The translations under genes were made by a program, and so were the position numbers. The notes under the pieces are model-generated. The model worked only from the letters and a program-made list of their open reading frames with translations. It searched no databases and had not been told where the DNA came from. From Dehalococcoidia bacterium (GTDB lineage: Bacteria > Chloroflexota > Dehalococcoidia > Lucifugimonadales > UBA3495), in contig OZ244811.1 of assembly GCA_965220105.1 (NCBI GenBank), forward strand, positions 709,157 to 773,156: a stretch of DNA of 64,000 nucleotides, written 5' to 3'. The stretch's first letter is position 1; every line of letters starts with the position of its first letter. Of the stretch, positions 1 to 64,000 are shown in pieces.

Positions 1-170
1 ACGCTCACGCCCTGCTCCAGCGCGCCGCGCAACAGCTGGATTTATCCGCCCGCGCCCTGCACCGGGTGCTCAAGATCGCCAGAACGGTTGCCGACCTGGC
101 CGCCGCCGAGCAGATTGGTCCGGCCCACCTGGCCGAAGCGTTGCAATACCGCTCCCGGGGTGTTCAATAA
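1..170 (+). CDS. comM: 3' end of YifB/ComM Mg-chelatase-like AAA+ ATPase (partial)
   Basis: Frame from nt 3 reads [53 protein letters not shown], the typical ComM C-terminus (LSAR..R.LK.ARTIADL..H.AEALQYR). Confidence 0.85.
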
Positions 171-202
171 GGATTTTCCGCTCACGCCTACCCGTTTCGT
201 TC

Positions 203-311
203 CGTCATTGCGAGGAGCAAAGCGACGTGGCAATCTCGTTGAGGTTGAACCTACGTCTACGAACCACCGTTGCTACGGCGACGGGATTGTTTCGCTACGC
301 TCGCGGTGACA
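203..311. repeat. CGTC-type REP-like palindromic repeat (copy 1)
   Basis: cgtcattgcgaggagcaaagcgacgtggcaatctcg ... gggattgtttcgctacgctcgcggtgaca; same family at 5555, 14943 and 16191. Confidence 0.8.
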
Positions 312-496
312 CAGTGAGTACGCATGAGGGATTTTCCGGGCTTGACGGATCGTTATTAACTGACGGATTGTTGCTGCTAGATCCGGCAATCTCCCCCTCA
401 TGTACCCCGGCCCCGAATGCCGGCGGCCTCTCCGCCTGCCGCGCTCCGCATCCGGCAGGCCTTGCCAGTCCCTGCGTCGCCGACTATCATAGCCCC

Positions 497-1030
497 ATGG
501 CGGAACGAGAAGTTAGATACAGTTTGGGCGCAGCGCAATCGGTTCTGGCTGAGACCTTCGGGCAGCCGGGCCAGCGTACCTTCCGGTTGGTGGCCGAGGC
601 TGGCCGGGCCCAGTCGTTCATCTGGCTGGAGAAAGAGCAACTGCTGCAACTGGGTGTCTACCTCAAGCAGGCCGTAGAACAGCTCGCCGATACCGATTCG
701 TCCGCGGACAGCACCCCATCAGAAGCGCCTTGGACGGGTGATCCCATCGAGCAGGATTTCCGCGCGCGGGCCATGCAATTGCAATACGACCGGGAAGCCA
801 ACTGCTTTCTCCTGCAAGCCTTTGAAGGCGACGAAGACGACCCTGACGCCGGGGCCCAAACTTCGGTGAGCTTCTGGATGACGGTGTCCCAGGTTTCGTC
901 GTTGGCTGATGAAGCCCTGCGTATTTGCGCCGCCGGCCGCCCGCCCTGCTTCCTGTGCGGTATGCCCATAGACCCTGACGGTCACCGTTGCGCCCGCGCC
1001 AACGGAAACGGCGTTTACGAAACCGGTTAG
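497..1030 (+). CDS. DUF3090 family protein
   Basis: ATG 497; GQPGQRTFRL, LEKEQL and C-terminal GRPPCFLCGMPIDPDGHRCARANG motifs; next to SCO1664-family gene. Confidence 0.85.
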   Translation: MAEREVRYSLGAAQSVLAETFGQPGQRTFRLVAEAGRAQSFIWLEKEQLLQLGVYLKQAVEQLADTDSSADSTPSEAPWTGDPIEQDFRARAMQLQYDREANCFLLQAFEGDEDDPDAGAQTSVSFWMTVSQVSSLADEALRICAAGRPPCFLCGMPIDPDGHRCARANGNGVYETG

Positions 1031-1090
1031 CCGGGCGTCCAACCCCGTCCCTGTTATCTCCGGCCGCGTTCCGTACCTTCGGGTGCTCCC

Positions 1091-1828
1091 TTGAGCAACT
1101 TAGAGCCTCCAGACCGGGATTTGCTTAGCTACGGCGAATTCGTCACTTGCGACCTGACTCCCGCCGGCTCCAACTACACCTTTCTCGCCGAGCTGTCGCT
1201 CAACGGACGGCACGGCAAGGCCATTTATAAACCCGTCCGCGGCGAGATTCCGCTGTGGGATTTTCCCACGGGCACGCTTTACAAACGGGAGTACGCCGCC
1301 TACCTGCTGAGCCAGGTGCTGGGCTGGGATTTCATCCCCCTCACCATCATCCGCGACGGCCCCCACGGCATCGGCTCGGCCCAACTCTTCGTGGAACACG
1401 ATCCCCGGGAGAACTACTACACCATATCCCGGGACAGCCTTGATGAAGAGTCCGCCGACCAGCTCCGCACCATCTGCTGCTTCGACCTGGTTGCCAATAA
1501 CACCGACCGCAAGGCGAACCACGTGCTGCGGGGCATGGACGGAAAGCTCTGGGGCATCGACCAGGGCCTGACCTTTCACGCCGACACCAAGATACGCACC
1601 GTCATCTGGGATTTCGGTGACGAACCCATTCCCGACCGACTGCTGGAACCCCTGCGCCGACTTTCCGGCCAAATCCTGTCCCCTCGCGGCGACTTGGAGG
1701 AGCTCATGACCCTGCTGGACAGCGGCGAGGCTCGGGCGCTGCTGCAACGGTTGCAGTGGGTGCTGGAGGAGGGGGTGTTCCCCGGCGTCCCGGGGCTGCG
1801 CCGCCGTCGCCGACGCGGAGAAGATTAG
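1091..1828 (+). CDS. SCO1664 family protein (PI3/4-kinase-like fold)
   Basis: GSNYTFL, IYKPVRGEIPLWDFP.GTL..RE.AAY, DGPHGIGS, NNTDRK..H, WGIDQGLTFH motifs. Confidence 0.88.
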   Translation: MSNLEPPDRDLLSYGEFVTCDLTPAGSNYTFLAELSLNGRHGKAIYKPVRGEIPLWDFPTGTLYKREYAAYLLSQVLGWDFIPLTIIRDGPHGIGSAQLFVEHDPRENYYTISRDSLDEESADQLRTICCFDLVANNTDRKANHVLRGMDGKLWGIDQGLTFHADTKIRTVIWDFGDEPIPDRLLEPLRRLSGQILSPRGDLEELMTLLDSGEARALLQRLQWVLEEGVFPGVPGLRRRRRRGED

Positions 1829-1847
1829 CCGTTATGGACCCGAGAAA

Positions 1848-2507
1848 TCAGCCGTTGGCCAGCAATCCGTAGTCGAAATGCTCCAGGTTTTCGATGATTA
1901 CGTCTGCCGCCGACAGATCCAGGTGGCGCGTCGAATCGGTCAGTGTGCAAACTGTGTACGCCCCGGAACTGGAAGCAGCCGCCAACCCAACCGGCGAGTC
2001 CTCAATGGCGACGCACTGGTTGGCCTCCAGACCAATCAGTCGCGCCGCTTTGATGTAGATGTCCGGCGCCGGTTTGCCGTTCTCGATATCGTCGCCACCC
2101 AGCTTGACCGGGAACGCATGGGTCAACCCGATGACGTCCAGCTTCAGGTTTACCCACTCCCGCAGCGACGACGATGCCACCGCGATGGGCAGGTTCCTCC
2201 GTCGGGCCTCCGCCACCAGATCGACCACACCCGGACGCGGTACCAGGTCCGAGCGCAGCACGTCCTTGACCACGTCGTTATAACCGGCCAGCAGCTCCGC
2301 AGGCGTCTGCGGGATGTTACGCAGGTCCTTCACCCGCACCCACGTCTCTTCCACCGTCGTCCCCAGCAGGTATCGGTTGTTCTCCTCCTCCGTGATTGGG
2401 GCCGCGCCGTACCGTTCGACCATCACGTTGACCGCCTTGTGAAACAGGGGCTCGCTATCAACCAGCACCCCGTCCATGTCGAACAATATCCCCCGGTATT
2501 CCGCCAT
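1848..2507 (-). CDS. HAD family phosphatase
   Basis: FDMDGVLVDSE motif I, VASSS, GKPAPDIY, IEDSPVG; start set at ATG 2507. Confidence 0.9.
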   Translation of the reverse strand: MAEYRGILFDMDGVLVDSEPLFHKAVNVMVERYGAAPITEEENNRYLLGTTVEETWVRVKDLRNIPQTPAELLAGYNDVVKDVLRSDLVPRPGVVDLVAEARRRNLPIAVASSSLREWVNLKLDVIGLTHAFPVKLGGDDIENGKPAPDIYIKAARLIGLEANQCVAIEDSPVGLAAASSSGAYTVCTLTDSTRHLDLSAADVIIENLEHFDYGLLANG

Positions 2508-2574
2508 GTTTCCATTCTCCTTGATGTACCCGGATGTGCCCGCAATGTGCGGATGCGCCGAGCCCCGACGAAGA

Positions 2575-3729
2575 TTATAGCGGGGGCCGGCGCTGGGAGA
2601 CATCTTGCCCGTCGCTCAGCAGGAAGCAGGAAGACGCCTTGAATATCGCCCAAAGAGTCATCCCAGGCTCGATTTGCATCGCCTCCAGCGAAGTGCCGGT
2701 GATATGGCACCGCAAGGTGATTCCCCCGCAATCCAGCGCCACCTGGTAGCCCGGGGGCCGCAGATCCACCGCCGACACCACTCCGGTCCAGGTGTTGCGC
2801 GCCGAAGATTGGGGCAGCGGGCCAGAGGCCAGGATGATGTCCGACGCCCGCACGCCCACAGTGACCGTCTCCCCTTCCGCCACGCCGTCGGCCAGGGGTG
2901 TTTCCAGAGTATGGTCGCCAGCGGCGCACACCATGGTGCCGTCGTGGGGCAGCCGCGCCGTAACCCGCATTTCCAGCAAATTCTCCACCCCCACCAGCCG
3001 GGCCACCCTACCTTGTCCCGGTTGCTCCAGAACCGCCAAGGGCTCGCCAATGGCGATGGCCTGGCCCCGGTCGATGACCTGCACCGAGTCGCCCAGCGCC
3101 AGCGCTTCCTCCCGGTCATGGGTCACCATGATGACCGGGCTACTGGCCCGGGCGACCGTCGCCCGCAACGCCGCCCCCAACTCGCGGCGTAATTCCATGT
3201 CCAGCGATGCAAATGGCTCGTCCAGCAGCAGCAATTTGGGCGAGGGCGCTAACGCCCGGGCCAGCGCGGTCCGCTGTTGCTGTCCGCCGGACAACTCCCC
3301 CACCCGCCGCAATTCCAGTCCGTCCAGCTGCAACGATTCTACGAGTTCCGATACGCGCTGACGGGCTGCGAGACCGCGCCGGTTACTGAGCCCGTAGGCT
3401 ATGTTGTCCCGTACGGTCAGGTGTGGGAACAGGTGATTTTGCTGCGTCACGTATCCCACCTGTCGTTGGTGGGGTGGCACCCAGATGGCGTACCTGGGAA
3501 CACCGTAGCCGTCGCTGTACACCGTGCGGCCATCAATCGCAATGAACCCGGCGTCCGGGCGGATCAGTCCGGCCAATGCGCGCAATGCCGTAGTCTTGCC
3601 CGCGCCCGATGGCCCGAACAACACCAGGATGTGACCGGCCGGCACTCCTACCGGCAAATCCAGCCGGAAGCCGTCCATCGAGACCTGGAAACGTCCCAGC
3701 ACCGACGCGTTCTGCACCGTGGGAATCAA
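2575..3729 (-). CDS. modC: Molybdate ABC transporter ATP-binding protein with TOBE domains
   Basis: GPSGAGKT, LSGGQQQR, LLLDEPF, SSARN TOBE motif; probable TTG start overlapping the modB stop. Confidence 0.88.
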   Translation of the reverse strand: MIPTVQNASVLGRFQVSMDGFRLDLPVGVPAGHILVLFGPSGAGKTTALRALAGLIRPDAGFIAIDGRTVYSDGYGVPRYAIWVPPHQRQVGYVTQQNHLFPHLTVRDNIAYGLSNRRGLAARQRVSELVESLQLDGLELRRVGELSGGQQQRTALARALAPSPKLLLLDEPFASLDMELRRELGAALRATVARASSPVIMVTHDREEALALGDSVQVIDRGQAIAIGEPLAVLEQPGQGRVARLVGVENLLEMRVTARLPHDGTMVCAAGDHTLETPLADGVAEGETVTVGVRASDIILASGPLPQSSARNTWTGVVSAVDLRPPGYQVALDCGGITLRCHITGTSLEAMQIEPGMTLWAIFKASSCFLLSDGQDVSQRRPPL

Positions 3730-4583
3730 TGCGCCGCTCCCCGACCGACCCGTAGCGCGAGGCCGAGCGCGACGAGAGCCAGCATCGACATCGCCAGCAG
3801 CAGAACGGCCAGCGCCAGCGCCGCGCCCAGGCTGGTTTCCATCGCCGTCATGATGGCCAGTGGCATCGTTTGCGTACGGCCCGTGAGGTTCCCGGCGAAC
3901 ATGATGGTTGCGCCAAACTCCGATATCGCCCGCGCCCACGCCAGCGCCATCCCGGTTGCCAGCGACGGCCAGGCCATGGGAACCGTCAAACGCCAGAACG
4001 TCCCCAACGGCGACACCCCCAGCGTTTGCGACACATCCTCGTAGGCCACGTCCACGCCGGCGAACCCGATCCGCGCGGCCCTCACGTAGAACGGCGCCGC
4101 CACGAAAACCTGCGCGAATATCACCGCCCCAGTGGTGAAAGGCAACCCGATTCCCGCCACCGACAGCGTCGGACCCAACAACCCGTTCCTGCCGAACGCC
4201 ATCAGCATTGCCACCCCCGCCACCACCGGCGGCAACACGATGGGCAGTTCCACGAACCCGTCAATCACTCGCAACACCATCGAATCACGGCGAGCCAGCA
4301 GGAGGGCGAAGGGCGTTCCAACGCCAACCACAATGGCCATACTGACGATGCTCGTTACCACCGACAGACGCACTGCCTGTATCACCAATGGCCCAGTCAA
4401 TCCATCCAGGAATCCGTCCTGCTGCCCCGCCCGAATCAGGAGCGCCAGGATGGGCAACCCGATGAAAACGACGTACATCGCCGTAGCGACCACCCCCGCC
4501 GGAGCCAGCGCACCCAGCGCTCCTCCCCGGCGTCTTACCCGGCGTCTTCCCCGCCGACCTCCCCGGGGTGACCCGTTGGCCAT
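3726..4583 (-). CDS. modB: Molybdate ABC transporter permease
   Basis: LPIVLPPVVAG, LAWARAISEFGATIMFAGN, TQTMPLAI motifs. Confidence 0.92.
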   Translation of the reverse strand: MANGSPRGGRRGRRRVRRRGGALGALAPAGVVATAMYVVFIGLPILALLIRAGQQDGFLDGLTGPLVIQAVRLSVVTSIVSMAIVVGVGTPFALLLARRDSMVLRVIDGFVELPIVLPPVVAGVAMLMAFGRNGLLGPTLSVAGIGLPFTTGAVIFAQVFVAAPFYVRAARIGFAGVDVAYEDVSQTLGVSPLGTFWRLTVPMAWPSLATGMALAWARAISEFGATIMFAGNLTGRTQTMPLAIMTAMETSLGAALALAVLLLAMSMLALVALGLALRVGRGAAH

Positions 4584-4588
4584 ACTAG

Positions 4589-5464
4589 TTACCCGCCCGC
4601 CAGGACCGGCGCGGCCCGACGAGATTTGGGCTCCACGAGTCCGCAGGGGCAGGCGACGTTGGTCGGGGGCGCGAACCCGTGGCCCCGCAATACCGCCAGG
4701 CCGGCATCGCTCAGCACATACTCGACAAACGCCAGGGCAATCTCGGGATATTCTGCTCCGGCCAGCGTGGCGATCGGATATTGCGCTGCCGTGTTCAGGT
4801 GCAGCGGTATCTTGATCTGCCGCAACGTGCCCGCATATTGCTCCGCCGCGGCATCGCTTTCATAGACGAGGCCGGCGTCCACTTCGCCCAGCGCAACCTT
4901 TTGCGCCACCGCGCGAACGCTGGTCTCGTTGGTCACCACGTTGGCCAACACCGCGTCGGCAAACCCCGCCGTAAACTGGTTGTCGGCGGCCATGGCAACC
5001 AGCGCCTGCCGGGCGTAGGCTCCAGCCGGCACCTCCTCCGCGGCCAGCGCAACCGTAACGCCCGGGTCTGCCAGGTCAGCCAGCGACCGCACCCGGCGTG
5101 AATCCGCCGGCGTCACCACCGCCATGCGGTTAGCCACGAAATATACGGGCGTATTGCCCAGCAAACCCCCTTCGTTAACCTGCTCCATTTGGCGCCAGTC
5201 CGCCGCCGCAAAAACGTCCGCCGCCGCTCCCTGCAACAACTGCGTCCGCAGCGTCTGGCTCCCGGCGAAATGCAACTCTACCTCCACGCCGTCTCGGCTC
5301 GACTCAAAGCCCTCCGCCAACTCCCCGAAGGATTCTACCAGTGACGCCGCCGCAAACACCGTCAGCGTTTCGACGCCATCCCGACCACCCGCCGCAGCGC
5401 AACCAGGGATGAATGCCGCAATGCCGGCAACCAGGATCAGGGTATTGATGATTCTGGAGAACAT
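4589..5464 (-). CDS. modA: Molybdate ABC transporter substrate-binding lipoprotein
   Basis: VFAAASL, FAGSQTL..Q...GA.ADVF, VPAGAYA, GEVDAGLVY; signal peptide with Cys. Confidence 0.92.
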   Translation of the reverse strand: MFSRIINTLILVAGIAAFIPGCAAAGGRDGVETLTVFAAASLVESFGELAEGFESSRDGVEVELHFAGSQTLRTQLLQGAAADVFAAADWRQMEQVNEGGLLGNTPVYFVANRMAVVTPADSRRVRSLADLADPGVTVALAAEEVPAGAYARQALVAMAADNQFTAGFADAVLANVVTNETSVRAVAQKVALGEVDAGLVYESDAAAEQYAGTLRQIKIPLHLNTAAQYPIATLAGAEYPEIALAFVEYVLSDAGLAVLRGHGFAPPTNVACPCGLVEPKSRRAAPVLAGG

Positions 5465-5554
5465 GGCGGCATGACAAACTCTGGCAATCGGATAACCGCC
5501 ACATTATATCCACACTGGCAGTATGCCCTGCCATTGCGAACAGCGTCCGCCGCC

Positions 5555-5647
5555 CGTCATTGCGAGAAGCGCCAGCGACGTGGCAATCTCGATCAACGTA
5601 TAGCGCTCCAAAGGCAACGGGATTGCCACGCTACGCTCACAATGACA
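5555..5647. repeat. CGTC-type REP-like palindromic repeat (copy 2)
   Basis: cgtcattgcgagaagcgccagcgacgtggcaatctcg ... gggattgccacgctacgctcacaatgaca. Confidence 0.8.
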
Positions 5648-5789
5648 GCGTTCTTGGGCCCGGGCCCCGATTGGTCTCCCTTGACTTGCCGGCGTCGCTG
5701 CCGTTAAATGGCCGCAGTCCCCAGGGGCGGCTGCTGGTCGACAGCGCCGCTCATCTCGTCCACCAATCGCAAACCGCACAGGAGGTTGC

Positions 5790-6137
5790 ATGATGGCTCT
5801 GGTTCGCTGCGTTACCGAAATGGGTATGGGAGTCGACGTCCACGGCCTCGACTACACGTTGGCCGCCAAGCGCGCCGTTTTCGACGCCATTCACCACAGC
5901 AGCCTCGGGTTCACCCGGCTGGTGAACGCTACCGCCGACGATATGACCGTCCACGTGACCATCGGCGCGCCGCGACCCGAGAAGGTCAACGCCGACGAGG
6001 TTGCTGACTCATTGCCCCATGGCCGCGCCGACATCGACGTCGTCGTGGGCGGCCTGGAGCTCCTCAACGACAACGGCAGCGACGGTACCCTCATCGCCAA
6101 CGCCATCATCACGGTGAGCATTGACGACGGCAAATAA
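5790..6137 (+). CDS. Lin0512 family protein
   Basis: EMGMGVDVHG.DYT.AA.RAV.DAI.HSS, LPHG, VVVGGL; RBS ggagg upstream. Confidence 0.85.
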   Translation: MMALVRCVTEMGMGVDVHGLDYTLAAKRAVFDAIHHSSLGFTRLVNATADDMTVHVTIGAPRPEKVNADEVADSLPHGRADIDVVVGGLELLNDNGSDGTLIANAIITVSIDDGK

Positions 6138-6258
6138 CCACCGCAGCTTTTAGTCAACACCTCGGGCGCGCCTGCGGAGTGTTAGCATCAGCGTACCCGC
6201 CAGCCGCGCCCCAGAGCCTCGCTGCAAGGTCGTTCGCCACCAGGTCGTCGGAGTATCC

Positions 6259-7314
6259 ATGCGTTTCGGGCATTTCTTCTACCCCATGAAATTCGACGAC
6301 TCCCGGGACGACCAGGCCATCCAGGAGTGTCTGGACGAAGCCGTGCTGGTTGAGGAACTGGGTTTCGACGCAATCTGGCTGGCCGAGCACTACTTTACCG
6401 GTGAGTGCGTCTACGGCGACCCGCTAGTGTTCGCCAGCGCCCTGGCCGTCAAGACCAGGCGGGTGTTGTTGGGTTTCGGCATCCTCGAATTGCCCCTCCA
6501 CAACCCGGTGCGCGTCGCCATGCAAACCGCCCTGCTGGACAACCTGTGCCAGGGGCGTCTCGTGGTGGGCACCGCCCGGGGCTCCAATTACAACGCCTTC
6601 GAGTATCTGGGTTTCGGCACCGACCCCATCCTCGGCGCCGAGCAGATGGAGGAGGCGGAGGAGTTGATGGTCAAAGCCTGGACCACCGATAACGTGGACT
6701 TCAGGGGAAAGCACTGGCGGGTTTCCTTCCCTTCCGTTCGTCCGCGGCCCTACCAGAAGCCCCATCCTCCGCTGGCCCGCGCCTGCGTCAACCGGGAATC
6801 CATCGTCCAGATGGCCCGCATCGGTCGCCCCATCCTCCTGCGGGGCCGTTCGGTCAACAGCACGGGCGCTGACATCGCCCTCTACCGCGACACCATGTCC
6901 GACGCCGGCTTCGACGACGAATCCGTGGAACGCAACCTGGACCAGATCTGGGTCTGGCGCGAGATGCACCTGGCGGAGACCGACGGCCAGGCCATGGACG
7001 AATTCCTGCCGGCCAACTTGGCAGCCTACGCCATCATGCAGGATTTCCGCGAACGCCTGAACCCCAGCGAGTTCCCCATGTCCTACCAGCCGCCGCCCGT
7101 GCAGAGGGAGGGTTACGCCGATAGTCCCGACCCGGACGCCGCCGAGAACCTGGTGGGCAGCCCCGCCCGCGTGGCCGATCAACTGGAGCAGATGCGCGCG
7201 GCCGGTATTCGCAACCTGATGCTCACCAATCGCGGCCTGGTGTCCGCCGAGGCGACCACCCGGTCGCTAAAACTGTTCGCCGAACAGGTCATGCCCCGGT
7301 TCCGCCATCCCTGA
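6259..7314 (+). CDS. LLM-class flavin-dependent oxidoreductase
   Basis: EELGFDAIWLAEHYF, PLHNPVRVA, LDNLCQGRL, PRPYQKPHPP, LVGSPARVA. Confidence 0.92.
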   Translation: MRFGHFFYPMKFDDSRDDQAIQECLDEAVLVEELGFDAIWLAEHYFTGECVYGDPLVFASALAVKTRRVLLGFGILELPLHNPVRVAMQTALLDNLCQGRLVVGTARGSNYNAFEYLGFGTDPILGAEQMEEAEELMVKAWTTDNVDFRGKHWRVSFPSVRPRPYQKPHPPLARACVNRESIVQMARIGRPILLRGRSVNSTGADIALYRDTMSDAGFDDESVERNLDQIWVWREMHLAETDGQAMDEFLPANLAAYAIMQDFRERLNPSEFPMSYQPPPVQREGYADSPDPDAAENLVGSPARVADQLEQMRAAGIRNLMLTNRGLVSAEATTRSLKLFAEQVMPRFRHP

Positions 7315-7396
7315 ACCGCCCTCTGAATTGATCTCACTCTTTGATTACCCTCTCCGTCCAAAAGGACCCTGAGCCACCCCGCACAAGGAGTTCCCC

Positions 7397-8551
7397 GTGG
7401 AAGTAAGACCTTTCAAAATTGACATTGACCAATCGGTTCTGGACGACCTCCAGGCCCGCCTGAACCTGACCCGCTGGCCCGATGAGGTCACCGACTCGGG
7501 CTGGGAGTACGGCAGCAACCTGGACTACATGAAGGAACTTGTCGAGTATTGGCGCACCGATTTCGACTGGCGCGCCCAGGAAGCCAAACTCAACGCCTTC
7601 CATCACTTCAAGAGCGAGGTCGACGGCCTGGACATCCACTTCATTCGCGAAAGCGGCGTCGGCCCCAACCCCATGCCCCTGGTCATCACCCACGGCTGGC
7701 CCAGCTGCTTCTTCGAGATGACCAAGATAATCCCCCTGCTGGCCGATCCGGGCAGCCACGGCGGCGACCCCGCCGACGCCTTCGACGTGGTGGCTCCATC
7801 CCTCCCCGGTTACGGTTTTTCCCAGGCATCCAACGAATCCGGCATGCAGGTGCAGAAGGTCGCCGACATGTGGGCCAAGCTCATGACCGAAAACCTGGGT
7901 TATCCCCGGTTCTCGGCCCAGGGCGGCGACATCGGCGCCGGAGTCACCTCTCGCCTGGCCTATGCCCACCACGACAAACTCTACGGCGTCCATCTCACAT
8001 CCATTACGCGGCCTACGCCTTACCTTGGCCCCGGCTCTGTGCCGCTGACCGAGGAGGAGGACGCCCTCGTAACCCAGCGTGACCGGTGGTTCTTGTCCGA
8101 AGGCGGTTACAACCACATCCAGGGCACCAAACCCCAGACCCTGTCCTACGGCCTCAACGACTCCCCGGCCGGCCTGTGCGCCTGGATTATCGAGAAATAC
8201 CGGACCTGGAGCGATTGCCACGGCGACATCGAGAGCCGCTACACCAAGGATGAGCTCCTCACCATCGTCACCATCTACTGGGTAACCAACACCATCGGTT
8301 CCTCGGTCCGCATGTACAAGGAAAACCAGGGCACCCTCTGGGTCATGGAACAGGACGAAAGAGTGCTGGCGCCGGCTGGCGTGGCGTCCTTCCCCCAGGA
8401 AATCTCCCGTCCCCCGCGCGAGTGGGCGGAACGTTCCTACGACGTACGCCGCTGGCAGGAGATGCCCCGGGGCGGCCACTTCGCCGCCCTCGAAGAACCC
8501 GGCCTGCTCGCCCACGAAATTCGCGAGTTTTTCCGGTCCCTGCGCGACTGA
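7397..8551 (+). CDS. Epoxide hydrolase (microsomal/EHN type)
   Basis: EHN N-terminus (PFKIDI..LDDL..RL..TRWP), HGWP, SLPGYGFS, QGGDIG nucleophile, GGHFAALEEP. Confidence 0.93.
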   Translation: MEVRPFKIDIDQSVLDDLQARLNLTRWPDEVTDSGWEYGSNLDYMKELVEYWRTDFDWRAQEAKLNAFHHFKSEVDGLDIHFIRESGVGPNPMPLVITHGWPSCFFEMTKIIPLLADPGSHGGDPADAFDVVAPSLPGYGFSQASNESGMQVQKVADMWAKLMTENLGYPRFSAQGGDIGAGVTSRLAYAHHDKLYGVHLTSITRPTPYLGPGSVPLTEEEDALVTQRDRWFLSEGGYNHIQGTKPQTLSYGLNDSPAGLCAWIIEKYRTWSDCHGDIESRYTKDELLTIVTIYWVTNTIGSSVRMYKENQGTLWVMEQDERVLAPAGVASFPQEISRPPREWAERSYDVRRWQEMPRGGHFAALEEPGLLAHEIREFFRSLRD

Positions 8552-8605
8552 TCCCGACCACCATTGCAGCGAGCACGACGTTTGCATCCCCCTCATGGAG
8601 GCGAC

Positions 8606-9691
8606 ATGAAATTCGGAATCTTTACCATCGTTCCCTATCACGAAGACTTCACCCCGTCCCAGGCGCTAAACGATGCCCTGGACCAGATCCAGTTCGCCGA
8701 CGAGGCAGGACTTGACGAAGCCTGGCTCGGCGAGCATCGCTTCTCCCGCCACGGCCTGCTCTCCGGCATCTGGTCCTTCCTGGGCGCCGTTGCCGGACGC
8801 ACCAGGAACATCCGCATCGGCACCGCCGTCATCGTCCTGCCCCTGCACAATCCGGTGCTGGTCGCTGAAGAGGTCGCTATGCTGGACGTTATCAGCGGCG
8901 GACGCTTCAACTTTGGCATCGGCTCCGGCTACCAGCGCCAGGAATTCGACGGCGTGGGCGTCGACATCGACACCAGTCGCGACCGCTTCCAGGAAGCCGT
9001 CGACGTCATCATCAAGGCCTGGACCGAAGAGACGCTTACCTACCACGGCAAGTTCACCAACGTCGATGACGTCTGGGTACTGCCCAAGCCGGTGCAGACA
9101 CCATACCCGCCCCTCTTCCAGGCCGTCAGCACCAGCCCGGCCAGCATCGATTTCGCCGCCAGCCGCGAGATTCAGGTCATCACCGGCGGCCCCACCGACA
9201 TCCTCGGCCAGGCGCCCGACGTCATCCGCCAATGGCGGGAGCGCATGGACCACTACGGCCATCCTCACGCCCATCTCGACCCGCCCATGTCCAAGTCCAT
9301 CTACGTCGCTCCGACCATGGAGGAAGCCGAGCGCGACCCCATCGGCCTGGAGGACTTCTCCTCCCGGGTGCTGCGCTCCATCGGCAGCAACGGCGCTCCC
9401 ATCGGCATGCCCGTCGACAAGGACGGCAACATCGCCAAGGGTTACGAGCACTGGGCCAACCGCCAGCAGGACCGGGAACGTCGGGACGACGTTGGCCACG
9501 CCGGCCTGCCGCCGCTGCGGGGCACCCCCGAAGTGGTCGCCGAGCGCCTCAAGCAGGTGCAGGAGGCGGGCATCAACCACGTCTTCGGCAACTTTGGTTT
9601 CGCCGGACTCCCCCACGCCAAGGTCATGCGCTCCATCGAACTCTTCGCAACGGAGGTTATGCCCCACTTTCAGGAAGTTCCGGTAGCCTAG
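8606..9691 (+). CDS. LLM-class flavin-dependent oxidoreductase
   Basis: MKFGIF after RBS ggagg; AWLGEHRF, LPLHNPVLVAEE..MLDVISGGR, PKPVQTPYPP. Confidence 0.92.
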   Translation: MKFGIFTIVPYHEDFTPSQALNDALDQIQFADEAGLDEAWLGEHRFSRHGLLSGIWSFLGAVAGRTRNIRIGTAVIVLPLHNPVLVAEEVAMLDVISGGRFNFGIGSGYQRQEFDGVGVDIDTSRDRFQEAVDVIIKAWTEETLTYHGKFTNVDDVWVLPKPVQTPYPPLFQAVSTSPASIDFAASREIQVITGGPTDILGQAPDVIRQWRERMDHYGHPHAHLDPPMSKSIYVAPTMEEAERDPIGLEDFSSRVLRSIGSNGAPIGMPVDKDGNIAKGYEHWANRQQDRERRDDVGHAGLPPLRGTPEVVAERLKQVQEAGINHVFGNFGFAGLPHAKVMRSIELFATEVMPHFQEVPVA

Positions 9692-9800
9692 CCGGCCCAT
9701 TCTTCGGCTTCCCCGGACCAACTTCCCGGAATCAACTTCCCGGGACCAAATCCCCGCAACTGGCCAATGCTCGCATCCCGCCAATCGTTTCGGAGCAAAC

Positions 9801-10589
9801 GTGACTGACCAAGCGCCCATCCTGGAAATCAGGGACGTGGTGAAGGACTTCGGCGGGGTGCGGGCCGTTGACCACTGTACGCTCAACATCATGCCCGGCA
9901 ATATCACCGGCCTGATCGGGCCGAACGGCGCCGGCAAAACCACCCTGTTCAACCTGATATCCGGCGCAATTCCGCCCACCGGCGGACAGATTCTCTTCCA
10001 GGGCCGCCGTATCGACGGCATGGAAATGCACCAGACCTTCGGGCTGGGTCTCATGCGTACCTTCCAAATTCCACGGGAGATGAAACGCATGACCGTCCTG
10101 GAAAACCTGATGCTCGTGCCCGCTCCCCAGGCCGGCGAGCGCATCTGGTCGTCCTGGTTCCTGCCCTGGCTGGTGCAACGCCAGGAACGACGCATCGAGC
10201 GCCAGGCCCTGGACGTGCTGGACTTTGTCAACCTCGGCCACCTGGCCAACGAATACGCCGGGAACCTCTCCGGCGGCCAGAAAAAGCTGCTGGAATTGGC
10301 CAGAACCCTCATGGCCGAGCCCAAACTGGTGCTGCTGGACGAACCCGCTGCCGGCGTCAACCGCACCCTGCTGCGCGACCTGTCTGCCAACATACTGACC
10401 GCCAGCGTCGAGCGTGATATCACCTTCGTTATCATCGAGCACGACATGCAGTTCGTCATGCACATGTGCGATCCCGTCATAGTCATGGCCAATGGGAGCG
10501 TGATCGCCGAGGGTACCCCGACGCAGGTGCAGGAGGACCCCCAGGTGCTCGAAGCCTATCTGGGAGGAGCCCGCCTTGGCGCTGCTTGA
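9801..10589 (+). CDS. livG: Branched-chain amino acid-type ABC transporter ATP-binding protein (LivG-like)
   Basis: FGGVRAV, GPNGAGKTT, RTFQ, LSGGQKK, LLDEPAAG, IEHDM, EAYLG. Confidence 0.9.
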   Translation: MTDQAPILEIRDVVKDFGGVRAVDHCTLNIMPGNITGLIGPNGAGKTTLFNLISGAIPPTGGQILFQGRRIDGMEMHQTFGLGLMRTFQIPREMKRMTVLENLMLVPAPQAGERIWSSWFLPWLVQRQERRIERQALDVLDFVNLGHLANEYAGNLSGGQKKLLELARTLMAEPKLVLLDEPAAGVNRTLLRDLSANILTASVERDITFVIIEHDMQFVMHMCDPVIVMANGSVIAEGTPTQVQEDPQVLEAYLGGARLGAA

Positions 10590-11280
10590 AGTCTCCGAGG
10601 TGGTGGCCGGCTACGGGGAGACCGAAATCCTCCACGGCGTTTCCATCATGGTTGACCAGGCGGAGATAGTCACCATCATCGGCCCCAACGGCTGCGGCAA
10701 GTCCACCTTGATGAAGGCCATCGTTGGCCTGGTGCGCGTCCGGACCGGCAGCGTCGTTTTCCGCGACCGCGACATCTCCGACCAACCCCCCGAACGAATC
10801 GTCCGCACCGGCCTCTGTTACGTCCCCCAGTCCAGCAACGTTTTCCCGTCGATGAGCATTCGGGAGAACCTGGAAATGGGGGCTTTCATTCTTGACGGCG
10901 ACTACTCCGGGCGCATTGACGCCATGTTCGAACTGTTTCCCGACCTGGCTCGCCGCCCCGGCCAGAAAGCCGGCAGCCTCTCCGGCGGGCAGCGCCAGAT
11001 GCTAGCCATCGCCCGCGCCCTCATGCTGGACCCAGCCCTCCTGCTCCTGGATGAACCCTCCGCCGGCCTGTCCCCGGTGATGATGGGCACCGTCTTCGAA
11101 CGCATCCGCGACATCAATCAGACCGGCGTCGCCCTGCTGCTGGTGGAACAGAACGCCCGCCAGGCGCTCAGCATGTCCCACCGCGGATACATCCTGGTAG
11201 CCGGCGAAAACCGCCTGGAAGACACGGGCCAGGATTTGCTGAACAACCCGGAAGTTGCCAGCCTGTACCTGGGCGGATAG
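10576..11280 (+). CDS. livF: Branched-chain amino acid-type ABC transporter ATP-binding protein (LivF-like)
   Basis: GPNGCGKST, LSGGQRQMLA, LDEPSAGL, LVEQNA, YLGG. Confidence 0.9.
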   Translation: MALLEVSEVVAGYGETEILHGVSIMVDQAEIVTIIGPNGCGKSTLMKAIVGLVRVRTGSVVFRDRDISDQPPERIVRTGLCYVPQSSNVFPSMSIRENLEMGAFILDGDYSGRIDAMFELFPDLARRPGQKAGSLSGGQRQMLAIARALMLDPALLLLDEPSAGLSPVMMGTVFERIRDINQTGVALLLVEQNARQALSMSHRGYILVAGENRLEDTGQDLLNNPEVASLYLGG

Positions 11281-11287
11281 ACGCATC

Positions 11288-12316
11288 TTGCTGTCGTCCA
11301 TACTAGATGCCGCGTGGCGATTCAGCCGCAGCTGGACGCCAGCGCACACTGCGGTTGCCATTGTTGTGGTCGCCATCATCATCGGATTCCTCCCCTTTGT
11401 GAAGATGGGGCTGGTGGTCAACGGCGTTTTACTGGGCGCGATTATTGCGCTGGGAGCCATCGGACTCACGCTGATCTATGGGATATTGAACTTCGCCAAC
11501 ATTGCCCACGGCGACTACATGACCATGGGAGCATACGCAGCGCTTTTCATCGTGGGCAGCATCCTTCCTCGTTTGGGACTGGAGTCCAGCGGTTTCGGGC
11601 CCTTCACCTTCGGATACCCTTTGCTCATCGCATTGCCGGTCGGCGTGGCGGCGGTGGCCGTCCTGGCAGTGGCGGTGGATGTGGCTGTTTACCGTCGGCT
11701 CAGGAACCGGGGCGTGAATGCCGTCGTGCTGTCGATGGCTTCTCTGGGCGTGGCGATTGCGATGCGCGGGTTGGTGCAGGTCATCTGGAGCGGCGATACA
11801 CAGAGCTACCCCAGGGAGTCCAAGCCGGTTTACCACCTGCCGATGGACGTGCGGATACCCCCCGACGCCATTTTCGTGGCCATCATAGCCATCATTCTGG
11901 TGGTGGCGGTGTACCTGATATTGAACCGGACCAAGATGGGCAAGGCCATGCGCGCCACCGCCGACAACCCCGACCTGGCGCTGGTCAGCGGCATCGACAC
12001 TCGGCGGGTCATCTGGGCCACCTGGATAATGGGCGCCGTCCTGGCGGGCACGGCGGGGATTCTGCTGGGGGTATATCAGGCGCAACTAATGCCAATAATG
12101 GGTTGGAAGTTTCTGCTGCCCCTTTTCGCCGCCGTAATCCTGGGCGGCATCGGCAACCCTTATGGCGCGCTGGTGGGCGCTTTTGTCATCGGGGTTACGT
12201 CTGAGGTGTCCACCCAATGGATTAACCCCAGTTACAAACCAGCGGTGGCGTTTGGGATTATGATAGCGATGCTGCTCGTAAGACCACGAGGCTTGTTTGG
12301 CGGCGGCAGAAATTGA
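11288..12316 (+). CDS. livH: Branched-chain amino acid-type ABC permease (LivH-like)
   Basis: ALGAIGLTLIYGILNFANIAHG, TKMGKAMRA, AVILGGIG, LVRPRGLFG; start uncertain. Confidence 0.88.
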   Translation: MLSSILDAAWRFSRSWTPAHTAVAIVVVAIIIGFLPFVKMGLVVNGVLLGAIIALGAIGLTLIYGILNFANIAHGDYMTMGAYAALFIVGSILPRLGLESSGFGPFTFGYPLLIALPVGVAAVAVLAVAVDVAVYRRLRNRGVNAVVLSMASLGVAIAMRGLVQVIWSGDTQSYPRESKPVYHLPMDVRIPPDAIFVAIIAIILVVAVYLILNRTKMGKAMRATADNPDLALVSGIDTRRVIWATWIMGAVLAGTAGILLGVYQAQLMPIMGWKFLLPLFAAVILGGIGNPYGALVGAFVIGVTSEVSTQWINPSYKPAVAFGIMIAMLLVRPRGLFGGGRN

Positions 12317-12369
12317 TGACCATAGGCCGGGTTGGGCAAACTGGCAGAGCAATCGGATAGACAGACGCG

Positions 12370-13353
12370 ATGGAAATTGTAGGGATTCTCAACTACCTGG
12401 TGGGCTTCGCCATTATGGCGGGCATCTACTCGATCTTCTCCCTGGGTCTGAACGTGCATTGGGGGTTCACCGGCCTTTTCAATATCGGTATCGCCGGGTT
12501 CTTTGCGCTGGGAGCCTACACCAGCGCGCTGCTAACGACCCGGCCTCCCGACCCGGCGCTGGCCGAAGATTTCATCTTTGGCGGCAATTGGTCGCAACTG
12601 GCGTTTCTGGACCTGGGGTTCGACCTGTGGTTCTTCCTGGGCCTGGCGGCGGCGGCCCTGGTGTGCGGCATCATCGCCCTGCCGATCGGCTACGTTACGC
12701 TGCGGCTCCGCGATGACTACTTGGCCATTGCCACGCTGGGCATCGCCGAAACGTCCCGGCTGTTCTTTCTCAACGAGAAATGGGTGGCCAACGGCTCGAA
12801 AGGGCTGTTGCTGCATAAGAAATTTCTCGGGGACCTGGTATCCCCGGAACACTACGACTATCTGTATCTGGTAGTGATAGTGGCGGCGATCGTGATGCTG
12901 TATCTGGCGGTGGACCGGGCGGTCAAATCGCCCTGGGGTCGGGTGTTGCGGGCCATCCGGGAGGACGAAACCGCCGCCGGAGCCAGCGGGAAGGACGTGT
13001 TCAAGTTCAAACTACAGGCGTTCATTCTGGGGGCCGTAATTATGGGAATCGGCGGGGCGCTGTTCGCCCACCACTTCCAGTTCCTCGCTCCGATCACCTT
13101 TGACCCGCTGCTGGCCACTTTCGTCATCTGGGCCATGCTGATGGTAGGTGGGGCGGGAAACAACCTGGGTGCGATTCTGGGGGCTTTTGTAGTGTGGGGA
13201 ATCTGGACTGGAACACAGTTTTTGCCCGGTTTTTTGTCCGATCCCAACTTGCGATTCTTTATGATCGGAGCGCTCATTGTTGCCGTTATGCTGATACGGC
13301 CCGGAGGCATACTGAGCGAAGAACGGCGCGTCAGTCGGGCGTCCGAAACATAA
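12370..13353 (+). CDS. livM: Branched-chain amino acid-type ABC permease (LivM-like)
   Basis: LGLN..WGFTGLFNIG, LRLRDDYLAIATLG, SPWGRVLRAIREDE, RPGGIL. Confidence 0.9.
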   Translation: MEIVGILNYLVGFAIMAGIYSIFSLGLNVHWGFTGLFNIGIAGFFALGAYTSALLTTRPPDPALAEDFIFGGNWSQLAFLDLGFDLWFFLGLAAAALVCGIIALPIGYVTLRLRDDYLAIATLGIAETSRLFFLNEKWVANGSKGLLLHKKFLGDLVSPEHYDYLYLVVIVAAIVMLYLAVDRAVKSPWGRVLRAIREDETAAGASGKDVFKFKLQAFILGAVIMGIGGALFAHHFQFLAPITFDPLLATFVIWAMLMVGGAGNNLGAILGAFVVWGIWTGTQFLPGFLSDPNLRFFMIGALIVAVMLIRPGGILSEERRVSRASET

Positions 13354-13381
13354 CGGCCAACCCGTCGAATACCACCAATGC

Positions 13382-13409
13382 GTAGGGGCGACGCATCCGT
13401 CGCCCCTAC
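13382..13409. repeat. GTAG-type REP hairpin between convergent genes (possible terminator)
   Basis: gtaggggcgacg-catc-cgtcgcccctac, 12-bp perfect stem. Confidence 0.75.
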
Positions 13410-13430
13410 CAAACCCGCCGTCTTACGCTG

Positions 13431-14801
13431 CTACGGCAACTCGAACCGTCCGGTGGACTTGATCTCCCCGCCGGAGATGGTCCAGATTTCGATGGTGCCG
13501 AACACGTCCCCGTTTTCGTCGAAATCCACGATGCCGCCCGCTCCCTCGTAGTTGATGTCTTTGCCTTCGGCAATCAGGCTTAACGCCCTGGCGATGCCCT
13601 CGCGTCCGGGTCCGACGGCCTCTCCGGGAGCGTTGGCTACGTCTCGAATGGCGTCGCGGATGGCGGCGGAATCGGTGGTGGTGCCGGCTTTGGCGGCCGC
13701 CAGCGCAATCAACACCGTCGCGTCATAATGTTCCGCCATGAAGGGATGGGAAACTGGAAAGCCGTAATGCTCCTCGTAAGCGCTTTCAAACGCGTCCTGT
13801 TCCGGCCGTCCGGGGCTGCCCTGCGCGGTGCCCAGCGAACCGTCCAGTGCATCCCAAGCATTGATTTCGTCAATCCACTCGGCGCCCTTGGTGCCGTCGG
13901 CAAACAGGAAATTGTCGGCGAGTCCACTTTCCAGCGCTTCCCGAATATACACTCTCGCCTGCCCGGTGTAGCTCAGCACTGCCAGCACGTCGGGGTCGCC
14001 TTCGGTCGCCTTTTCCAGCTCGGAAACGTAGGTGGGCTGCACGTCCTCGTGGGGAACCCGGGCAGTTACGGTTCCGCCCAACTCGGTAAAACTCTGCTCA
14101 AACTGGTCGGCTAAACCTTCGCCGTAGGCGTTGTTGACGTACATGATACCGACCTTTTGGTAGCCTTCCTCATTCGCAACGCGAGCCAGTACCACACCCT
14201 GGGAAGCGTCGGACGGCGTGGTGCGGAAGACGAAATCATCGTCTGCCAGGGTGGTGATGGCCGGCGCCGTTGACGCGCCCGAGACGATCAGCCGCTGTTT
14301 GGGTATGGCGACGGCCTGTGCCACCGCCAGGGTAACGCCGCTGGAAAGGGCTCCTACCAACGCCACTGCATTTTCAACGTCCACCAGGGCTCGCGCCGAG
14401 TCCACGCCCTGCACCGGATTCACGCCGGTATCGCGGCTGATGATAACCATAGAACCGCCCTGCACTCCACCAGCGAGGTTGACGTGATTGGCTGCCAGAT
14501 CCACCGAGTTACGCAACGGCGGGCCAAACTCGGTAAGCGAGCCGGTAAACGCGTTGAGGTTGCCCACCACCAACGGCGGCAACGCCTCCATCTGCACCTC
14601 TACCGTGGTTTTTACCTCGCGGGTTACCTGTACTTCCTTAGTAATCTCTTGAGTGACGATTTGCGTTACAGGTACTTCTTGGGTAACGATCTGCGTCACC
14701 GGCACTTCCCTGACTTCAGGCGCCGCCGGCGTGCACGCCACGGAAACCAGGATTGCCATGGCTGCCAGCAGCGAGACGACCAGCCCTATCCTCAATCTCA
14801 T
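13431..14801 (-). CDS. ABC transporter substrate-binding lipoprotein (LivK/PBP1 type)
   Basis: ATG 14801 after ggaggg; lipobox LVSVAC; VTQIVTQE linker; FRTTPSD..QG, NNAYGEGL, INYEGAGG.VDFDENGD. Confidence 0.9.
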   Translation of the reverse strand: MRLRIGLVVSLLAAMAILVSVACTPAAPEVREVPVTQIVTQEVPVTQIVTQEITKEVQVTREVKTTVEVQMEALPPLVVGNLNAFTGSLTEFGPPLRNSVDLAANHVNLAGGVQGGSMVIISRDTGVNPVQGVDSARALVDVENAVALVGALSSGVTLAVAQAVAIPKQRLIVSGASTAPAITTLADDDFVFRTTPSDASQGVVLARVANEEGYQKVGIMYVNNAYGEGLADQFEQSFTELGGTVTARVPHEDVQPTYVSELEKATEGDPDVLAVLSYTGQARVYIREALESGLADNFLFADGTKGAEWIDEINAWDALDGSLGTAQGSPGRPEQDAFESAYEEHYGFPVSHPFMAEHYDATVLIALAAAKAGTTTDSAAIRDAIRDVANAPGEAVGPGREGIARALSLIAEGKDINYEGAGGIVDFDENGDVFGTIEIWTISGGEIKSTGRFELP

Positions 14802-14942
14802 TATCGAATCTCCCTCCAATGTCCGGCCATAAATATGGGTGGATTCAATGGCCCGTAATTTCGTGCGGCATATTATATTACCCAGCCAGAAATGTACAAC
14901 CGACTCGCCGGCCCCACGCAGGGCCTTTCGATTGGCCCCTAA

Positions 14943-15075
14943 TGTCATTGCGAGGAGCGAAGCGACGTGGCAATCTCGATCCGGTAGCCGGGTTTGCTTC
15001 GCCAACGAGATTGCCACGCTGCGCTCGCAATGACAAAGTGGTTAGGCTCGCAATGACAAAGTGGGCACGCATGAG
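14943..15075. repeat. CGTC-type REP-like palindromic repeat with duplicated arm (copy 3)
   Basis: tgtcattgcgaggagcgaagcgacgtggcaatctcg ... cgagattgccacgctgcgctcgcaatgacaaagtgg-ttag-gctcgcaatgacaaagtgg. Confidence 0.85.
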
Positions 15076-15098
15076 ACTCACCGGCCCCGTTACAACCG

Positions 15099-16130
15099 TC
15101 ACCGGGCGGCAGCCAGCGTTGTGCCCGTGAAGAACCGTTCGATGACCAGATCGACGAAATTCCGGCCCATCAACTTGTAACCCTCGGCGTTGGGATGCAG
15201 GTCGTCCGGTAGCAGGTGCGCCAGGTCCGGCCCGAACAGTTCCAGCCCGTCCACGTAGTGCAGGTTACCGTCGCCCCGACCCTGCATGGCATCCACCGCC
15301 TCGGCCACTTCCACCCGCATCTGCGTGAGCGTGAACTCGGCGGCGTTGGGCGTGTGCTCCCGGGGCGGCGAGAAGATGGGCGAAATGACAACCAAGGGCG
15401 TGTCGGGGTGCTTCTCCCGCACGATGTGCACAAACCCGATGATTGCCGGCATGAAAGTACGGGAGTTCATGCTGGCCGCGTTGTGCACGTTGATGCCCAA
15501 TTTCAGCGAAAGATAGTCCGCCGGCAGCTCGCGAATCATGCGGGCCACCATGGGTTCCAGGTGGCAACCGCCCCCGTATCCCAGGCAGGTCAGGTTCAGC
15601 CCGCTCTGCCGCGCCGCCACCGCCGGCCAGGTCTGGCTGGGACTCTCCGCCGTGCGGCAATGCGTGATGGAGCTGCCGTAGGTCACCCACCGGGGGCGCG
15701 TGTCCTCGTAGGGCTCCACTCCGGCCCCGTCGGTAATTTCCAGACCGTGCAACCGGAACTCCCCGTGCTGAGGCAGCCACAACTCGATCAGTTTCCTTCC
15801 CGACGGCAGGCCGTCAAACCGGAATCCGTCCCGCCCGTCCAGGGGCGCTGAACCAAAGGACTCGCCGTCGCAGTACAGGTCAATCGGGCTGCCCGGGTCG
15901 GGATCGCCAACCCACGGCTGCACCGATCCGGCCACCAGCTCGGTATCGCTGTGGAACGAAATCCGCACCCCGGCCGGCATCGCTGCCCGGTCCCGCAGCG
16001 CATCGGGAGGGAAGAGCGCCAACTCCTGGTAGGGCAGACGCCACGGCATCGTCCAATGCTCGGTTCGGTTGAACGATATCGCTCCTTGCCAGGTTAAACC
16101 CGGATGGTCAGGTCGAATTGTCTGAGGCAT
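15099..16130 (-). CDS. SGNH/GDSL hydrolase family protein
   Basis: YGSSITH block I, LGYGG, KLGIN, DDLHPNAEGY block V. Confidence 0.9.
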   Translation of the reverse strand: MPQTIRPDHPGLTWQGAISFNRTEHWTMPWRLPYQELALFPPDALRDRAAMPAGVRISFHSDTELVAGSVQPWVGDPDPGSPIDLYCDGESFGSAPLDGRDGFRFDGLPSGRKLIELWLPQHGEFRLHGLEITDGAGVEPYEDTRPRWVTYGSSITHCRTAESPSQTWPAVAARQSGLNLTCLGYGGGCHLEPMVARMIRELPADYLSLKLGINVHNAASMNSRTFMPAIIGFVHIVREKHPDTPLVVISPIFSPPREHTPNAAEFTLTQMRVEVAEAVDAMQGRGDGNLHYVDGLELFGPDLAHLLPDDLHPNAEGYKLMGRNFVDLVIERFFTGTTLAAAR

Positions 16131-16190
16131 GTGTGTCCTCCTGATGCTGTCGTTTTAGCGTCGTGTCGACAGTGTAACCCGCCACCACAC

Positions 16191-16275
16191 CTCATGCGCG
16201 CCCACTTTGCCATTGCGAGCCTAACCACTTTGTCATTGCGAGCGTAGCGTGGCAATCTCGTCATCGTAGCAACGG
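16191..16275. repeat. CGTC-type REP-like repeat (copy 4), inverted relative to 15006-15075
   Basis: 16191-16260 is the reverse complement of 15006-15075 with 3 mismatches in 70 bp. Confidence 0.85.
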
Positions 16276-16408
16276 CGCCCCCCGAGTTCAAATGCTGGTG
16301 GAAAAGTCGCGACCAATCAAGTATGATTGCACAAAATCGCCGACCCATTTTCCGGGCTTCAAGTACGCTAGCGCACGGCTGGACCATCCTGCGGAAAGGA
16401 GAAACGTT

Positions 16409-17956
16409 TTGAAGTACGACGCAATCGTCATTGGCGCCGGTTCAGCCGGCTCCATTGTTGCCACTCGATTGAGTGAAGACCCCAATCGCTCGGTGCTGCT
16501 CCTGGAGGCCGGCCCGGACTACCCCAACTTCGACCATCTGCCCGATGAGGTCAAGTTCGGTTACGCCACCACCACCGACGTCATGACCAGCGACCACAAC
16601 TGGCAGTTCACCGGATACGGCACCGAAAAGAACCCGCAGATTATGGTTCCCCGGGGCCGGGTAACCGGAGGTTCCAGCGCCATCAACGGTCAGATGTTCC
16701 TCCGCGGCGTCCCCGAGGACTACGACACCTGGGCCTCCATGGGCAACGACGAGTGGAGCTTCCAGAACCTGCTGGGTTGCTTCCGTCGCCTGGAGACCGA
16801 TACCGACTTCAGCGACGACTTCCACGGCAACGACGGTCCCATCATCGCGCGCCGCTTCAAGCAGGACGACTGGCTTCCCGCGCAAAATGCCTTTTACAAC
16901 GCCGTTCGGGCGGCCGGCTTTCCCCACACTGACGACCACAACAGCCCGGACTCCACCGGCATCGGCCCGACGCCTTTCAACAACCCCAACGGCATTCGGT
17001 GGAGCACCGCCCTGGGCTATCTCGACCCCGCCCGCAACCGGCTCAACCTCACCCTCCGGCCCAACTGCACCGTGCATCGCGTTATCTTCGAAGGCAACCG
17101 GGCCACGGGCGTGGTGGTCGAGAGCGGCGGCGAAATCTTCACCGTCGAGGGCGATCAGATTATCCTGAGCGGCGGAGCCATCGCATCACCCCATCTACTC
17201 ATGCTCTCCGGCGTGGGTCCCGCCGACCACCTCCGCAGCCTGGGGATACCGGTGGTGCACGACTCGCCCGGCGTGGGGCAGAACCTCCGCGACCATCCCA
17301 TCGTTCCGGTAACCTGGCGCACCAAACCCGGTTTCGACCTGGACGGGCTGGCTCCTCGCAGCCAGCTTTGCCTGCGTTACACCGCCGAGGGCTCCCACCT
17401 CCGCAACGACATGATCATGATTTTCTCCTCCTACGCCACCGCGCAGGTGATCCAGGGCGGCAACCGCATGGAACCCCTGGGCATCCGCGCCTCGGTCTCC
17501 ATCTACCTGGCCGTCGGAGCGGGCGAATTGACCCTTCAGTCCACCGACCCGCACCAGCAACCCTATCTCAACTATAACTATCTCCGCGAGGAATTCGACC
17601 GCAAGCGCCTGCGCGATGGCGTCAGGATTGCCGCCGGATTGGGTGACCACGGAGACTTTAGCGACATTGTGCAGGACCGCACCGATCCCACGGACTCGGA
17701 CCTGGCATCCGACGATGCCCTGGATGACTGGTTGTTGAGCAACGTCTCCACTGCCCAGCACATCTCCTGCACCTGCAAGATGGGGCCCGATTCCGACCCC
17801 ATGGCCGTGGTCGACCAGCACGGTAGAGTCCGCGGACTGGAGAATATCCGCGTCGTTGACGCCTCCATAATGCCCGACTGCATCCGCGCCAACACCAACG
17901 TAACCACCATGATGATTGGCGAGCGCGTTTCCGAGTTCATCCTGAGCGGGAAGTAA
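16409..17956 (+). CDS. GMC family FAD oxidoreductase (choline dehydrogenase/MftG-like)
   Basis: TTG start after aaggag; GAGSAG, LLEAG, RGRVTGGSSAING, GVGQNLRDH, H..CTCKMG, VVDASIMP, NTN.TT.MIGER. Confidence 0.92.
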   Translation: MKYDAIVIGAGSAGSIVATRLSEDPNRSVLLLEAGPDYPNFDHLPDEVKFGYATTTDVMTSDHNWQFTGYGTEKNPQIMVPRGRVTGGSSAINGQMFLRGVPEDYDTWASMGNDEWSFQNLLGCFRRLETDTDFSDDFHGNDGPIIARRFKQDDWLPAQNAFYNAVRAAGFPHTDDHNSPDSTGIGPTPFNNPNGIRWSTALGYLDPARNRLNLTLRPNCTVHRVIFEGNRATGVVVESGGEIFTVEGDQIILSGGAIASPHLLMLSGVGPADHLRSLGIPVVHDSPGVGQNLRDHPIVPVTWRTKPGFDLDGLAPRSQLCLRYTAEGSHLRNDMIMIFSSYATAQVIQGGNRMEPLGIRASVSIYLAVGAGELTLQSTDPHQQPYLNYNYLREEFDRKRLRDGVRIAAGLGDHGDFSDIVQDRTDPTDSDLASDDALDDWLLSNVSTAQHISCTCKMGPDSDPMAVVDQHGRVRGLENIRVVDASIMPDCIRANTNVTTMMIGERVSEFILSGK

Positions 17957-18004
17957 CGCGCGCCCACCGGTCATCTACTGCGACTCATCGAGAGGGTGCA
18001 CATC

Positions 18005-19429
18005 ATGCCTAACCGTGAAATCGAACAAATTGCCCACCTGATGCGTCGGGCCGGCTTCGGCGCCACCCGCGAACAGCTGGACGCCTACGCCGCCCAGGGC
18101 TACGAAACCACCGTCGATCAGCTCCTCGACCAAACCCACGAGCGGCGGATGGGCGATGACCTCATCCGACGCTTCCATCCGGAACTCTCCGGCATGATGG
18201 GTACCCTGGGCTCCGGCGAAAACTGGCTCTACCGCATGGCCACCACCACCACGCCCCTGCGTGAAAAGGTGGCCCTCTTCTGGCACGGCATCTTCGCCAC
18301 CGGTTACCCCAAGGTAATCCACGGCAAGGCCCTGTCCGATCAGGTCCGCATGTTCCGCTATCGGGGCATGGGCAACTTCCGCGACCTGTTGGTGGAACTC
18401 TCCCAGGACCCGGCCATGATTATCTGGCTGGACAACCAGGACAACCACAAGGACGCCATCAACGAGAACTACGGCCGGGAATTGCTCGAGCTCTTCTCCA
18501 TGGGCGTTGGCAACTACTCCGAGCAGGACGTTCAGGAGTGCGCCCGCGCCTTCACCGGCTGGACCCTGGGCAACCGGGAGTACATGGAATTGCGCTCCAT
18601 GCGTGACTCCGACTGGCCCTATGGCCGAATCTCGTGGCACTTCGAGTTCCAGCCCGCAGACCACGACGACGGCGAGAAGGAATTCCTCGGCAAGCGGGGC
18701 AACTTCAACGGCGATGACATCGTTGACATCATCTGCCAGAACGAAGCCACCGCGCGCTTCATCTCCCGCCACATGTACAGCTTCTTCGTGGCCGACGAGC
18801 CGCCCGTCCCCGAGTGGCCCTACACCGAACCCGACGACCCGACGGCGATTGACCTGCTGACCCAGGCTTATTTCGACAGCGGGTACAACATCACCGCCAT
18901 GCTGCGTGTGCTGTTCAACTCCGACTTCTTCCGCGCCGAATCCAACTGGTACCGGAAGGTCAAGAGCCCGGTGGAACTGGTTGCCGGCGTGCTCCGCCTC
19001 ACCGGCGAGTTCGACCGGCCCCGCAAGGAAATCCTGGAGCGCTACCAGCAGGCCGTCTTCATGGGCCAGTTCCTCAACAACCCGCCCAGCGTGGAAGGCT
19101 GGCACCAGGGCACCGACTGGATTGACACCGGCTCACTGGTGGAACGCGTCAACTTCGCCTCGCAGCAGTTGGGCGACACCACCAAAACCGGCGTGCAAAC
19201 CATCATCGACCGCATCGCCGACACCAACCCCGCCGGCGCCTCTCCCGAAGTGCTGGTTGACGCCTGCTTGGACCAGGTTGGCGCCATCGCCGTCTCCGAG
19301 GACACCCGCCATGAACTGGTCGATTTCGCCTCCGTTATCGGCCACGGCGACTCGCCCGCCGCCAGTCGGGAGCGCATCGCCGAGGTCCTGCAGATGGTGG
19401 CCTCCACCCACGAGTTCCAGCGGGCCTGA
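18005..19429 (+). CDS. DUF1800 domain protein
   Basis: HLMRRAGFG, LREK.ALFWH..FAT, DPAM..WLD, NENYGRELLELFSMG, ARAFTGW, KSPVE, PPSVEGW. Confidence 0.93.
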   Translation: MPNREIEQIAHLMRRAGFGATREQLDAYAAQGYETTVDQLLDQTHERRMGDDLIRRFHPELSGMMGTLGSGENWLYRMATTTTPLREKVALFWHGIFATGYPKVIHGKALSDQVRMFRYRGMGNFRDLLVELSQDPAMIIWLDNQDNHKDAINENYGRELLELFSMGVGNYSEQDVQECARAFTGWTLGNREYMELRSMRDSDWPYGRISWHFEFQPADHDDGEKEFLGKRGNFNGDDIVDIICQNEATARFISRHMYSFFVADEPPVPEWPYTEPDDPTAIDLLTQAYFDSGYNITAMLRVLFNSDFFRAESNWYRKVKSPVELVAGVLRLTGEFDRPRKEILERYQQAVFMGQFLNNPPSVEGWHQGTDWIDTGSLVERVNFASQQLGDTTKTGVQTIIDRIADTNPAGASPEVLVDACLDQVGAIAVSEDTRHELVDFASVIGHGDSPAASRERIAEVLQMVASTHEFQRA

Positions 19430-19469
19430 CCCAACCGGTAGTCTCACCGCCGCCAGTTGAGGAAACAAC

Positions 19470-20498
19470 ATGACCACCACCCAAAACATACCCGAACTCA
19501 AAACCCTCGAATACGCCCTTACCCTGGGCATGACCACTATGGAGGGCCGGGGGTTCTACTACCCCATGGACACCGCCATCGCCGACGATGGCCGCCTTTA
19601 CGTCGCCAACCGGTCGCTGGAAAACGTCACCCGGGGGGTGCGCGTAACCATGTGCGACATCGACAGTGATTACTTCGGCACCTTCGGACCCTACGGCGAG
19701 TCGCCCGGCCAGTTCGTCTGGCCTTCCGCGTGCATCCTGGACAGCCAGGGCCGGGTCTACGTCAGCGACGAGTACAGCAACCGCATCTCGGTTTTCGACC
19801 GGGATGGCCAGCTCCTCTCCACCTGGGGCGCCGCCGGCTCCGCGGCCGGCCAGTTCGACACTCCGTCCGGCCTCGCCTTCGACACGCAGGACAACCTGTT
19901 CGTCGCCGATACCTACAACCATCGGGTGCAGAAGTTCACCTCCGATGGCCGCTTCCTGGTCGGTTTCGGCAGCCACGGCAGCGACGCCGGCCAGTTTAAC
20001 CTCCCCTGGGGCCTGGCCGTCGACCGCAACGATGACGTCTACGTGGCCGACTGGGGCAATGACCGCATCCAGAAGTTCTCGGCTCACGGACAGTTCCTCG
20101 CCTCTTACGGCACGTCGGGTCGTGGCGACGGCGAGTTCCACCGTCCTTCCGGCGTGGCCGTCGACGCCGATGGCTATATGTACGTTGCCGATTGGGGCAA
20201 CGAACGTGTGCAGATTCTCCGTCCCGACGGCGGTTTCGTCCAGAAGCTGCGCGGCGAAGCCACCCTCTCCGCCTGGGCTGCCAACTTTCTGGCGGTCAAC
20301 GTGGAGGAGGGCGACGCCCGCTCCCGCGCCAACCTGGAACCCGAAATCGAGTTCTTCCTCGACGACCCCCACGAGGAGTCGTCCCACATCGAAAAATATT
20401 TCTGGTCCCCCGTCTCCGTCAAGCTGGACCGGGAGGGCAAACTCTACGTAACCGAAAGCAACCGCCACCGCATCCAGGTCTACCAGCCAATCGCCTAG
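19470..20498 (+). CDS. NHL-repeat 6-bladed beta-propeller protein
   Basis: Repeated GQF..P.G.A.D...VYVAD.GN.RIQKF units. Confidence 0.92.
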   Translation: MTTTQNIPELKTLEYALTLGMTTMEGRGFYYPMDTAIADDGRLYVANRSLENVTRGVRVTMCDIDSDYFGTFGPYGESPGQFVWPSACILDSQGRVYVSDEYSNRISVFDRDGQLLSTWGAAGSAAGQFDTPSGLAFDTQDNLFVADTYNHRVQKFTSDGRFLVGFGSHGSDAGQFNLPWGLAVDRNDDVYVADWGNDRIQKFSAHGQFLASYGTSGRGDGEFHRPSGVAVDADGYMYVADWGNERVQILRPDGGFVQKLRGEATLSAWAANFLAVNVEEGDARSRANLEPEIEFFLDDPHEESSHIEKYFWSPVSVKLDREGKLYVTESNRHRIQVYQPIA

Positions 20499-20523
20499 TC
20501 AGTCGCTCAGGAGGATTGACCCC

Positions 20524-21651
20524 ATGACTTCCACGAAGAAGGATAGAAATGTAGTCGTCATCGAGTTGCAGGGCGGCAACGACGCCCTCAACACCGTGAT
20601 TCCCCATGGCAATGGCCTCTACTACGACTTCCGCTCCAACGTCGGCATCCCCCAGCAGGACGTGCTCCACCTCGACGACCAGGTGGGCTTGAACCCCAGC
20701 CTGGCCCCCATGAAGCACCTGTGGGACCAGGGCAACCTTGCCATCATCAACGGCATTGGCTACCCCAACCCTAACCGCTCCCACTTCCGCTCCCGGGACG
20801 TCTGGTACACCGCCGAGTCGGAAAAGATCGGCGCCGACGGCTGGCTGGGCGCAACCATCCGCGACCTGGACGCCCGTGGCGAAAACGTCCTCACCGGCGT
20901 CAACTTCGGACGCGGCCTGCCCCGGTCCATGGTCTGCAAGGGCGTACCCGTAGCTTCGGTGTCCAACCTCGAAACCTACGGCCTCATGCCCGATATCAAG
21001 GATGAAAAGGCCCGCCAGTACGCGCTGGAGGCCTTCAGCCGCATCTACGGGCCCACCGAGAGCCGCGACACCGTAGCCCAGGTCCTCGCCGAGACCGGCT
21101 CCAACGCCCTCAAGGGCGCCGACCGATTGCGAACTGCTCCCCAGGTGTATTCGTCCACGGTCGAGTACGCCGATTCCCCTATCGCCCAGTCCCTGCGTAA
21201 CGCCGCCCAGGTGATGTCCGCCGACCTCGGCACCCGCATCTACTACACCACTCACGGCAGCTTCGATACGCACAGCAACGAGGTGCCGGCCCACCACAAG
21301 CTGTGGACTGACGTGTCCACCGCCATCGCCGACTTCTCCTCCGACCTGGAGGAGCAGGGCCTGGCCGACGACACGCTGATCCTGGTGTTCTCGGAGTTCG
21401 GACGTCGCATCAAGGACAACGGCACCGGCACCGACCACGGTTCCGGCGGCGTCGCGTTCGTGATCGGCGGTTCGGTCAACGGCGGCCTATACGCTGACTA
21501 TCCGTCGCTGCGCCCGGAAGACCACTCGGAAGGCGACTTGCACTTCACCAACGACTTCCGCTCCACCTACGCCACCATCCTCAACCGGTGGCTGGAGCTG
21601 GACCCCATTCCCATCGTCCACGGCGACTACGAGCAGTTCAGCTTCGTGTAG
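20524..21651 (+). CDS. DUF1501 domain protein (no Tat signal)
   Basis: LQGGNDALNTVIP, YPNPNRSHFRS, FDTH, FSEFGRR..DNG.GTDHG, DFRS.YA. Confidence 0.93.
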   Translation: MTSTKKDRNVVVIELQGGNDALNTVIPHGNGLYYDFRSNVGIPQQDVLHLDDQVGLNPSLAPMKHLWDQGNLAIINGIGYPNPNRSHFRSRDVWYTAESEKIGADGWLGATIRDLDARGENVLTGVNFGRGLPRSMVCKGVPVASVSNLETYGLMPDIKDEKARQYALEAFSRIYGPTESRDTVAQVLAETGSNALKGADRLRTAPQVYSSTVEYADSPIAQSLRNAAQVMSADLGTRIYYTTHGSFDTHSNEVPAHHKLWTDVSTAIADFSSDLEEQGLADDTLILVFSEFGRRIKDNGTGTDHGSGGVAFVIGGSVNGGLYADYPSLRPEDHSEGDLHFTNDFRSTYATILNRWLELDPIPIVHGDYEQFSFV

Positions 21652-21674
21652 TTTCCAGGCTCACCCGTGACGAT

Positions 21675-21710
21675 AAGGCCCTGGCCCGGAACGTTCCGGG
21701 CCAGGGCCTT
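21675..21710. terminator. Perfect 36-bp palindrome, probable bidirectional terminator
   Basis: aaggccctggcccggaacgttccgggccagggcctt followed by gcctttt, between convergent operons. Confidence 0.7.
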
Positions 21711-21753
21711 GCCTTTTGAATGTGTGACCGGTAGCCGGGCGCTGATCGCTACG

Positions 21754-23460
21754 TCACTGCCCGATCACGTTCAGCAACGCCTGCCGTCCCTCGTCGCGCA
21801 CCGCCCGCAGTCCCCGTTCCAGCGCCGCCGGCACGTCCGCCGGGTCGTCGACCCGTTCGCTGTACCCGCCGGCAGCCTGGCAAATCAACTCGTACTGGAA
21901 GGATTGGGACAGCGTGGACACCGCAAAGTTGTTATTTCGCACGGCGTATCCGTCGGCGTAATTGACCTTGGTGGCGTTCTGCACCGCGTTCCAGATACCG
22001 TTGTTCCACACGATCGTGAGCACCGGCAGGTCCTGCGCCGCCGACACGATGTGACCCGCCGTGCCGGAGCCGAAGATGTAGGAACCGTCGCCCACGCAGC
22101 AAATGACGGTCTTGGCCGGGTCGGCCAGCTTGACCCCCAGCGAGGCCCCAACTCCCCAACCCAGCGCGGCGGAGGGAGGCGCCCCGAAATATCTCCCCGG
22201 ATGCCGGACGATGAGCTGTGCTGGATCGATCCCCAGCTCGTTTATAACGACGGTGTCGTCGTTCAACGCCGCCGACAGGCAACGGGTGAACCAGGCCTTG
22301 CTGATGGGCGAACTGGTCTGGCCGGCTTCGGCCTGGTTACGCAGCGTTTCGCTCCGTTTTGCGCTCCGGTCAGCCCAACCGCGGGAGCGAGCCGCCACCG
22401 CGTTAGAGTCAACTCCGGTTTCTCTGATACCGGCCACCAGGGCTTGCAGAATATAAGCAGGATTGCCCGATAGGTTCAGGTCTACGGGAAAACCCCGCAC
22501 CGGATAGTTGGAGAACAGCGCATCCTCCCCGATGGCGATGACCCGAGCGTCAGGCATCCCGCCGGCCCGCTTCGGTATCCAGGGCACGTCGGCTTCCAAA
22601 ACGACCACTGCGTCGGCGTCGCCCAGCCAGGGGCTAATGTCTCCTCCGCCGTACAACGGGTGGTCTATGGGGAAGTTGGCGTACAGCGCGCCGGCGTCGA
22701 AAACGGGCATCCCCAGAACGCGGGCCAGCTCGACCAGGTGGCCCACGGCCCCGGGGTCTTTGCCGGCCCCGCGCGTTGCCAGCACCGGATTCCGTGCGTT
22801 GACCAGTACCTCAACTGCCGCTTCGATGGCGGGTTGCGCCGGCAAGCGGCGGCCGGCGTGCTGTTGCCTCGATGCGTCCCCGTAGGAAAGTCCAGCCAGC
22901 TTCTCGGCGAGTACCTCCCGGGGCAGCGTCAGATACACCGGGCCGGCCGGCTCGGTCTGGGCGATGGCCAACGCTCGATCCACCACCACTTCCAGGTCGG
23001 CGCCGTGGCGGAGTTCGTAGTCCCACTTCACCCACTCCCGAACCATGGACGCCTGGTCGAAGGATTCCTGCGCCCAGTGGATGCTGCCGTCCCGGGAACC
23101 GTCAGCATCCCCTTCGGCGATGGGCGTGCGCCCGGCGGAGAACAGCATGGGAATGTTGCATCGGGCGGCGTTGACCACGCCGCCAATCGCGTTGGCCGTC
23201 CCGGGAACCGTATGCACCATCACCACCTGCGGGCGCCCGGTGACCATCGTGTACCCGTGGGCCATGCTCACGGCGGTAACTTCGTGGGGCACCGGGATCG
23301 GACGCGGCAGCGGCTGCTCCTGCTCCATCCGTTTGGCGTACGCCTCGATGATCGGTGCAAAGTCCGTACCGCCGTTGCCGAAGAAGTACTCGATGCCCCG
23401 GGCGGCCAGCAACTCCAGGTACGCCTCCGCCACGCTGTCCACGTTGGCGTGTGTCGTCAT
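21754..23460 (-). CDS. Thiamine-diphosphate-dependent enzyme (acetolactate synthase-like)
   Basis: FGNGGTDF, PHE..A.SMAHGY, GPVYL.LPRE, GDGSY...NN ThDP motif. Confidence 0.92.
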   Translation of the reverse strand: MTTHANVDSVAEAYLELLAARGIEYFFGNGGTDFAPIIEAYAKRMEQEQPLPRPIPVPHEVTAVSMAHGYTMVTGRPQVVMVHTVPGTANAIGGVVNAARCNIPMLFSAGRTPIAEGDADGSRDGSIHWAQESFDQASMVREWVKWDYELRHGADLEVVVDRALAIAQTEPAGPVYLTLPREVLAEKLAGLSYGDASRQQHAGRRLPAQPAIEAAVEVLVNARNPVLATRGAGKDPGAVGHLVELARVLGMPVFDAGALYANFPIDHPLYGGGDISPWLGDADAVVVLEADVPWIPKRAGGMPDARVIAIGEDALFSNYPVRGFPVDLNLSGNPAYILQALVAGIRETGVDSNAVAARSRGWADRSAKRSETLRNQAEAGQTSSPISKAWFTRCLSAALNDDTVVINELGIDPAQLIVRHPGRYFGAPPSAALGWGVGASLGVKLADPAKTVICCVGDGSYIFGSGTAGHIVSAAQDLPVLTIVWNNGIWNAVQNATKVNYADGYAVRNNNFAVSTLSQSFQYELICQAAGGYSERVDDPADVPAALERGLRAVRDEGRQALLNVIGQ

Positions 23461-23546
23461 ATTTCCTCCCGGGCGTCCGAGGGCCTTTCAATCTCAACGG
23501 GTGCGGCGAATTTATCGCGATTGGAGAGCCATGACGCAAAATGCCG

Positions 23547-24590
23547 TCACACGAAATTCGGTATGACCTTCTCGTTGATCAACCAGAGGCAGTTCAGCTG
23601 CAATTCCAGCGGAATCTGACGACCGAAGTTGATCTCGTACACGATCTGGGATAGGTGCAACTCTTCGATGAGCTGGCGCAGACGGTCGGTAACCGCCTCG
23701 GGCGTGCCGTACACCACCTTGTCCCGTAGCCAGTCGTCGTAGGTCATGCCGCCGATCCGATCCGCCTCCGCCCGCCAGTCGCCCGTTGTGCCCTGGCGGT
23801 CGGCGCTACCGGCGACCCGAGTGCTGAGCCCCTGCATCGACGCAACGGTGCTCTCTCGCGGCTGGTCGTAAGCCTGCTGCGCCGTCTCCGCCACGTAGAT
23901 GGGTATCCGCAGGCCCACGTTACCCTCGCCCTCGTGGCCGGCATCCTGCCACGCCGACCGGTAGCTGTTGATATTGGAAGCCAGCTCGGACAATGCGAAC
24001 ACCCGGGAGGGGTTGATGAATATCGGATACCCCATCCGCCCCACGATGGGGAACGTCTCCGCCGACGTGATGCCCACTCGGATCGGCGGGTGGGGACTCT
24101 GCAGCGGTTTCGGCTTGATGTTCAGTTCGTTGCACCGGTAGTGTTCACCCTCAAACGAAACCTTCTCTTCCGTCCACGCTTGCAGGATGATCTCCAGGTA
24201 CTCCTCGAACCGCCCCCGGCTCTCCGGGTAGGGCGAGTTGAAAGCATCGTGGTGGTCCGGAAACGTGCCCCGGCCGATCCCGAAGTCGATCCTGCCCTGG
24301 CTGATGTGGTCCAGCGTGGCCACTTCCTCGGCCACCCGCACCGGATTGCTGAGGGGCAACAGCAGCACGCCAAATCCGATGCGTGCCCGCTCAGTGCGCG
24401 ACGCCACCGCCGTGGCTACGGTGATGGGCGCCGAAAGCACGCTGAACGGCGAAAAGTGATACTCCGCCAGCCAGATGGAGTCCACCCCCATGCTTTCCGC
24501 CTCGTCCACCAGCTGGAAGCCGCGGGCGAAGGTTTCCCGGTCCGACGTCCCTTCCGGCGCGGTGAATTCGATGAATAATCCAAAATCCAT
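23547..24590 (-). CDS. LLM-class flavin-dependent oxidoreductase
   Basis: WLAEYHF, PVRVAEEVATLDHISQGR, PKPLQSPHPP, GTPEAV. Confidence 0.92.
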   Translation of the reverse strand: MDFGLFIEFTAPEGTSDRETFARGFQLVDEAESMGVDSIWLAEYHFSPFSVLSAPITVATAVASRTERARIGFGVLLLPLSNPVRVAEEVATLDHISQGRIDFGIGRGTFPDHHDAFNSPYPESRGRFEEYLEIILQAWTEEKVSFEGEHYRCNELNIKPKPLQSPHPPIRVGITSAETFPIVGRMGYPIFINPSRVFALSELASNINSYRSAWQDAGHEGEGNVGLRIPIYVAETAQQAYDQPRESTVASMQGLSTRVAGSADRQGTTGDWRAEADRIGGMTYDDWLRDKVVYGTPEAVTDRLRQLIEELHLSQIVYEINFGRQIPLELQLNCLWLINEKVIPNFV

Positions 24591-24599
24591 ACTGCTTGC

Positions 24600-25712
24600 T
24601 TACCCTCCCCATACCTCGCGACTGATTTCCGATACCAGCTCCAGTTTGCGCCATTGTTCGTCTTCCGTGAGCAGATTGCCGGCGGCGGTGGAGGCGAAGC
24701 CGCACTGCGGGCTCAGCGCCAGCCGCTCCACCGGAACCAGCGCGCTGGCCTCGTCGATGCGCGCCAGCAGGTAGTCCCGCGATTCCAGCGTCGGGTCCTT
24801 GCTGCTGATGAGGCCGAGCACCACCATCTTGTCGGCGGGCATGAACCGCAGGGGCTCGAACGTGCCGGCCCGCTCCGTGTCGTACTCCAACAGGAAACGG
24901 TCCACCGGTAACGAGCCGAATAGCTTTTCGGCGATGGTCTCGTATCCGCCCTCGGCGTACCATTTGCTCTGGTTGTTCCCGCGACAGATGTGCAATGCCA
25001 GGGTGGCGCCGGGACGCCGGGCCCCCTCCAGACAATAGGTGTCTGCCGCCACCGCTTCGGTGAACATCTGGTCAGGGTCTTCGCCCAACTCCCGCAGATG
25101 CTCCCGCCACCGGGCGTCCACATAGTAGCTGTAGCGGGGCGCGTCAATCTGGACGTACTGCACGCCGGAGTCCAGCAACGCCCCAATCTCCGCCTTGATA
25201 ATCTCAGCGATGTCCCACAGCAGGTCCGAGCGGGTGGGGTAGTACCGGTCGGTCAGGCCCGCCTGGTAGCTGATGGCCGGATACTGGCTGGGGCTCGGCA
25301 CCGTCACCTTGACCGGGCCCGGGGCGTACGATTGCATGAACTCCGCCTGGTACTGGGTCAACCGGCGCAACTGGCGCAGCCTGGACCCCACCACCTGCCT
25401 CGTGCCCTGTTCGGTCGGTTCGCCGCCCGGGCCTCGCCACACCCGCACCACCACCGGGTCGTCCGTTTCGACGTACCCTTCCACCGCCTCGATGAGATCG
25501 TTCTGAAATCCGGTGCGGCGGAACTCACCGTCGGTATAGATGTCGACTCCGGCGGCCTGCTGGTGCTCCAGAACATGCAGGATGGCCGCGTCTTCGATGA
25601 CCCGCAGCTGATGCTGTTCCAGCGTCCCCTCCCGGTAGGCGGCCCGGGCCCGGTGTACGCCGGGAGGGCGCAGCAGGCTCCCCACATGGTCGGCTCGATA
25701 AACTTCCGGCAT
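24600..25712 (-). CDS. Cobalamin-independent methionine synthase II family (single-domain MetE-like) protein
   Basis: RADHVGSLLRP, TDGEFRR, QIDAP, HICRGN, LEYD..RAG, LSPQCGFAS. Confidence 0.92.
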   Translation of the reverse strand: MPEVYRADHVGSLLRPPGVHRARAAYREGTLEQHQLRVIEDAAILHVLEHQQAAGVDIYTDGEFRRTGFQNDLIEAVEGYVETDDPVVVRVWRGPGGEPTEQGTRQVVGSRLRQLRRLTQYQAEFMQSYAPGPVKVTVPSPSQYPAISYQAGLTDRYYPTRSDLLWDIAEIIKAEIGALLDSGVQYVQIDAPRYSYYVDARWREHLRELGEDPDQMFTEAVAADTYCLEGARRPGATLALHICRGNNQSKWYAEGGYETIAEKLFGSLPVDRFLLEYDTERAGTFEPLRFMPADKMVVLGLISSKDPTLESRDYLLARIDEASALVPVERLALSPQCGFASTAAGNLLTEDEQWRKLELVSEISREVWGG

Positions 25713-25772
25713 GGCGTTACTTCCCGCCAGGTGGCTTCCGGATCATCCGGCATGTTCCGGCATTGCGGGGCG

Positions 25773-26438
25773 TCATGACGCGACGCTTTCCGTCTGATCC
25801 ACCACCGGGTACGATTCTCCCCACTTATCCAGGTAGACGAAATCGTTGAGCGCACCCCGGCGTACCGGCCCGAAGTTACCCATTGGATAGCCGATGGGCA
25901 GGATGGCGTAGGAGTGCACCCCGGTCGGCAGGCCCAGGATGGCTTCCACTTCCTTTTCGTGGCGCAGGTGCCGCGACGTCAGCGTGGAACCCAGACCCAG
26001 CGCCCGCGCCGCCAGCAGCATGTTCTGCACCGCCGGATAGATGGACGCGCCGGATGCCCGGTTGGGCGTGTCGGTACCGTGGTCCTGGCAGGCCACGATC
26101 CACACCGGCGCCTCGTGGTAGTGGTCGGTCAGATACTCCACGGCGTCGTGTTGACGGCGGTAGCGGCTCGGGCTGGAACCCGGAGGCGGTTCGGCGTTGC
26201 GGTAGCGTGGGCCAACGACTTCGTCGAAGGCCTTCTTGTACCACTTCTGGACCTGCTCCTTGATGCTCCCGTCCTTGATCACCAGGAAGCGCCAGGGCTG
26301 GTTGTTGCCGCCGTTGGCCGCGCAGACGCCGGCCTCCAGTATCTGCCGGATCAGTTCATCCGGCACCGGATCGGGCTTGAGCCGCCGCATCGCCCGCGTC
26401 GTCCGCATGATGTGAAATAGTTCCGTACCTTCCGCCAT
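25773..26438 (-). CDS. Nitroreductase family protein
   Basis: TTRAMRRLKPDPVP, A.NGGN.QPWRF, SIYPAVQNMLLAARALGLG, PIGYP. Confidence 0.9.
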   Translation of the reverse strand: MAEGTELFHIMRTTRAMRRLKPDPVPDELIRQILEAGVCAANGGNNQPWRFLVIKDGSIKEQVQKWYKKAFDEVVGPRYRNAEPPPGSSPSRYRRQHDAVEYLTDHYHEAPVWIVACQDHGTDTPNRASGASIYPAVQNMLLAARALGLGSTLTSRHLRHEKEVEAILGLPTGVHSYAILPIGYPMGNFGPVRRGALNDFVYLDKWGESYPVVDQTESVAS

Positions 26439-26487
26439 GATTTCCTCCATGTTGTAAAACCCAAACGTGTGGGCAAAATATCCGTCA

Positions 26488-27255
26488 TCAAAACCGGGGA
26501 GCCCGCTTTTCCAGGAAGGCATTCATCGCCTCCCGGGGATGCCCGGTAGCGAAGCATAGCGCGAACGCCTTGATGCTGTACTCTGCCGCGGCTTCCTCGC
26601 CCATCTCCAGCCAGCCGGAGATGATTTGCTTCTGCGCGGTCAGCACGTAACGGCTCATCCCGTTGAACTGGCGGGCTACTTCAAATGCAGTTTGCTCCAA
26701 CTCGCAGCCGTCCACCACCTGGTCGACCAATCCCAGTCGCAGCGCTTCGGCGGCATCAACTGTTTCGCCGGTCAGCAACAATTTGCGTGCCCGCCCCAGC
26801 CCTACCGTCGGCGGCAGCAACGATGCTTCGATGACCGACGGCAAACCCACCCGCACCTCCGGCAGCCCGAAAATGGCGTCCTCGGCAGCGACCCGAATGT
26901 CGCCGGCCAGCGCCAGCTCCAGCGCGCCGCCCAGGCACGGCCCGCGAATCGCCACCACCACGGGCAGCGGGGCGTTGAGCAGGCTGCGCGCCGCGCCGTG
27001 CAACGTCCGGATGAACTCCTCGGCCCGCAACGGGTCCAGGTCCTTCATCTCGTGCAGGTCAACCCCTGCCGAGAATGCCCGGTCGCCGGCGCCCCGCAGG
27101 ACAATGGCACGCAGGCCCTCGTCTTCGCCACACTCTTGCACCCGCTGCCGCAACCCCTCAAAAACGCCCGGGCCAAGCAGGTTCAGGTGAGTGCGACCCT
27201 CGATGCTGAGCGTGGCGATGCCGTCGTCGCGCTCCAGGTGTACGCCGGTTGCCAT
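26488..27255 (-). CDS. Enoyl-CoA hydratase/isomerase family protein
   Basis: AFSAGVDL, GPCLGGALELALAGDIR, FGLPEVRVG, AFLEKRAP. Confidence 0.92.
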   Translation of the reverse strand: MATGVHLERDDGIATLSIEGRTHLNLLGPGVFEGLRQRVQECGEDEGLRAIVLRGAGDRAFSAGVDLHEMKDLDPLRAEEFIRTLHGAARSLLNAPLPVVVAIRGPCLGGALELALAGDIRVAAEDAIFGLPEVRVGLPSVIEASLLPPTVGLGRARKLLLTGETVDAAEALRLGLVDQVVDGCELEQTAFEVARQFNGMSRYVLTAQKQIISGWLEMGEEAAAEYSIKAFALCFATGHPREAMNAFLEKRAPRF

Positions 27256-27256
27256 G

Positions 27257-28069
27257 TCAGTCGTTGTCGGCGACTCCGGCAGCGGCCGGCTCGCGCGTCG
27301 ATACGGCGGCGCTCTCGATGAAACGGAGCGCCTCGAAGTTGAAGATATCCGGCTTCTCGAAGTAAACCGAATGTCCGGCCTCGGGCACCCGCAGCAGCCG
27401 GGAACCCGGGATCGCCCGCGCCCCCGCCTCGATCACCTGGGGCGGCGACAGGTCGTCGTCCTCGCCCACGAAAAACAGCACCGGCATATCCAGCGCTCCC
27501 ACCTGCGCCGCGCTCGGCCCCGCCGGTTGGCCCCCGGGCGGGTCGTGCCGGGGCGGGTTGGTGCGGGATATCTGCAGGTACAGGTTGGCCAGGTTGGGCG
27601 TCCGCTGCACGAACAGCGGCGACACCGCCCGGAAGCCTATCTCGCCGCTGGGCGTCTGGGACTCGCGCCAGATGCGCTGCTGCTCCAGCACCTCCGGCGC
27701 CTCCATACCGCCCACCGTGTCCGCCATGACCAGGCTCTTGACCCGGTGCGGGTAGGCCACCGCAAACCCCAGCATGGTGCGTCCGCCCATCGACTGCGCC
27801 ACCAGGTGCGCCGACTCGATTCCCAGGTGGTCCAGCAGGCCCCGCAGGTCTTCGACAAACGCTCCGGAACCTGGCCCCCCGTCCGCATCGTAGGAGTGCC
27901 CAAACCCCCGGTGGTCAAACGTGACGCACCGGTAGCGCTGGGAGAAGAAGGGTATCTGTTGCCACCAGCTCAGCAGATTGCCGCCGGCGCCGTGGGCAAA
28001 CACGATGGCCTCCCCCTCGCCATAGCTCTGGTAGTGCAGGTCTATTCCGTTGATTCTTGCGCTGCTCAC
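27257..28069 (-). CDS. Alpha/beta-fold hydrolase
   Basis: GTG 28069 after ggaggt; HGAGGN, DHRGFG, AQSMGG nucleophile elbow, GHSVYFE. Confidence 0.9.
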   Translation of the reverse strand: MSSARINGIDLHYQSYGEGEAIVFAHGAGGNLLSWWQQIPFFSQRYRCVTFDHRGFGHSYDADGGPGSGAFVEDLRGLLDHLGIESAHLVAQSMGGRTMLGFAVAYPHRVKSLVMADTVGGMEAPEVLEQQRIWRESQTPSGEIGFRAVSPLFVQRTPNLANLYLQISRTNPPRHDPPGGQPAGPSAAQVGALDMPVLFFVGEDDDLSPPQVIEAGARAIPGSRLLRVPEAGHSVYFEKPDIFNFEALRFIESAAVSTREPAAAGVADND

Positions 28070-28122
28070 GTTACACCTCCCAAGCGGGAAATCCGGCCTC
28101 ATGTTTTGGCGACTATCATACC

Positions 28123-28273
28123 TAAACTAAAGCCAAGGTGGGATGTACATTTAAGTGGCGATGATGATCAGCTGGGGTTAAGCCCGTGAATCCCTCTCAT
28201 CCGTAGTTGGAGAACGACCCGGCTCCGTCGTTTGACCCCCACCATCTGCGCATTTCACCTTGGCTTTAGTTTA
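28123..28273. mobile_element. Probable MITE (~150 bp, non-coding, terminal inverted repeats)
   Basis: taaactaaagccaaggtg (28123-28140) and caccttggctttagttta (28256-28273) are a perfect 18-bp IR that extends imperfectly inward; TA at both outer ends. Confidence 0.65.
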
Positions 28274-29080
28274 GGTTCTGTTGACATTTCACCGTAGCCA
28301 GATGAGAGCGGCGGTGAAATGCAGGAAGCCCAGGTATCTGGTGTCCAGCTTCTCAAACCGGGAGAAGATCCGGCGATAGTGCTTGATCTTGTTGATGAAG
28401 CATTCCACCAGATGACGCTCCCGGTACAGATGCCGGTCATAGTCGGCGGGTTCCTTGCGGTTTGAGCGGGGCGGAATGACCGGCATCATACCCAGTCCCA
28501 GAATGTGTCGGCGAAACTCCTGGGCATCGTACCCTTTGTCGGCCAGTACGTGCTCGCCAGCATAACCGGCGATCAAACCCTCCGCCTGGGTGATGTCGTG
28601 CTGTTGCCCGCCGGTCAGGATGAATCGCAAGGGGTTGCCCAAGCCGTCCACGCTCACGTGAATCTTGGCGCTGAACCCGCCGCGGCTCCGGCCCAGGGCC
28701 TGGGCAGCCTGGCCACCCTTTTTGGGGGAGCTCCTGCCGCGCAAGGGTGCGCCCGAACCACCGTGCTGTCGATGATCAGGTATTCCAGATCCGCATCGTC
28801 GGAGCAATGTTGATGCATTTGTGCCCAGACCCCTTGGTCAGTCCAACGGGCGAATCGTTTGTAGACGGTGTTCCAGTTCCCGTATTCGGCCGGCAGCAGT
28901 CGCCACTGGGCCCCAGAGCGGTTAATCCATAAGACGGCCTCGACAAAACGCCGGCAATCCGCTTCCTGGCCAACGTACAGGCCGGTGCAGCCACGCAAGA
29001 AATCGAGAATCCTGGCCCACTGTTCTGGTGATAGTCTGATGTTTGACATACAGCCATTATAATGAAATGTCAACAGAACC
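28274..29080 (-). mobile_element. IS5-family element (IS427-like), complete
   Basis: 18-bp perfect TIR ggttctgttgacatttca / tgaaatgtcaacagaacc; TA on both flanks; two overlapping transposase ORFs. Confidence 0.92.
28289..29049 (-). CDS. IS5-family transposase, two ORFs joined by probable -1 frameshift
   Basis: OrfA W..LP..YGNWNTVYKRF.RW, IDST.VRAH; OrfB ALGRSRGG, LADKGYD, Y.ERHLVE.F..K.K.YRRI..R..K; slippery cccccaaaaaggg near 28720-28730. Confidence 0.88.
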
Positions 29081-29082
29081 TA

Positions 29083-30180
29083 ATGCCGACCACAATTCAA
29101 TACGCTCAACTGGACGACCGCATCGTTGGCCTCGGTGACGTGGGACGCGGACAGCAGGGCCTGACTTGCATCACCTGTGGCGACCGCCTGATCGTCAAGG
29201 ACGGACGTGGGACCCGAACCAAAGCGGACACGCGCCGCAGGCCCCCCAGAACGAAGCACTTCTCCCACACCTCGAACAGCCAGTGCCACGGAGAGGGACC
29301 GGCACACTACCGGCTCAAGATGGGAATCGCCGAGTCGATCCGAATGGCACTCACTATGCCCGCCGACCAGAGAAACTCCCGTGGCTACATCCACTACCGG
29401 TGCCCCGACGAGCAATACGGCGTGAACTGCCTCTTCAAAGGCGCGCCGCCCAGCAACTTGGAACCCCAAGGATTTCAACAACTTCAACTCGGGTACCATC
29501 AGTTCGACCTCCTCAAAGGGCTCACCGAGGTGAAAACCGAAGCACGGCTCTCCGGCGGCAAAACCCGCGCTGACATCGCCGGCTTTGACGCTCACGGCGA
29601 ACCAATCTGGATCATCGAGATCGTCCGGTCCACGCTCAGCAACTCGGCAACCCAAAATGCCGAAGATACCAAGCTGCCGTTGTTCGTCATCGACGTCAGC
29701 ACTCTGCCGGTTGACAGCGAACCACAGCGTTTGAAGGAGCTTTCGAACCGGCTCTTCATCATCATGGAAGACAACGTTGCCCATGGTTTCTACCCCGCCG
29801 CGGACAGATCACACAACGTCCAGTGCGAACGAAAGGCGTTCGGCATGGGCCCTAAAGACCACCAGTGGCACAAGGAACGGGCTTACCTCCACGTCAGCGC
29901 CGCGGACTGTACGGACCATCCGGACTGTCCCGGATGCGAACTCGTGCTGCTCCACGAGTGCAACGGCGGAGCGCCGGAAGCCATGACCTGTCCGGACAGC
30001 TGGTACATGTTCGAGAAGGGGATCACGCCCATCGAGATGTACACCCAACCCGTGCACCTGGTGAAGAGCCACATCCCCGACTTCTCGAACCGCTTCAATC
30101 CGAACGCGAAGGAATCGCCACCAGGATGGCTCACGACGGTCGCCGTCCAGATGGTGAGCAGCACGGGCGCCGGCGTCTGA
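29083..30180 (+). CDS. CoiA-like protein: N-terminal Zn-ribbon plus PD-(D/E)XK nuclease-like domain
   Basis: CITCGDRL..K.G...KHFSH...C.GEG..H...K; TEARL...RADI.......IIEIVRS; Cys/His-rich tail; true ATG lies just outside the IS5 TIR. Confidence 0.65.
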   Translation: MPTTIQYAQLDDRIVGLGDVGRGQQGLTCITCGDRLIVKDGRGTRTKADTRRRPPRTKHFSHTSNSQCHGEGPAHYRLKMGIAESIRMALTMPADQRNSRGYIHYRCPDEQYGVNCLFKGAPPSNLEPQGFQQLQLGYHQFDLLKGLTEVKTEARLSGGKTRADIAGFDAHGEPIWIIEIVRSTLSNSATQNAEDTKLPLFVIDVSTLPVDSEPQRLKELSNRLFIIMEDNVAHGFYPAADRSHNVQCERKAFGMGPKDHQWHKERAYLHVSAADCTDHPDCPGCELVLLHECNGGAPEAMTCPDSWYMFEKGITPIEMYTQPVHLVKSHIPDFSNRFNPNAKESPPGWLTTVAVQMVSSTGAGV

Positions 30181-30420
30181 CCCCTGTCCCCTGGGACACG
30201 CGCCCGTGTTCCTAAGGACGCTCTACGCTGGCCTACATTCACGACAGCCGTCCGTCCACGCCAACTCCCCACGGATTCAGTTGGCTACAGCGTTCACCTG
30301 ATGCCACCACTCGGATTGGTCAACGTACGTCGGCAGGTATCGCTAATGGTGCCCAGCGCGCGGGGTGGTGATAGCCACAGGTAGTGTGCGACAGGTAACC
30401 GCATCATCGGCGTTGAACTA

Positions 30421-31650
30421 GTGGCCTACCACCAATGAATTGATGGATGGTAGGATGTGAAGGTCAAGTAGATACAGGAACAAATGGGGAAGTGGTGAGG
30501 GACGTGATGGTGAAGAAGTATCGGGTAGAACTGACGGTAGAAGAACAGGAGGAACTGAAGGCGTTGGTTTCCAAGGGACGGGCGGCAGCCTATAAGCAGA
30601 CTCACGCCCGCATCCTGCTGCTGAGCGATGAGAATCAGGCCGAGGGGCCAATGATGGACCAGGAGATAGCCCGGTCCCTGAAGGTGGGCACCGCCACGGT
30701 GGAACGGGTACGCCGCCGCTGTGTGGAGGAGGGAGTGGCGGCCGCCCTGGGTCGCAAAGAGCAACTGAACCGGCGCCGGAAGAAGTTGGATGGTCAGGGT
30801 GAGGCCCACCTGATTGCCCTGGCCTGCTCGCCGCCGCCGGAGGGACGAGTCAGTTGGACGTTGCAACTGCTGGCCGACGGACTGGTGGAAGGAGAGATAG
30901 TGGAGAGCATCAGCGACGAGACGGTGCGCCGGACCTTGAAAAAAACCAACTGAAGCCCTGGCTGAAAGAGTGCTGGTGTCTGCCTCCCCAGGGCAGCGCC
31001 GAGTTTGTATGCGCCATGGAAGACGTGCTGGAGGTCTATCACCGCAGCTATGAAGACAAGGAAGTTCTGGTGTGCCTGGACGAGACCAGCAAGCAACTGG
31101 TGGGGGAGACTCGGCAATCCCGTCCGCCGCGGCCTGGTTCAGTCATGGCCTACGATTATGAATACCAGCGCAACGGGGTGAGCAACCTGTTCATGCTGTT
31201 CGCGCCCTTGGAGGGATGGCGGCGGGTGGAGGTGACGGACCGGCGCACCAGGGTTGACTGGGCGGAGGTGGTGCGGAAGCTGGTGGACGAGGACTATCCC
31301 GATAGGGAGCGGATAGTGCTGGTGATGGACAACTTGAACACCCATCATCTGGCATCTTTGTACGAGGCCTTCGAGCCGGCAGAGGCCCGGCGCATCGCGG
31401 AGCGGCTGGAGATTCACTACACGCCGAAGCACGGCAGTTGGCTGAATATGGCGGAGATAGAACTGGGGGTGCTGGCAGGGCAGTGCCTGGACCGCCGTAT
31501 CCCCAGCCGGGGAATCCTGGAGCAGGAAACCGGGGCATGGGAAAACCAGCGGAATCGGCAGGGGTTTCGAGCGGACTGGCGCTTCACAACCGAGGACGCC
31601 CGCATCAAGCTCAAGTCCTTATACCCATCAATACAAATGTGACTGGGTAC
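30421..31650 (+). mobile_element. IS630-family element 1
   Basis: TA flanks within CTAG; OrfA 30507-30953 (HTH, WTLQLLA) and OrfB to 31642 (LDE, MDNLNTH, YTPKHGSWLNMAEIE); A7C slippery site at 30939. Confidence 0.92.
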
Positions 31651-32762
31651 TAGTACCGTTTCAATCTGATCTTGTCGGATAGATATGTTGGAGCTTACGG
31701 CGAGCATCTTGGGTGGTAAACCGCCAGTCGATGGCTAATCTTGCTGCGTTGCGCTCGCGTTCGAGCGCCGCAACCTCTCGCCGCAGCTCCGCCTCATCGC
31801 TGATACGGCGGTTCAGACATCCCCTGCTGAAGACGCTCAACTCGATCTCAGCCATATTCAGCCAGCTGCCGTGGGTGGGAGTGTAATGAAACTCGAGGCG
31901 TTGGGCGATGCGCCGAGCTTCGGATGGCTCAAATGCTTCGTAGAGCGCGCCGAGCTGGTGGGTGTTGAGGTTGTCCAGTACCAGCCTGACCACCTCGGCA
32001 TCAGGGTAGGCCTCGTCCACCAGCCACCGCATCTGGTGCGCGAAGTCCACGGCAGTGCGGCGCTCGGTCACCTCCACAGGTCTCCAGCCACCCCTCGGCT
32101 CACAGATCATGAACAGGTTCCGGGTCCCGTTACGCTGGTACTCGGTGTCATAGCGTGCCACCCGTCCCGGGGCAGCCTCCAGGGGCGGACGCACCTCCCC
32201 GGTCAATTGCCGGGAGGTCTCGTCGAAACACACTACCGGACGCTCCGGATGGTACGCCGGTTGGTACAGGTCCAGCACGTCCTCCATCCGCGCCACGAAC
32301 TCCCCGCTCACCTTGGGGATACACCACTCTTGCTTCTTCCACGGCTTGAGTTCATTTTCTTGAGCATCTGGCGCACCGTCTCCAGGGAGATGCTCTCGGC
32401 AAACTCCAACTCCACCACCTGGTCGGCCAACAACTGGAGTGTCCAGTGCGTGTGCCCTTCGGGCGCGGCGCTGCACGCAATGGCGATCAGGTGCGCTTCC
32501 TGCTTGCCGTCCGGCTTGCGCTCCTGGCCCGGCCGCGGTCGGTCATTGCTGGCGGCCTCAAGTCCTTCCTCCACGTACCGCTTCCGCGCTCTGGCGACCG
32601 TGGCCGCGTTGACCAACAGCACATCGGCTAGCTCACGGTCCCGAAGCCCCTGGTCAGCCTTGAGCAGCGACAGCGCACGCTTCACGGTGCGCACTGACGC
32701 CTTGCCTCGCTGGGACACCTCATTGAGACGGGAGCGTTCGGCCTCGGTCAGCTCTACTTTAT

Positions 32763-34485
32763 CCCCAATCCACCGAAAATATGAGTGTCGCGGTGTGCTG
32801 AAGGGGTAAGAAAGTGCTCCTGTGCTTCGGGGATAATGGTTTGCGAGACAGCAAACCGACCCGAAACAAGGAGCACCCAACAGATGCTACCACTTGACCA
32901 TCCCGACCGCATCCAAATCACCTTCGACGACCGCCGCCTGGTGGCCAATGCTGGGCTGCTCCTTCCGGTCACGTTGGCCCAGCACCTGGGTCTGCGTGAA
33001 CTGGTTGACCATCACCTGGACCTGGGCAATGCGCCGGGGCGGGCGAACCCGGGCGACAAGATGCTGACCCTGGTGGCGTCGGCGCTGGCTGGCGGCGACT
33101 GCATTGACGACGCCGACGTGTTGCGCACCGGGGGAACCGCCCAGACCCTGGGCTGCGTAGTCAAGGCGCCGTCCACCCTGGGGACGTTCCTGCGCAGCTT
33201 CCGGTGGGGCCACGTCCGCCAATTGGATCGGGTCAGCCGCGAGCTGCTGGCACGGGCCTGGTCGGCTGGGGCCGGACCCGGCGACGCGCCATTCACCATC
33301 GACCTGGATTCGACGATCTGCGAGACATACGGTCTGGCCAAGGAGGGGGCGCGCGACCACGGCTACACGGGCAAGAGGGGCTATCACCCGCTGTTGGCCG
33401 TGGCCGCTGGCACCGGCGACGTGCTGATGGCCCGGCTGCGCGAGGGCCGGGCCAACACCGCTCGGGGTGCCGCCCACTTCCTGCGTGAGACGGTGGGGCG
33501 GGTGCGCTACGCCGGGGCCAGGGGACAACTCACGGTGCGGGCCGACAGCGGCTTCTATGCCCACGCCATCGTCGCCGCCTGCCGCCGGATGGATGTCCGC
33601 TTCTCCATCACCATCCGCCAGCACGCCAGTGTGCGCAACATCATCGAGGCCATACCCGAGCAGGACTGGACGCCCATCCCCTACTGGATGGAGGGCGCCG
33701 CCGACGTGGCCGAAACCAGCTACACTCCCTTCCAGAGCAAGCCCGACGCCGCGCCGGTGCGGCTCATCGTCCGGCGCGTGAAGCCCACGCCCGGTTCCCA
33801 GTTGGCCCTCTTCGCCACCTACAGCTATCACGGCTTCATCACCGACCGGGACGGGGCAACCCTGGAACTGGAGGCCGACCATCGGCGCCACGCCGAGATC
33901 GAGAACGCCATCCGAGACCTCAAGTACGGCGTGGGGTTGAACCATCTCCCCTCGGGCCGCTTCCCCGCCAACGGCGCCTGGCTGGCGGTGCAGGTGATCG
34001 CCCACAACCTGGCACGCTGGACGGCGCGCATCGGTCTGGGCGAGCAGATCGTGACCACCAAGACCCTGCGACGCCGCTTCTTTTCCATGGCCGGAAGGCT
34101 CACCCGCTCGGCGCGCCGCCTCACTTTGCATCTGCCCCAGCGTTGGCCCTGGGAAGCCCAGTTCAGTGGCGCCCTCGCTAGATTCCGAGCGCTGCCTCTC
34201 CCCTCCTGACGGCGCACGACCGCCACTGACCCGCCATCCGGCCAACTGAACGTCCCCGCAAACTCGCACCAGCTCGGTCCGCGAGCATCTCTTGCTGCGT
34301 CTTATCCCGCCATCTCGCTCGCAACAACCACTGTAGGCCGACATCGTCGCCCCCCAAAACGCCTGCAGACCGCCGCCAACCCCCCGTCTACCCGAATTCG
34401 AGCCCGGGCCATCGCGTTTGTAATTTCCTCACACCCCCTTCCTGTGTTCTCACTCCCTCAGTCCGTGTCCATCGGTGGATTCGGG
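32763..34485 (+). mobile_element. IS1380-family element nested in IS630
   Basis: TIR ccccaatccaccga / tcggtggattcggg (1 mismatch in 14); 5-bp duplication TTTAT at 32758-32762 and 34486-34490. Confidence 0.92.
32884..34209 (+). CDS. IS1380-family transposase
   Basis: APSTLGTFLR, IDLDST, GYHPL, LREG.A, VRADSGFY, HA.IEN.IRDLKYG, AHNLARW. Confidence 0.92.
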   Translation: MLPLDHPDRIQITFDDRRLVANAGLLLPVTLAQHLGLRELVDHHLDLGNAPGRANPGDKMLTLVASALAGGDCIDDADVLRTGGTAQTLGCVVKAPSTLGTFLRSFRWGHVRQLDRVSRELLARAWSAGAGPGDAPFTIDLDSTICETYGLAKEGARDHGYTGKRGYHPLLAVAAGTGDVLMARLREGRANTARGAAHFLRETVGRVRYAGARGQLTVRADSGFYAHAIVAACRRMDVRFSITIRQHASVRNIIEAIPEQDWTPIPYWMEGAADVAETSYTPFQSKPDAAPVRLIVRRVKPTPGSQLALFATYSYHGFITDRDGATLELEADHRRHAEIENAIRDLKYGVGLNHLPSGRFPANGAWLAVQVIAHNLARWTARIGLGEQIVTTKTLRRRFFSMAGRLTRSARRLTLHLPQRWPWEAQFSGALARFRALPLPS

Positions 34486-34590
34486 TTTATACTTGATGGC
34501 AGCCCTGGCTGGGCACTTCCTCACACAAAGCTCATGCCCAAGTATGGCTGCTTTCTTATATTCTTACAAATCTACCTGGTAACGGTACTA

Positions 34591-35828
34591 GTACTGGTTC
34601 AAATCAGCATTGTAGGTAGTTTTAGTGAAAGGCTTCCAAATGCTACGCTGACCGCAAGATCGAGTTGTGAGGAGGTGTGGCAAACACGGCCCTGGAGCAA
34701 TACGCGGTACAGTTGACGCCGGAGGAACGCGAGCGACTGAGCCAGCTGATTCGCAGTGGCAAAAGTTCGGCGCGCATCATCGCCCGAGCGCGCACCCTGC
34801 TGAAAGTAGCTGAGGGATGGAACGCACCACAGGTGGCGGCCGCTTTGGACATCTCCAAGGGTACGGTGTACCGCGCCAAACGACGGTACGCTGAGGAAGG
34901 TTTGGATGGCGTGTTGCAGGACCGGGTCCAGGCCAACCGATACCGGAAGCTTGATGACAAGGGGGAGGCCCACTTGATCGCCCTGGCGTGCAGCCCAGCG
35001 CCCGCTGGCCACGACTACTGGACCCTGCATCTTTTGGCCGACCGAGTGGTGGAGTTGGGGTTGGTGGAGTCGTTATCGTACGAGACGGTGCGGTTGAGGC
35101 TCAAAAAAACGACCTCCAGCCGTGGCGGAAGCAGCAGTGGCGCATCCCCAAGGTAGGGGGTGAAAAGGTAGGGGGTGAATTCGTGGCGGCGATGGAGGAC
35201 GTGCTGGACTTGTATGCTGAGCCTTACGACCCGGACCGGCCAGTGGTCTGCTTCGACGAGACTTCCACTCAGTTGCTGGCCGACACCAGGCCGCCCATTC
35301 CGGTGCAGCCGAGACAACCGCGGCGTCAGGATTACGAGTATCGCCGCGGCGGTACGCGCAACATCTTCCTGACCTGCGAGCCCCTGGCGGGCTGGCGACA
35401 CGTGGCGATCACCGAGCGCCGCACTATGGAGGACTTTGCCCACCAGATGCGGTGGCTGGTGGATGAGGCCTACCCAGATGCTCCGGTGGTCCGCGTGGCG
35501 CTGGACAATCTGAATACCCATCGTATGGCCTCCCTCTATGAGACCTTCCCCGCCGCCGAAGCCCGGCGCATCGTCAGGCGGCTGGAATTTCACCACACGC
35601 CCCAGCACGCCAGTTGGCTGAACATGGCGGAGATCGAGTTCAGCGTGTTGACCCGGGCCTGTCTCCAGGGGCGTAATCCCGACGAGACTGCCCTGCAGCG
35701 AGCCATCAACGCCTATGCGGCCGAGCGCAATGCGGCACGAGCCACCATCAACTGGCGGTTCAACACCCAGGACGCCCGATCCAAATTGCATCGCCTCTAT
35801 CCCTTCAATTCCAACATTGATTGAGTAC
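34591..35828 (+). mobile_element. IS630-family element 3
   Basis: gtac...gtac ends with TA flanks; OrfA 34677-35156 and OrfB to 35824; A7C slippery site at 35103; in-frame 15-bp duplication (KVGGE x2) at 35150-35179. Confidence 0.92.
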
Positions 35829-36013
35829 TAGACAAAAGAAGCGCCGCAGAAAACTGGGGCGCTTCCCAACGACACGACGCTGACCACCCGCACTCATCAG
35901 CTTGAACCCGCGGGTCACCGTTAGTCCACGGCCCTACCACCACCGTGTAGTGCCAGTTTGAACCTTGAGGCGTCACGACGTCGGTGCATGATCGCCGACC
36001 GGGTACGTGGGAA

Positions 36014-39000
36014 TCACCCCGTTTCAAGGTCTAACGACAGTGCGATAGCTCGGCACTCTGCGAGCGAAGCCATGTCAGTGCCTTGCTCGGCGTGCGTTGC
36101 CACACGGTAAACCTCTCCTGCGAAACTCTGGCCTTGGCCACAAGGCTCGTTCTCTACTCGGCCGAGCAAGCGGAAAGCCTCGTCCTGCAAGGACGGATGA
36201 CAAACCTCTGCCGCTGAGCGGGCCGAGACAAGCCGGATTTCGAAGGCCCCCTTGTCCCCAACCAAGCCCGCTTGCTGGCGCAGCCTGAACAATGAAGCTG
36301 CACGTGAAGCTGCCACGAGTTCGCTTACGAAGCCATCCCAAGCCTGGAGGTGTGCCGCATTGACGACCTCGATACCCAACCTTGAAGCGACCGTCAGCAG
36401 GTCGTCAACACTGGCCGGCCACCATGTGGACACCCCGAGTTTCAGGGCGTAAGCCGGCAGGATGTTACCTGCGTTCTCCCTGAAGACGACCAATGTCCGG
36501 AAAGCAAGTTGCTGGGCCATTGCGGGGTCCAGTCGGTCCAACCACGCCAACAAGTCAGGCAGGTCATTCTCAAGTGAGACCATCACTACCCACCAATCGG
36601 TTAGGAGTTGTCCAGTCTTCATGTCTCGGTGGTTGATCCGAGAAATTTGGCAGGCCGAAAGGCCAGTCCCAAAAGCCTCTTCCAAGGCTTCCTGCTCAGC
36701 TTGGTATCCAGAAGCCGCAACCGCGTCTATACATCGGTGAACGACATCCACCCAGGACTCCGAACGAGCCCTGCGAGAAAGATCTGGAGGCATTGACCGC
36801 TGCTCCGCGCGGGCGATAAGAATGTCCGCTAGCAGCAAAAACATTTCAACCAGAGCATCCGGGACCGGATCGCCCACAGTCGAAAGACTGGGAAGATTGC
36901 CCCGGCGAACCTCCACCAAACGGGCGACGACGTCTCTGCACCGGACGCCTAGACTCTGGCTGTCGCGAGCGTCTGGACGCTCCGCAGCCGCAATGTCGCG
37001 AATCACGGAAACTGCCTCGGCCATGGCCCCCATCGCGTTATTCCGCTCTTCGGCGTCCTCGTCGACAACCGGGGACCTGGGTCCGGCGGCTAGCTCAGTC
37101 ATCAAGGATTCGAGCTGTTTGGCCGCATCCAATCGCTTCCGCCTGTTGTGGTGCGGATTGATGACCCAAGACACTGCATCGTTCCTCAGGTGCAGGAGTT
37201 GGCCAGCAACGCCGGCAAGTAACCTTATTGGCTCGGTCCAATAACGGGAAGACAGTAACAATCGTCCCACCCGAAGGAAGTTTGCGTGGTTCGCCACCTG
37301 TCGTGCACGTGGCAGGTTGTCCCGAGCAATTTTCTTGTATCCCTCTTCGTAGTTTTCCATCGCGAGACGGTCACCGTCTGGAGTAATGACGATGGTTTCG
37401 GCGATGTCCACTTCCGGCAGCAAATCGAAAATCAGCCGACAGGTTGCGACGCTCCGGTCATTGAGCGTTGCGTCATCTCCCGGCGGCAGAAGCGTCGCGG
37501 TCACCACCCGACCGTTGGATTCCTCCTGGGACGATACATCCACACAATCGGGCAACTCGGCTGCCAGCTGGCCCATGCGGTGGTCAAAATCGCCGAAAAC
37601 ATCGTGGCGGTCTACGGCATTCTCCGCGCCGGACAGCACCCTGACCGTGGCCGAAATGGAAGCAACGACGGCGAGCGGGGCATCGCTAAAATGCGCCGCC
37701 ATGTCATGACTGCTGATCGCTTTGTCCACCCCGGTTCCTTCAAGAACCTCAAACCACGCGACCGCCTGGTCCGGCGTTCCTCGAAACGCGATTTGAACAA
37801 CGTCGTCCGAAGACAGGCCTTGGAGGCCAATCTCCCGCAGTGATGGCGGACGCTCAGGCAACAGGCCTGCCACCTGCACCAGACGCCTGAAACCGGGATT
37901 GTTATCCTTGAGGGTGTCGAAACTCACTCCGGCAAACCGGTGCGCATAGGCAAGGTACAGAACAGTTTCAGGGTCAAGCCTACTCGGCCGGTTTTCTTCG
38001 ACTACACGCAGACACATCCGAGCATGCCGGTAGTCATCGGCCATCGCCAAGGCGCGCACGAGTCTCGCCCCATCCTCGGCATTGACCTGCCCTGACCCGA
38101 GAATGTGACATACTGCCCACGCCACGGGTTCCAGGTCAATTTCCGAACAGGCGTAGAATTTCGATGATCCGAGCGGCAGCGCCGATTGGAAGATGTTCCA
38201 CCAGACGACGAATTGTCGCAGCCATGGTCGGTGGCGGGAACTGGTGGAGGCAATCTCGCGCGACAGTAGAGCGGAGTTCGTGCAAGCCCCGCCAGTGGTC
38301 TCCGTCGTCGGCAACCAGTATATGCTCCCGGTTGAGCACAGCCAACGCGGGAATTAGGTCTCGGTCGGGGAGCAGCGTCTTCAGATCTTCTGCTCGGACG
38401 CCGATGCCAACGGAGTGGGCCGTTGCCACGTAGCGCAGGATGTCGCGCTCCACAACCTTATCTTCCTTCAGCCGGTCCGCTACCTGTTGCTCGACGACCT
38501 GTTTCAGGCGACGGCCCGTCAACAGCAGGGACAAGAACTCCATCAGCAGCCCTTCCAAAGAGTCGAAGGCCTCTGATACGTCCAAAGTCGTCTGAACCTT
38601 CCTTTCTGACATTGCTGCCGCGATTGACTCCGCCAGTTCCCGGTCCAGTTTCGGGTCGACGATGGTGGTCCGACCAACTTCCAAATCTCGCCGGTGATCC
38701 TCCTCCCGACAGGCTCCCAGCAGGAGCACGCCTGAGGTGTCGATGAACTCCGTTGCGAAAGCGGTCCATCCCTCATTGTCGCTACGGCCGAGGTTGTCAG
38801 CGCAAATCAGCAACGGGTAATTGGCCGACGGTTCCTGAAGCCGTGTCCACCGGGAAAGGGACGGGACATCCTCCAGCGAGAGCCGCCGCAGACGGTAGGG
38901 CCGCACCTGCCCGGCAAGTCCACGAGCGACCCGCCAGAGCAACGCCGATTTGCCTGCTCCTGAGGGCCCGACCAGCAGCGCCGAATGGCGCTCCCGCAAG

Positions 39001-39923
39001 CCTTCAGCGAGCGCGTCCACCTCGGTGGGGCGGGGGAGGTCCAAGTCCGCAGCGATATGGGCCGGCAGAACGTCGACGCCGGTAAGGAACTCCTCCATCG
39101 TGAGGTCGGCCCTCACCTTGAAGTCGACTGGCTCAATGATCCCCAGCCTGACGGCCTCGTCGAGGCTGTCCACGTCAACGGTTTCCACCACCCGTCTGAC
39201 CAGGGAATCCAGATCGGACACGGCGATCCACTCGGCCGTGTCGGGAGTGGCCGAACGCTGCCACACCGTCACTTCGGTTATCTGCTCCAGTAGTTTGGAG
39301 TACGCCAACGCAGCGACGGCGGGATGAATTCGCTGGAAATCGGCCAGATTGGCGCGACTTCTTTCAACCACGTCCCAATCCACTTGGACCACGTGGCAAC
39401 GGGACAGGATTTCGTGAGGATCATCGAAATCGCCGGCGAGGTGTTCAACCAATGTTTCAAGGTCACTTTGGGAGACGCAGTCGAAGAGTGATCGGTCCCA
39501 GCCGGTCTGTAACAGGCTCTGGGCCAGGATTGCGTTGGTGGCCAGGACAAACCGGCATTTTGGGTCCTGCGAGAGCACATGCTTTTTGCCTATTAATGCC
39601 TCCAAGAAATGCGAGCGATCAAACCGTCCAGTTGGAGACCGTTCCTTCACCTGGACGAGCGAACGGGTTTTGTCAGAAAACTCGACGTCGATGTCCTCGT
39701 AACCTTCGGGAGCAGCCCTCGTTAGCGGCGACTTAAAAGACCCAGCTCCGACGAGCAGTCCCGCCGTGACGGCCACTTGGAAGGTCACGCCGGCAACGTT
39801 GTGTGCCCCCGTCCGGCTCCAGTCCTGCTCGACCTCACGCGGTGGCTGGGATTGTTTGGGCCGTGCGCCTTTGCCCTTTCTTGTGCGCCGAGATCTCTTC
39901 TTGGGACTCACCGTGGGTACCAC
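36014..39923 (-). pseudogene. Large nuclease-NTPase protein (Cap4/DUF4297-like PD-(D/E)XK domain + STAND-like P-loop + helical C-terminus), split by a 1-nt frameshift
   Basis: GAHNVAGVTFQ, EGYEDIDV, LVQVK; Walker A GPSGAGKS; ORFs 38136-39923 and 36014-38314 join at ..RIIE/FYACSE.. if one A of gaaattc (~38160) is removed. Confidence 0.7.
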
Positions 39924-39950
39924 TCCCCGTTTGCCTGCGTTGAGATTCCG

Positions 39951-40160
39951 CTACCTATCAGGATAACCCATCGCGGCCAGGCGACCTGGTCGCCGCCAGG
40001 ATGCCGGCTCCACCTGCGCCTGCATCTCGCCCCGCCTCATGCGGTAGCCGACGCGAGGCTCGATCAGAACGTAGCGCGGGCTGTCGACGCTGTCGCCCAA
40101 CTCCCGGCGCAGCCTACTCACGTTGGGTCGAACCAAACCCGCGTTGCCGGAGTGGGCCAC
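39951..40160 (-). pseudogene. Remnant of an OmpR/KdpE-type response regulator winged-helix C-terminus
   Basis: LVRPNVSRLRRELGDSVDSPRYVLIEPRVGYRM; no receiver domain upstream. Confidence 0.65.
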
Positions 40161-40817
40161 ACCCTACACCAAGCTCAGAATTGGCAAAGGATCAACACGA
40201 TCCCGGCATGGGACGAGATCTTGTTGAGAACAGCGTGCTCGGTGGCGGTCAGCTCCACCGGTTCCCTCGCCAGGATTCCCTCTGGCAGCACGGCAACGGC
40301 CCGTAGCTTCATCCAGACCTTGCCGAGACCGAAACGGACCTGTCCGAGTCCCATTTTGTGTCTCCGGCAGCTTTGCGTCGATCTCCGGATGTTTCCGGGC
40401 CTGGTTGCCCACGTACGTTGTGATTCCAGAGTCGACGGTCGCCCCGATTACCGCTCCACCGCTGAAGGCGACAATGCTCTGGGTTACGTCCACCTGCGGA
40501 CCACGAGCCTGGCACCACAGATCGCCTGCTACGGCGAGCCCATCGGTGCCCTCATCCTTCTCGCCATCGCTGAACTGGGCGCCGGCACCAACTGGGTCAC
40601 CATCTCGGTCGGCCTCGCCATCGTCGTCGGCGCCGGTTTGTTCGCCACAGTTACACGAGCTACTCGACCCGCCGGGACGGCCGTCTGACAGACTCCAACC
40701 GGAAAAGCCGGATTACATTGACATACGCCAGAAGCCGCCGGACGCCCCGGATGCTGTCTCTGGCCAGAATACCCGCGTCTTGTGACGCTTCCCCAGCGGA
40801 TCCATTCCACCTAAAGG

Positions 40818-42221
40818 TTACGTTCCAGTTTTGACGTTACCAGCTACTTCCTCAGCCGAACAACCCAAGTACAGCGCCGCCGTGTCATCGGAGATCAACC
40901 GGTTCCTGTGGCAATCCATGACCATTTCTGCAAACATCTCGCCGCGAGGCTCCGTGACAGGACAAGGAGCACCGCCAACACGAACCGTTAACTCCGCGTC
41001 AACATCCTGCTTCGTGGGCTTCGCCCACGCCGGAGCCGTCGGTACACCTTGCGCTTCGCCAGCGTAACAGCTTTCGATCCGCCGCCTAGCCGCAACCTCG
41101 CACATACCAAAATGTTTCATGACGCGGCTCACACGAACATGGTTCACCGGCAGAGGAGCAAGCCTCTTTACCTCTTCCATGGGGGCCAGGAAAGCCAAGG
41201 CGAAAGCATCCGCCCTCTGCCTGACCACATCACCAGCCGCGGTCTCCTCCGAACCGTCACCCAGATGGTGGCTGACTCGGATGTTTCCGATCCTGTCGGG
41301 TGAATCGAAAAGGGCATGGCCTAGCTCGCGAGCCAAGGTCACGCGCGACACCCAGACGTCCTCGTTCAGGCCCGTATTGTTTACGAACACTCCTCGGAAC
41401 TCCTTGCCCTCGTGGTCAACGGAGGAGACGGTGGCACCAGCCACTCCGTCCGGCAACTCGGCCGAGACTATCGGTATACCCAGTTGATCCTCAACTAAAT
41501 CCTTCATGGAAGCGATGGGCGCAATACCCAGCCCCAAAGTTTCCCTGACATCCTTCGCCAGCAGGTAGCCAACTTGCCGAGCACCTGCGGCATCCGTGCG
41601 GAAATCATCTGACGTGCGAAATTTGGTCGCCCCAAGGTCTTTCCCCAACCAACCCTGCAACATATTTTGGACGCGTATTACCGAAACGCCTTCAGCCAGG
41701 GAAGCCGTCGCCGACTCCGAAATCTGGTTGGGGTCCTGCAGTTGTTGTAAAGAACTCAACGTGTCAGCAAGCCCTGAGTCGGCGCCACAGTCCGCCACGT
41801 ACGTCAACATCCGTTCGTCCAACCCCAACTTGAATGCGACGGTTCCAAGCCTCTTGATATGAATCCGGTGCGGGCTGTCCTGGTTGAGGTCGGCTTCTTC
41901 GCTCAACCCGGCCATCTCGGCCACAGTGGACCAGGAAATCCCCAGTCGGTCGCAGCGGTTCAGGAGGCTAAGCTCGGGAGATTCCTCAGTTCTCCTGAGA
42001 ACTGCTCCGCCATGCTCAATGGCCTCGTCAACCACGTCCTTTCCATAGGCGCACCACGCTTCCCAAGCGGTCATTTTGTGCCCGGTGGGATTACCATCCG
42101 GATGGTTCAAGGCCAGCTGGGACCGGCTTCGTACGAAGCCCCACTCACACTGTTTGACGACTTCCTCGCAAGAGGCGCCATCAATCTCCGGACCAAATAT
42201 GAACCGCAAACCGGCTGTCAT
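40818..42221 (-). CDS. ImmA/IrrE (DUF955) family protein with probable HTH; zinc motif degenerate
   Basis: VRETLGLGIAPI..M..L.E..LGI; TLARELGHALF (HEXXH to REXXH); RQRADAFALAFLAP; ATG 3 nt after upstream stop. Confidence 0.75.
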   Translation of the reverse strand: MTAGLRFIFGPEIDGASCEEVVKQCEWGFVRSRSQLALNHPDGNPTGHKMTAWEAWCAYGKDVVDEAIEHGGAVLRRTEESPELSLLNRCDRLGISWSTVAEMAGLSEEADLNQDSPHRIHIKRLGTVAFKLGLDERMLTYVADCGADSGLADTLSSLQQLQDPNQISESATASLAEGVSVIRVQNMLQGWLGKDLGATKFRTSDDFRTDAAGARQVGYLLAKDVRETLGLGIAPIASMKDLVEDQLGIPIVSAELPDGVAGATVSSVDHEGKEFRGVFVNNTGLNEDVWVSRVTLARELGHALFDSPDRIGNIRVSHHLGDGSEETAAGDVVRQRADAFALAFLAPMEEVKRLAPLPVNHVRVSRVMKHFGMCEVAARRRIESCYAGEAQGVPTAPAWAKPTKQDVDAELTVRVGGAPCPVTEPRGEMFAEMVMDCHRNRLISDDTAALYLGCSAEEVAGNVKTGT

Positions 42222-42223
42222 GA

Positions 42224-42706
42224 TTACTCCAAGAACAGGTTTGGACCTTCGGCTTCGTAGTCCCATCCCAGCGACTGAACGCGGTAGCCGTACGACCTGA
42301 AAACGGAAATCGAATCCTGGAGGAGAGCCGGGTAGCGTGGACCATATCGGCCCGATTTCCCCGACACCCACAAGGAAGAATCTGTCTCGAACCACATTTC
42401 CCCACCCACATACGCCTCTCCCCCGCCGGTCAAATTTGTGTGCTTGGGCCGTTGGTCACCCAGAGCAGGGTGGGCAAGATCCAGGATGTATGGGACGCCG
42501 CGGTCATCAATGACCCACAGATACGTGTAAACGCCCGCTACATTCGGCCGCGGTGGCACCCCAAGCTCCATCTCCCCAGCCGGGGCTGTCCCCAAGAACC
42601 GGATGTCATCCAGCACACGCATTTCATGATCCTGTGGCGGCACGCGGGGCCCCTTGGGGCTGTGAAGCCCCCAGAATGCCTTCAAGTACAGAGGGACACC
42701 GCACAT
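42224..42706 (-). CDS. Small putative toxin (Ntox43-like H...GE...SG.Y motif)
   Basis: YLWVID, KHTNLTGGGEAYVGGEMWF, VSGKSGRYG; coupled to the ImmA-like gene; start uncertain. Confidence 0.55.
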   Translation of the reverse strand: MCGVPLYLKAFWGLHSPKGPRVPPQDHEMRVLDDIRFLGTAPAGEMELGVPPRPNVAGVYTYLWVIDDRGVPYILDLAHPALGDQRPKHTNLTGGGEAYVGGEMWFETDSSLWVSGKSGRYGPRYPALLQDSISVFRSYGYRVQSLGWDYEAEGPNLFLE

Positions 42707-43042
42707 ACATTATGCCCGCTTGCGCTTTCCACTCGCGGTTGGGAACAGGGCCGGTTTTGAGCGCCGATAACCAGCCGGATTGACCGTGGAGCAACTGCCC
42801 AATGGACACCGGGCCTTCCAGCTACGGTCCGGGGCCGCTGTCAACGAGCTCATCGGCTGCCTCTGAATGTGATATTTTTCACTAGCCCAAAACCAGTAAT
42901 CAGAGTATATGGTTCCGCAAAATGCGCGTCAACAAACCTAACCGGACCGTAACGTACAGCACTGGACAGGACCAGAACCTGCCTTCCAGGTTGATTGCGG
43001 ACCCGGCGGCCAGTGGCCTCAAGCAGCCAACACCGGAGCTAG

Positions 43043-44493
43043 GCTTTACGCATAATTTAGAAAAAGTATAAAGACAGGGTAAGCTGGCCTGACCCCACTT
43101 TCAACGGAAAGGCCCAGCCATGCTCACCCTGCCCGATGCCATTGTAGCCGTTCTCGTTCCCTTCGCAACGCTGTTTACGAGCCCAACCTGGCGGAAAGCC
43201 CAACTGCTGCTGGTCGGCGTGATCCTGACCCCGGGCCAACGCACCGTGGCGGCGGCACTGCGCGTCATGGGCCGCAGCGACCAGCGCGACTACGCCCGCT
43301 ACCACGAGGTGCTCAATCGGGCGGTGTGGTCGTCCCGCCAGGCAGCGCGCATCCTGCTGGCGCTGTTGCTCCAGCACCTGGATGGTGGCGACGGCCCACT
43401 GATCTTCGGCATCGACGAGACCCTGGAACGGCGTCGCGGCGCCAAGATCAGGGCGCGGGCCATCTACCGCGACCCGGTGCGTTCCAGCCGGTCTCAGGTG
43501 GTCAAGGCCAGCGGTTTGCGCTGGATCTCCCTGATGTGGCTGGGCCACGTGCCATGGGCCGGACGCCATTGGGCCTTGCCGGCGCTCACGGTGCTGGCGC
43601 CTTCGACCCGTTACTACCAACAGCAGGGACGCCAGCACAAGAAGCTCACCGACTGGGCCCGCCAGATGGTCATGCAACTGCGCCGCTGGCTGCCCCACCG
43701 ACCCCTGGCGCTGGTGGGCGACAACAGCTATGCCGTGCTGGATTTGCTCCACTGCTGCCAGTCCCTCCGTGAACCCGTTACCCTGATCGCCAGATTGCGT
43801 CTGGACGCCGCCCTGTATGCGCCAGCGCCACCCCGTCAACCTGGCCAGAACGGTCGCCCGCCATTGAAGGGCCCGCGGCGGCCGCCGCTGAAAGTTTTCC
43901 TTGCGCAGACGGATGTAACTTGGGCCAGCGCCGAGGTGGCCTGGTACGACGGCATCACCCGCGCCGTGGAACTCACCTCCCAGACGGCGGTCTGGTACCG
44001 CTCCGGCAAGCCCCCCGTCCTCATTCGCTGGGTGCTGATCCGAGACCCCCAGGGCTCCTTCGCCACTCAGGCCCTGCTCTGTACCGACCCGGCGGCGGAC
44101 CCGACCCAGATCCTGGAATGGTTTGTACTGCGCTGGCAACTGGAGGTCACCTTCCACGAGGTACGAACCCATCTGGGTGTGGAGACACAACGCCAGTGGT
44201 CCGATCTCGCCATCGCCCGCACCACGCCCGCCCTACTGGGACTCTTCTCCTGGACCACCCTGGCCGCCCACGCGTTGCAGAAACGGCGCCCCATGACCCA
44301 GCGCAAGGCCGCTTGGTACGACAAACCGTCGCCGACCTTCGTGGATGCCATCGCCCTGGCGCGTCGCCACCTGTGGCTGGCGTCGGAAGGTTTCTCACTG
44401 TCGGTCGCTGACCCCGACATTCAGGAACTCCCGGTCGCACTGTACCACCGACTTGTAGATTCCCTTGCCTACGCCGCTTGAATTGCGTAAAGC
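43043..44493 (+). mobile_element. IS701-like element, copy A (transposase 43120-44481)
   Basis: TIR gctttacgca / tgcgtaaagc, CTAG on both flanks; DDE motifs GIDETLERR, VGDNSY, RWQLEVTFHE...HLG. Confidence 0.88.
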
Positions 44494-45130
44494 CTAGCGG
44501 AGACCCTGACCTCCGTGCCCTGCGACGATACCCATGCCGTCCATTCTGCCGACGCGCCGAAAGCCTGAACCCAGACCCAGCTCGGTGCCCCGCCAAGACG
44601 TCGCGGGAGCCCGCTGGCCTGTGATGGGCGTGAGTGCGAGTCAGCGCCCCGAGGCATATCCAACGCCGCTCAAAACTGCTCGGTAATCGCCTTTACGATT
44701 ACCTCAACCACCAGCTTCTGGAGGACAATGATCAGGCTTGGCCTAAGCCGGACCGCCAAGTCAAAAAACCGGCGCAGGGCTTGATGCCACCAATTGGTCG
44801 GAGGTTCCGACATCCGAGCGACCTCGACCACCCCGATCAAGCCGGATGCTTGACGTTTCCCGCACCAATTGCAGTCGCGTGGACCGGGGATCCGCGTCGG
44901 GTTCAGGGGGTGAGGACAACGTTCGGGGTGTTGCCAGGGGGGTTCTACTCGGGTCATATTCATGACTCCTGCTGTCTCGTCGACGGCCAAGAGCCGGATA
45001 ACCCGGACCCAAACTGTGGTGATGAAGGCCATAACGGCCCACCCACACCAATTATACGCCACCGCGCGTACCCCGCCTACCGGCGGCGAAAACCCCGTGA
45101 CCCGGGTGAACTACGGTCAACCCACAAACC

Positions 45131-45706
45131 TCAGCAGACGCTTGCCGCAGTTAGGTGGTGCTCAGCACCAACAGTAGCAGCGGAACCACCTCTCTCAGCC
45201 GCCAAAATCCGGTGTCTGTCCGGATTGTCATCTCCGATGAACGCCGACAGGTCGGACATGATGTGGAGCGCAGCGGCGTCCGAATAGATGTGAGGACTTC
45301 CGACCACCGAATGCGGCCGGGAACAGCGCGCGTACATCGAGACTGCGATGAACGGCTCTCCGGTGCCAGGCGAGATGATCCGTGCCGCGACCATGATGCC
45401 GACGTTGCTGGCGGAAATGTCGTTCTGTGTCTCCTGTGGAGTAGAGAGCAGGACTTGGCGGGACCACTCCGCCTCAACGCGTTCGGATAGTTCCACCACC
45501 ACCGTCCAGAAGCCATAGTGCCCCCTGGGTCAGGGTTCCCAGGGATCCTGATGGCTGACCGCGACATCGCCGCCGGCGTTGGCCAACTCCTCTAGGATGC
45601 CCGGACCGGCCTCTTGCCGGAGCGCCACATCGGCATCCATGTACAGCAACTCAGCAACCGGCTGGACCCGCTGGGCGACGTTCCAGCAAACGACCCTGAT
45701 CACCAT
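45131..45706 (-). pseudogene. Degraded endonuclease/exonuclease/phosphatase (EEP) family gene
   Basis: IRVVCWNV...DADVALRQEA, then a frame change to ..FIAVSMYA..SDLS.FI..HRILAA, truncated where GDxN is expected. Confidence 0.6.
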
Positions 45707-45791
45707 GCGGCGGGGCACCGCGTCACCGGTGGCCCACTCGCTCCGGTCCCCGGCGACCCAGCACATTACCGACATCTCTCACCCGACCAAG

Positions 45792-45998
45792 TTGTCCCAC
45801 AACCCGGTTATGCGAAAGGCCGACGGTCCGCGTTCAGCGGGCCATCGGCCTATGTATCAACCTCGTGCTACAGCAATATGAGGGCCCCAATCCCACAACC
45901 GGGGTTGCATTTGGATCGCAGCAACTTGCGCGTTTGGTACCGTACTGACCTGTCTAGTGACGTTACCTACTGTAGGTTTGTCCCACAATTGTCCCACA
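45792..45998 (+). repeat. TTGTCCCACA direct repeats, candidate integrase arm-type sites
   Basis: ttgtcccaca at 45792, 45978 and 45989; partial tcccac at 45891 and 46095. Confidence 0.55.
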
Positions 45999-46072
45999 TC
46001 GGGACGCGTCAGCGAGCGATCCAAGCGATTTTTGTACTCAGTTTGAACTCAGATTCCGTTACGATCAAAAAT

Positions 46073-46092
46073 TGGTGCCGAGGGAGGGAATC
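46073..46092 (-). other. tRNA 3'-end fragment (att site), probably tRNA-Leu
   Basis: Minus strand GATTCCCTCCCTCGGCACCA = end of T-loop, T-stem, acceptor stem and ACCA; no 5' half present; 127 bp from the integrase stop. Confidence 0.75.
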
Positions 46093-46218
46093 AGTCCCAC
46101 TTGCCGATTACGTAGGTTTGAGTAGGCCCGGGTCGAATGCCCGGGCCGATTGCGTGAGATTAGGTGGGCCCTCGTCCTACCTGGTTTGATTACGCCAGGG
46201 CGGGAAACGCGGCGGGAA

Positions 46219-47367
46219 TCACTCGTCGCCCCCCATGGCGCTGGCGAACGCATCCGCGGCACCCTGCTGCCATCCGTAAAGCACGTGGGCGTATTGCCGC
46301 AGCGTTACGCTTGGATCGGAATGCCCCGCCCGCTCGGCCGCTACCGTGACGTTCTCCTTTTCCTGCAATATGACGCTGATGTGAAAGTGCCTGAAACTAT
46401 GGAACGTGATGTCCGGCAATCCTACTCGGGCGCCCAACTCTTTCAGTTGACGCAACATGGTTGTGGGTTTCATCAGTCCGCCGCCAGGACACGGAAACAC
46501 TAAGCCGGTAAGGCCGTCGCTGGTTCCGGCGGCGATCTGAGATCTCTGGTGCTGCCGGAGGACCTCCACGGTCCCGGCGTCGAGCGCAATGGCCCTGATC
46601 CCACTGAGCGACTTGGGCGCCTTGGTCAGCATCCCGTGCTTGTGGGTTTTGCTGGCTGCTACGCGGATGTATATGACGCGTTTGTCCCAGTCAACGCAGC
46701 ACCAGTCGAGGGCCATCCCTTCGCCGCGCCGCATTCCCGTGTACGTCAGCAAGTAGATGTATGCGAACAGGCAGTGCCCTTCCACTTCCGCCAACCTGAG
46801 CAGCCGCTTGATGGGCAGCATGTCGGGAGGCACGATCTTTTTCAGGGGAGCCTTCGGACGCGGGCCGGAGCGCAGCGGGTTGTGGTTGATCAGTTCCATC
46901 TCGATGGCGTATTCGTAAGCCCCGGACAGCACTGTGTGGACTATCTGTATCGACCTGGGAGACAGGCCTTTCTTTGACGTGGCCCCATCCGCCAGGGAGC
47001 GATCCATGATGCGAACGTGCTTTGGCGACAACTCCTTCAACGGGACGTCGCCAACGGTCGGAAAGATATGCAGGTCGGCCGCGCTGGTGTATCGCTCGTA
47101 GGTGGTCACGCCAGGGTAGAGGCGTACGACGTCTTCCAGGTATTTCGGCACCCAGTCCTGCACCAGCACCGGCATGTATAGGGAGCTTTTCCCGGAGATC
47201 ACCTCCTGCTCGGCTTCGGCCGCCATCTCCCGCTGCTTGCGGTCCGCGTCGGACTTGGTGCCGTGCACCGTGCAGGAACGGCGGCGGCGATTGCCCTTGG
47301 CATCGCGTCCTCGTTCGACGGTGATTTCCCAGACACCGCGTTTGCGCTGCCGTTTAGTTCCAGTCAT
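46219..47367 (-). CDS. Tyrosine recombinase/integrase (ICE/phage type)
   Basis: N-terminal arm-binding region (GVWEITVERGRD..G.R); TGMRRGE, PKS, HSFRH, AGHS, YAH catalytic set intact. Confidence 0.95.
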   Translation of the reverse strand: MTGTKRQRKRGVWEITVERGRDAKGNRRRRSCTVHGTKSDADRKQREMAAEAEQEVISGKSSLYMPVLVQDWVPKYLEDVVRLYPGVTTYERYTSAADLHIFPTVGDVPLKELSPKHVRIMDRSLADGATSKKGLSPRSIQIVHTVLSGAYEYAIEMELINHNPLRSGPRPKAPLKKIVPPDMLPIKRLLRLAEVEGHCLFAYIYLLTYTGMRRGEGMALDWCCVDWDKRVIYIRVAASKTHKHGMLTKAPKSLSGIRAIALDAGTVEVLRQHQRSQIAAGTSDGLTGLVFPCPGGGLMKPTTMLRQLKELGARVGLPDITFHSFRHFHISVILQEKENVTVAAERAGHSDPSVTLRQYAHVLYGWQQGAADAFASAMGGDE

Positions 47368-47587
47368 GGGCACACCTCCGTAGTTTGGAATTTTCCATCG
47401 TTGACGTCCGCCAACTCCAGTAAGCGTATCAACTCCGCATTGGGCAATCCGTAGGGATGGCTCTTCGGCCCCTTGGGTGCCCGGCGTTTTATTGACGCCA
47501 CCACACCGTTCCCCGAAGGATTTGATGGCCTCCCCCTCAATATGCGAATTGTCAACCCCAAACGGCGGCTCCCGGTACGACGATAAT

Positions 47588-47735
47588 CGTTAATTTTGTG
47601 CGTCATTCGTCACTCTCAAAATTGGCAATTTGCGCCCGACTCGCCGGGTGTTCCGGGTCTCCCACGTCAATTTTGTGCGTGAGCGACGAGGCCGCGAGCA
47701 ACGTTTACCCCTCCCGGACATTACGAAATTCGTAA
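47588..47735. promoter_or_regulatory. Candidate operator sites in the divergent int/xis intergenic region
   Basis: cgt(t/c)aattttgtgcgt at 47588 and 47665; palindrome ttacgaa-a-ttcgtaa at 47721-47735. Confidence 0.45.
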
Positions 47736-47817
47736 CGCGGCACAATCCCGGAAAACCAGCGCGCGGCGCGGCCTCGTCAACGGCGGCCTCGCTGTGCGCA
47801 AGGAACCGGAGGAATCC

Positions 47818-48225
47818 ATGTCAGTCGAAACACTCCTCGCGTGGATGCATACGGAGGATCGCACGATCCAGTACGTGGCGAGCCGGAGCGGCATCGATCC
47901 AGTCCGTCTCATAAAGCTAATCGCCGGTGCTTCCCCCACTGATGATGAGCTCGTCGCGCTGTCGGCGCTGGCCGGTATCCCGGCGGAGGATCTGAGGGGA
48001 CGCGGTTCCGACCGCGCGTCGGACGGCGACCGCCTCGACCCATTGCGCTGCTACACGGTCGCCGAGGTGGCCGCGCTCATGGGCGTCAGCGCCGACACAG
48101 TCCGCGCCGAGATGAAGTCGGGCACGCTCGAGCACGTAGTGGTCGGCGCTCGGGCGCACCGCATCCCGCGCGCGGCGCTGGAGCGGCGGCTGACGACACC
48201 CGAGCGGGGCCGCGACGGGCCCTGA
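47818..48225 (+). CDS. Xre-like HTH fused to excisionase-type (HTH_17) domain
   Basis: RBS ggagga; VASRSGIDPVRL..L..G; YTVAEVAALMGVSADTVR......L....VG...RIPRAAL. Confidence 0.8.
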   Translation: MSVETLLAWMHTEDRTIQYVASRSGIDPVRLIKLIAGASPTDDELVALSALAGIPAEDLRGRGSDRASDGDRLDPLRCYTVAEVAALMGVSADTVRAEMKSGTLEHVVVGARAHRIPRAALERRLTTPERGRDGP

Positions 48226-48276
48226 ACCGGACCCGCCATGCCGCCACGACCACGAACCGGTTGAGGAAACACAATC

Positions 48277-49868
48277 ATGACCTTGCGCAAACTCAAACGT
48301 GAAGAAGACATATTGACGATCATCTCTTGGCTCTGGATGATGCCGCTGCTGAGCCTGCCCGAGCTGGCGGCGGTCACCGGCCTCACCTACAACCGGTGCA
48401 ACCGGCTCGCCAAAATTCTCTACCGACGGGGCATGGTCGAAAGCGTGCGGCTAGGCATGACGCTGGAGCTCCAGGACAGGTGGTACCTGACCACCGGCGG
48501 CGTCGGCTTCGCGATGCAGAGCTCGGATACCCTCTTGAGTGGCAGGTGTCGGAGGCCGGATTGAAGCTGCTCATCCGCCGCCTTCCCATGCTGGAGACGT
48601 TCTACCGTTTGGCCTGCCGACTGTGGGTCCTGCACGGTGTGCAGCGAATCAACCCGATCTACTGGAGCGACGACCCGGACGACGAGCCGATTGAGTTTCC
48701 TCCCGACCTGCGCCTCACGCGCTTCCAGTGGCAGAGGGATTCCGACATCCACGCCATCACCGAATACGCCAACGGAGCCTGGGCTCCCTGGGTGTGGGTG
48801 GGACCCATGACGAAGATGAGCAGCATAGCGGAGAAGCGAAAACGCGGTGGGGAGCGGCTGGTGGAGCAATTCGGCCGTTGGCAAACTCCGACTCCGGCAC
48901 TCTGGGTGGTAATAGGGGCCGACCACCTCGGCGCTTTCGCGAGCCAAGTCATGTGGCCCGGCGACGACGTGCTGGTGATGACCGCAGATGGCACGCCGGA
49001 GCGATCGGCAGAGCCTCACGACTTCAACGGGGCATGTTTCGAGAACGCCCAGACTGACGACGTGGGCATACCCGAACGCATCCCCGCGTGGGTCCAGAAC
49101 GAACCGGCGGTGAACGGGCTGATCGGCAAGCTCAACTACGCGCTGTTCCAATTTGCCGCCCAGTGGCCCGGAACCAGGGTTGAACATCTGCGCCAACGCT
49201 TCACGGCTTCGGGCCGGGAAATCCAGGCGGCGCTCAAAACATTGGTCAGGGACTGGGATGCCGAACAGAAAAAAAAGGACCAGGACCAGGACGCGGACGA
49301 GGACCGGGGTAAAAACAGGTTGATCGAAAAACGGGGAGGCCACTTCTATCTCCCGCGGCTGGGCATGCTGGCCGCCGCCCGCATGGATCGGATCTCCCAC
49401 CAGAGCATCTACTCCAGCTATGACGTGTACCTCAAGGCCGACGGCCAGTATCGCCGAATCCGGGAGAAACACAACCAGGCCGTGGCCGATTTCGTCCTGG
49501 CGTGGCGACGTAACGGCGGCGAGGCGTTCCACGGCCGCCGTTGGGTAATGCCGTTGGCCGACGGGACCCAGATCATGCCGGACGCCATAGCAATCGGAAG
49601 CCCCGCGGGCAGCCAGGTGGGTTTGTACTTCGTCGAGGTCGAACTCTCGGCCCGCTCTCCCACACCAGTGCGCCACAAGTTGCTCCCGTACCGGACGTAC
49701 CAACAGTCTATCGGACAACCTGTCAATCTCCTGGTTGTCGTGGGCACCGAGGAGGCGGAAAAAAACTTCCTGGAGGAAGGGCGCGGGCTCGCGATTTTTA
49801 CCACCACGCTGGACCGGCTACTGGCGGCCGGCCCGGACGATGATCCTTGGCGCACACCTCGGCCATAG
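48277..49868 (+). pseudogene. Replication-relaxation (Replic_Relax)-like protein with two modules, 1-nt frameshift near 48517
   Basis: wHTH ..WYLTTGG; frames join at GFAM(Q)/ELGYPLEW; second wHTH ..FYLPRLG, HNQAVADF, MPDAI...FVEVE nuclease-like motif. Confidence 0.6.
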
Positions 49869-50663
49869 ACGGCCGAAACGACCCCGATTCAACGTAGTAT
49901 GTGTAGTACGTACTGGGCGCCCTTCACCGGCGCCTCAGTCATTTCACGGACCGCCTGAAAGCAGGTCTGGAAGGCGCCAAAACGCAAACTCGCCCCCCTG
50001 CTCCCAGCATAGAGAGGATGAGTCGGCAAGGGGGCAAGAATTTGCACAATGCCTGAAAGTGGTCCTCACGGACGAGCTAGGCACGCAAACAGGGTCATAG
50101 ATTTGCGTTGTCAACATCGGCAGAGTGCGCGGCCACTTCAGGGAAGCGCGGCTGAATCAATCCCAAGGGGGCGCCCGTTTGCAATTCGTCCACGACGGGG
50201 TCTCACGAATGCTTTGAGCACGGAAACTGGGGGGTCCGTTCGCAAAACTTCTGGCGAGTTCCGGTAAATTTCGTTACGGCGCACGCTCGGCAATCGCCGA
50301 AAACCGGTTCCGAAATCCAGAGATGGGGGATCGATTTGCAACTATAGCAGTGGCTACTCACGAATGGCATGAGTATAGGTAGCGGGGGACGTTTTTGCGA
50401 AATGGGCGAACACGGCAACTGACGATGCCCCAAGGGGGATACAAGCAACACGGTACGGTGGGCCGATACCCTTCGCTGGGGGTCAAGCGGGCGCGACGGG
50501 GTCGGATGGGTCCGACTTGGCCGGACCGACGGAAACGGTGGGGGAACGCCGTGTCGGCCGCCCAGCTCGCTGAGCGTCAGGGCGAGACAACCCCCGCGGC
50601 GGGACTCGATGGTGGGCAGCGCAGAATGTTTCTGCTGCTCCTGGGAAACGCCTGCGATTGCCG

Positions 50664-50915
50664 TCATGCCAGCCGCGTCGGCGGAAACAGCGGGCAGTCT
50701 TCGTTCCGGCAGCCCAAGGTTACGGGGTTGTCCCTGGACAGGCAGTCCTGGTGGATGGCCCGGCCGCAGAGCCAACACCAGAGGCCGCCGATCACCTGGG
50801 TTTCGTCGTCCCGTTCGACGACCAGGACGGCGCGGGCCGAGCCGCAGGCCCAGCACATTTCGCGGAACTGGAGGGAGGTTGGGTCGTCCAGGAATTGAGG
50901 GGTGTGGCGCGCCAT
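50664..50915 (-). CDS. Small Cys-rich (zinc-finger-like) hypothetical protein
   Basis: CWAC, CWLC, H.DC, C...DC in 83 aa; no clear RBS. Confidence 0.4.
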   Translation of the reverse strand: MARHTPQFLDDPTSLQFREMCWACGSARAVLVVERDDETQVIGGLWCWLCGRAIHQDCLSRDNPVTLGCRNEDCPLFPPTRLA

Positions 50916-51053
50916 TCGGTTTACCGCTTACAGTACAATGTCCGTCGCATCCATCTGTAGGGACCACCACCGGAACGGCTTGGCTCGGTGCATGACCCGC
51001 GTTGTTGGTTTCGGCTCGGTTGGTTGACTCTCGATCATCCTGGAGGATGTCTG

Positions 51054-52031
51054 ATGAATAACGGAACGGATGCCGCGAAGGCATGGTTTGGCCGGTCGGC
51101 CTTGACGACGCTGGTCCTGATAGCGGTGGCGGGGCTTCTGCTTTCCTGCGACCAGGAGACGACGGCGCCGGTGCCAGGGACGGGCCAACATCCGCCGGCG
51201 GGTGAGAATGTTACGGCGGTTGAGGTGGAGCACACAACCCGGGCGTCCGCTTCATCGGCACATGCCGATCAACCCCAGTTGTCGCAATCCACCATAAGCG
51301 GGGGGTCGTCGGGTGGGACCGGCGGAAGTTTCGGGAGCTTCCACCTATCGCCGGCTCCACAGACCGCGCCGAACGATATGACGCCGGCCCAAGGGGGGCT
51401 GACGGTTTCGGCCGTTGGCTCCGTGACCCGGTCGGCCGATGAAGCCTATGTGGTGATGATACCGGAACAACGTTACGGACCCTCAGGTCCCGAACAGCTG
51501 TCGGACGATGACCGCGACGACATAGTGGAGAATCTCGGCGAACTGGACATACCCGAGACGGATATCGAGTTCGACTTCCAGGGACGTTACGGTGCAACGA
51601 CCATCGCCGTCGCGGTGGAGCCCGACGAAATCGCCGACGAACATGAGGAGATTCTGGAGGCCGTTGAAGAGGTGATCCGCAGGTTCGAGGCGCAAGGGCT
51701 GCGCTTTGCGTTGAACGCTTCCAACTGCGAACAAGCGCTTTCCGATGCTCGCCGGGAGGCGGCGCCGGCCGCAGAGGACACCGCCGACGATTTGGCGGAG
51801 GCGCTGGGTGTCGAACGCGGTGCGGTGATCGGAGCGTTGGAAGACCGGTCGGTCAACTACCAGACTTTCGCACTGACCAATGCCGATTATGACGCCTGCG
51901 CTACTCCGGCCTCGGCCCCCTACTACCAGCTGTTGCCCTTTGACGCGGACCCCGAGGTCGAGGTATCGGTGAGCCTGCACGTTACATACGTCATAAGCGC
52001 GGCCGCCACCCCTTCGGCAACATCCCAGTAA
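51054..52031 (+). CDS. SIMPL (DUF541) domain lipoprotein
   Basis: RBS ggagga; lipobox LLLSC; LTVSAVGSV...ADEA, AR.EA...A...A..LAEALGV..G.V, VEVSVSLHVTY. Confidence 0.75.
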   Translation: MNNGTDAAKAWFGRSALTTLVLIAVAGLLLSCDQETTAPVPGTGQHPPAGENVTAVEVEHTTRASASSAHADQPQLSQSTISGGSSGGTGGSFGSFHLSPAPQTAPNDMTPAQGGLTVSAVGSVTRSADEAYVVMIPEQRYGPSGPEQLSDDDRDDIVENLGELDIPETDIEFDFQGRYGATTIAVAVEPDEIADEHEEILEAVEEVIRRFEAQGLRFALNASNCEQALSDARREAAPAAEDTADDLAEALGVERGAVIGALEDRSVNYQTFALTNADYDACATPASAPYYQLLPFDADPEVEVSVSLHVTYVISAAATPSATSQ

Positions 52032-52380
52032 GCTTCAGGTCGGGATGCTGTCGGGATGGTTTTCACCGGTGTCGTTGATGGGGGCAGCGGGTTCCTCCGT
52101 GGGCAAAAGGGTCGGAGCGTGAAGGGCCCATGACGCCGCGTTACGGTATGCCGCCGGCGTCGGCGCAGGCGCCGCCGGATGGTGCCCTCAAGCAGGTCGA
52201 CGGCGTCGTCCCGGTCGTAGGCGACGGCCGTGTGCGGCGCGTCGGCATGTTTGCGTACTCGGGTCAGTTGGCGTCAGTAGATACAGGGTGGTTGATGGGC
52301 CCGCTGGTTGGCAACCGCCGGCGCAGTGTTAGCATCTCAATCCGCCATCAATACCCCAGCGCCACAGGAGCCGATCCATC

Positions 52381-53211
52381 ATGAACACCAAACTCGCGTT
52401 GTCATTGCTGGTCGCCGTTTGCGCTGTGACCGCAATCATCGCGTCATTCGCCGTGAGCAGGCCGGCGATGACGCAAAGCGATACTCCGCAACCGACTTCA
52501 ACGCCGGTACCGCCGCAAACCCCACCGGCCACGCTGGAGCCGCTGACACCGGACGAGCTCCACGAACTGGTAGGCAGTGTTTGCAATGCGGTGGAAGTGC
52601 GCAGCCTGCGGGCGGACCTGGACGGAGACACCCTGGAGTTGGACTGGCGCACCAGTTACTACTCCGGTCCCCATCTGGGGCCTCGCTACCGTGGCCACGA
52701 AATCGGCTATCGCATCGAGCGGCGTAGGGAAGCGTCGAACGATGCCGAGGCCAACTGGGACCTGGTGGCGGAAGTAACCTACAGATCTCGGTGGAGCGAG
52801 CCGGCGGAACCGGGACATTGGCTGTATCGAGTGGCCGTGTGGGCCATCACCAAGGACGGGCAAACCCTGCAGTGCGAAGGGACACCGGACTGGCGAGAAA
52901 TCGCCGCCAATGTTCCGACGGCGGCGGAACGAGCCCAAGCGGAAGCCCAACGCCAGGTCCTGCTGGCCGAGGCGACGCGTTGCGCCAAGGTCAGCCTGAC
53001 CGCCAATGTCGCAGAGGAAGCGCTGCCGGTGGTCACGGCCCAAATTGAAGCGGCGGTGGCGGAACGGTTCGCCGAAAAAGAAGGTCCCGAAGTCCTCATG
53101 GAGTTGACGGAGTTGACTTTGACGTTGTGCTCGGGGGCGTCGGGTTCCGACGAGGGAGCCTCCGAGCTCACGCCGTGGATAGCCGTGAGATTGTTCGGCC
53201 CGAGCTTTTAG
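52381..53211 (+). CDS. Secreted hypothetical protein with an Fn3-like central domain
   Basis: Signal peptide, PT-rich linker, LELDW...GYRIERR...W..V...W...YRVAVWA. Confidence 0.6.
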   Translation: MNTKLALSLLVAVCAVTAIIASFAVSRPAMTQSDTPQPTSTPVPPQTPPATLEPLTPDELHELVGSVCNAVEVRSLRADLDGDTLELDWRTSYYSGPHLGPRYRGHEIGYRIERRREASNDAEANWDLVAEVTYRSRWSEPAEPGHWLYRVAVWAITKDGQTLQCEGTPDWREIAANVPTAAERAQAEAQRQVLLAEATRCAKVSLTANVAEEALPVVTAQIEAAVAERFAEKEGPEVLMELTELTLTLCSGASGSDEGASELTPWIAVRLFGPSF

Positions 53212-53537
53212 CAGCGGCGGCCGCTAACAGACCCAGTCGGCGCCACCCGGCTCACCGTGCTCCGGTACAGGCTGGAGTCGGGATAGGCGCCGTAGTAGTT
53301 GCGCTTGTGGATGTTGGCGAAACGGGCGTTGGCCGGAGTGAGCGCGCAGCTCTCCGGCCGCTCGATCACGCTGGCCTGGATCAGCTCGTACATGGGCAGC
53401 TGCTGGCGCCAGCGGGTGCGGTGGTTGTGGCGCAGGGTGAAGGCGTGGTCGCGGTCGTAGGCGGCCAACTCCATCTGCACGACTTCGCAACGGCCGTCGT
53501 CGCCCTCGGCGCGGGTGGATGCTGTGGAAAGCAGCAT
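53208..53537 (-). CDS. Hypothetical protein
   Basis: Host-like codon usage; directly follows the 53543 stop; start uncertain. Confidence 0.4.
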   Translation of the reverse strand: MLLSTASTRAEGDDGRCEVVQMELAAYDRDHAFTLRHNHRTRWRQQLPMYELIQASVIERPESCALTPANARFANIHKRNYYGAYPDSSLYRSTVSRVAPTGSVSGRRC

Positions 53538-53542
53538 GACAG

Positions 53543-53752
53543 TCAACCAGAATTGCCGCGGCGTTCGGCGTAGTCGATGACGCCAGCCCGCACCAGGGCG
53601 TGGTTGAACGGGTTGCCGTACAGCTCGACGTCTTCGTCGATGAGGGCGAGGGTCCAATCCAGGCCCATGCGGTCCACATCGTGCAGGTACTCCCGGGCGT
53701 AGCGTCGGCAGATGCGCCGGGCCAGCCAGTAGCGCAGTTTCGCTATCGACAT
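53543..53752 (-). CDS. Small hypothetical protein
   Basis: RBS gagga before ATG; MSIAKLRYWLARRICRRY..; host-like codon usage. Confidence 0.55.
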   Translation of the reverse strand: MSIAKLRYWLARRICRRYAREYLHDVDRMGLDWTLALIDEDVELYGNPFNHALVRAGVIDYAERRGNSG

Positions 53753-53765
53753 GGTTGTCATCCTC

Positions 53766-53813
53766 GTCGGTTACGGACCCGGTCGGTTACGGACCCGGTC
53801 GGTTACGGACCCG
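53766..53813. repeat. Perfect 16-bp tandem repeat x3
   Basis: gtcggttacggacccg at 53766, 53782 and 53798. Confidence 0.95.
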
Positions 53814-54651
53814 CGCGGTGGACACGCACCGCGTAGTGCTGGATCGTCGTGCCGTCCTCGGCGGTTACGCTGATGGTTACGGTGGTGGTGAAGTCCTCGG
53901 CCAGTTCCACCAGGGCGGTGCCGTAGCCGCTGTCGGAGAGCGCGTCCTCGGGCATGGTTGATACGAGGAAGGTTGCGGCCGGATGCGTCGTCTGGGGCAG
54001 CGCCGCGGTTCGCACCGTTGAGTGCGGCACGCTCACGTCGTAGTCGAACACACCGGATGAGAAGGCAGGAGACCACTCGTCGGGCGACGTGCCGCCCAGC
54101 GTCAGCCCGTCCAGGGTGGCGTCGGTGGACGGCGCCGTTCGTGTAACGGCAACGGTGTAGGTCTTGGTGGTGTTGCGGTCGGCCGAGGTTACGACGATGG
54201 CGATGGCGTTGGCGACGCCCGCGGTGAGCCGGATCACGGCCGGAGCGTGGTCCGACTGCCGCACGCCGCCCAGGTTGATCTCGTAAGTCTCGCTGAGGTG
54301 GGCCAGCACCGGCCGCACGGTAGTGGTCGCCGTCCGGAATGGGACAGTGGCCGAGTACGCGGTCGTGCCCGGGTCGAAAGCAGGCTCCAGCGTCAGGCCG
54401 GTGAGGGTGAGTCCGTTCAGCGTGGCCGGATCCGGCGCCGGCGTGGGCGGCAGGGGATGATCCGCCCAGTCGGCGTAGGGCTGCTCGGTGAGAGCGCGGA
54501 CCACGATGGCCGCCGGCTGCTGCCAGCGCAGGTTCAACCCGTGGCAGTCGGACAGCGGCCCGGCCTGGATGCTGAGCCTGGCCGAGCGGTGGTGGGCGTC
54601 GATGTGGTCGCTGGCCAGCAACAGGCGGCCGCTGGCCTCCTTGAGCCGAAG
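53803..54651 (-). CDS. Protein (or 3' part of a split gene) with two cadherin-like beta-sandwich domains
   Basis: ATLNGLTL...LEPAFDPGTTAY.ATV...VTSADRNTTKTYTVAVTR and DATLDGLTL...SPAFSSG..DY.V.V...VTAEDGTT..Y.V.V.R. Confidence 0.8.
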   Translation of the reverse strand, partial: LRLKEASGRLLLASDHIDAHHRSARLSIQAGPLSDCHGLNLRWQQPAAIVVRALTEQPYADWADHPLPPTPAPDPATLNGLTLTGLTLEPAFDPGTTAYSATVPFRTATTTVRPVLAHLSETYEINLGGVRQSDHAPAVIRLTAGVANAIAIVVTSADRNTTKTYTVAVTRTAPSTDATLDGLTLGGTSPDEWSPAFSSGVFDYDVSVPHSTVRTAALPQTTHPAATFLVSTMPEDALSDSGYGTALVELAEDFTTTVTISVTAEDGTTIQHYAVRVHRAGP

Positions 54652-54655
54652 CTAG

Positions 54656-56106
54656 ACTTTGCGCAAAATTTAGAAAAAGTATAAAGACAGGGTAAGCTGG
54701 CTGGACCCCACTTTCGACGGAAAGGCCCAACCATGCTCACCCTGCCCGATGCCATTGTAGCCCTGCTCGTTCCCTTCGCAACGCTGTTCACCAACCCAAC
54801 TTGGCGGAAAGCCCAACTACTGTTGGTGGGCGCGATCCTCACCCCGGGCCAGCGCACCGTGGCTGCGGCGCTGCGTGTCATGGGCCGCAGCGACCAGCGC
54901 GACTACGCCCGCTATCATGCAGTGCTCAATCGGGCGGTGTGGTCGTCCCGTGAGGTGGCCCGCGTCCTGTTGGTGCTCCTGCTCCAGCACCTGGACCGCG
55001 GCGACGGCCCCTTGATCTTCGGCATCGACGAGACCCTGGAACGGCGGCGTGGCGCCAAGATCAGGGCACGGGCCATCTATCGTGACCCGGTACGTTCCAG
55101 CCGCAATCAGCTGGTCAAGGCTAGCGGGTTGCGCTGGATCTCTCTGATGTGGCTGGGACACGTCCCGTGGGCCGGACGCCATTGGGCCTTGCCGGTGCTC
55201 ACCGTGCTGGCGCCCTCGTCTCGGTACTACCAGCAACAGGGGCGCCGGCACAAGAAGGTCACCGACTGGGCGCGGCAGATGGTAATGCAGCTGCGCCGCT
55301 GGCTGCCCCAGCGCCCGCTGGTGCTGGTGGGCGACAACAGCTACGCCGTCCTCGACCTGCTCCACTGCTGCCAATCCCTCCGTGAACCGGTTACCCTGAT
55401 CGCCAGATTGCGCCTCGACGCCGCCCTCTATGCGCCAGCGCCGCCTCGTCAGCCAGGACAAAACGGCCGCCCACCGCTGAAAGGCGCACGGCGGCCATCG
55501 CTGAAAACGCTCCTCGACCAGGCCGACGTAACTTGGGACAGCGCCGAGGTGGACTGGTATGACGGCACCACCCGCATCGTGGAACTCACCTCCCAGACGG
55601 CGGTGTGGTACCGCTCGGGCAAGCCGCCCGTCATCATTCGCTGGGTGCTGATCCGCGACCCCCAGGGCGCCTTCGCCACCCAGGCTCTGCTCTGCACCGA
55701 CCCGGCGGTGGACCCGACCCAGATCCTCCAGTGGTTTGTCCTGCGCTGGCAATTGGAGGTCACCTTTCAGGAGGTCAGGACCCACCTGGGCGTGGAAACC
55801 CAACGCCAGTGGTCCGACCTGGCCATCGCCCGTACCACTCCCACCCTGCTGGGTCTCTTTTCCTGGACCGCTCTGGCTGCCCACGCGTTGCAAAAACAGC
55901 ACCCCATGACCCAGCGCACCGCGGCCTGGTACGACAAACCGTCGCCAACCTTCGTAGACGCCATCGCCCTGGTGCGACGCCACCTGTGGCTGGCGTCGGA
56001 GGGTTTTTCGACGTCAGTCGCCAACTCCGACACGCAGGAACTCCCTGTCGCTCTATACCACCGACTCGTAGATTCCCTCGCTTACGCCGCTTGAATTGCG
56101 CAAAGT
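54656..56106 (+). mobile_element. IS701-like element, copy B (transposase 54733-56094)
   Basis: TIR actttgcgca / tgcgcaaagt, CTAG on both flanks; 453-aa close paralog of copy A. Confidence 0.88.
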
Positions 56107-56856
56107 CTAGCGAAGGTGCGCGGCGCCTTCCGACCACGGCGCATCCGGCAAAGGCAGCCTGGCCAGCTGGGCCTGGCCGGTTTGGTGCGGGCCGGTCCAG
56201 ACGCTGAGGTTGGCGGATACGGTGGCATCCCGGGGCACCTCCAGTATGGCCACGCCGTCGGCGGCGATGACGATGGGTCGGCCGGCCCAGCCGATCCAGC
56301 TGACCGACGAGTCCAGTGGCGACGGCGTGGCCGTGGGATAGGGCGTGTACGTCGGCCGTGGCGTGCTGGCCAGCCACCCCGCCCGCGGCGTGGGCAACAG
56401 CGCCACCGCGATGCCGGCTCCATTATCGGTGTCGATGGTCCGCTCGACCACCGCGTACTCCTCGGGGTTCCGGGGCGGATCGGTGGGCAACGGGGTGTGG
56501 GTCGGGCGCGGAGTGGCCGTGGGCGACGCCTGGTCGCGGCCCTCCTGCACCGCCAGCGCCAGGTCCAGGCTGCAGGTCTGCCGGACGTCGTGGTGCGTCC
56601 AGTGAGAACCGCGCAGCGCTCCGTCCCCGTCGTAGACACCACTCTCCAGGTCCAGGCGCCCGTCCTGGTAGAGCTCGGCGATGACGTAGCCGGTGCGCGC
56701 CTCCTGCCGGACCTGGGGATGCAGCAGGGAGCCGGGCGGCGCGACACTGCCGTCAACGGTTTCGGTCCGCAGGCTCCAGGCGACCAGGACGGCCAATGCG
56801 ATGAGTACCACCACGGCCGCGGCGCCGGTGATCAGGATGCCGATGCGATCGTTCAC
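56107..56856 (-). CDS. N-terminally membrane-anchored hypothetical protein with PT-rich linkers
   Basis: One TM, PTATPRPTHTP and PRPTYTPYPTATP; TAG stop lies in the IS target site. Confidence 0.65.
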   Translation of the reverse strand: MNDRIGILITGAAAVVVLIALAVLVAWSLRTETVDGSVAPPGSLLHPQVRQEARTGYVIAELYQDGRLDLESGVYDGDGALRGSHWTHHDVRQTCSLDLALAVQEGRDQASPTATPRPTHTPLPTDPPRNPEEYAVVERTIDTDNGAGIAVALLPTPRAGWLASTPRPTYTPYPTATPSPLDSSVSWIGWAGRPIVIAADGVAILEVPRDATVSANLSVWTGPHQTGQAQLARLPLPDAPWSEGAAHLR

Positions 56857-56975
56857 GGGAATGCCTCAGTTGCTGCGCAGGAGGGCCCCTGAGGGCCTTC
56901 GAGGGTTCAAAGCGATGGGGGTTCCTCATTGAAAGGCCAAAGCGCGCGCCGTGCGGCTCCGGCGCGGGAATTGGC

Positions 56976-57506
56976 CTATTGCGGTGGCTCGGCCTGGGGC
57001 AGGTCGGGCAGGGGCACGTCGGCGGCCCTGAGCATCCAGCCCACGCGGCCGGGGATCCGGTGCCAGGGGTCCTGCTCCTGGCAGAGGTTGTCGGCGTAGA
57101 GCCTCATGAGCGCGTTCACCGCCACGGGCACGTCGACCATGATGTCGGCCTCAACGGTCTCAAGGGTGGCCACCTGCCCATTCTGGTCATAGCAGGCCGC
57201 CATCTCGTTGACGAAATGCACGAATGCGTACTGTTTGGGCAGCCGGTACTCCTCACGTGGAATCGTCGCCGGCTCCGGCGTGGGGATGGCCACTGCCGCT
57301 GGCTCCGGTGGGGGAGCGTCCGGACGGGCCGCCGCATCCATTGCGCACTGGACCGCCAGCAGGACCACCAGGCCTGCCGCGATGCTGCCGCCGATGAGCG
57401 AGCGCTTCGTGCGAAAGCGCGCGGGCACGCGGTCCAGCAGCTTCTGCGGTTCCGGTTGGGGTTCCGGTTGATCGATGGCGGTTTCGTTCTCAGGTTGTTC
57501 AGCCAC
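56976..57506 (-). CDS. Single-TM hypothetical protein
   Basis: RBS ggagga; start overlaps upstream stop; TM GGSIAAGLVVLLAV. Confidence 0.65.
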   Translation of the reverse strand: MAEQPENETAIDQPEPQPEPQKLLDRVPARFRTKRSLIGGSIAAGLVVLLAVQCAMDAAARPDAPPPEPAAVAIPTPEPATIPREEYRLPKQYAFVHFVNEMAACYDQNGQVATLETVEADIMVDVPVAVNALMRLYADNLCQEQDPWHRIPGRVGWMLRAADVPLPDLPQAEPPQ

Positions 57507-58038
57507 AGGACAATGCTCCTCCCGCGTTGAGTACTGCGGACACGACGCCCACGGCGGCTATGCCGAGGACCAGGCCCATCATGTAGATGTTGCTGAAGAC
57601 GCCGGCTCGTATTGCGAACTCCACGAGTCGAGCGAAGAGCGTGAGGGTGATGAGCGCTCCGACGCAGTTGATGATGATCTTGATCCAGTTGCCGAAGCCG
57701 TCGGACGGCAGCAGCTGCACCAGATCGTAGTTGAGGATGCCCAGGGAGATGATGGTCTTGATCAACGACACCATCCCGCAAAGCGGCGTCACAATGATCC
57801 ACCGGAATATGCTGATGCCGCCCTCGTCGCTCGGCTGGTCGACGCCGGATGGTCCACCGCCGGCAAGCCAGGCGGAGAACGTGTCGTACGGGTGCGCCGC
57901 GTCTCCGGTGGAGGGCAGGAACCCGGTCGCGCCGCCGTAAAAGGGGGTATCGCCCAGGTTGGTCAGGAATATCCCGGCGCCCCATATTGTCATGTGCAGG
58001 ATCACGGCGAAGATGAACAGCGGTATCAGATTGGTCAT
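57499..58038 (-). CDS. Multi-pass membrane protein (179 aa)
   Basis: ATG in TAATG overlap with the Fn3 gene; MTNLIPLFIFAVILH..; 3-4 hydrophobic helices. Confidence 0.75.
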   Translation of the reverse strand: MTNLIPLFIFAVILHMTIWGAGIFLTNLGDTPFYGGATGFLPSTGDAAHPYDTFSAWLAGGGPSGVDQPSDEGGISIFRWIIVTPLCGMVSLIKTIISLGILNYDLVQLLPSDGFGNWIKIIINCVGALITLTLFARLVEFAIRAGVFSNIYMMGLVLGIAAVGVVSAVLNAGGALSCG

Positions 58039-59579
58039 TACGCCCTCGATGCCAGGAAGAAGACTGCGGCGGATGACGCTGCGGCCAGCAGAACGATCCC
58101 GCCGGTCCAGAACAGGTTTCCCACGCCGAAGAGCGGCAGCAGCAGCGACGCGCCGCACATGCACAGCAGGATCAGCGCCTCGCGCCGCGGCGTCTTCATC
58201 GTGCGAAAGCGGAAGCCCGCAAACACGCCCCCGAAGACCGCCAGGCCCAACTGGGCTCCCACCGCGCCTCCGGGGACGCGGTCCGCCCACACCATGAGGC
58301 GCGCCGTTTCCGTGGTGGCGGTGTCGGCGGCGGATTTTGCGCCGTTGGCGGCGCCGGCGCGTGTGGCCGCCACGCGGACGAAATACTCGGTGCTGGCCTT
58401 GAGCCGCTCGATGATCGCGCGGGTGCCGATCACGCTCGCCTGGTCGGGCGCATCGAACGTGGCGGTGGTATCCCATTCGACTATGTAGCCGGTGGCATGC
58501 TGAGCCGCGTCCCACTCCACTTCGATTTCGGAGTCTGAGGTGCCGGTGGCGGCCACTCCCGTAACCTGGCCCGGCGTGGGCGCAGCTTCGGTGTCCTCGC
58601 TTACTTCCGCAGAGGGGGCCCCGTCCGCCGCGCCGGTCCTGGTGGCGGTGACGCGGAAGTAGTAGATCGTGGAATGGGTGAGCCCGTCGACGGTGTATGA
58701 GGCGGAGGTGGTGGTCGCGCTGCCGGTGTAGGTCCCGGAGGTCGTGCCCCACTCCACCCGGTAGCCGCCGGCCCGCAGCGCCGCGGTCCAGGTCACGGTG
58801 ATGGCGACGTCGGAATCGGCGGTAGGGAGGACGCCGGTCACCGGCCCGGGCGGCTGTAGCGTCGTGGTCGCATCGCGCGCGCTGGAGGGCGTGCCGTCTT
58901 CGACGCCGGTCTGGGTGGCGTACACCCGCACGTAATAGGTGGTGTCCTCCTGCAGTCCGGTGATCCGGTAGGTCACTGTCGATCCTGAGCCGATGGTGGC
59001 GTCGGACGGCGATCCGAAGGAGGAGTCCGTGTCCCACTGGACGACGTAGCCGTCGGCGTCGGTGGTCGCGCTCCAGGTGACGGTGATGCTGTCGTGGTCG
59101 TCGGCCGTGGCGCCCACTCCAGTAACCTGGCCCGCCGGTGGCGCGGCCTCGGGGGTGGCATCGTCAGCAGCGGACCATTCTCCTTCTGCCGTGTAGAAGC
59201 CGAACACGTTGACGCAAACGCCCCGGACCTGGACGAAGTAGGGGGCGCCCTCCTGCAGGCCGGTGATCTGGTAACGGTCGGTGGTGTCTGGTATGAAATC
59301 CTCGTCCTGCGGCGACGCGAAGCCGGAGTCGTCGTCCCAACGCACCTCGTAGTACAGGCTATTGCTGCCGCACGTGGACGTGACGGCGTTCCAGGACACG
59401 GTGATGCTGTCGTGGTCGTCGGCGCTGGCGCTCACTCCCGTCACCTGCGGCAGCGCGCCCTGCGCCTCGACCCGGTCGCCGCACCAGGCGACGGCGACGA
59501 CCAGGGCGATGATCGCGACCGCCAGGCCCAGTTGGAGGCGAAACCGGAGACCGACCGGATGGCGGCGGAAATATCTCAT
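58038..59579 (-). CDS. Surface protein with four fibronectin type III domains and a C-terminal 3-TM anchor
   Basis: Four (P)GQVTGV.A....SITV.W.A...A.GY.V.W......GL...T.Y..RV units; signal peptide; ATGA overlap. Confidence 0.88.
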   Translation of the reverse strand: MRYFRRHPVGLRFRLQLGLAVAIIALVVAVAWCGDRVEAQGALPQVTGVSASADDHDSITVSWNAVTSTCGSNSLYYEVRWDDDSGFASPQDEDFIPDTTDRYQITGLQEGAPYFVQVRGVCVNVFGFYTAEGEWSAADDATPEAAPPAGQVTGVGATADDHDSITVTWSATTDADGYVVQWDTDSSFGSPSDATIGSGSTVTYRITGLQEDTTYYVRVYATQTGVEDGTPSSARDATTTLQPPGPVTGVLPTADSDVAITVTWTAALRAGGYRVEWGTTSGTYTGSATTTSASYTVDGLTHSTIYYFRVTATRTGAADGAPSAEVSEDTEAAPTPGQVTGVAATGTSDSEIEVEWDAAQHATGYIVEWDTTATFDAPDQASVIGTRAIIERLKASTEYFVRVAATRAGAANGAKSAADTATTETARLMVWADRVPGGAVGAQLGLAVFGGVFAGFRFRTMKTPRREALILLCMCGASLLLPLFGVGNLFWTGGIVLLAAASSAAVFFLASRA

Positions 59580-62074
59580 GCCCTGAGTTTCCTCAACTTG
59601 ATGAAGGCCCCGATCAATGCCAGCCCCAGCAGGGCCGCGCCGACCATCCACAGGGGCAGCCCCACCCACATGGTGGCGAGGAGCAGGGTGGCCAGCCCCA
59701 GGGCGACCCCGATGCCCAGGGAGAAGCCCGAAGGGCGACCCCGCGCCACCAGGGTGGGGGTGATTCCCAGGAACAACGCGAGCGCCAGCGCCAGCCCGTT
59801 CGTGGCCAGCTCCATGTTGCAGTCCACGTTGGCGCCGTCGCAGATGGCGCCAACCAGTATGCCCACGCCGATTGGGTCTTCACCCTGGACACCATAATCG
59901 GTTGGGCCGTCGACCGCGCCAGGCGCCGGAGCCGGTCCGCCGGCGACGAATATCGGGTACTGGGCCAGCAGGGAATAGTCGGCCTCCTTGATGATCTCCA
60001 GCGTCGAGCTGACGCCACCGTCGCAGACGTGGACGTAAATAGCGTCCAGCTGGTCCAGGTCATCCACCTGCGCTCCGGCCGTGCAGTCCAGCGTGGAGCC
60101 GGAGCTGCCGGTGACACGGACCGCGGTGGCGTTGGAGGAGCGGATGAGGGCCGGGAAGGATCCCGCGCCGCCCTCGACGCGGAAGCGGTAGACCTCGTTG
60201 TCCTCGTAGGCCACGCCCCGGGGGTCCGGCTCCAGGCGCACGTCCAGGTTGGGCTGAAAGCGCGGCGTGGGTGTGGGGATGGGCGTGCGGGTGGGCGGCG
60301 GCAGCCCGAAGGCCTGGAGGGACAGGTTGTAGGCGCCGCCCGCGGTGATGTTCTCCACGTTGATGCGGTACGATCCCGCGGCCACCGACTGGTAGAAGTC
60401 CGCCGGATTGCCCGAGGCGTCGGCGGTGGGCGTGGACGAGTCCGACGCCGCGCCCGGGCGCAGCTCGATGTTGGGGGTGAAACCCACGCCGGAGGCCGAC
60501 GCCGATACCGACGCCTGGAACTCCAGGTAGAAGAAGTACTTGCGGGTGTCGCCGCAGTCGGGGTCGTGGGCGCCGAAGACCTGGAGCTGTTCCGAGGACA
60601 GCGTGCCCAGGTTCACGTCGCAGCCGGACAGCATGGGCTGGGTCTGCAGCCTGGCGGAGAAGCCGCCGGTGGGGTTCGCCGAGTTGAATTCCCGCACCAG
60701 CTCGATGGTGTGCTGCCCCGCCTCGGCCTGGTACACGTAGGGCGTGGACGCGCCGCTGGCGGCGTCGGTGAGCGCGACCGGCTCGCCGCCGATGCCGCCC
60801 TGGCGCAAGAGGGGCAGGGGATTGATGGAGGACGACGTGGCCGTGATGCGCAGGTCCGCGGCATCGGCGAGGCGGAAGGTGTAGAAGGCCGACGGGCAGG
60901 TGGCGTCGATGTCCGCCTCCCAGTCGTGGGTGGCATAGCCGGCGTCCAGAGCGCCGGCGTCGGTGATGCAGGAGCCGGCGACCCTCTCCGTTTCCCGGGA
61001 AACGTTCATACGGGCCGGAACACTCAGGCCCGAGGTGATCACGTCCCCGACCATGCCCGACCCGTCGGCGGCAATCCGCTTCGCGCGGTTGCTGCTGTTG
61101 TCCAGCCAGTAGACGGCGCCGCCGTCCGGACTGACCACCAGGTCGGTGACCGCCCCACCGGCGGAGGTGGTCAGGGTCTCGAAGGTACCGGTCGCGCCGT
61201 CGACCGCCACCCGGCGCACCGCCTGGTCGTCCTCGTCCAGCCAGTAGACGAAGTCGTTGTCCGGGTCCAGCGTCAGGGCGACGGGATCGTCCATGGGCGT
61301 GTCGCCCGTGTTGCTGGCCAGCGTGGTCACGGTGTGGCTGCCGAAGGTCTGAACCCGCTTGATGGTGCTGGCGGCGCCGTTCCGGTCCAGCACGTAAACG
61401 TAGCTGCCGTTGCGGCCCACCTCAAGGTCCTGGGGATTGTTGAGGCCCGTGCTGACCAGGGTGGTGACGGTGTAGGGGCTGAAGGTGGCCACCTCCCGGA
61501 CGGAGTCGTTGCCGCTGTCGGCCCAGTAGAGATAGCTGCCGTCCAGCGCGATGGCGGCGACGTTGGACACCCCGTCCGACGAGTCGGCGATGGTGGTCAC
61601 GGTGTGGGACCCGAAGGTCTGGGCCCGCTTGATGGTGTCGTTGCCGTTGTCGGCCCAGTAGACGTAGGAATAGTCCACCGCGATGCGGTAGGGAGAGCTG
61701 ATGCCGGCGCTCACCAGGGTTTCCACGCTGCCCGTGCCGTCGGCGGACTTGCGGCGAATCTGGTTGTGGCCGTCGTCGGCCCAGTAGACGTAGTCGCCGC
61801 CCGGATCCAGGGCGAAGTCGTTGGTGGTGGACAGCTCCGTGTTGCTCACCACCGTCTCGGCAACTCCCGAGCCGTCCAGGCGGGCGCGCTGGATCTGGGG
61901 ATAGGCTGTGTCCAGCCAGTAGTACCAGTCCACCGTGCGGGTCTGGGAGGATTGGCGGGACGGCCCGGCCTCGGCGTCGGGTCCCCAGACCTGGAGGCTG
62001 ATGATCAGCATCACCGTCGCCGCGATGGCCAGCGCGAGAGCGCGGAGGGAGTGGAGTGTGAGGCGGCGGAGCAC
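59576..62074 (-). CDS. Surface protein: LDL-receptor YWTD-type beta-propeller, PPC-like beta domains, C-terminal 3-TM anchor
   Basis: YYWLD, YVYWAD x2, YLYWAD, YVYVLD, FVYWLD, AVYWLD, IQRARLDGS; two Cys-paired PPC-like units; signal peptide; start approximate. Confidence 0.85.
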   Translation of the reverse strand: MLRRLTLHSLRALALAIAATVMLIISLQVWGPDAEAGPSRQSSQTRTVDWYYWLDTAYPQIQRARLDGSGVAETVVSNTELSTTNDFALDPGGDYVYWADDGHNQIRRKSADGTGSVETLVSAGISSPYRIAVDYSYVYWADNGNDTIKRAQTFGSHTVTTIADSSDGVSNVAAIALDGSYLYWADSGNDSVREVATFSPYTVTTLVSTGLNNPQDLEVGRNGSYVYVLDRNGAASTIKRVQTFGSHTVTTLASNTGDTPMDDPVALTLDPDNDFVYWLDEDDQAVRRVAVDGATGTFETLTTSAGGAVTDLVVSPDGGAVYWLDNSSNRAKRIAADGSGMVGDVITSGLSVPARMNVSRETERVAGSCITDAGALDAGYATHDWEADIDATCPSAFYTFRLADAADLRITATSSSINPLPLLRQGGIGGEPVALTDAASGASTPYVYQAEAGQHTIELVREFNSANPTGGFSARLQTQPMLSGCDVNLGTLSSEQLQVFGAHDPDCGDTRKYFFYLEFQASVSASASGVGFTPNIELRPGAASDSSTPTADASGNPADFYQSVAAGSYRINVENITAGGAYNLSLQAFGLPPPTRTPIPTPTPRFQPNLDVRLEPDPRGVAYEDNEVYRFRVEGGAGSFPALIRSSNATAVRVTGSSGSTLDCTAGAQVDDLDQLDAIYVHVCDGGVSSTLEIIKEADYSLLAQYPIFVAGGPAPAPGAVDGPTDYGVQGEDPIGVGILVGAICDGANVDCNMELATNGLALALALFLGITPTLVARGRPSGFSLGIGVALGLATLLLATMWVGLPLWMVGAALLGLALIGAFIKLRKLRA

Positions 62075-62084
62075 GGTGGTCCCG

Positions 62085-62342
62085 TCAGTCAGTTTCGACG
62101 GCGTCGTCGAAAAGCCAGGCTTTGAACTCTGCGGGCGACTCGACAACCCCGGCGGATACGTTTGCTACCCAGGCCAACACGCAAAGCAGGAACAGGCAGG
62201 CATAGCAGAACGCAACCATGAGGCGCATCAGGAACGGTGATGGCAGTTTCAGGCGGCGGAGCATGGCGTCCCAGCGTTTCCCGGGAAACGCTGGGACCAA
62301 CCGGCCGACTAGCGTGTGTGCTGGGCGCTGCATGCTCTTCAC
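62085..62342 (-). CDS. Small single-TM membrane protein
   Basis: GTG 2 nt after upstream TAG; hydrophobic LMVAFCYACLFLLCVLAWVA. Confidence 0.55.
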   Translation of the reverse strand: MKSMQRPAHTLVGRLVPAFPGKRWDAMLRRLKLPSPFLMRLMVAFCYACLFLLCVLAWVANVSAGVVESPAEFKAWLFDDAVETD

Positions 62343-62344
62343 GT

Positions 62345-62695
62345 CTAACGACCGCAGGTCTTGCAGCGACGGCGGTAGAGTTTGTTGATGCCGGCGGTGG
62401 CCAGCATGGGCACGGCGCTGGCCAACAATGACCACAGGCCGTAGGCGGCGAGGACCGCGGATACTTCGGAGGTGAACCAGGAGTGCGACGTCGGCGCGAT
62501 CGCCAGGTACACGGTTTCCACTGCGGCCACGCCTAACAGCATGATCCCGCCGCCGAACAGCGTGGTCGCGCCGAGGTTCGAGAACATCACCACGACCAGC
62601 GGCCAAGTGCGGCCGCCGTAGTACACGGAACTCTGCTTCCAGCTGGACGCGATCCCACGTTGCAACGCTCGTATCATCATGTTGGTTATCTCCAA
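62345..62695 (-). CDS. Small membrane protein (2-3 TM)
   Basis: Hydrophobic segments; C-terminal CKTC; in the coupled operon. Confidence 0.6.
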   Translation of the reverse strand: MEITNMMIRALQRGIASSWKQSSVYYGGRTWPLVVVMFSNLGATTLFGGGIMLLGVAAVETVYLAIAPTSHSWFTSEVSAVLAAYGLWSLLASAVPMLATAGINKLYRRRCKTCGR

Positions 62696-62711
62696 TCCGC
62701 CAAAGCGGCCG

Positions 62712-64000
62712 CTATCCTCGGACCACCAGCGTGATCTGAGGTGTGCCGCCCCGGCGCCGGCGTTCCTCTTCCTCGTCGTCCCGGCGGCGACGTCCGCCGC
62801 CCCCGCGTCGCGCCGCTCCCCCGCCGCCCGTCAATCCCGCGTAGGGGTCGGGTTTCTTGGCCAGACCTTGACCAGGGCGCAGAGCGACCTTGCGGCGTTC
62901 GGCCTTGGACTCTTCGCTCAGCCCCTGCCCGGATCGCTGTTTGATGGTGGGCCTGGACCCGCCGCCGCTCCGGGCGGATCGTGATTGGTTCTCGAACCGC
63001 TCCCTCATTTTGGCCCGTTGTTCTGCAGTGGGCGCCGTGAACTCGCTCCGTTGCCGGATCTTGGGCCGTTCGCCGACGTTGGCGGACTGAGCCTGGAAAC
63101 GCTCATTCATCCGTGCCCGTTGCTCAGCAGTCGGCGGCGTGAACTGGGCAGGTTGCCGGATCTGAGGCCGTTCGCCGACGCTGGCGGACCGAGCTTCCGA
63201 CAGCGCGGCCTCCACCACCTGGCGATCCGCATCAGACACACCGTGGGGATGGATCTCGGCTGCGCCCGGGTCGCGCAGCCTGGCGTCGCGCCGTCGCGTA
63301 GCCGACTCCAACAGGACCTGATCCTCCGTGGCTTCGATGATCAACGGACCGGACCGGTGGACGTTGCCGGCGGGGTCCTCGGGCGAATACGCTGTTACCT
63401 TCGCGGTGCCGATGGACACATGCTCCACCGGTGTGATGGTTTGCTCACCGGTGACCAGGTCAGTGGTCGTCTTGGTGACGTCGTAGTGCGTGATTTCCCG
63501 AGGGTTCAGGCCGGGTTCGACATCCACCGGATCCGGTATAACTCGGCGGCTCACGTCGTCATCAGAACTGCCAGAACCGCCGCGGCCGCGTTGTAGCAGT
63601 GCCCGGCCGGTGTCGCCAGCGGTGCTGGTGCGCTGCCGCTCAATCGAGATCGAAGGCGTTTGGGGGATGCGGGGCTCCGGCACGCGAGGGGCAGGGACGC
63701 GAGGCTCCGGCTGGGGCAGGCGCGGCGCCGGGACCTCCCGCGTGCGCAGCTGTTGGGGCTCGGGCAGTCGTGGCTCTGGGACGCGAGGCTCCGGCTGGGG
63801 CAGGCGCGGCGCCGGGACCTCCGGCGTGCGCAGCTGTTGGGGCTCGGGCAGTCGTGGCTCTGGGACGCGAGGCTCCGGCTGGGGCAGGCGCGGCGCTGGG
63901 ACCTCCGGCGTGCGCAGCTGTTGGGGCTCGGGCAGTCGTGGCTCTGGGACGCGAGGCTCCGGTTGGGGAACCCTTGGGCTTACAAGGCCAAAGCGATCAG
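62712..64000 (-). CDS. Low-complexity Pro/Arg-rich repeat protein (5' partial)
   Basis: Frame is open from the window end to the stop at 62712; 28-aa and 34-aa internal repeats; highly charged tail. Confidence 0.65.
   Translation of the reverse strand, partial: DRFGLVSPRVPQPEPRVPEPRLPEPQQLRTPEVPAPRLPQPEPRVPEPRLPEPQQLRTPEVPAPRLPQPEPRVPEPRLPEPQQLRTREVPAPRLPQPEPRVPAPRVPEPRIPQTPSISIERQRTSTAGDTGRALLQRGRGGSGSSDDDVSRRVIPDPVDVEPGLNPREITHYDVTKTTTDLVTGEQTITPVEHVSIGTAKVTAYSPEDPAGNVHRSGPLIIEATEDQVLLESATRRRDARLRDPGAAEIHPHGVSDADRQVVEAALSEARSASVGERPQIRQPAQFTPPTAEQRARMNERFQAQSANVGERPKIRQRSEFTAPTAEQRAKMRERFENQSRSARSGGGSRPTIKQRSGQGLSEESKAERRKVALRPGQGLAKKPDPYAGLTGGGGAARRGGGGRRRRDDEEEERRRRGGTPQITLVVRG
63694..63968. 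repeat. 84-bp coding tandem repeat (~3.3 copies)
   Basis: Units start at 63694, 63778, 63862 and 63946; encodes PEPRVPEPRLPEPQQLRTPEVPAPRLPQ on the minus strand. Confidence 0.92.

Follow-up and report, generated by a model that had tools for sequence, protein, structure and literature searches.

The 18 kb at positions 46073-64000 of the window (the whole 64,000-nucleotide stretch of DNA analysed, beyond which positions are given as window-equivalents) are, on sequence comparison, the integrase-proximal third of an integrated element of about 50.7 kb, which extends from 46073 to window-equivalent 96769 in a chromosome of Chloroflexota, class Dehalococcoidia. The explanation that we favour, at roughly even confidence, is a provirus, now defective, from a putative and little-known lineage of non-tailed dsDNA viruses that would assemble at the membrane of their Dehalococcoidia hosts. 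This reading rests on the absence of tailed-phage and conjugation genes together with the presence of a filamentous-phage-type ATPase, small membrane proteins and anchored adhesins. The original prediction, which rightly supposed that only part of the element was visible, had proposed a membrane-associated virus-like element in a probable Chloroflexota host. The host assignment was borne out, and the viral character is supported by the ATPase, the lack of T4SS and tail genes and the precedent of the Dehalococcoides element IME1, but this copy is damaged by IS and seemingly fixed in the chromosome. Given IME1, the suggestion of a 'new integrative element class' overstated the novelty.

The extent of the element was set by homology with two paralogues of it elsewhere in the genome (the copy studied here being copy 1) and with syntenic elements in other Dehalococcoidia chromosomes. 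The att fragment was correctly recognised (Table 1), and its 20-mer is otherwise found once in the 4.37-Mb genome, at window-equivalent -76443, adjoining a paralogous integrase. An intact tRNA-Leu had been expected at the other end; the distal end is instead a tRNA-Ser(GGA) at window-equivalent 96770, and the intact tRNA-Leu(UAA) gene sits 1.4 Mb from the element. The ends carry two different tRNA sequences, most simply as a result of recombination between co-resident elements. The TTTGAGTAGG motif recurs in inverted orientation some 20 nt inward of the tRNA-Ser end, at about window-equivalent 96745, and also adjoins the att sites of copy 2 and of the related element in genome G507, which makes it a candidate recombinase-binding repeat. 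The G507 element spans 43.8 kb between direct tRNA-Leu 3' repeats and lies in tandem with another integrase-bearing element, and several related integrases are present in the genome studied here.

Table 1. Features of the integrase-proximal part of the element and its ATPase
Feature	Position	Strand	Evidence or remarks
att fragment	46073..46092	-	matches the final 20 nt of tRNA-Leu(UAA) exactly; element boundary on the integrase side
TTTGAGTAGG motif	46117..46126	+	about 25 nt inside att fragment
Tyrosine integrase, 384 aa	46219..47373	-	Pfam Phage_integrase E 1.1e-16; PHROG_1 E 1.6e-55
Double-HTH protein, 143 aa, HTH_3 + HTH_17/excisionase family	47794..48225	+	HTH_17 E 4.8e-9; TIGR01764 'excise' E 1.2e-8
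513-aa protein, N-terminal winged-HTH-like region	48327..49868	+	Replic_Relax-like by language-model atlas features alone
Cys-rich small protein, 83 aa	50664..50915	-	kept in copy 2 (86% aa), G507, G508
SIMPL/DUF541-domain protein	50988..52031	+	Pfam
Coupled gene pair, 112 aa + 72 aa	53208..53761	-	72-aa one kept in copy 2, G507, G509
IS-split surface protein, C-terminal half, 2 cadherin-like beta-sandwich domains	53803..54621	-	membrane-anchored
IS, 1,459 bp, DDE_5 transposase of 453 aa	54652..56110	+	5-bp target duplication CGAAG
IS-split surface protein, N-terminal half	56107..56856	-	TM anchor residues 7-25; Pro/Thr-rich linkers; 95% aa identity to copy 2
176-aa protein, single TM, no family	56976..57506	-	Pfam, PHROG, hydropathy
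179-aa protein, 4 TM segments, no family	57499..58038	-	Pfam, PHROG, hydropathy
513-aa surface protein: N-terminal hydrophobic segment, 4 fn3 domains, 2 C-terminal TM	58038..59579	-	
832-aa surface protein: N-terminal hydrophobic segment, YWTD/lactonase-type beta-propeller, 2 C-terminal TM, basic tail	59576..62074	-	
71-aa single-TM ORF	62085..62300	-	weak coding score; no paralogue found
116-aa protein, 2 TM segments	62345..62695	-	kept in copy 2, G507, G509
Giant repeat protein, C-terminal part	62712..64000	-	no TM; Arg/Gly-rich C-terminus; continues past window
P-loop ATPase, 410 aa, Zot/pI-like	73164-74396 (beyond window)		PHROG_197 'Zot-like' E 1.8e-3

Read from the tRNA-Ser end, the minus strand carries a small MerR-like gene followed by regulators, by zinc-finger proteins and DNA methylases, and by an HNH nuclease, and a Toprim + DUF5906 primase-helicase is additionally present in copy 2. 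The next block holds, in copy 1, defence cargo and an IS630-family element. The conserved late operon covers about 20 kb, nearly half of the element, and opens with a pair of small HTH proteins and a polytopic membrane protein, after which come the 410-aa ATPase and a helical soluble protein. Five or six membrane proteins follow (171, 322, 82, 265 and 130 aa; copy 2, G507 and G508 have the 265-aa protein in duplicate), then a giant of about 1,577 aa, small membrane proteins and three anchored surface proteins of beta-propeller, fn3 and cadherin-like types. The order ends with small genes, the excisionase-like gene and the integrase, beside which lies the att fragment. A Pfam scan of 86 ORFs (38 + 20 + 28) over the whole element matched no terminase, portal, capsid, tail, VirB4, VirD4 or relaxase family in any of them, nor FtsK_SpoIIIE or VirD4/TraG families, and PHROGs returned no terminase, portal, capsid or tail for 36 ORFs. 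The absence of VirB4/VirD4, terminase, portal, HK97 capsid and tail genes, originally noted for 18 kb, holds across the element, the remainder containing neither a T4SS nor a tailed-phage module. Likewise, PF12846 (AAA_10) had no match inside the element, Pfam detected no serine resolvase, and no HUH Rep was found.

Synteny of the late module extends over three copies within this genome and three other Dehalococcoidia chromosomes. With dN/dS values of 0.19-0.58 for 10 core genes (versus G507), the module is, judging from sequence, real and under selection. Gene by gene, the three copies of this genome share 30-97% identity, i.e. they are mosaic. The ATPase-to-adhesin order with a terminal integrase was found in all four elements readable to the distal end (copies 1 and 2, G507 and G509), so that the operon keeps the integrase link on which the original prediction depended. 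An element of IME1-like appearance in genome G055 showed no detectable sequence similarity to the late operon.

With regard to the integrase-side genes, the integrase had been called intact, in agreement with its database matches and with the catalytic R, HxxR and H...Y motifs readable in its translation; the excisionase-like HTH assignment was likewise upheld. The replication-relaxation-like call for the gene at 48327-49868 fared less well: its product neighbours Chloroflexota Replic_Relax clusters at 0.90-0.92 in the language-model atlas, but it has no Pfam match, and PF13814 has zero matches across the whole genome, so that the atlas features hint weakly at this function. The gene is found in copy 1 only, without a counterpart in copy 2. 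The SIMPL/DUF541-domain protein is probably cargo.

The small TM proteins and large C-terminally anchored surface proteins reported from the sequence were recovered by a hydropathy scan, with 1-4 TM segments in the 71-, 116-, 176- and 179-aa proteins, and an N-terminal and two C-terminal segments in the 513-aa fn3 and 832-aa propeller proteins. The translationally coupled minus-strand run stood in part: within 56107-62074 adjacent genes overlap by 4, 1 and 8 nt, with a single gap of 119 nt, but the run is interrupted by an IS that had gone unnoticed and that splits one anchored cadherin-like gene, unbroken in copy 2 as a single 528-aa ORF. A second, identical IS copy splits the giant repeat gene (window-equivalent 67309-67313/68767), the length given above being that after discounting this IS. 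The fn3 protein is a candidate adsorption protein, and the number of fn3 repeats ranges from 4 to about 15 among relatives. The propeller protein is kept in G507, G508 and G509, where the ATPase lies 14-17 kb upstream of it. None of the membrane proteins matched PHROGs, the SSV1 VP1 family included.

A Zot/pI-type ATPase, predicted to lie beyond position 64000, is present there (Table 1). By its best matches in sequence, profile bridge and modelled structure, it appears nearest to Zot/pI of filamentous phages. The AF2 model (mean pLDDT 75.6, with a C-terminal helical, HTH-like domain at 85-93) has as best Foldseek matches the Zot N-terminal domain 2r2a in the PDB (E 4.6e-6) and an Inoviridae Zot in BFVD (E 8.5e-8), and VIA-align superposed it on 2r2a with Z 12.1 and rmsd 3.4 A over 163 residues. 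The family profile reached 430 clusters at E <= 1e-3, and 4 of the 33 distant full-length members scanned passed the Pfam Zot cut-off. Direct tblastn matches of the ATPase core (PLSDB) are confined to 13 small Bacillus plasmids, in six of which the matched gene is annotated as a Zot-domain protein; they cover residues 106-240, one third of the protein, at 25-29% identity (E 3e-5 to 0.1). Several results count against a viral reading. The ATPase itself lies under the Pfam Zot cut-off (11.4 vs 20.3 bits) and, unlike pI, shows no TM segment by hydropathy; Zot beats generic FtsK/HerA/RecA ATPases by only about 1 Z unit (STIV B204 10.9, HerA 10.8, RecA 10.5); no relative of the ATPase or its neighbour was found in IMG/VR, nor of the ATPase among 50,697 phage records; and no fold could be recognised in the conserved 308-aa partner. 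Furthermore, no coat protein was identified in the element, which at 44-51 kb far exceeds any inovirus, and damage affects each of the three copies in this genome.

Compared by description, the closest published analogue appears to be IME1 of Dehalococcoides mccartyi and Dehalogenimonas, whose gene content, according to the preprint, comprises a tyrosine recombinase, a primase-helicase, a pI-like ATPase, TM proteins and proteins of adhesin type (Nesbo et al., bioRxiv 10.64898/2026.09.15.751708). According to the same 2026 preprint, IME1 dominates viromes and co-occurs with filamentous particles, and virome and EM evidence identifies the IME1 family as a non-tailed virus (10.64898/2026.09.15.751708). 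In its described organisation, the present element would be built like IME1 at about twice the size (44-51 kb for the family against 21-28 kb). Both belong to the same class, have a tyrosine recombinase gene at one end, lack tailed-phage hallmarks, and place a pI-like ATPase before small TM proteins and then TM/signal-peptide proteins with adhesion-type domains; both also have a primase-helicase (here in copy 2), HNH nucleases, repressors and several divergent copies per genome. As far as that description goes, the present element differs by its giant protein, its lack of a serine resolvase (Pfam), a 410-aa ATPase with a C-terminal helical domain, and fn3, YWTD propeller and cadherin-like adhesin domains in place of CARDB and PEP-CTERM, whereas the virome and EM support belongs to IME1. 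Tables S2 and S11 of the preprint may already list relatives of the present family.

Among other systems, Inoviridae/Tubulavirales are similar in that a Zot/pI-type ATPase is their one recognisable morphogenesis gene, that they encode numerous short hydrophobic proteins and a large adsorption protein anchored in the membrane at its C-terminus, that some members lysogenise by means of an integrase, and that they leave the cell without lysis. Inoviruses are ssDNA phages with a rolling-circle Rep and an ssDNA-binding protein; the 'cryptic inoviruses' reportedly described by Roux et al. in 2019 are grouped here with filamentous phages for comparison. The present element, lacking an HUH Rep, is 4-10 times larger than inoviruses, given as 4-11 kb in the preprint (10.64898/2026.09.15.751708). 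The Bacillus Zot-domain replicons resemble it in the ATPase core, and one of them, the 12.4-kb NZ_CP025002.1, also encodes small ORFs and a 485-aa fn3-domain protein after the Zot gene, but they are 7-25 kb Bacillota plasmids with a plasmid Rep and no integrase listed. The archaeal budding viruses of Fuselloviridae and Pleolipoviridae, together with Acholeplasma plasmavirus L2, are temperate dsDNA viruses of 7-20 kb whose hosts lack peptidoglycan; like the present element they combine an integrase and a P-loop NTPase with hydrophobic structural proteins and anchored spikes or adhesins, but none of their PHROGs matched the present proteins.

The main rival, which we consider possible though distinctly less probable than a provirus, is a novel integrative conjugative element in which the ATPase would pump double-stranded DNA through a channel of small membrane proteins while the anchored proteins hold donor and recipient, much as the single-ATPase TraB/Spd of actinomycete AICEs might look if adapted to a wall-less host. 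AICEs are 9-24 kb long, lack large anchored adhesins and carry TraB of the FtsK_SpoIIIE family; the likeness lies in int, xis and rep, in a single ATPase of DNA-translocase type that has a DNA-recognition domain, and in several small membrane 'spread' proteins, the difference in the adhesins and the missing FtsK_SpoIIIE match. An ATPase with a DNA-binding-like C-terminal domain, confidently modelled, and a fold almost as near to HerA and other FtsK/HerA-superfamily ATPases as to Zot also fits such a pump, as do a gene set of int, xis, a replication gene and a single P-loop ATPase that is rich in small hydrophobic proteins and devoid of a capsid gene, the Replic_Relax-like gene of copy 1, the absence of the family from IMG/VR and phage records, and a wall-less host, in which no hydrolase would be required. 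Set against this, the 86 ORFs hold no VirB4, VirD4/TraG, FtsK_SpoIIIE or relaxase, every best ATPase match is to Zot/pI and none to a conjugative ATPase, copy 2 lacks the Replic_Relax-like gene, and the nearest published analogue, from the same class, is described in the preprint as coming from viral fractions (10.64898/2026.09.15.751708).

That the late operon is cargo for surface display or secretion of eukaryote-like adhesins and the giant protein, useful to a host-associated bacterium and carried on an element moving otherwise, seems improbable. The eukaryote-like adhesin domains, the variable fn3 repeats, the occurrence of the element in runs labelled with four different organisms and a junction fixed in strains of two host organisms would suit it; against it stand the constant ATPase-to-adhesin order with an end integrase, and the fact that the operon makes up nearly half of an element in which nothing else could move or package DNA. 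Nor are Zot-type ATPases known to act as protein-secretion motors. Slightly less probable still is a satellite or helper-dependent island supplying only adsorption and membrane functions and borrowing a capsid or transfer apparatus: the missing capsid or coat gene, the tandem arrays in G507 and the related integrases in this genome agree with it, but a conserved 20-kb operon with its own assembly-type ATPase far exceeds the content of known satellites, and the IME1 authors argue against the same idea for IME1 (10.64898/2026.09.15.751708).

Returning to the provirus, copy 1 appears fixed in the chromosome. The IS-free joint at 54652-56110 is also present in contigs of all four public runs examined, an identical integrated junction occurs in contigs from two different host organisms, and the public contigs contained the integrated state only, with no excised form. 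With late genes split by two IS, ends of different tRNA origin and no state other than the integrated one in public contigs, this copy is crippled and probably no longer able to excise, replicate, assemble or exit. In an intact relative, excision would yield a circular dsDNA, replicated by the element's own primase-helicase or initiator. The ATPase would dock on the membrane via the adjacent polytopic protein, recognise element DNA through its C-terminal domain and drive it into a particle assembling from membrane-inserted small proteins, which anchored adhesins may join, either at one tip or across the surface, in the manner of pIII in Ff phages. The host genome (96.8% complete) has no PBP transpeptidase match and only one Mur_ligase_M match; peptidoglycan machinery is not detectable, and we read the host as wall-less. 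In such a host, exit of the particle by extrusion or budding, with no lysis, would be plausible.

The integrase-bearing stretch of DNA in the window belongs to a family of integrative elements of 44–51 kb, each carrying a membrane module centred on a Zot-type ATPase. The host genome is a single contig of 4.37 Mb, in which the window occupies bases 709157-773156; it is very rich in insertion sequences (IS), and its G+C content is 62–69% in the window region. Since raw ORF lists were noisy at this high G+C, genes were called from log-odds of codon usage, with 407 long host ORFs as the training set. Searching that genome with the proteins of the region (tblastn) revealed two more copies. Copy 2 (44.6 kb) has tRNA-Ser(CGA) directly before its start; at its other end stands an integrase with a frameshift, and beyond that a 20-nt 3' fragment of tRNA-Leu(CAA). 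Of copy 3, which an IS interrupts, only a part is present. From 95388 down to the integrase, the genes of the window element (copy 1) are collinear with copy 2, so that copy 1 extends from its att fragment to the 3' end of tRNA-Ser(GGA), about 50.7 kb; the original prediction had expected an intact tRNA-Leu gene there. Gene by gene, the copies are 30% to 97% identical to each other, and two DNA tracts, 91–94.5% identical, signal recombination between co-resident copies. The coordinates of these and other features are collected in the table.

Features of copy 1 and of related sites (window positions up to 64000; larger or negative numbers are window-equivalent, i.e. in the same coordinate frame beyond it)
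Feature	Position	Content
Copy 1	46073 to 96770	
Doubled GTTTGTCCCAC motif	45976-46000; paralogous site ~-76330	
att fragment (-)	46073-46092	
Integrase gene	46219-47373	
Excisionase-family HTH gene	47794-48225	
'Replication-relaxation-like' gene	48327-49868	
DDE_5 IS sites	43120-44481, 54652-56110, 67309-68767; L055 (locus in G509)	
DDE_5 transposase gene in the element	54733-56094	
Coupled minus-strand genes	62695 down to 56107	
High-identity tracts	60203-61954, 88965-91227	
Late operon, start		157-aa and 80-aa HTH-like proteins, 259-aa 6-TM protein, 410-aa ATPase
ATPase gene	73164-74396	
Late operon, after ATPase		308-aa soluble protein; proteins of 171, 322, 82, 265 and 130 aa with 1-4 TM; 64-aa protein; giant gene
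Defence-type cargo block	79403-87343 (methylase, HNH nuclease, helicase and AbiJ/STM4504-like genes)	In order: Hypoth_Ymh, type IIG-like methylase, HNH nuclease, split SF2 (ResIII/DEAD) helicase, AbiJ/STM4504-like, IS630-family element
Tandem repeats in 353-aa Hypoth_Ymh gene	88.3-88.75 kb (locus L002, ~6300-6750)	~5 copies of ~100-bp unit
MerR-like gene	95388-95804	
tRNA-Ser end, copy 1		MerR-like small gene, N6/N4 methylase, DnaA_N-like, phage zinc-finger protein, DUF5679, small ORFs
tRNA 3'-end fragment sites (examples)	-76443, 494047, 573065, 2428766, 2987193	
CRISPR array	~295.7-296.3 kb (genome 1004900-1005420)	29-nt repeat, 6 spacers
Element of genome G055	G055:C1:170380-187390 (loci L059/L060)	

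With regard to the part lying in the window, the original observation is confirmed and the element is now better defined. The att fragment reproduces exactly the final 20 nt of the host's tRNA-Leu(UAA) gene (ARAGORN finds no tRNA gene in the window), and the integrase and the excisionase-family HTH gene are present as described. The coupled minus-strand genes overlap by 1–8 nt with one 119-nt gap, and their products have one to four predicted TM segments each, in addition to two large proteins. The 513-aa protein carries four fn3 domains and the 832-aa protein a YWTD/lactonase-type propeller, both having a hydrophobic segment at the N-terminus and two TM segments at the C-terminus. The reading of one gene as replication-relaxation-like is the least secure of the original points: the atlas places its product at 0.90–0.92 beside Chloroflexota Replic_Relax clusters, no Pfam family matches it, and PF13814 has no match in the entire host genome. 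This gene lies outside the conserved element, as judged by comparison of the copies. A 112-aa ORF matching the Shiga-toxin B subunit (NCBIfam, 17 bits vs. a cut-off of 201) was taken as chance. A doubled GTTTGTCCCAC motif was noticed 73 nt outside the att fragment; at a paralogous site it lies between att fragment and integrase, and in G507, another Dehalococcoidia chromosome, a comparable motif, doubled TTTGTCC, lies after the element's distal att fragment.

The two ends of copy 1 are mismatched: the integrase end carries the tRNA-Leu(UAA) fragment and the far end tRNA-Ser(GGA). They share no direct repeat of at least 13 nt; the ends of copy 2 are likewise mismatched (Ser vs. Leu(CAA)). In both copies, a TTTGAGTAGG(A) motif forms an inverted repeat, lying 20–30 nt inward of each end, and a related motif is found near the ends of the G507 element. 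Genome-wide, six tRNA 3'-end fragments of 20–26 nt adjoin integrase paralogues, none of the six beside its own intact tRNA gene, while a seventh paralogue has no tRNA fragment of at least 16 nt. As the fragments are separated from their parent tRNAs, the chromosome appears heavily rearranged around integrated elements. Because the copies share tracts of high identity, the simplest cause of the mismatched ends would be recombination between co-resident elements in inverted orientation, together with IS-mediated rearrangement. A MerR-like gene (130–138 aa) is found at the far end of copy 1 and at four other sites, 250–300 nt downstream of tRNAs; its five tRNA neighbours are Ser-GGA, Ser-CGA, Leu-UAA, Leu-CAA and Val-GAC. 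This gene marks the tRNA-proximal end of this type of element.

The Zot/pI-type ATPase anticipated beyond the window is present, as a 410-aa protein with matches at the levels of sequence, profile and structure. It harbours a Walker A-like motif (GQMGAKKT) and a Walker B motif (VILVDEAH), and its gene is overlapped by 4 nt by that of the 259-aa 6-TM protein immediately upstream. Seeding with the single sequence retrieved 38 matching clusters among 5.8 billion, none of them named; with a profile of 25 members, a search of 1.84 billion representatives gave 430 clusters at E <= 1e-3. Pfam Zot (PF05707) scores 11.4 bits (E 0.35), below its cut-off of 20.3, and hmmscan gives no Zot row at E <= 0.01; among 33 distant full-length family members, four pass the Pfam Zot threshold, and weak AAA matches are many. 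PHROG_197 ('Zot-like') matches with an E of 1.8e-3. The AlphaFold2 model (pLDDT 75.6) resembles most closely, among PDB structures, the N-terminal domain of Zot from a Neisseria prophage (2r2a; Foldseek E 4.6e-6), which VIA-align superposes with Z 12.1 and rmsd 3.4 A over 163 residues, ahead of the STIV/STIV2 B204 packaging ATPases (10.9), HerA (10.8) and RecA (10.5); among predicted viral structures, an Inoviridae Zot ranks first (E 8.5e-8). A C-terminal helical domain (residues ~335-407) is modelled confidently and is HTH-like by eye, and a hydropathy scan detects no TM segment in the protein. By tblastn, nothing was found in 50,697 phage records, and 13 small Bacillus plasmids were matched, the gene being annotated as Zot-domain in six; in one 12.4-kb Bacillus record, an fn3 protein is encoded downstream of the Zot gene. 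Judging from these profile and model matches, the protein is a Zot/pI-like member of the FtsK/HerA-type ATPases. In 401 Dehalococcoidia genomes, Zot-Pfam matches occurred in 12, most of which proved HerA-like or PriA on inspection. Two ~385-aa proteins with a C-terminal HTH (G262, G397) were rejected as relatives: the alignment was weak (15 bits in a 12-sequence search), and their neighbourhoods share nothing with the element.

The other late proteins offer few matches. Fifteen membrane proteins from two copies gave chance-level PHROG rows only (E <= 5), and the short hydrophobic candidates for a coat protein, of 82 aa (2 TM) and 71 aa (1 TM), match no family. The 308-aa protein has no usable match in the atlas; its all-helical AF2 model (pLDDT 64.3) gives no Foldseek match at E <= 0.001 and, in a VIA-wide comparison, only generic helical hairpins (Z <= 8.5). 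The giant repeat protein matches no PDB sequence, and 13 relatives of 1,000–2,400 aa share no consistent domain. In its early region, copy 2 has, in place of the defence-type block, an 840-aa Toprim + DUF5906 protein, both domains being below Pfam cut-offs. The 1,043-aa type IIG-like methylase has two genomic paralogues of 62–70% identity, and about five tandem repeat units were noticed inside a Hypoth_Ymh gene.

Three other Dehalococcoidia chromosomes carry the conserved module in synteny, HTH genes through giant gene (31–82% aa identity). In two of these, which were read further, the giant, 116-aa, propeller, fn3, 179-aa, 176-aa, cadherin-like and small genes and the tyrosine integrase follow in the same order; the fn3 protein of G509 has ~15 repeats. 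The G507 element is flanked by two direct repeats, 43.8 kb apart, of a 3' end resembling that of tRNA-Leu. The first repeat comes after the integrase of another element, which makes this a tandem array. Across ten core genes, dN/dS between copy 1 and G507 is 0.19–0.58. The nearest relatives of the element's marker genes lie on complete Dehalococcoidia chromosomes, and the family is rare: it was found in one of 401 genomes at class level and one of 401 at phylum level (its own in each case), and in four of 121 at order level (its own, G412, and remnants in G460 and G440). G412 was rejected as an intact relative, its 31%-identical ATPase lying 4 kb from an integrase with no TM genes, i.e. a remnant. 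Profiles of the ATPase and the 308-aa protein detected no family member in IMG/VR or JGI metagenomes.

Copy 1 is most likely inactive, as two of its late genes are split by IS. The first insertion, with a 5-bp duplication CGAAG, interrupts an anchored cadherin-like protein that is a single 528-aa ORF in copy 2, and the IS-free joint is present in contigs of all four public runs compared. The second, with duplication GCAAG, interrupts the giant gene ~47 codons from its start; without it, the ORF would span ~1,577 aa. The transposases of both are 100% identical in amino acids, and the 453-aa DDE_5 transposase has 19 more full-length copies in the genome. In G509, a 92%-identical IS lies at the corresponding place, ~50 codons into the giant gene, and is oriented alike, which suggests a preferred target of this IS (duplications CGAAG and GCAAG). 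The left junction is crossed by contigs of two public runs from different host organisms (X1, 44711-50716, 0 differences; X3, 45671-47112, 2 differences), and no loose end or joint at 46073 is seen in public contigs, in which rare circles would be invisible. Of 12 public runs, none was an RNA data set containing the element, and no virome run was identified. The proposed check against CRISPR spacers came out negative: the host's one small array has six, none matching any element copy or anything elsewhere in the genome.

The host itself bears on how such an element could leave the cell. In this genome (96.8% complete), PBP transpeptidase has no match and Mur_ligase_M a single one, the transpeptidase control being positive in 10 of 10 bacterial reference genomes; the host is thus probably devoid of peptidoglycan. 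Neither lysis enzymes nor a secretin would then be needed, which fits extrusion, budding or fusion-based transfer.

What kind of element this is may be judged by comparison with known systems. The absence of T4SS and tailed-phage genes first noted in the window holds across all 86 ORFs of the element, among which Pfam detects no terminase, portal, capsid, tail, VirB4, VirD4, FtsK or relaxase family. In contrast to Caudoviricetes, neither Pfam nor PHROG reveals a terminase, portal, HK97-type capsid or tail gene, the sole 'tail' PHROG rows being fn3-repeat matches of the 513-aa protein. With inoviruses, the element shares an ATPase homologous to Zot/pI by remote and structural criteria; it differs in that this ATPase scores below the Pfam Zot gathering threshold and lacks pI's own TM segment, and in its size of 44–51 kb vs. 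~4–11 kb. The rolling-circle Rep and ssDNA-binding protein of inoviruses also lack counterparts, no Rep/HUH or SSB family being found in 86 + 21 ORFs. A virus is the best-supported reading, on analogy and one remote-homology marker, and we would give it an even chance. The serious rival, which we regard as unlikely, is a conjugation-like DNA pump equipped with adhesins. Hints of conjugation come from the atlas only and concern a single copy-specific gene, the replication-relaxation-like one; unlike in T4SS conjugative elements, a VirB4-type ATPase, a VirD4/TraG or FtsK-type coupling protein and a relaxase are all unmatched (0/86 ORFs), and PF12846 has no match inside the element.

The viral reading gains a point of reference in IME1, integrated elements of Dehalococcoides that, as described in a preprint of October 2026, measure 20.9–28.1 kb and encode a tyrosine recombinase, five groups of TM proteins placed after a pI-like ATPase, CARDB and PEP-CTERM proteins, a serine resolvase and an archaeal-type primase-helicase (10.64898/2026.09.15.751708). 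The same description reports IME1 as both integrated and circular and as dominating the culture's viromes, where filamentous particles co-occur, and its authors propose a new, Chloroflexota-restricted lineage of dsDNA budding or filamentous viruses (10.64898/2026.09.15.751708). As far as that description goes, our element resembles IME1 in its terminal tyrosine recombinase, its pI-like ATPase followed by TM genes and its adhesin-type proteins with TM segments or signal peptides, and differs in its size, its types of adhesin domain and the lack of any resolvase family among its ORFs, copy 2 included; a primase-helicase-like protein occurs only in copy 2, with domains below Pfam cut-offs. A 1.5-Mb Dehalococcoidia genome (G055) harbours, beside tRNA-Ala, an integrase-bounded element encoding a 181-aa Zot/AAA-like ATPase, an SSB, several TM proteins and, on the opposite strand, a LexA-like repressor; it has no similarity to the late operon and in part resembles IME1 as published.

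More specifically, and tentatively, these elements could be proviruses from a new family of large dsDNA viruses that have no tail and infect Dehalococcoidia lacking peptidoglycan; with IME1 they would form a Chloroflexota-wide lineage. We consider this proposal possible if doubtful. Their genomes would be the largest yet tied to a pI/Zot-type assembly ATPase. This ATPase would be split from its membrane part and may read a packaging signal through its C-terminal domain, while the giant protein, with its Arg/Gly-rich tail, might travel with the DNA or measure it. The virion surface would display eukaryote-like fn3, YWTD-propeller and cadherin-like adhesins, with repeat numbers varying between strains.

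To our knowledge, non-tailed, non-lytic bacterial viruses are represented almost solely by small ssDNA filamentous phages. For Dehalococcoides, 20–28-kb dsDNA relatives have been proposed in the IME1 preprint (10.64898/2026.09.15.751708). If viral, the present family would double the IME1 size range again and carry the idea over to another Dehalococcoidia lineage, one with a large genome rich in IS. As no relative appears in IMG/VR or phage records, it points to a blind spot in provirus detection. If the elements were instead conjugation-like pumps, they would represent a new type of conjugation system, minimal in its parts and serving bacteria without a wall. The window copy itself, a decaying remnant, is valuable as a pointer to the family, which supplies candidate parts: a split ATPase, a giant protein and modular adhesins. 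Should the large-virus proposal prove true, the lineage formed with IME1 would bridge bacterial filamentous phages and archaeal budding viruses.
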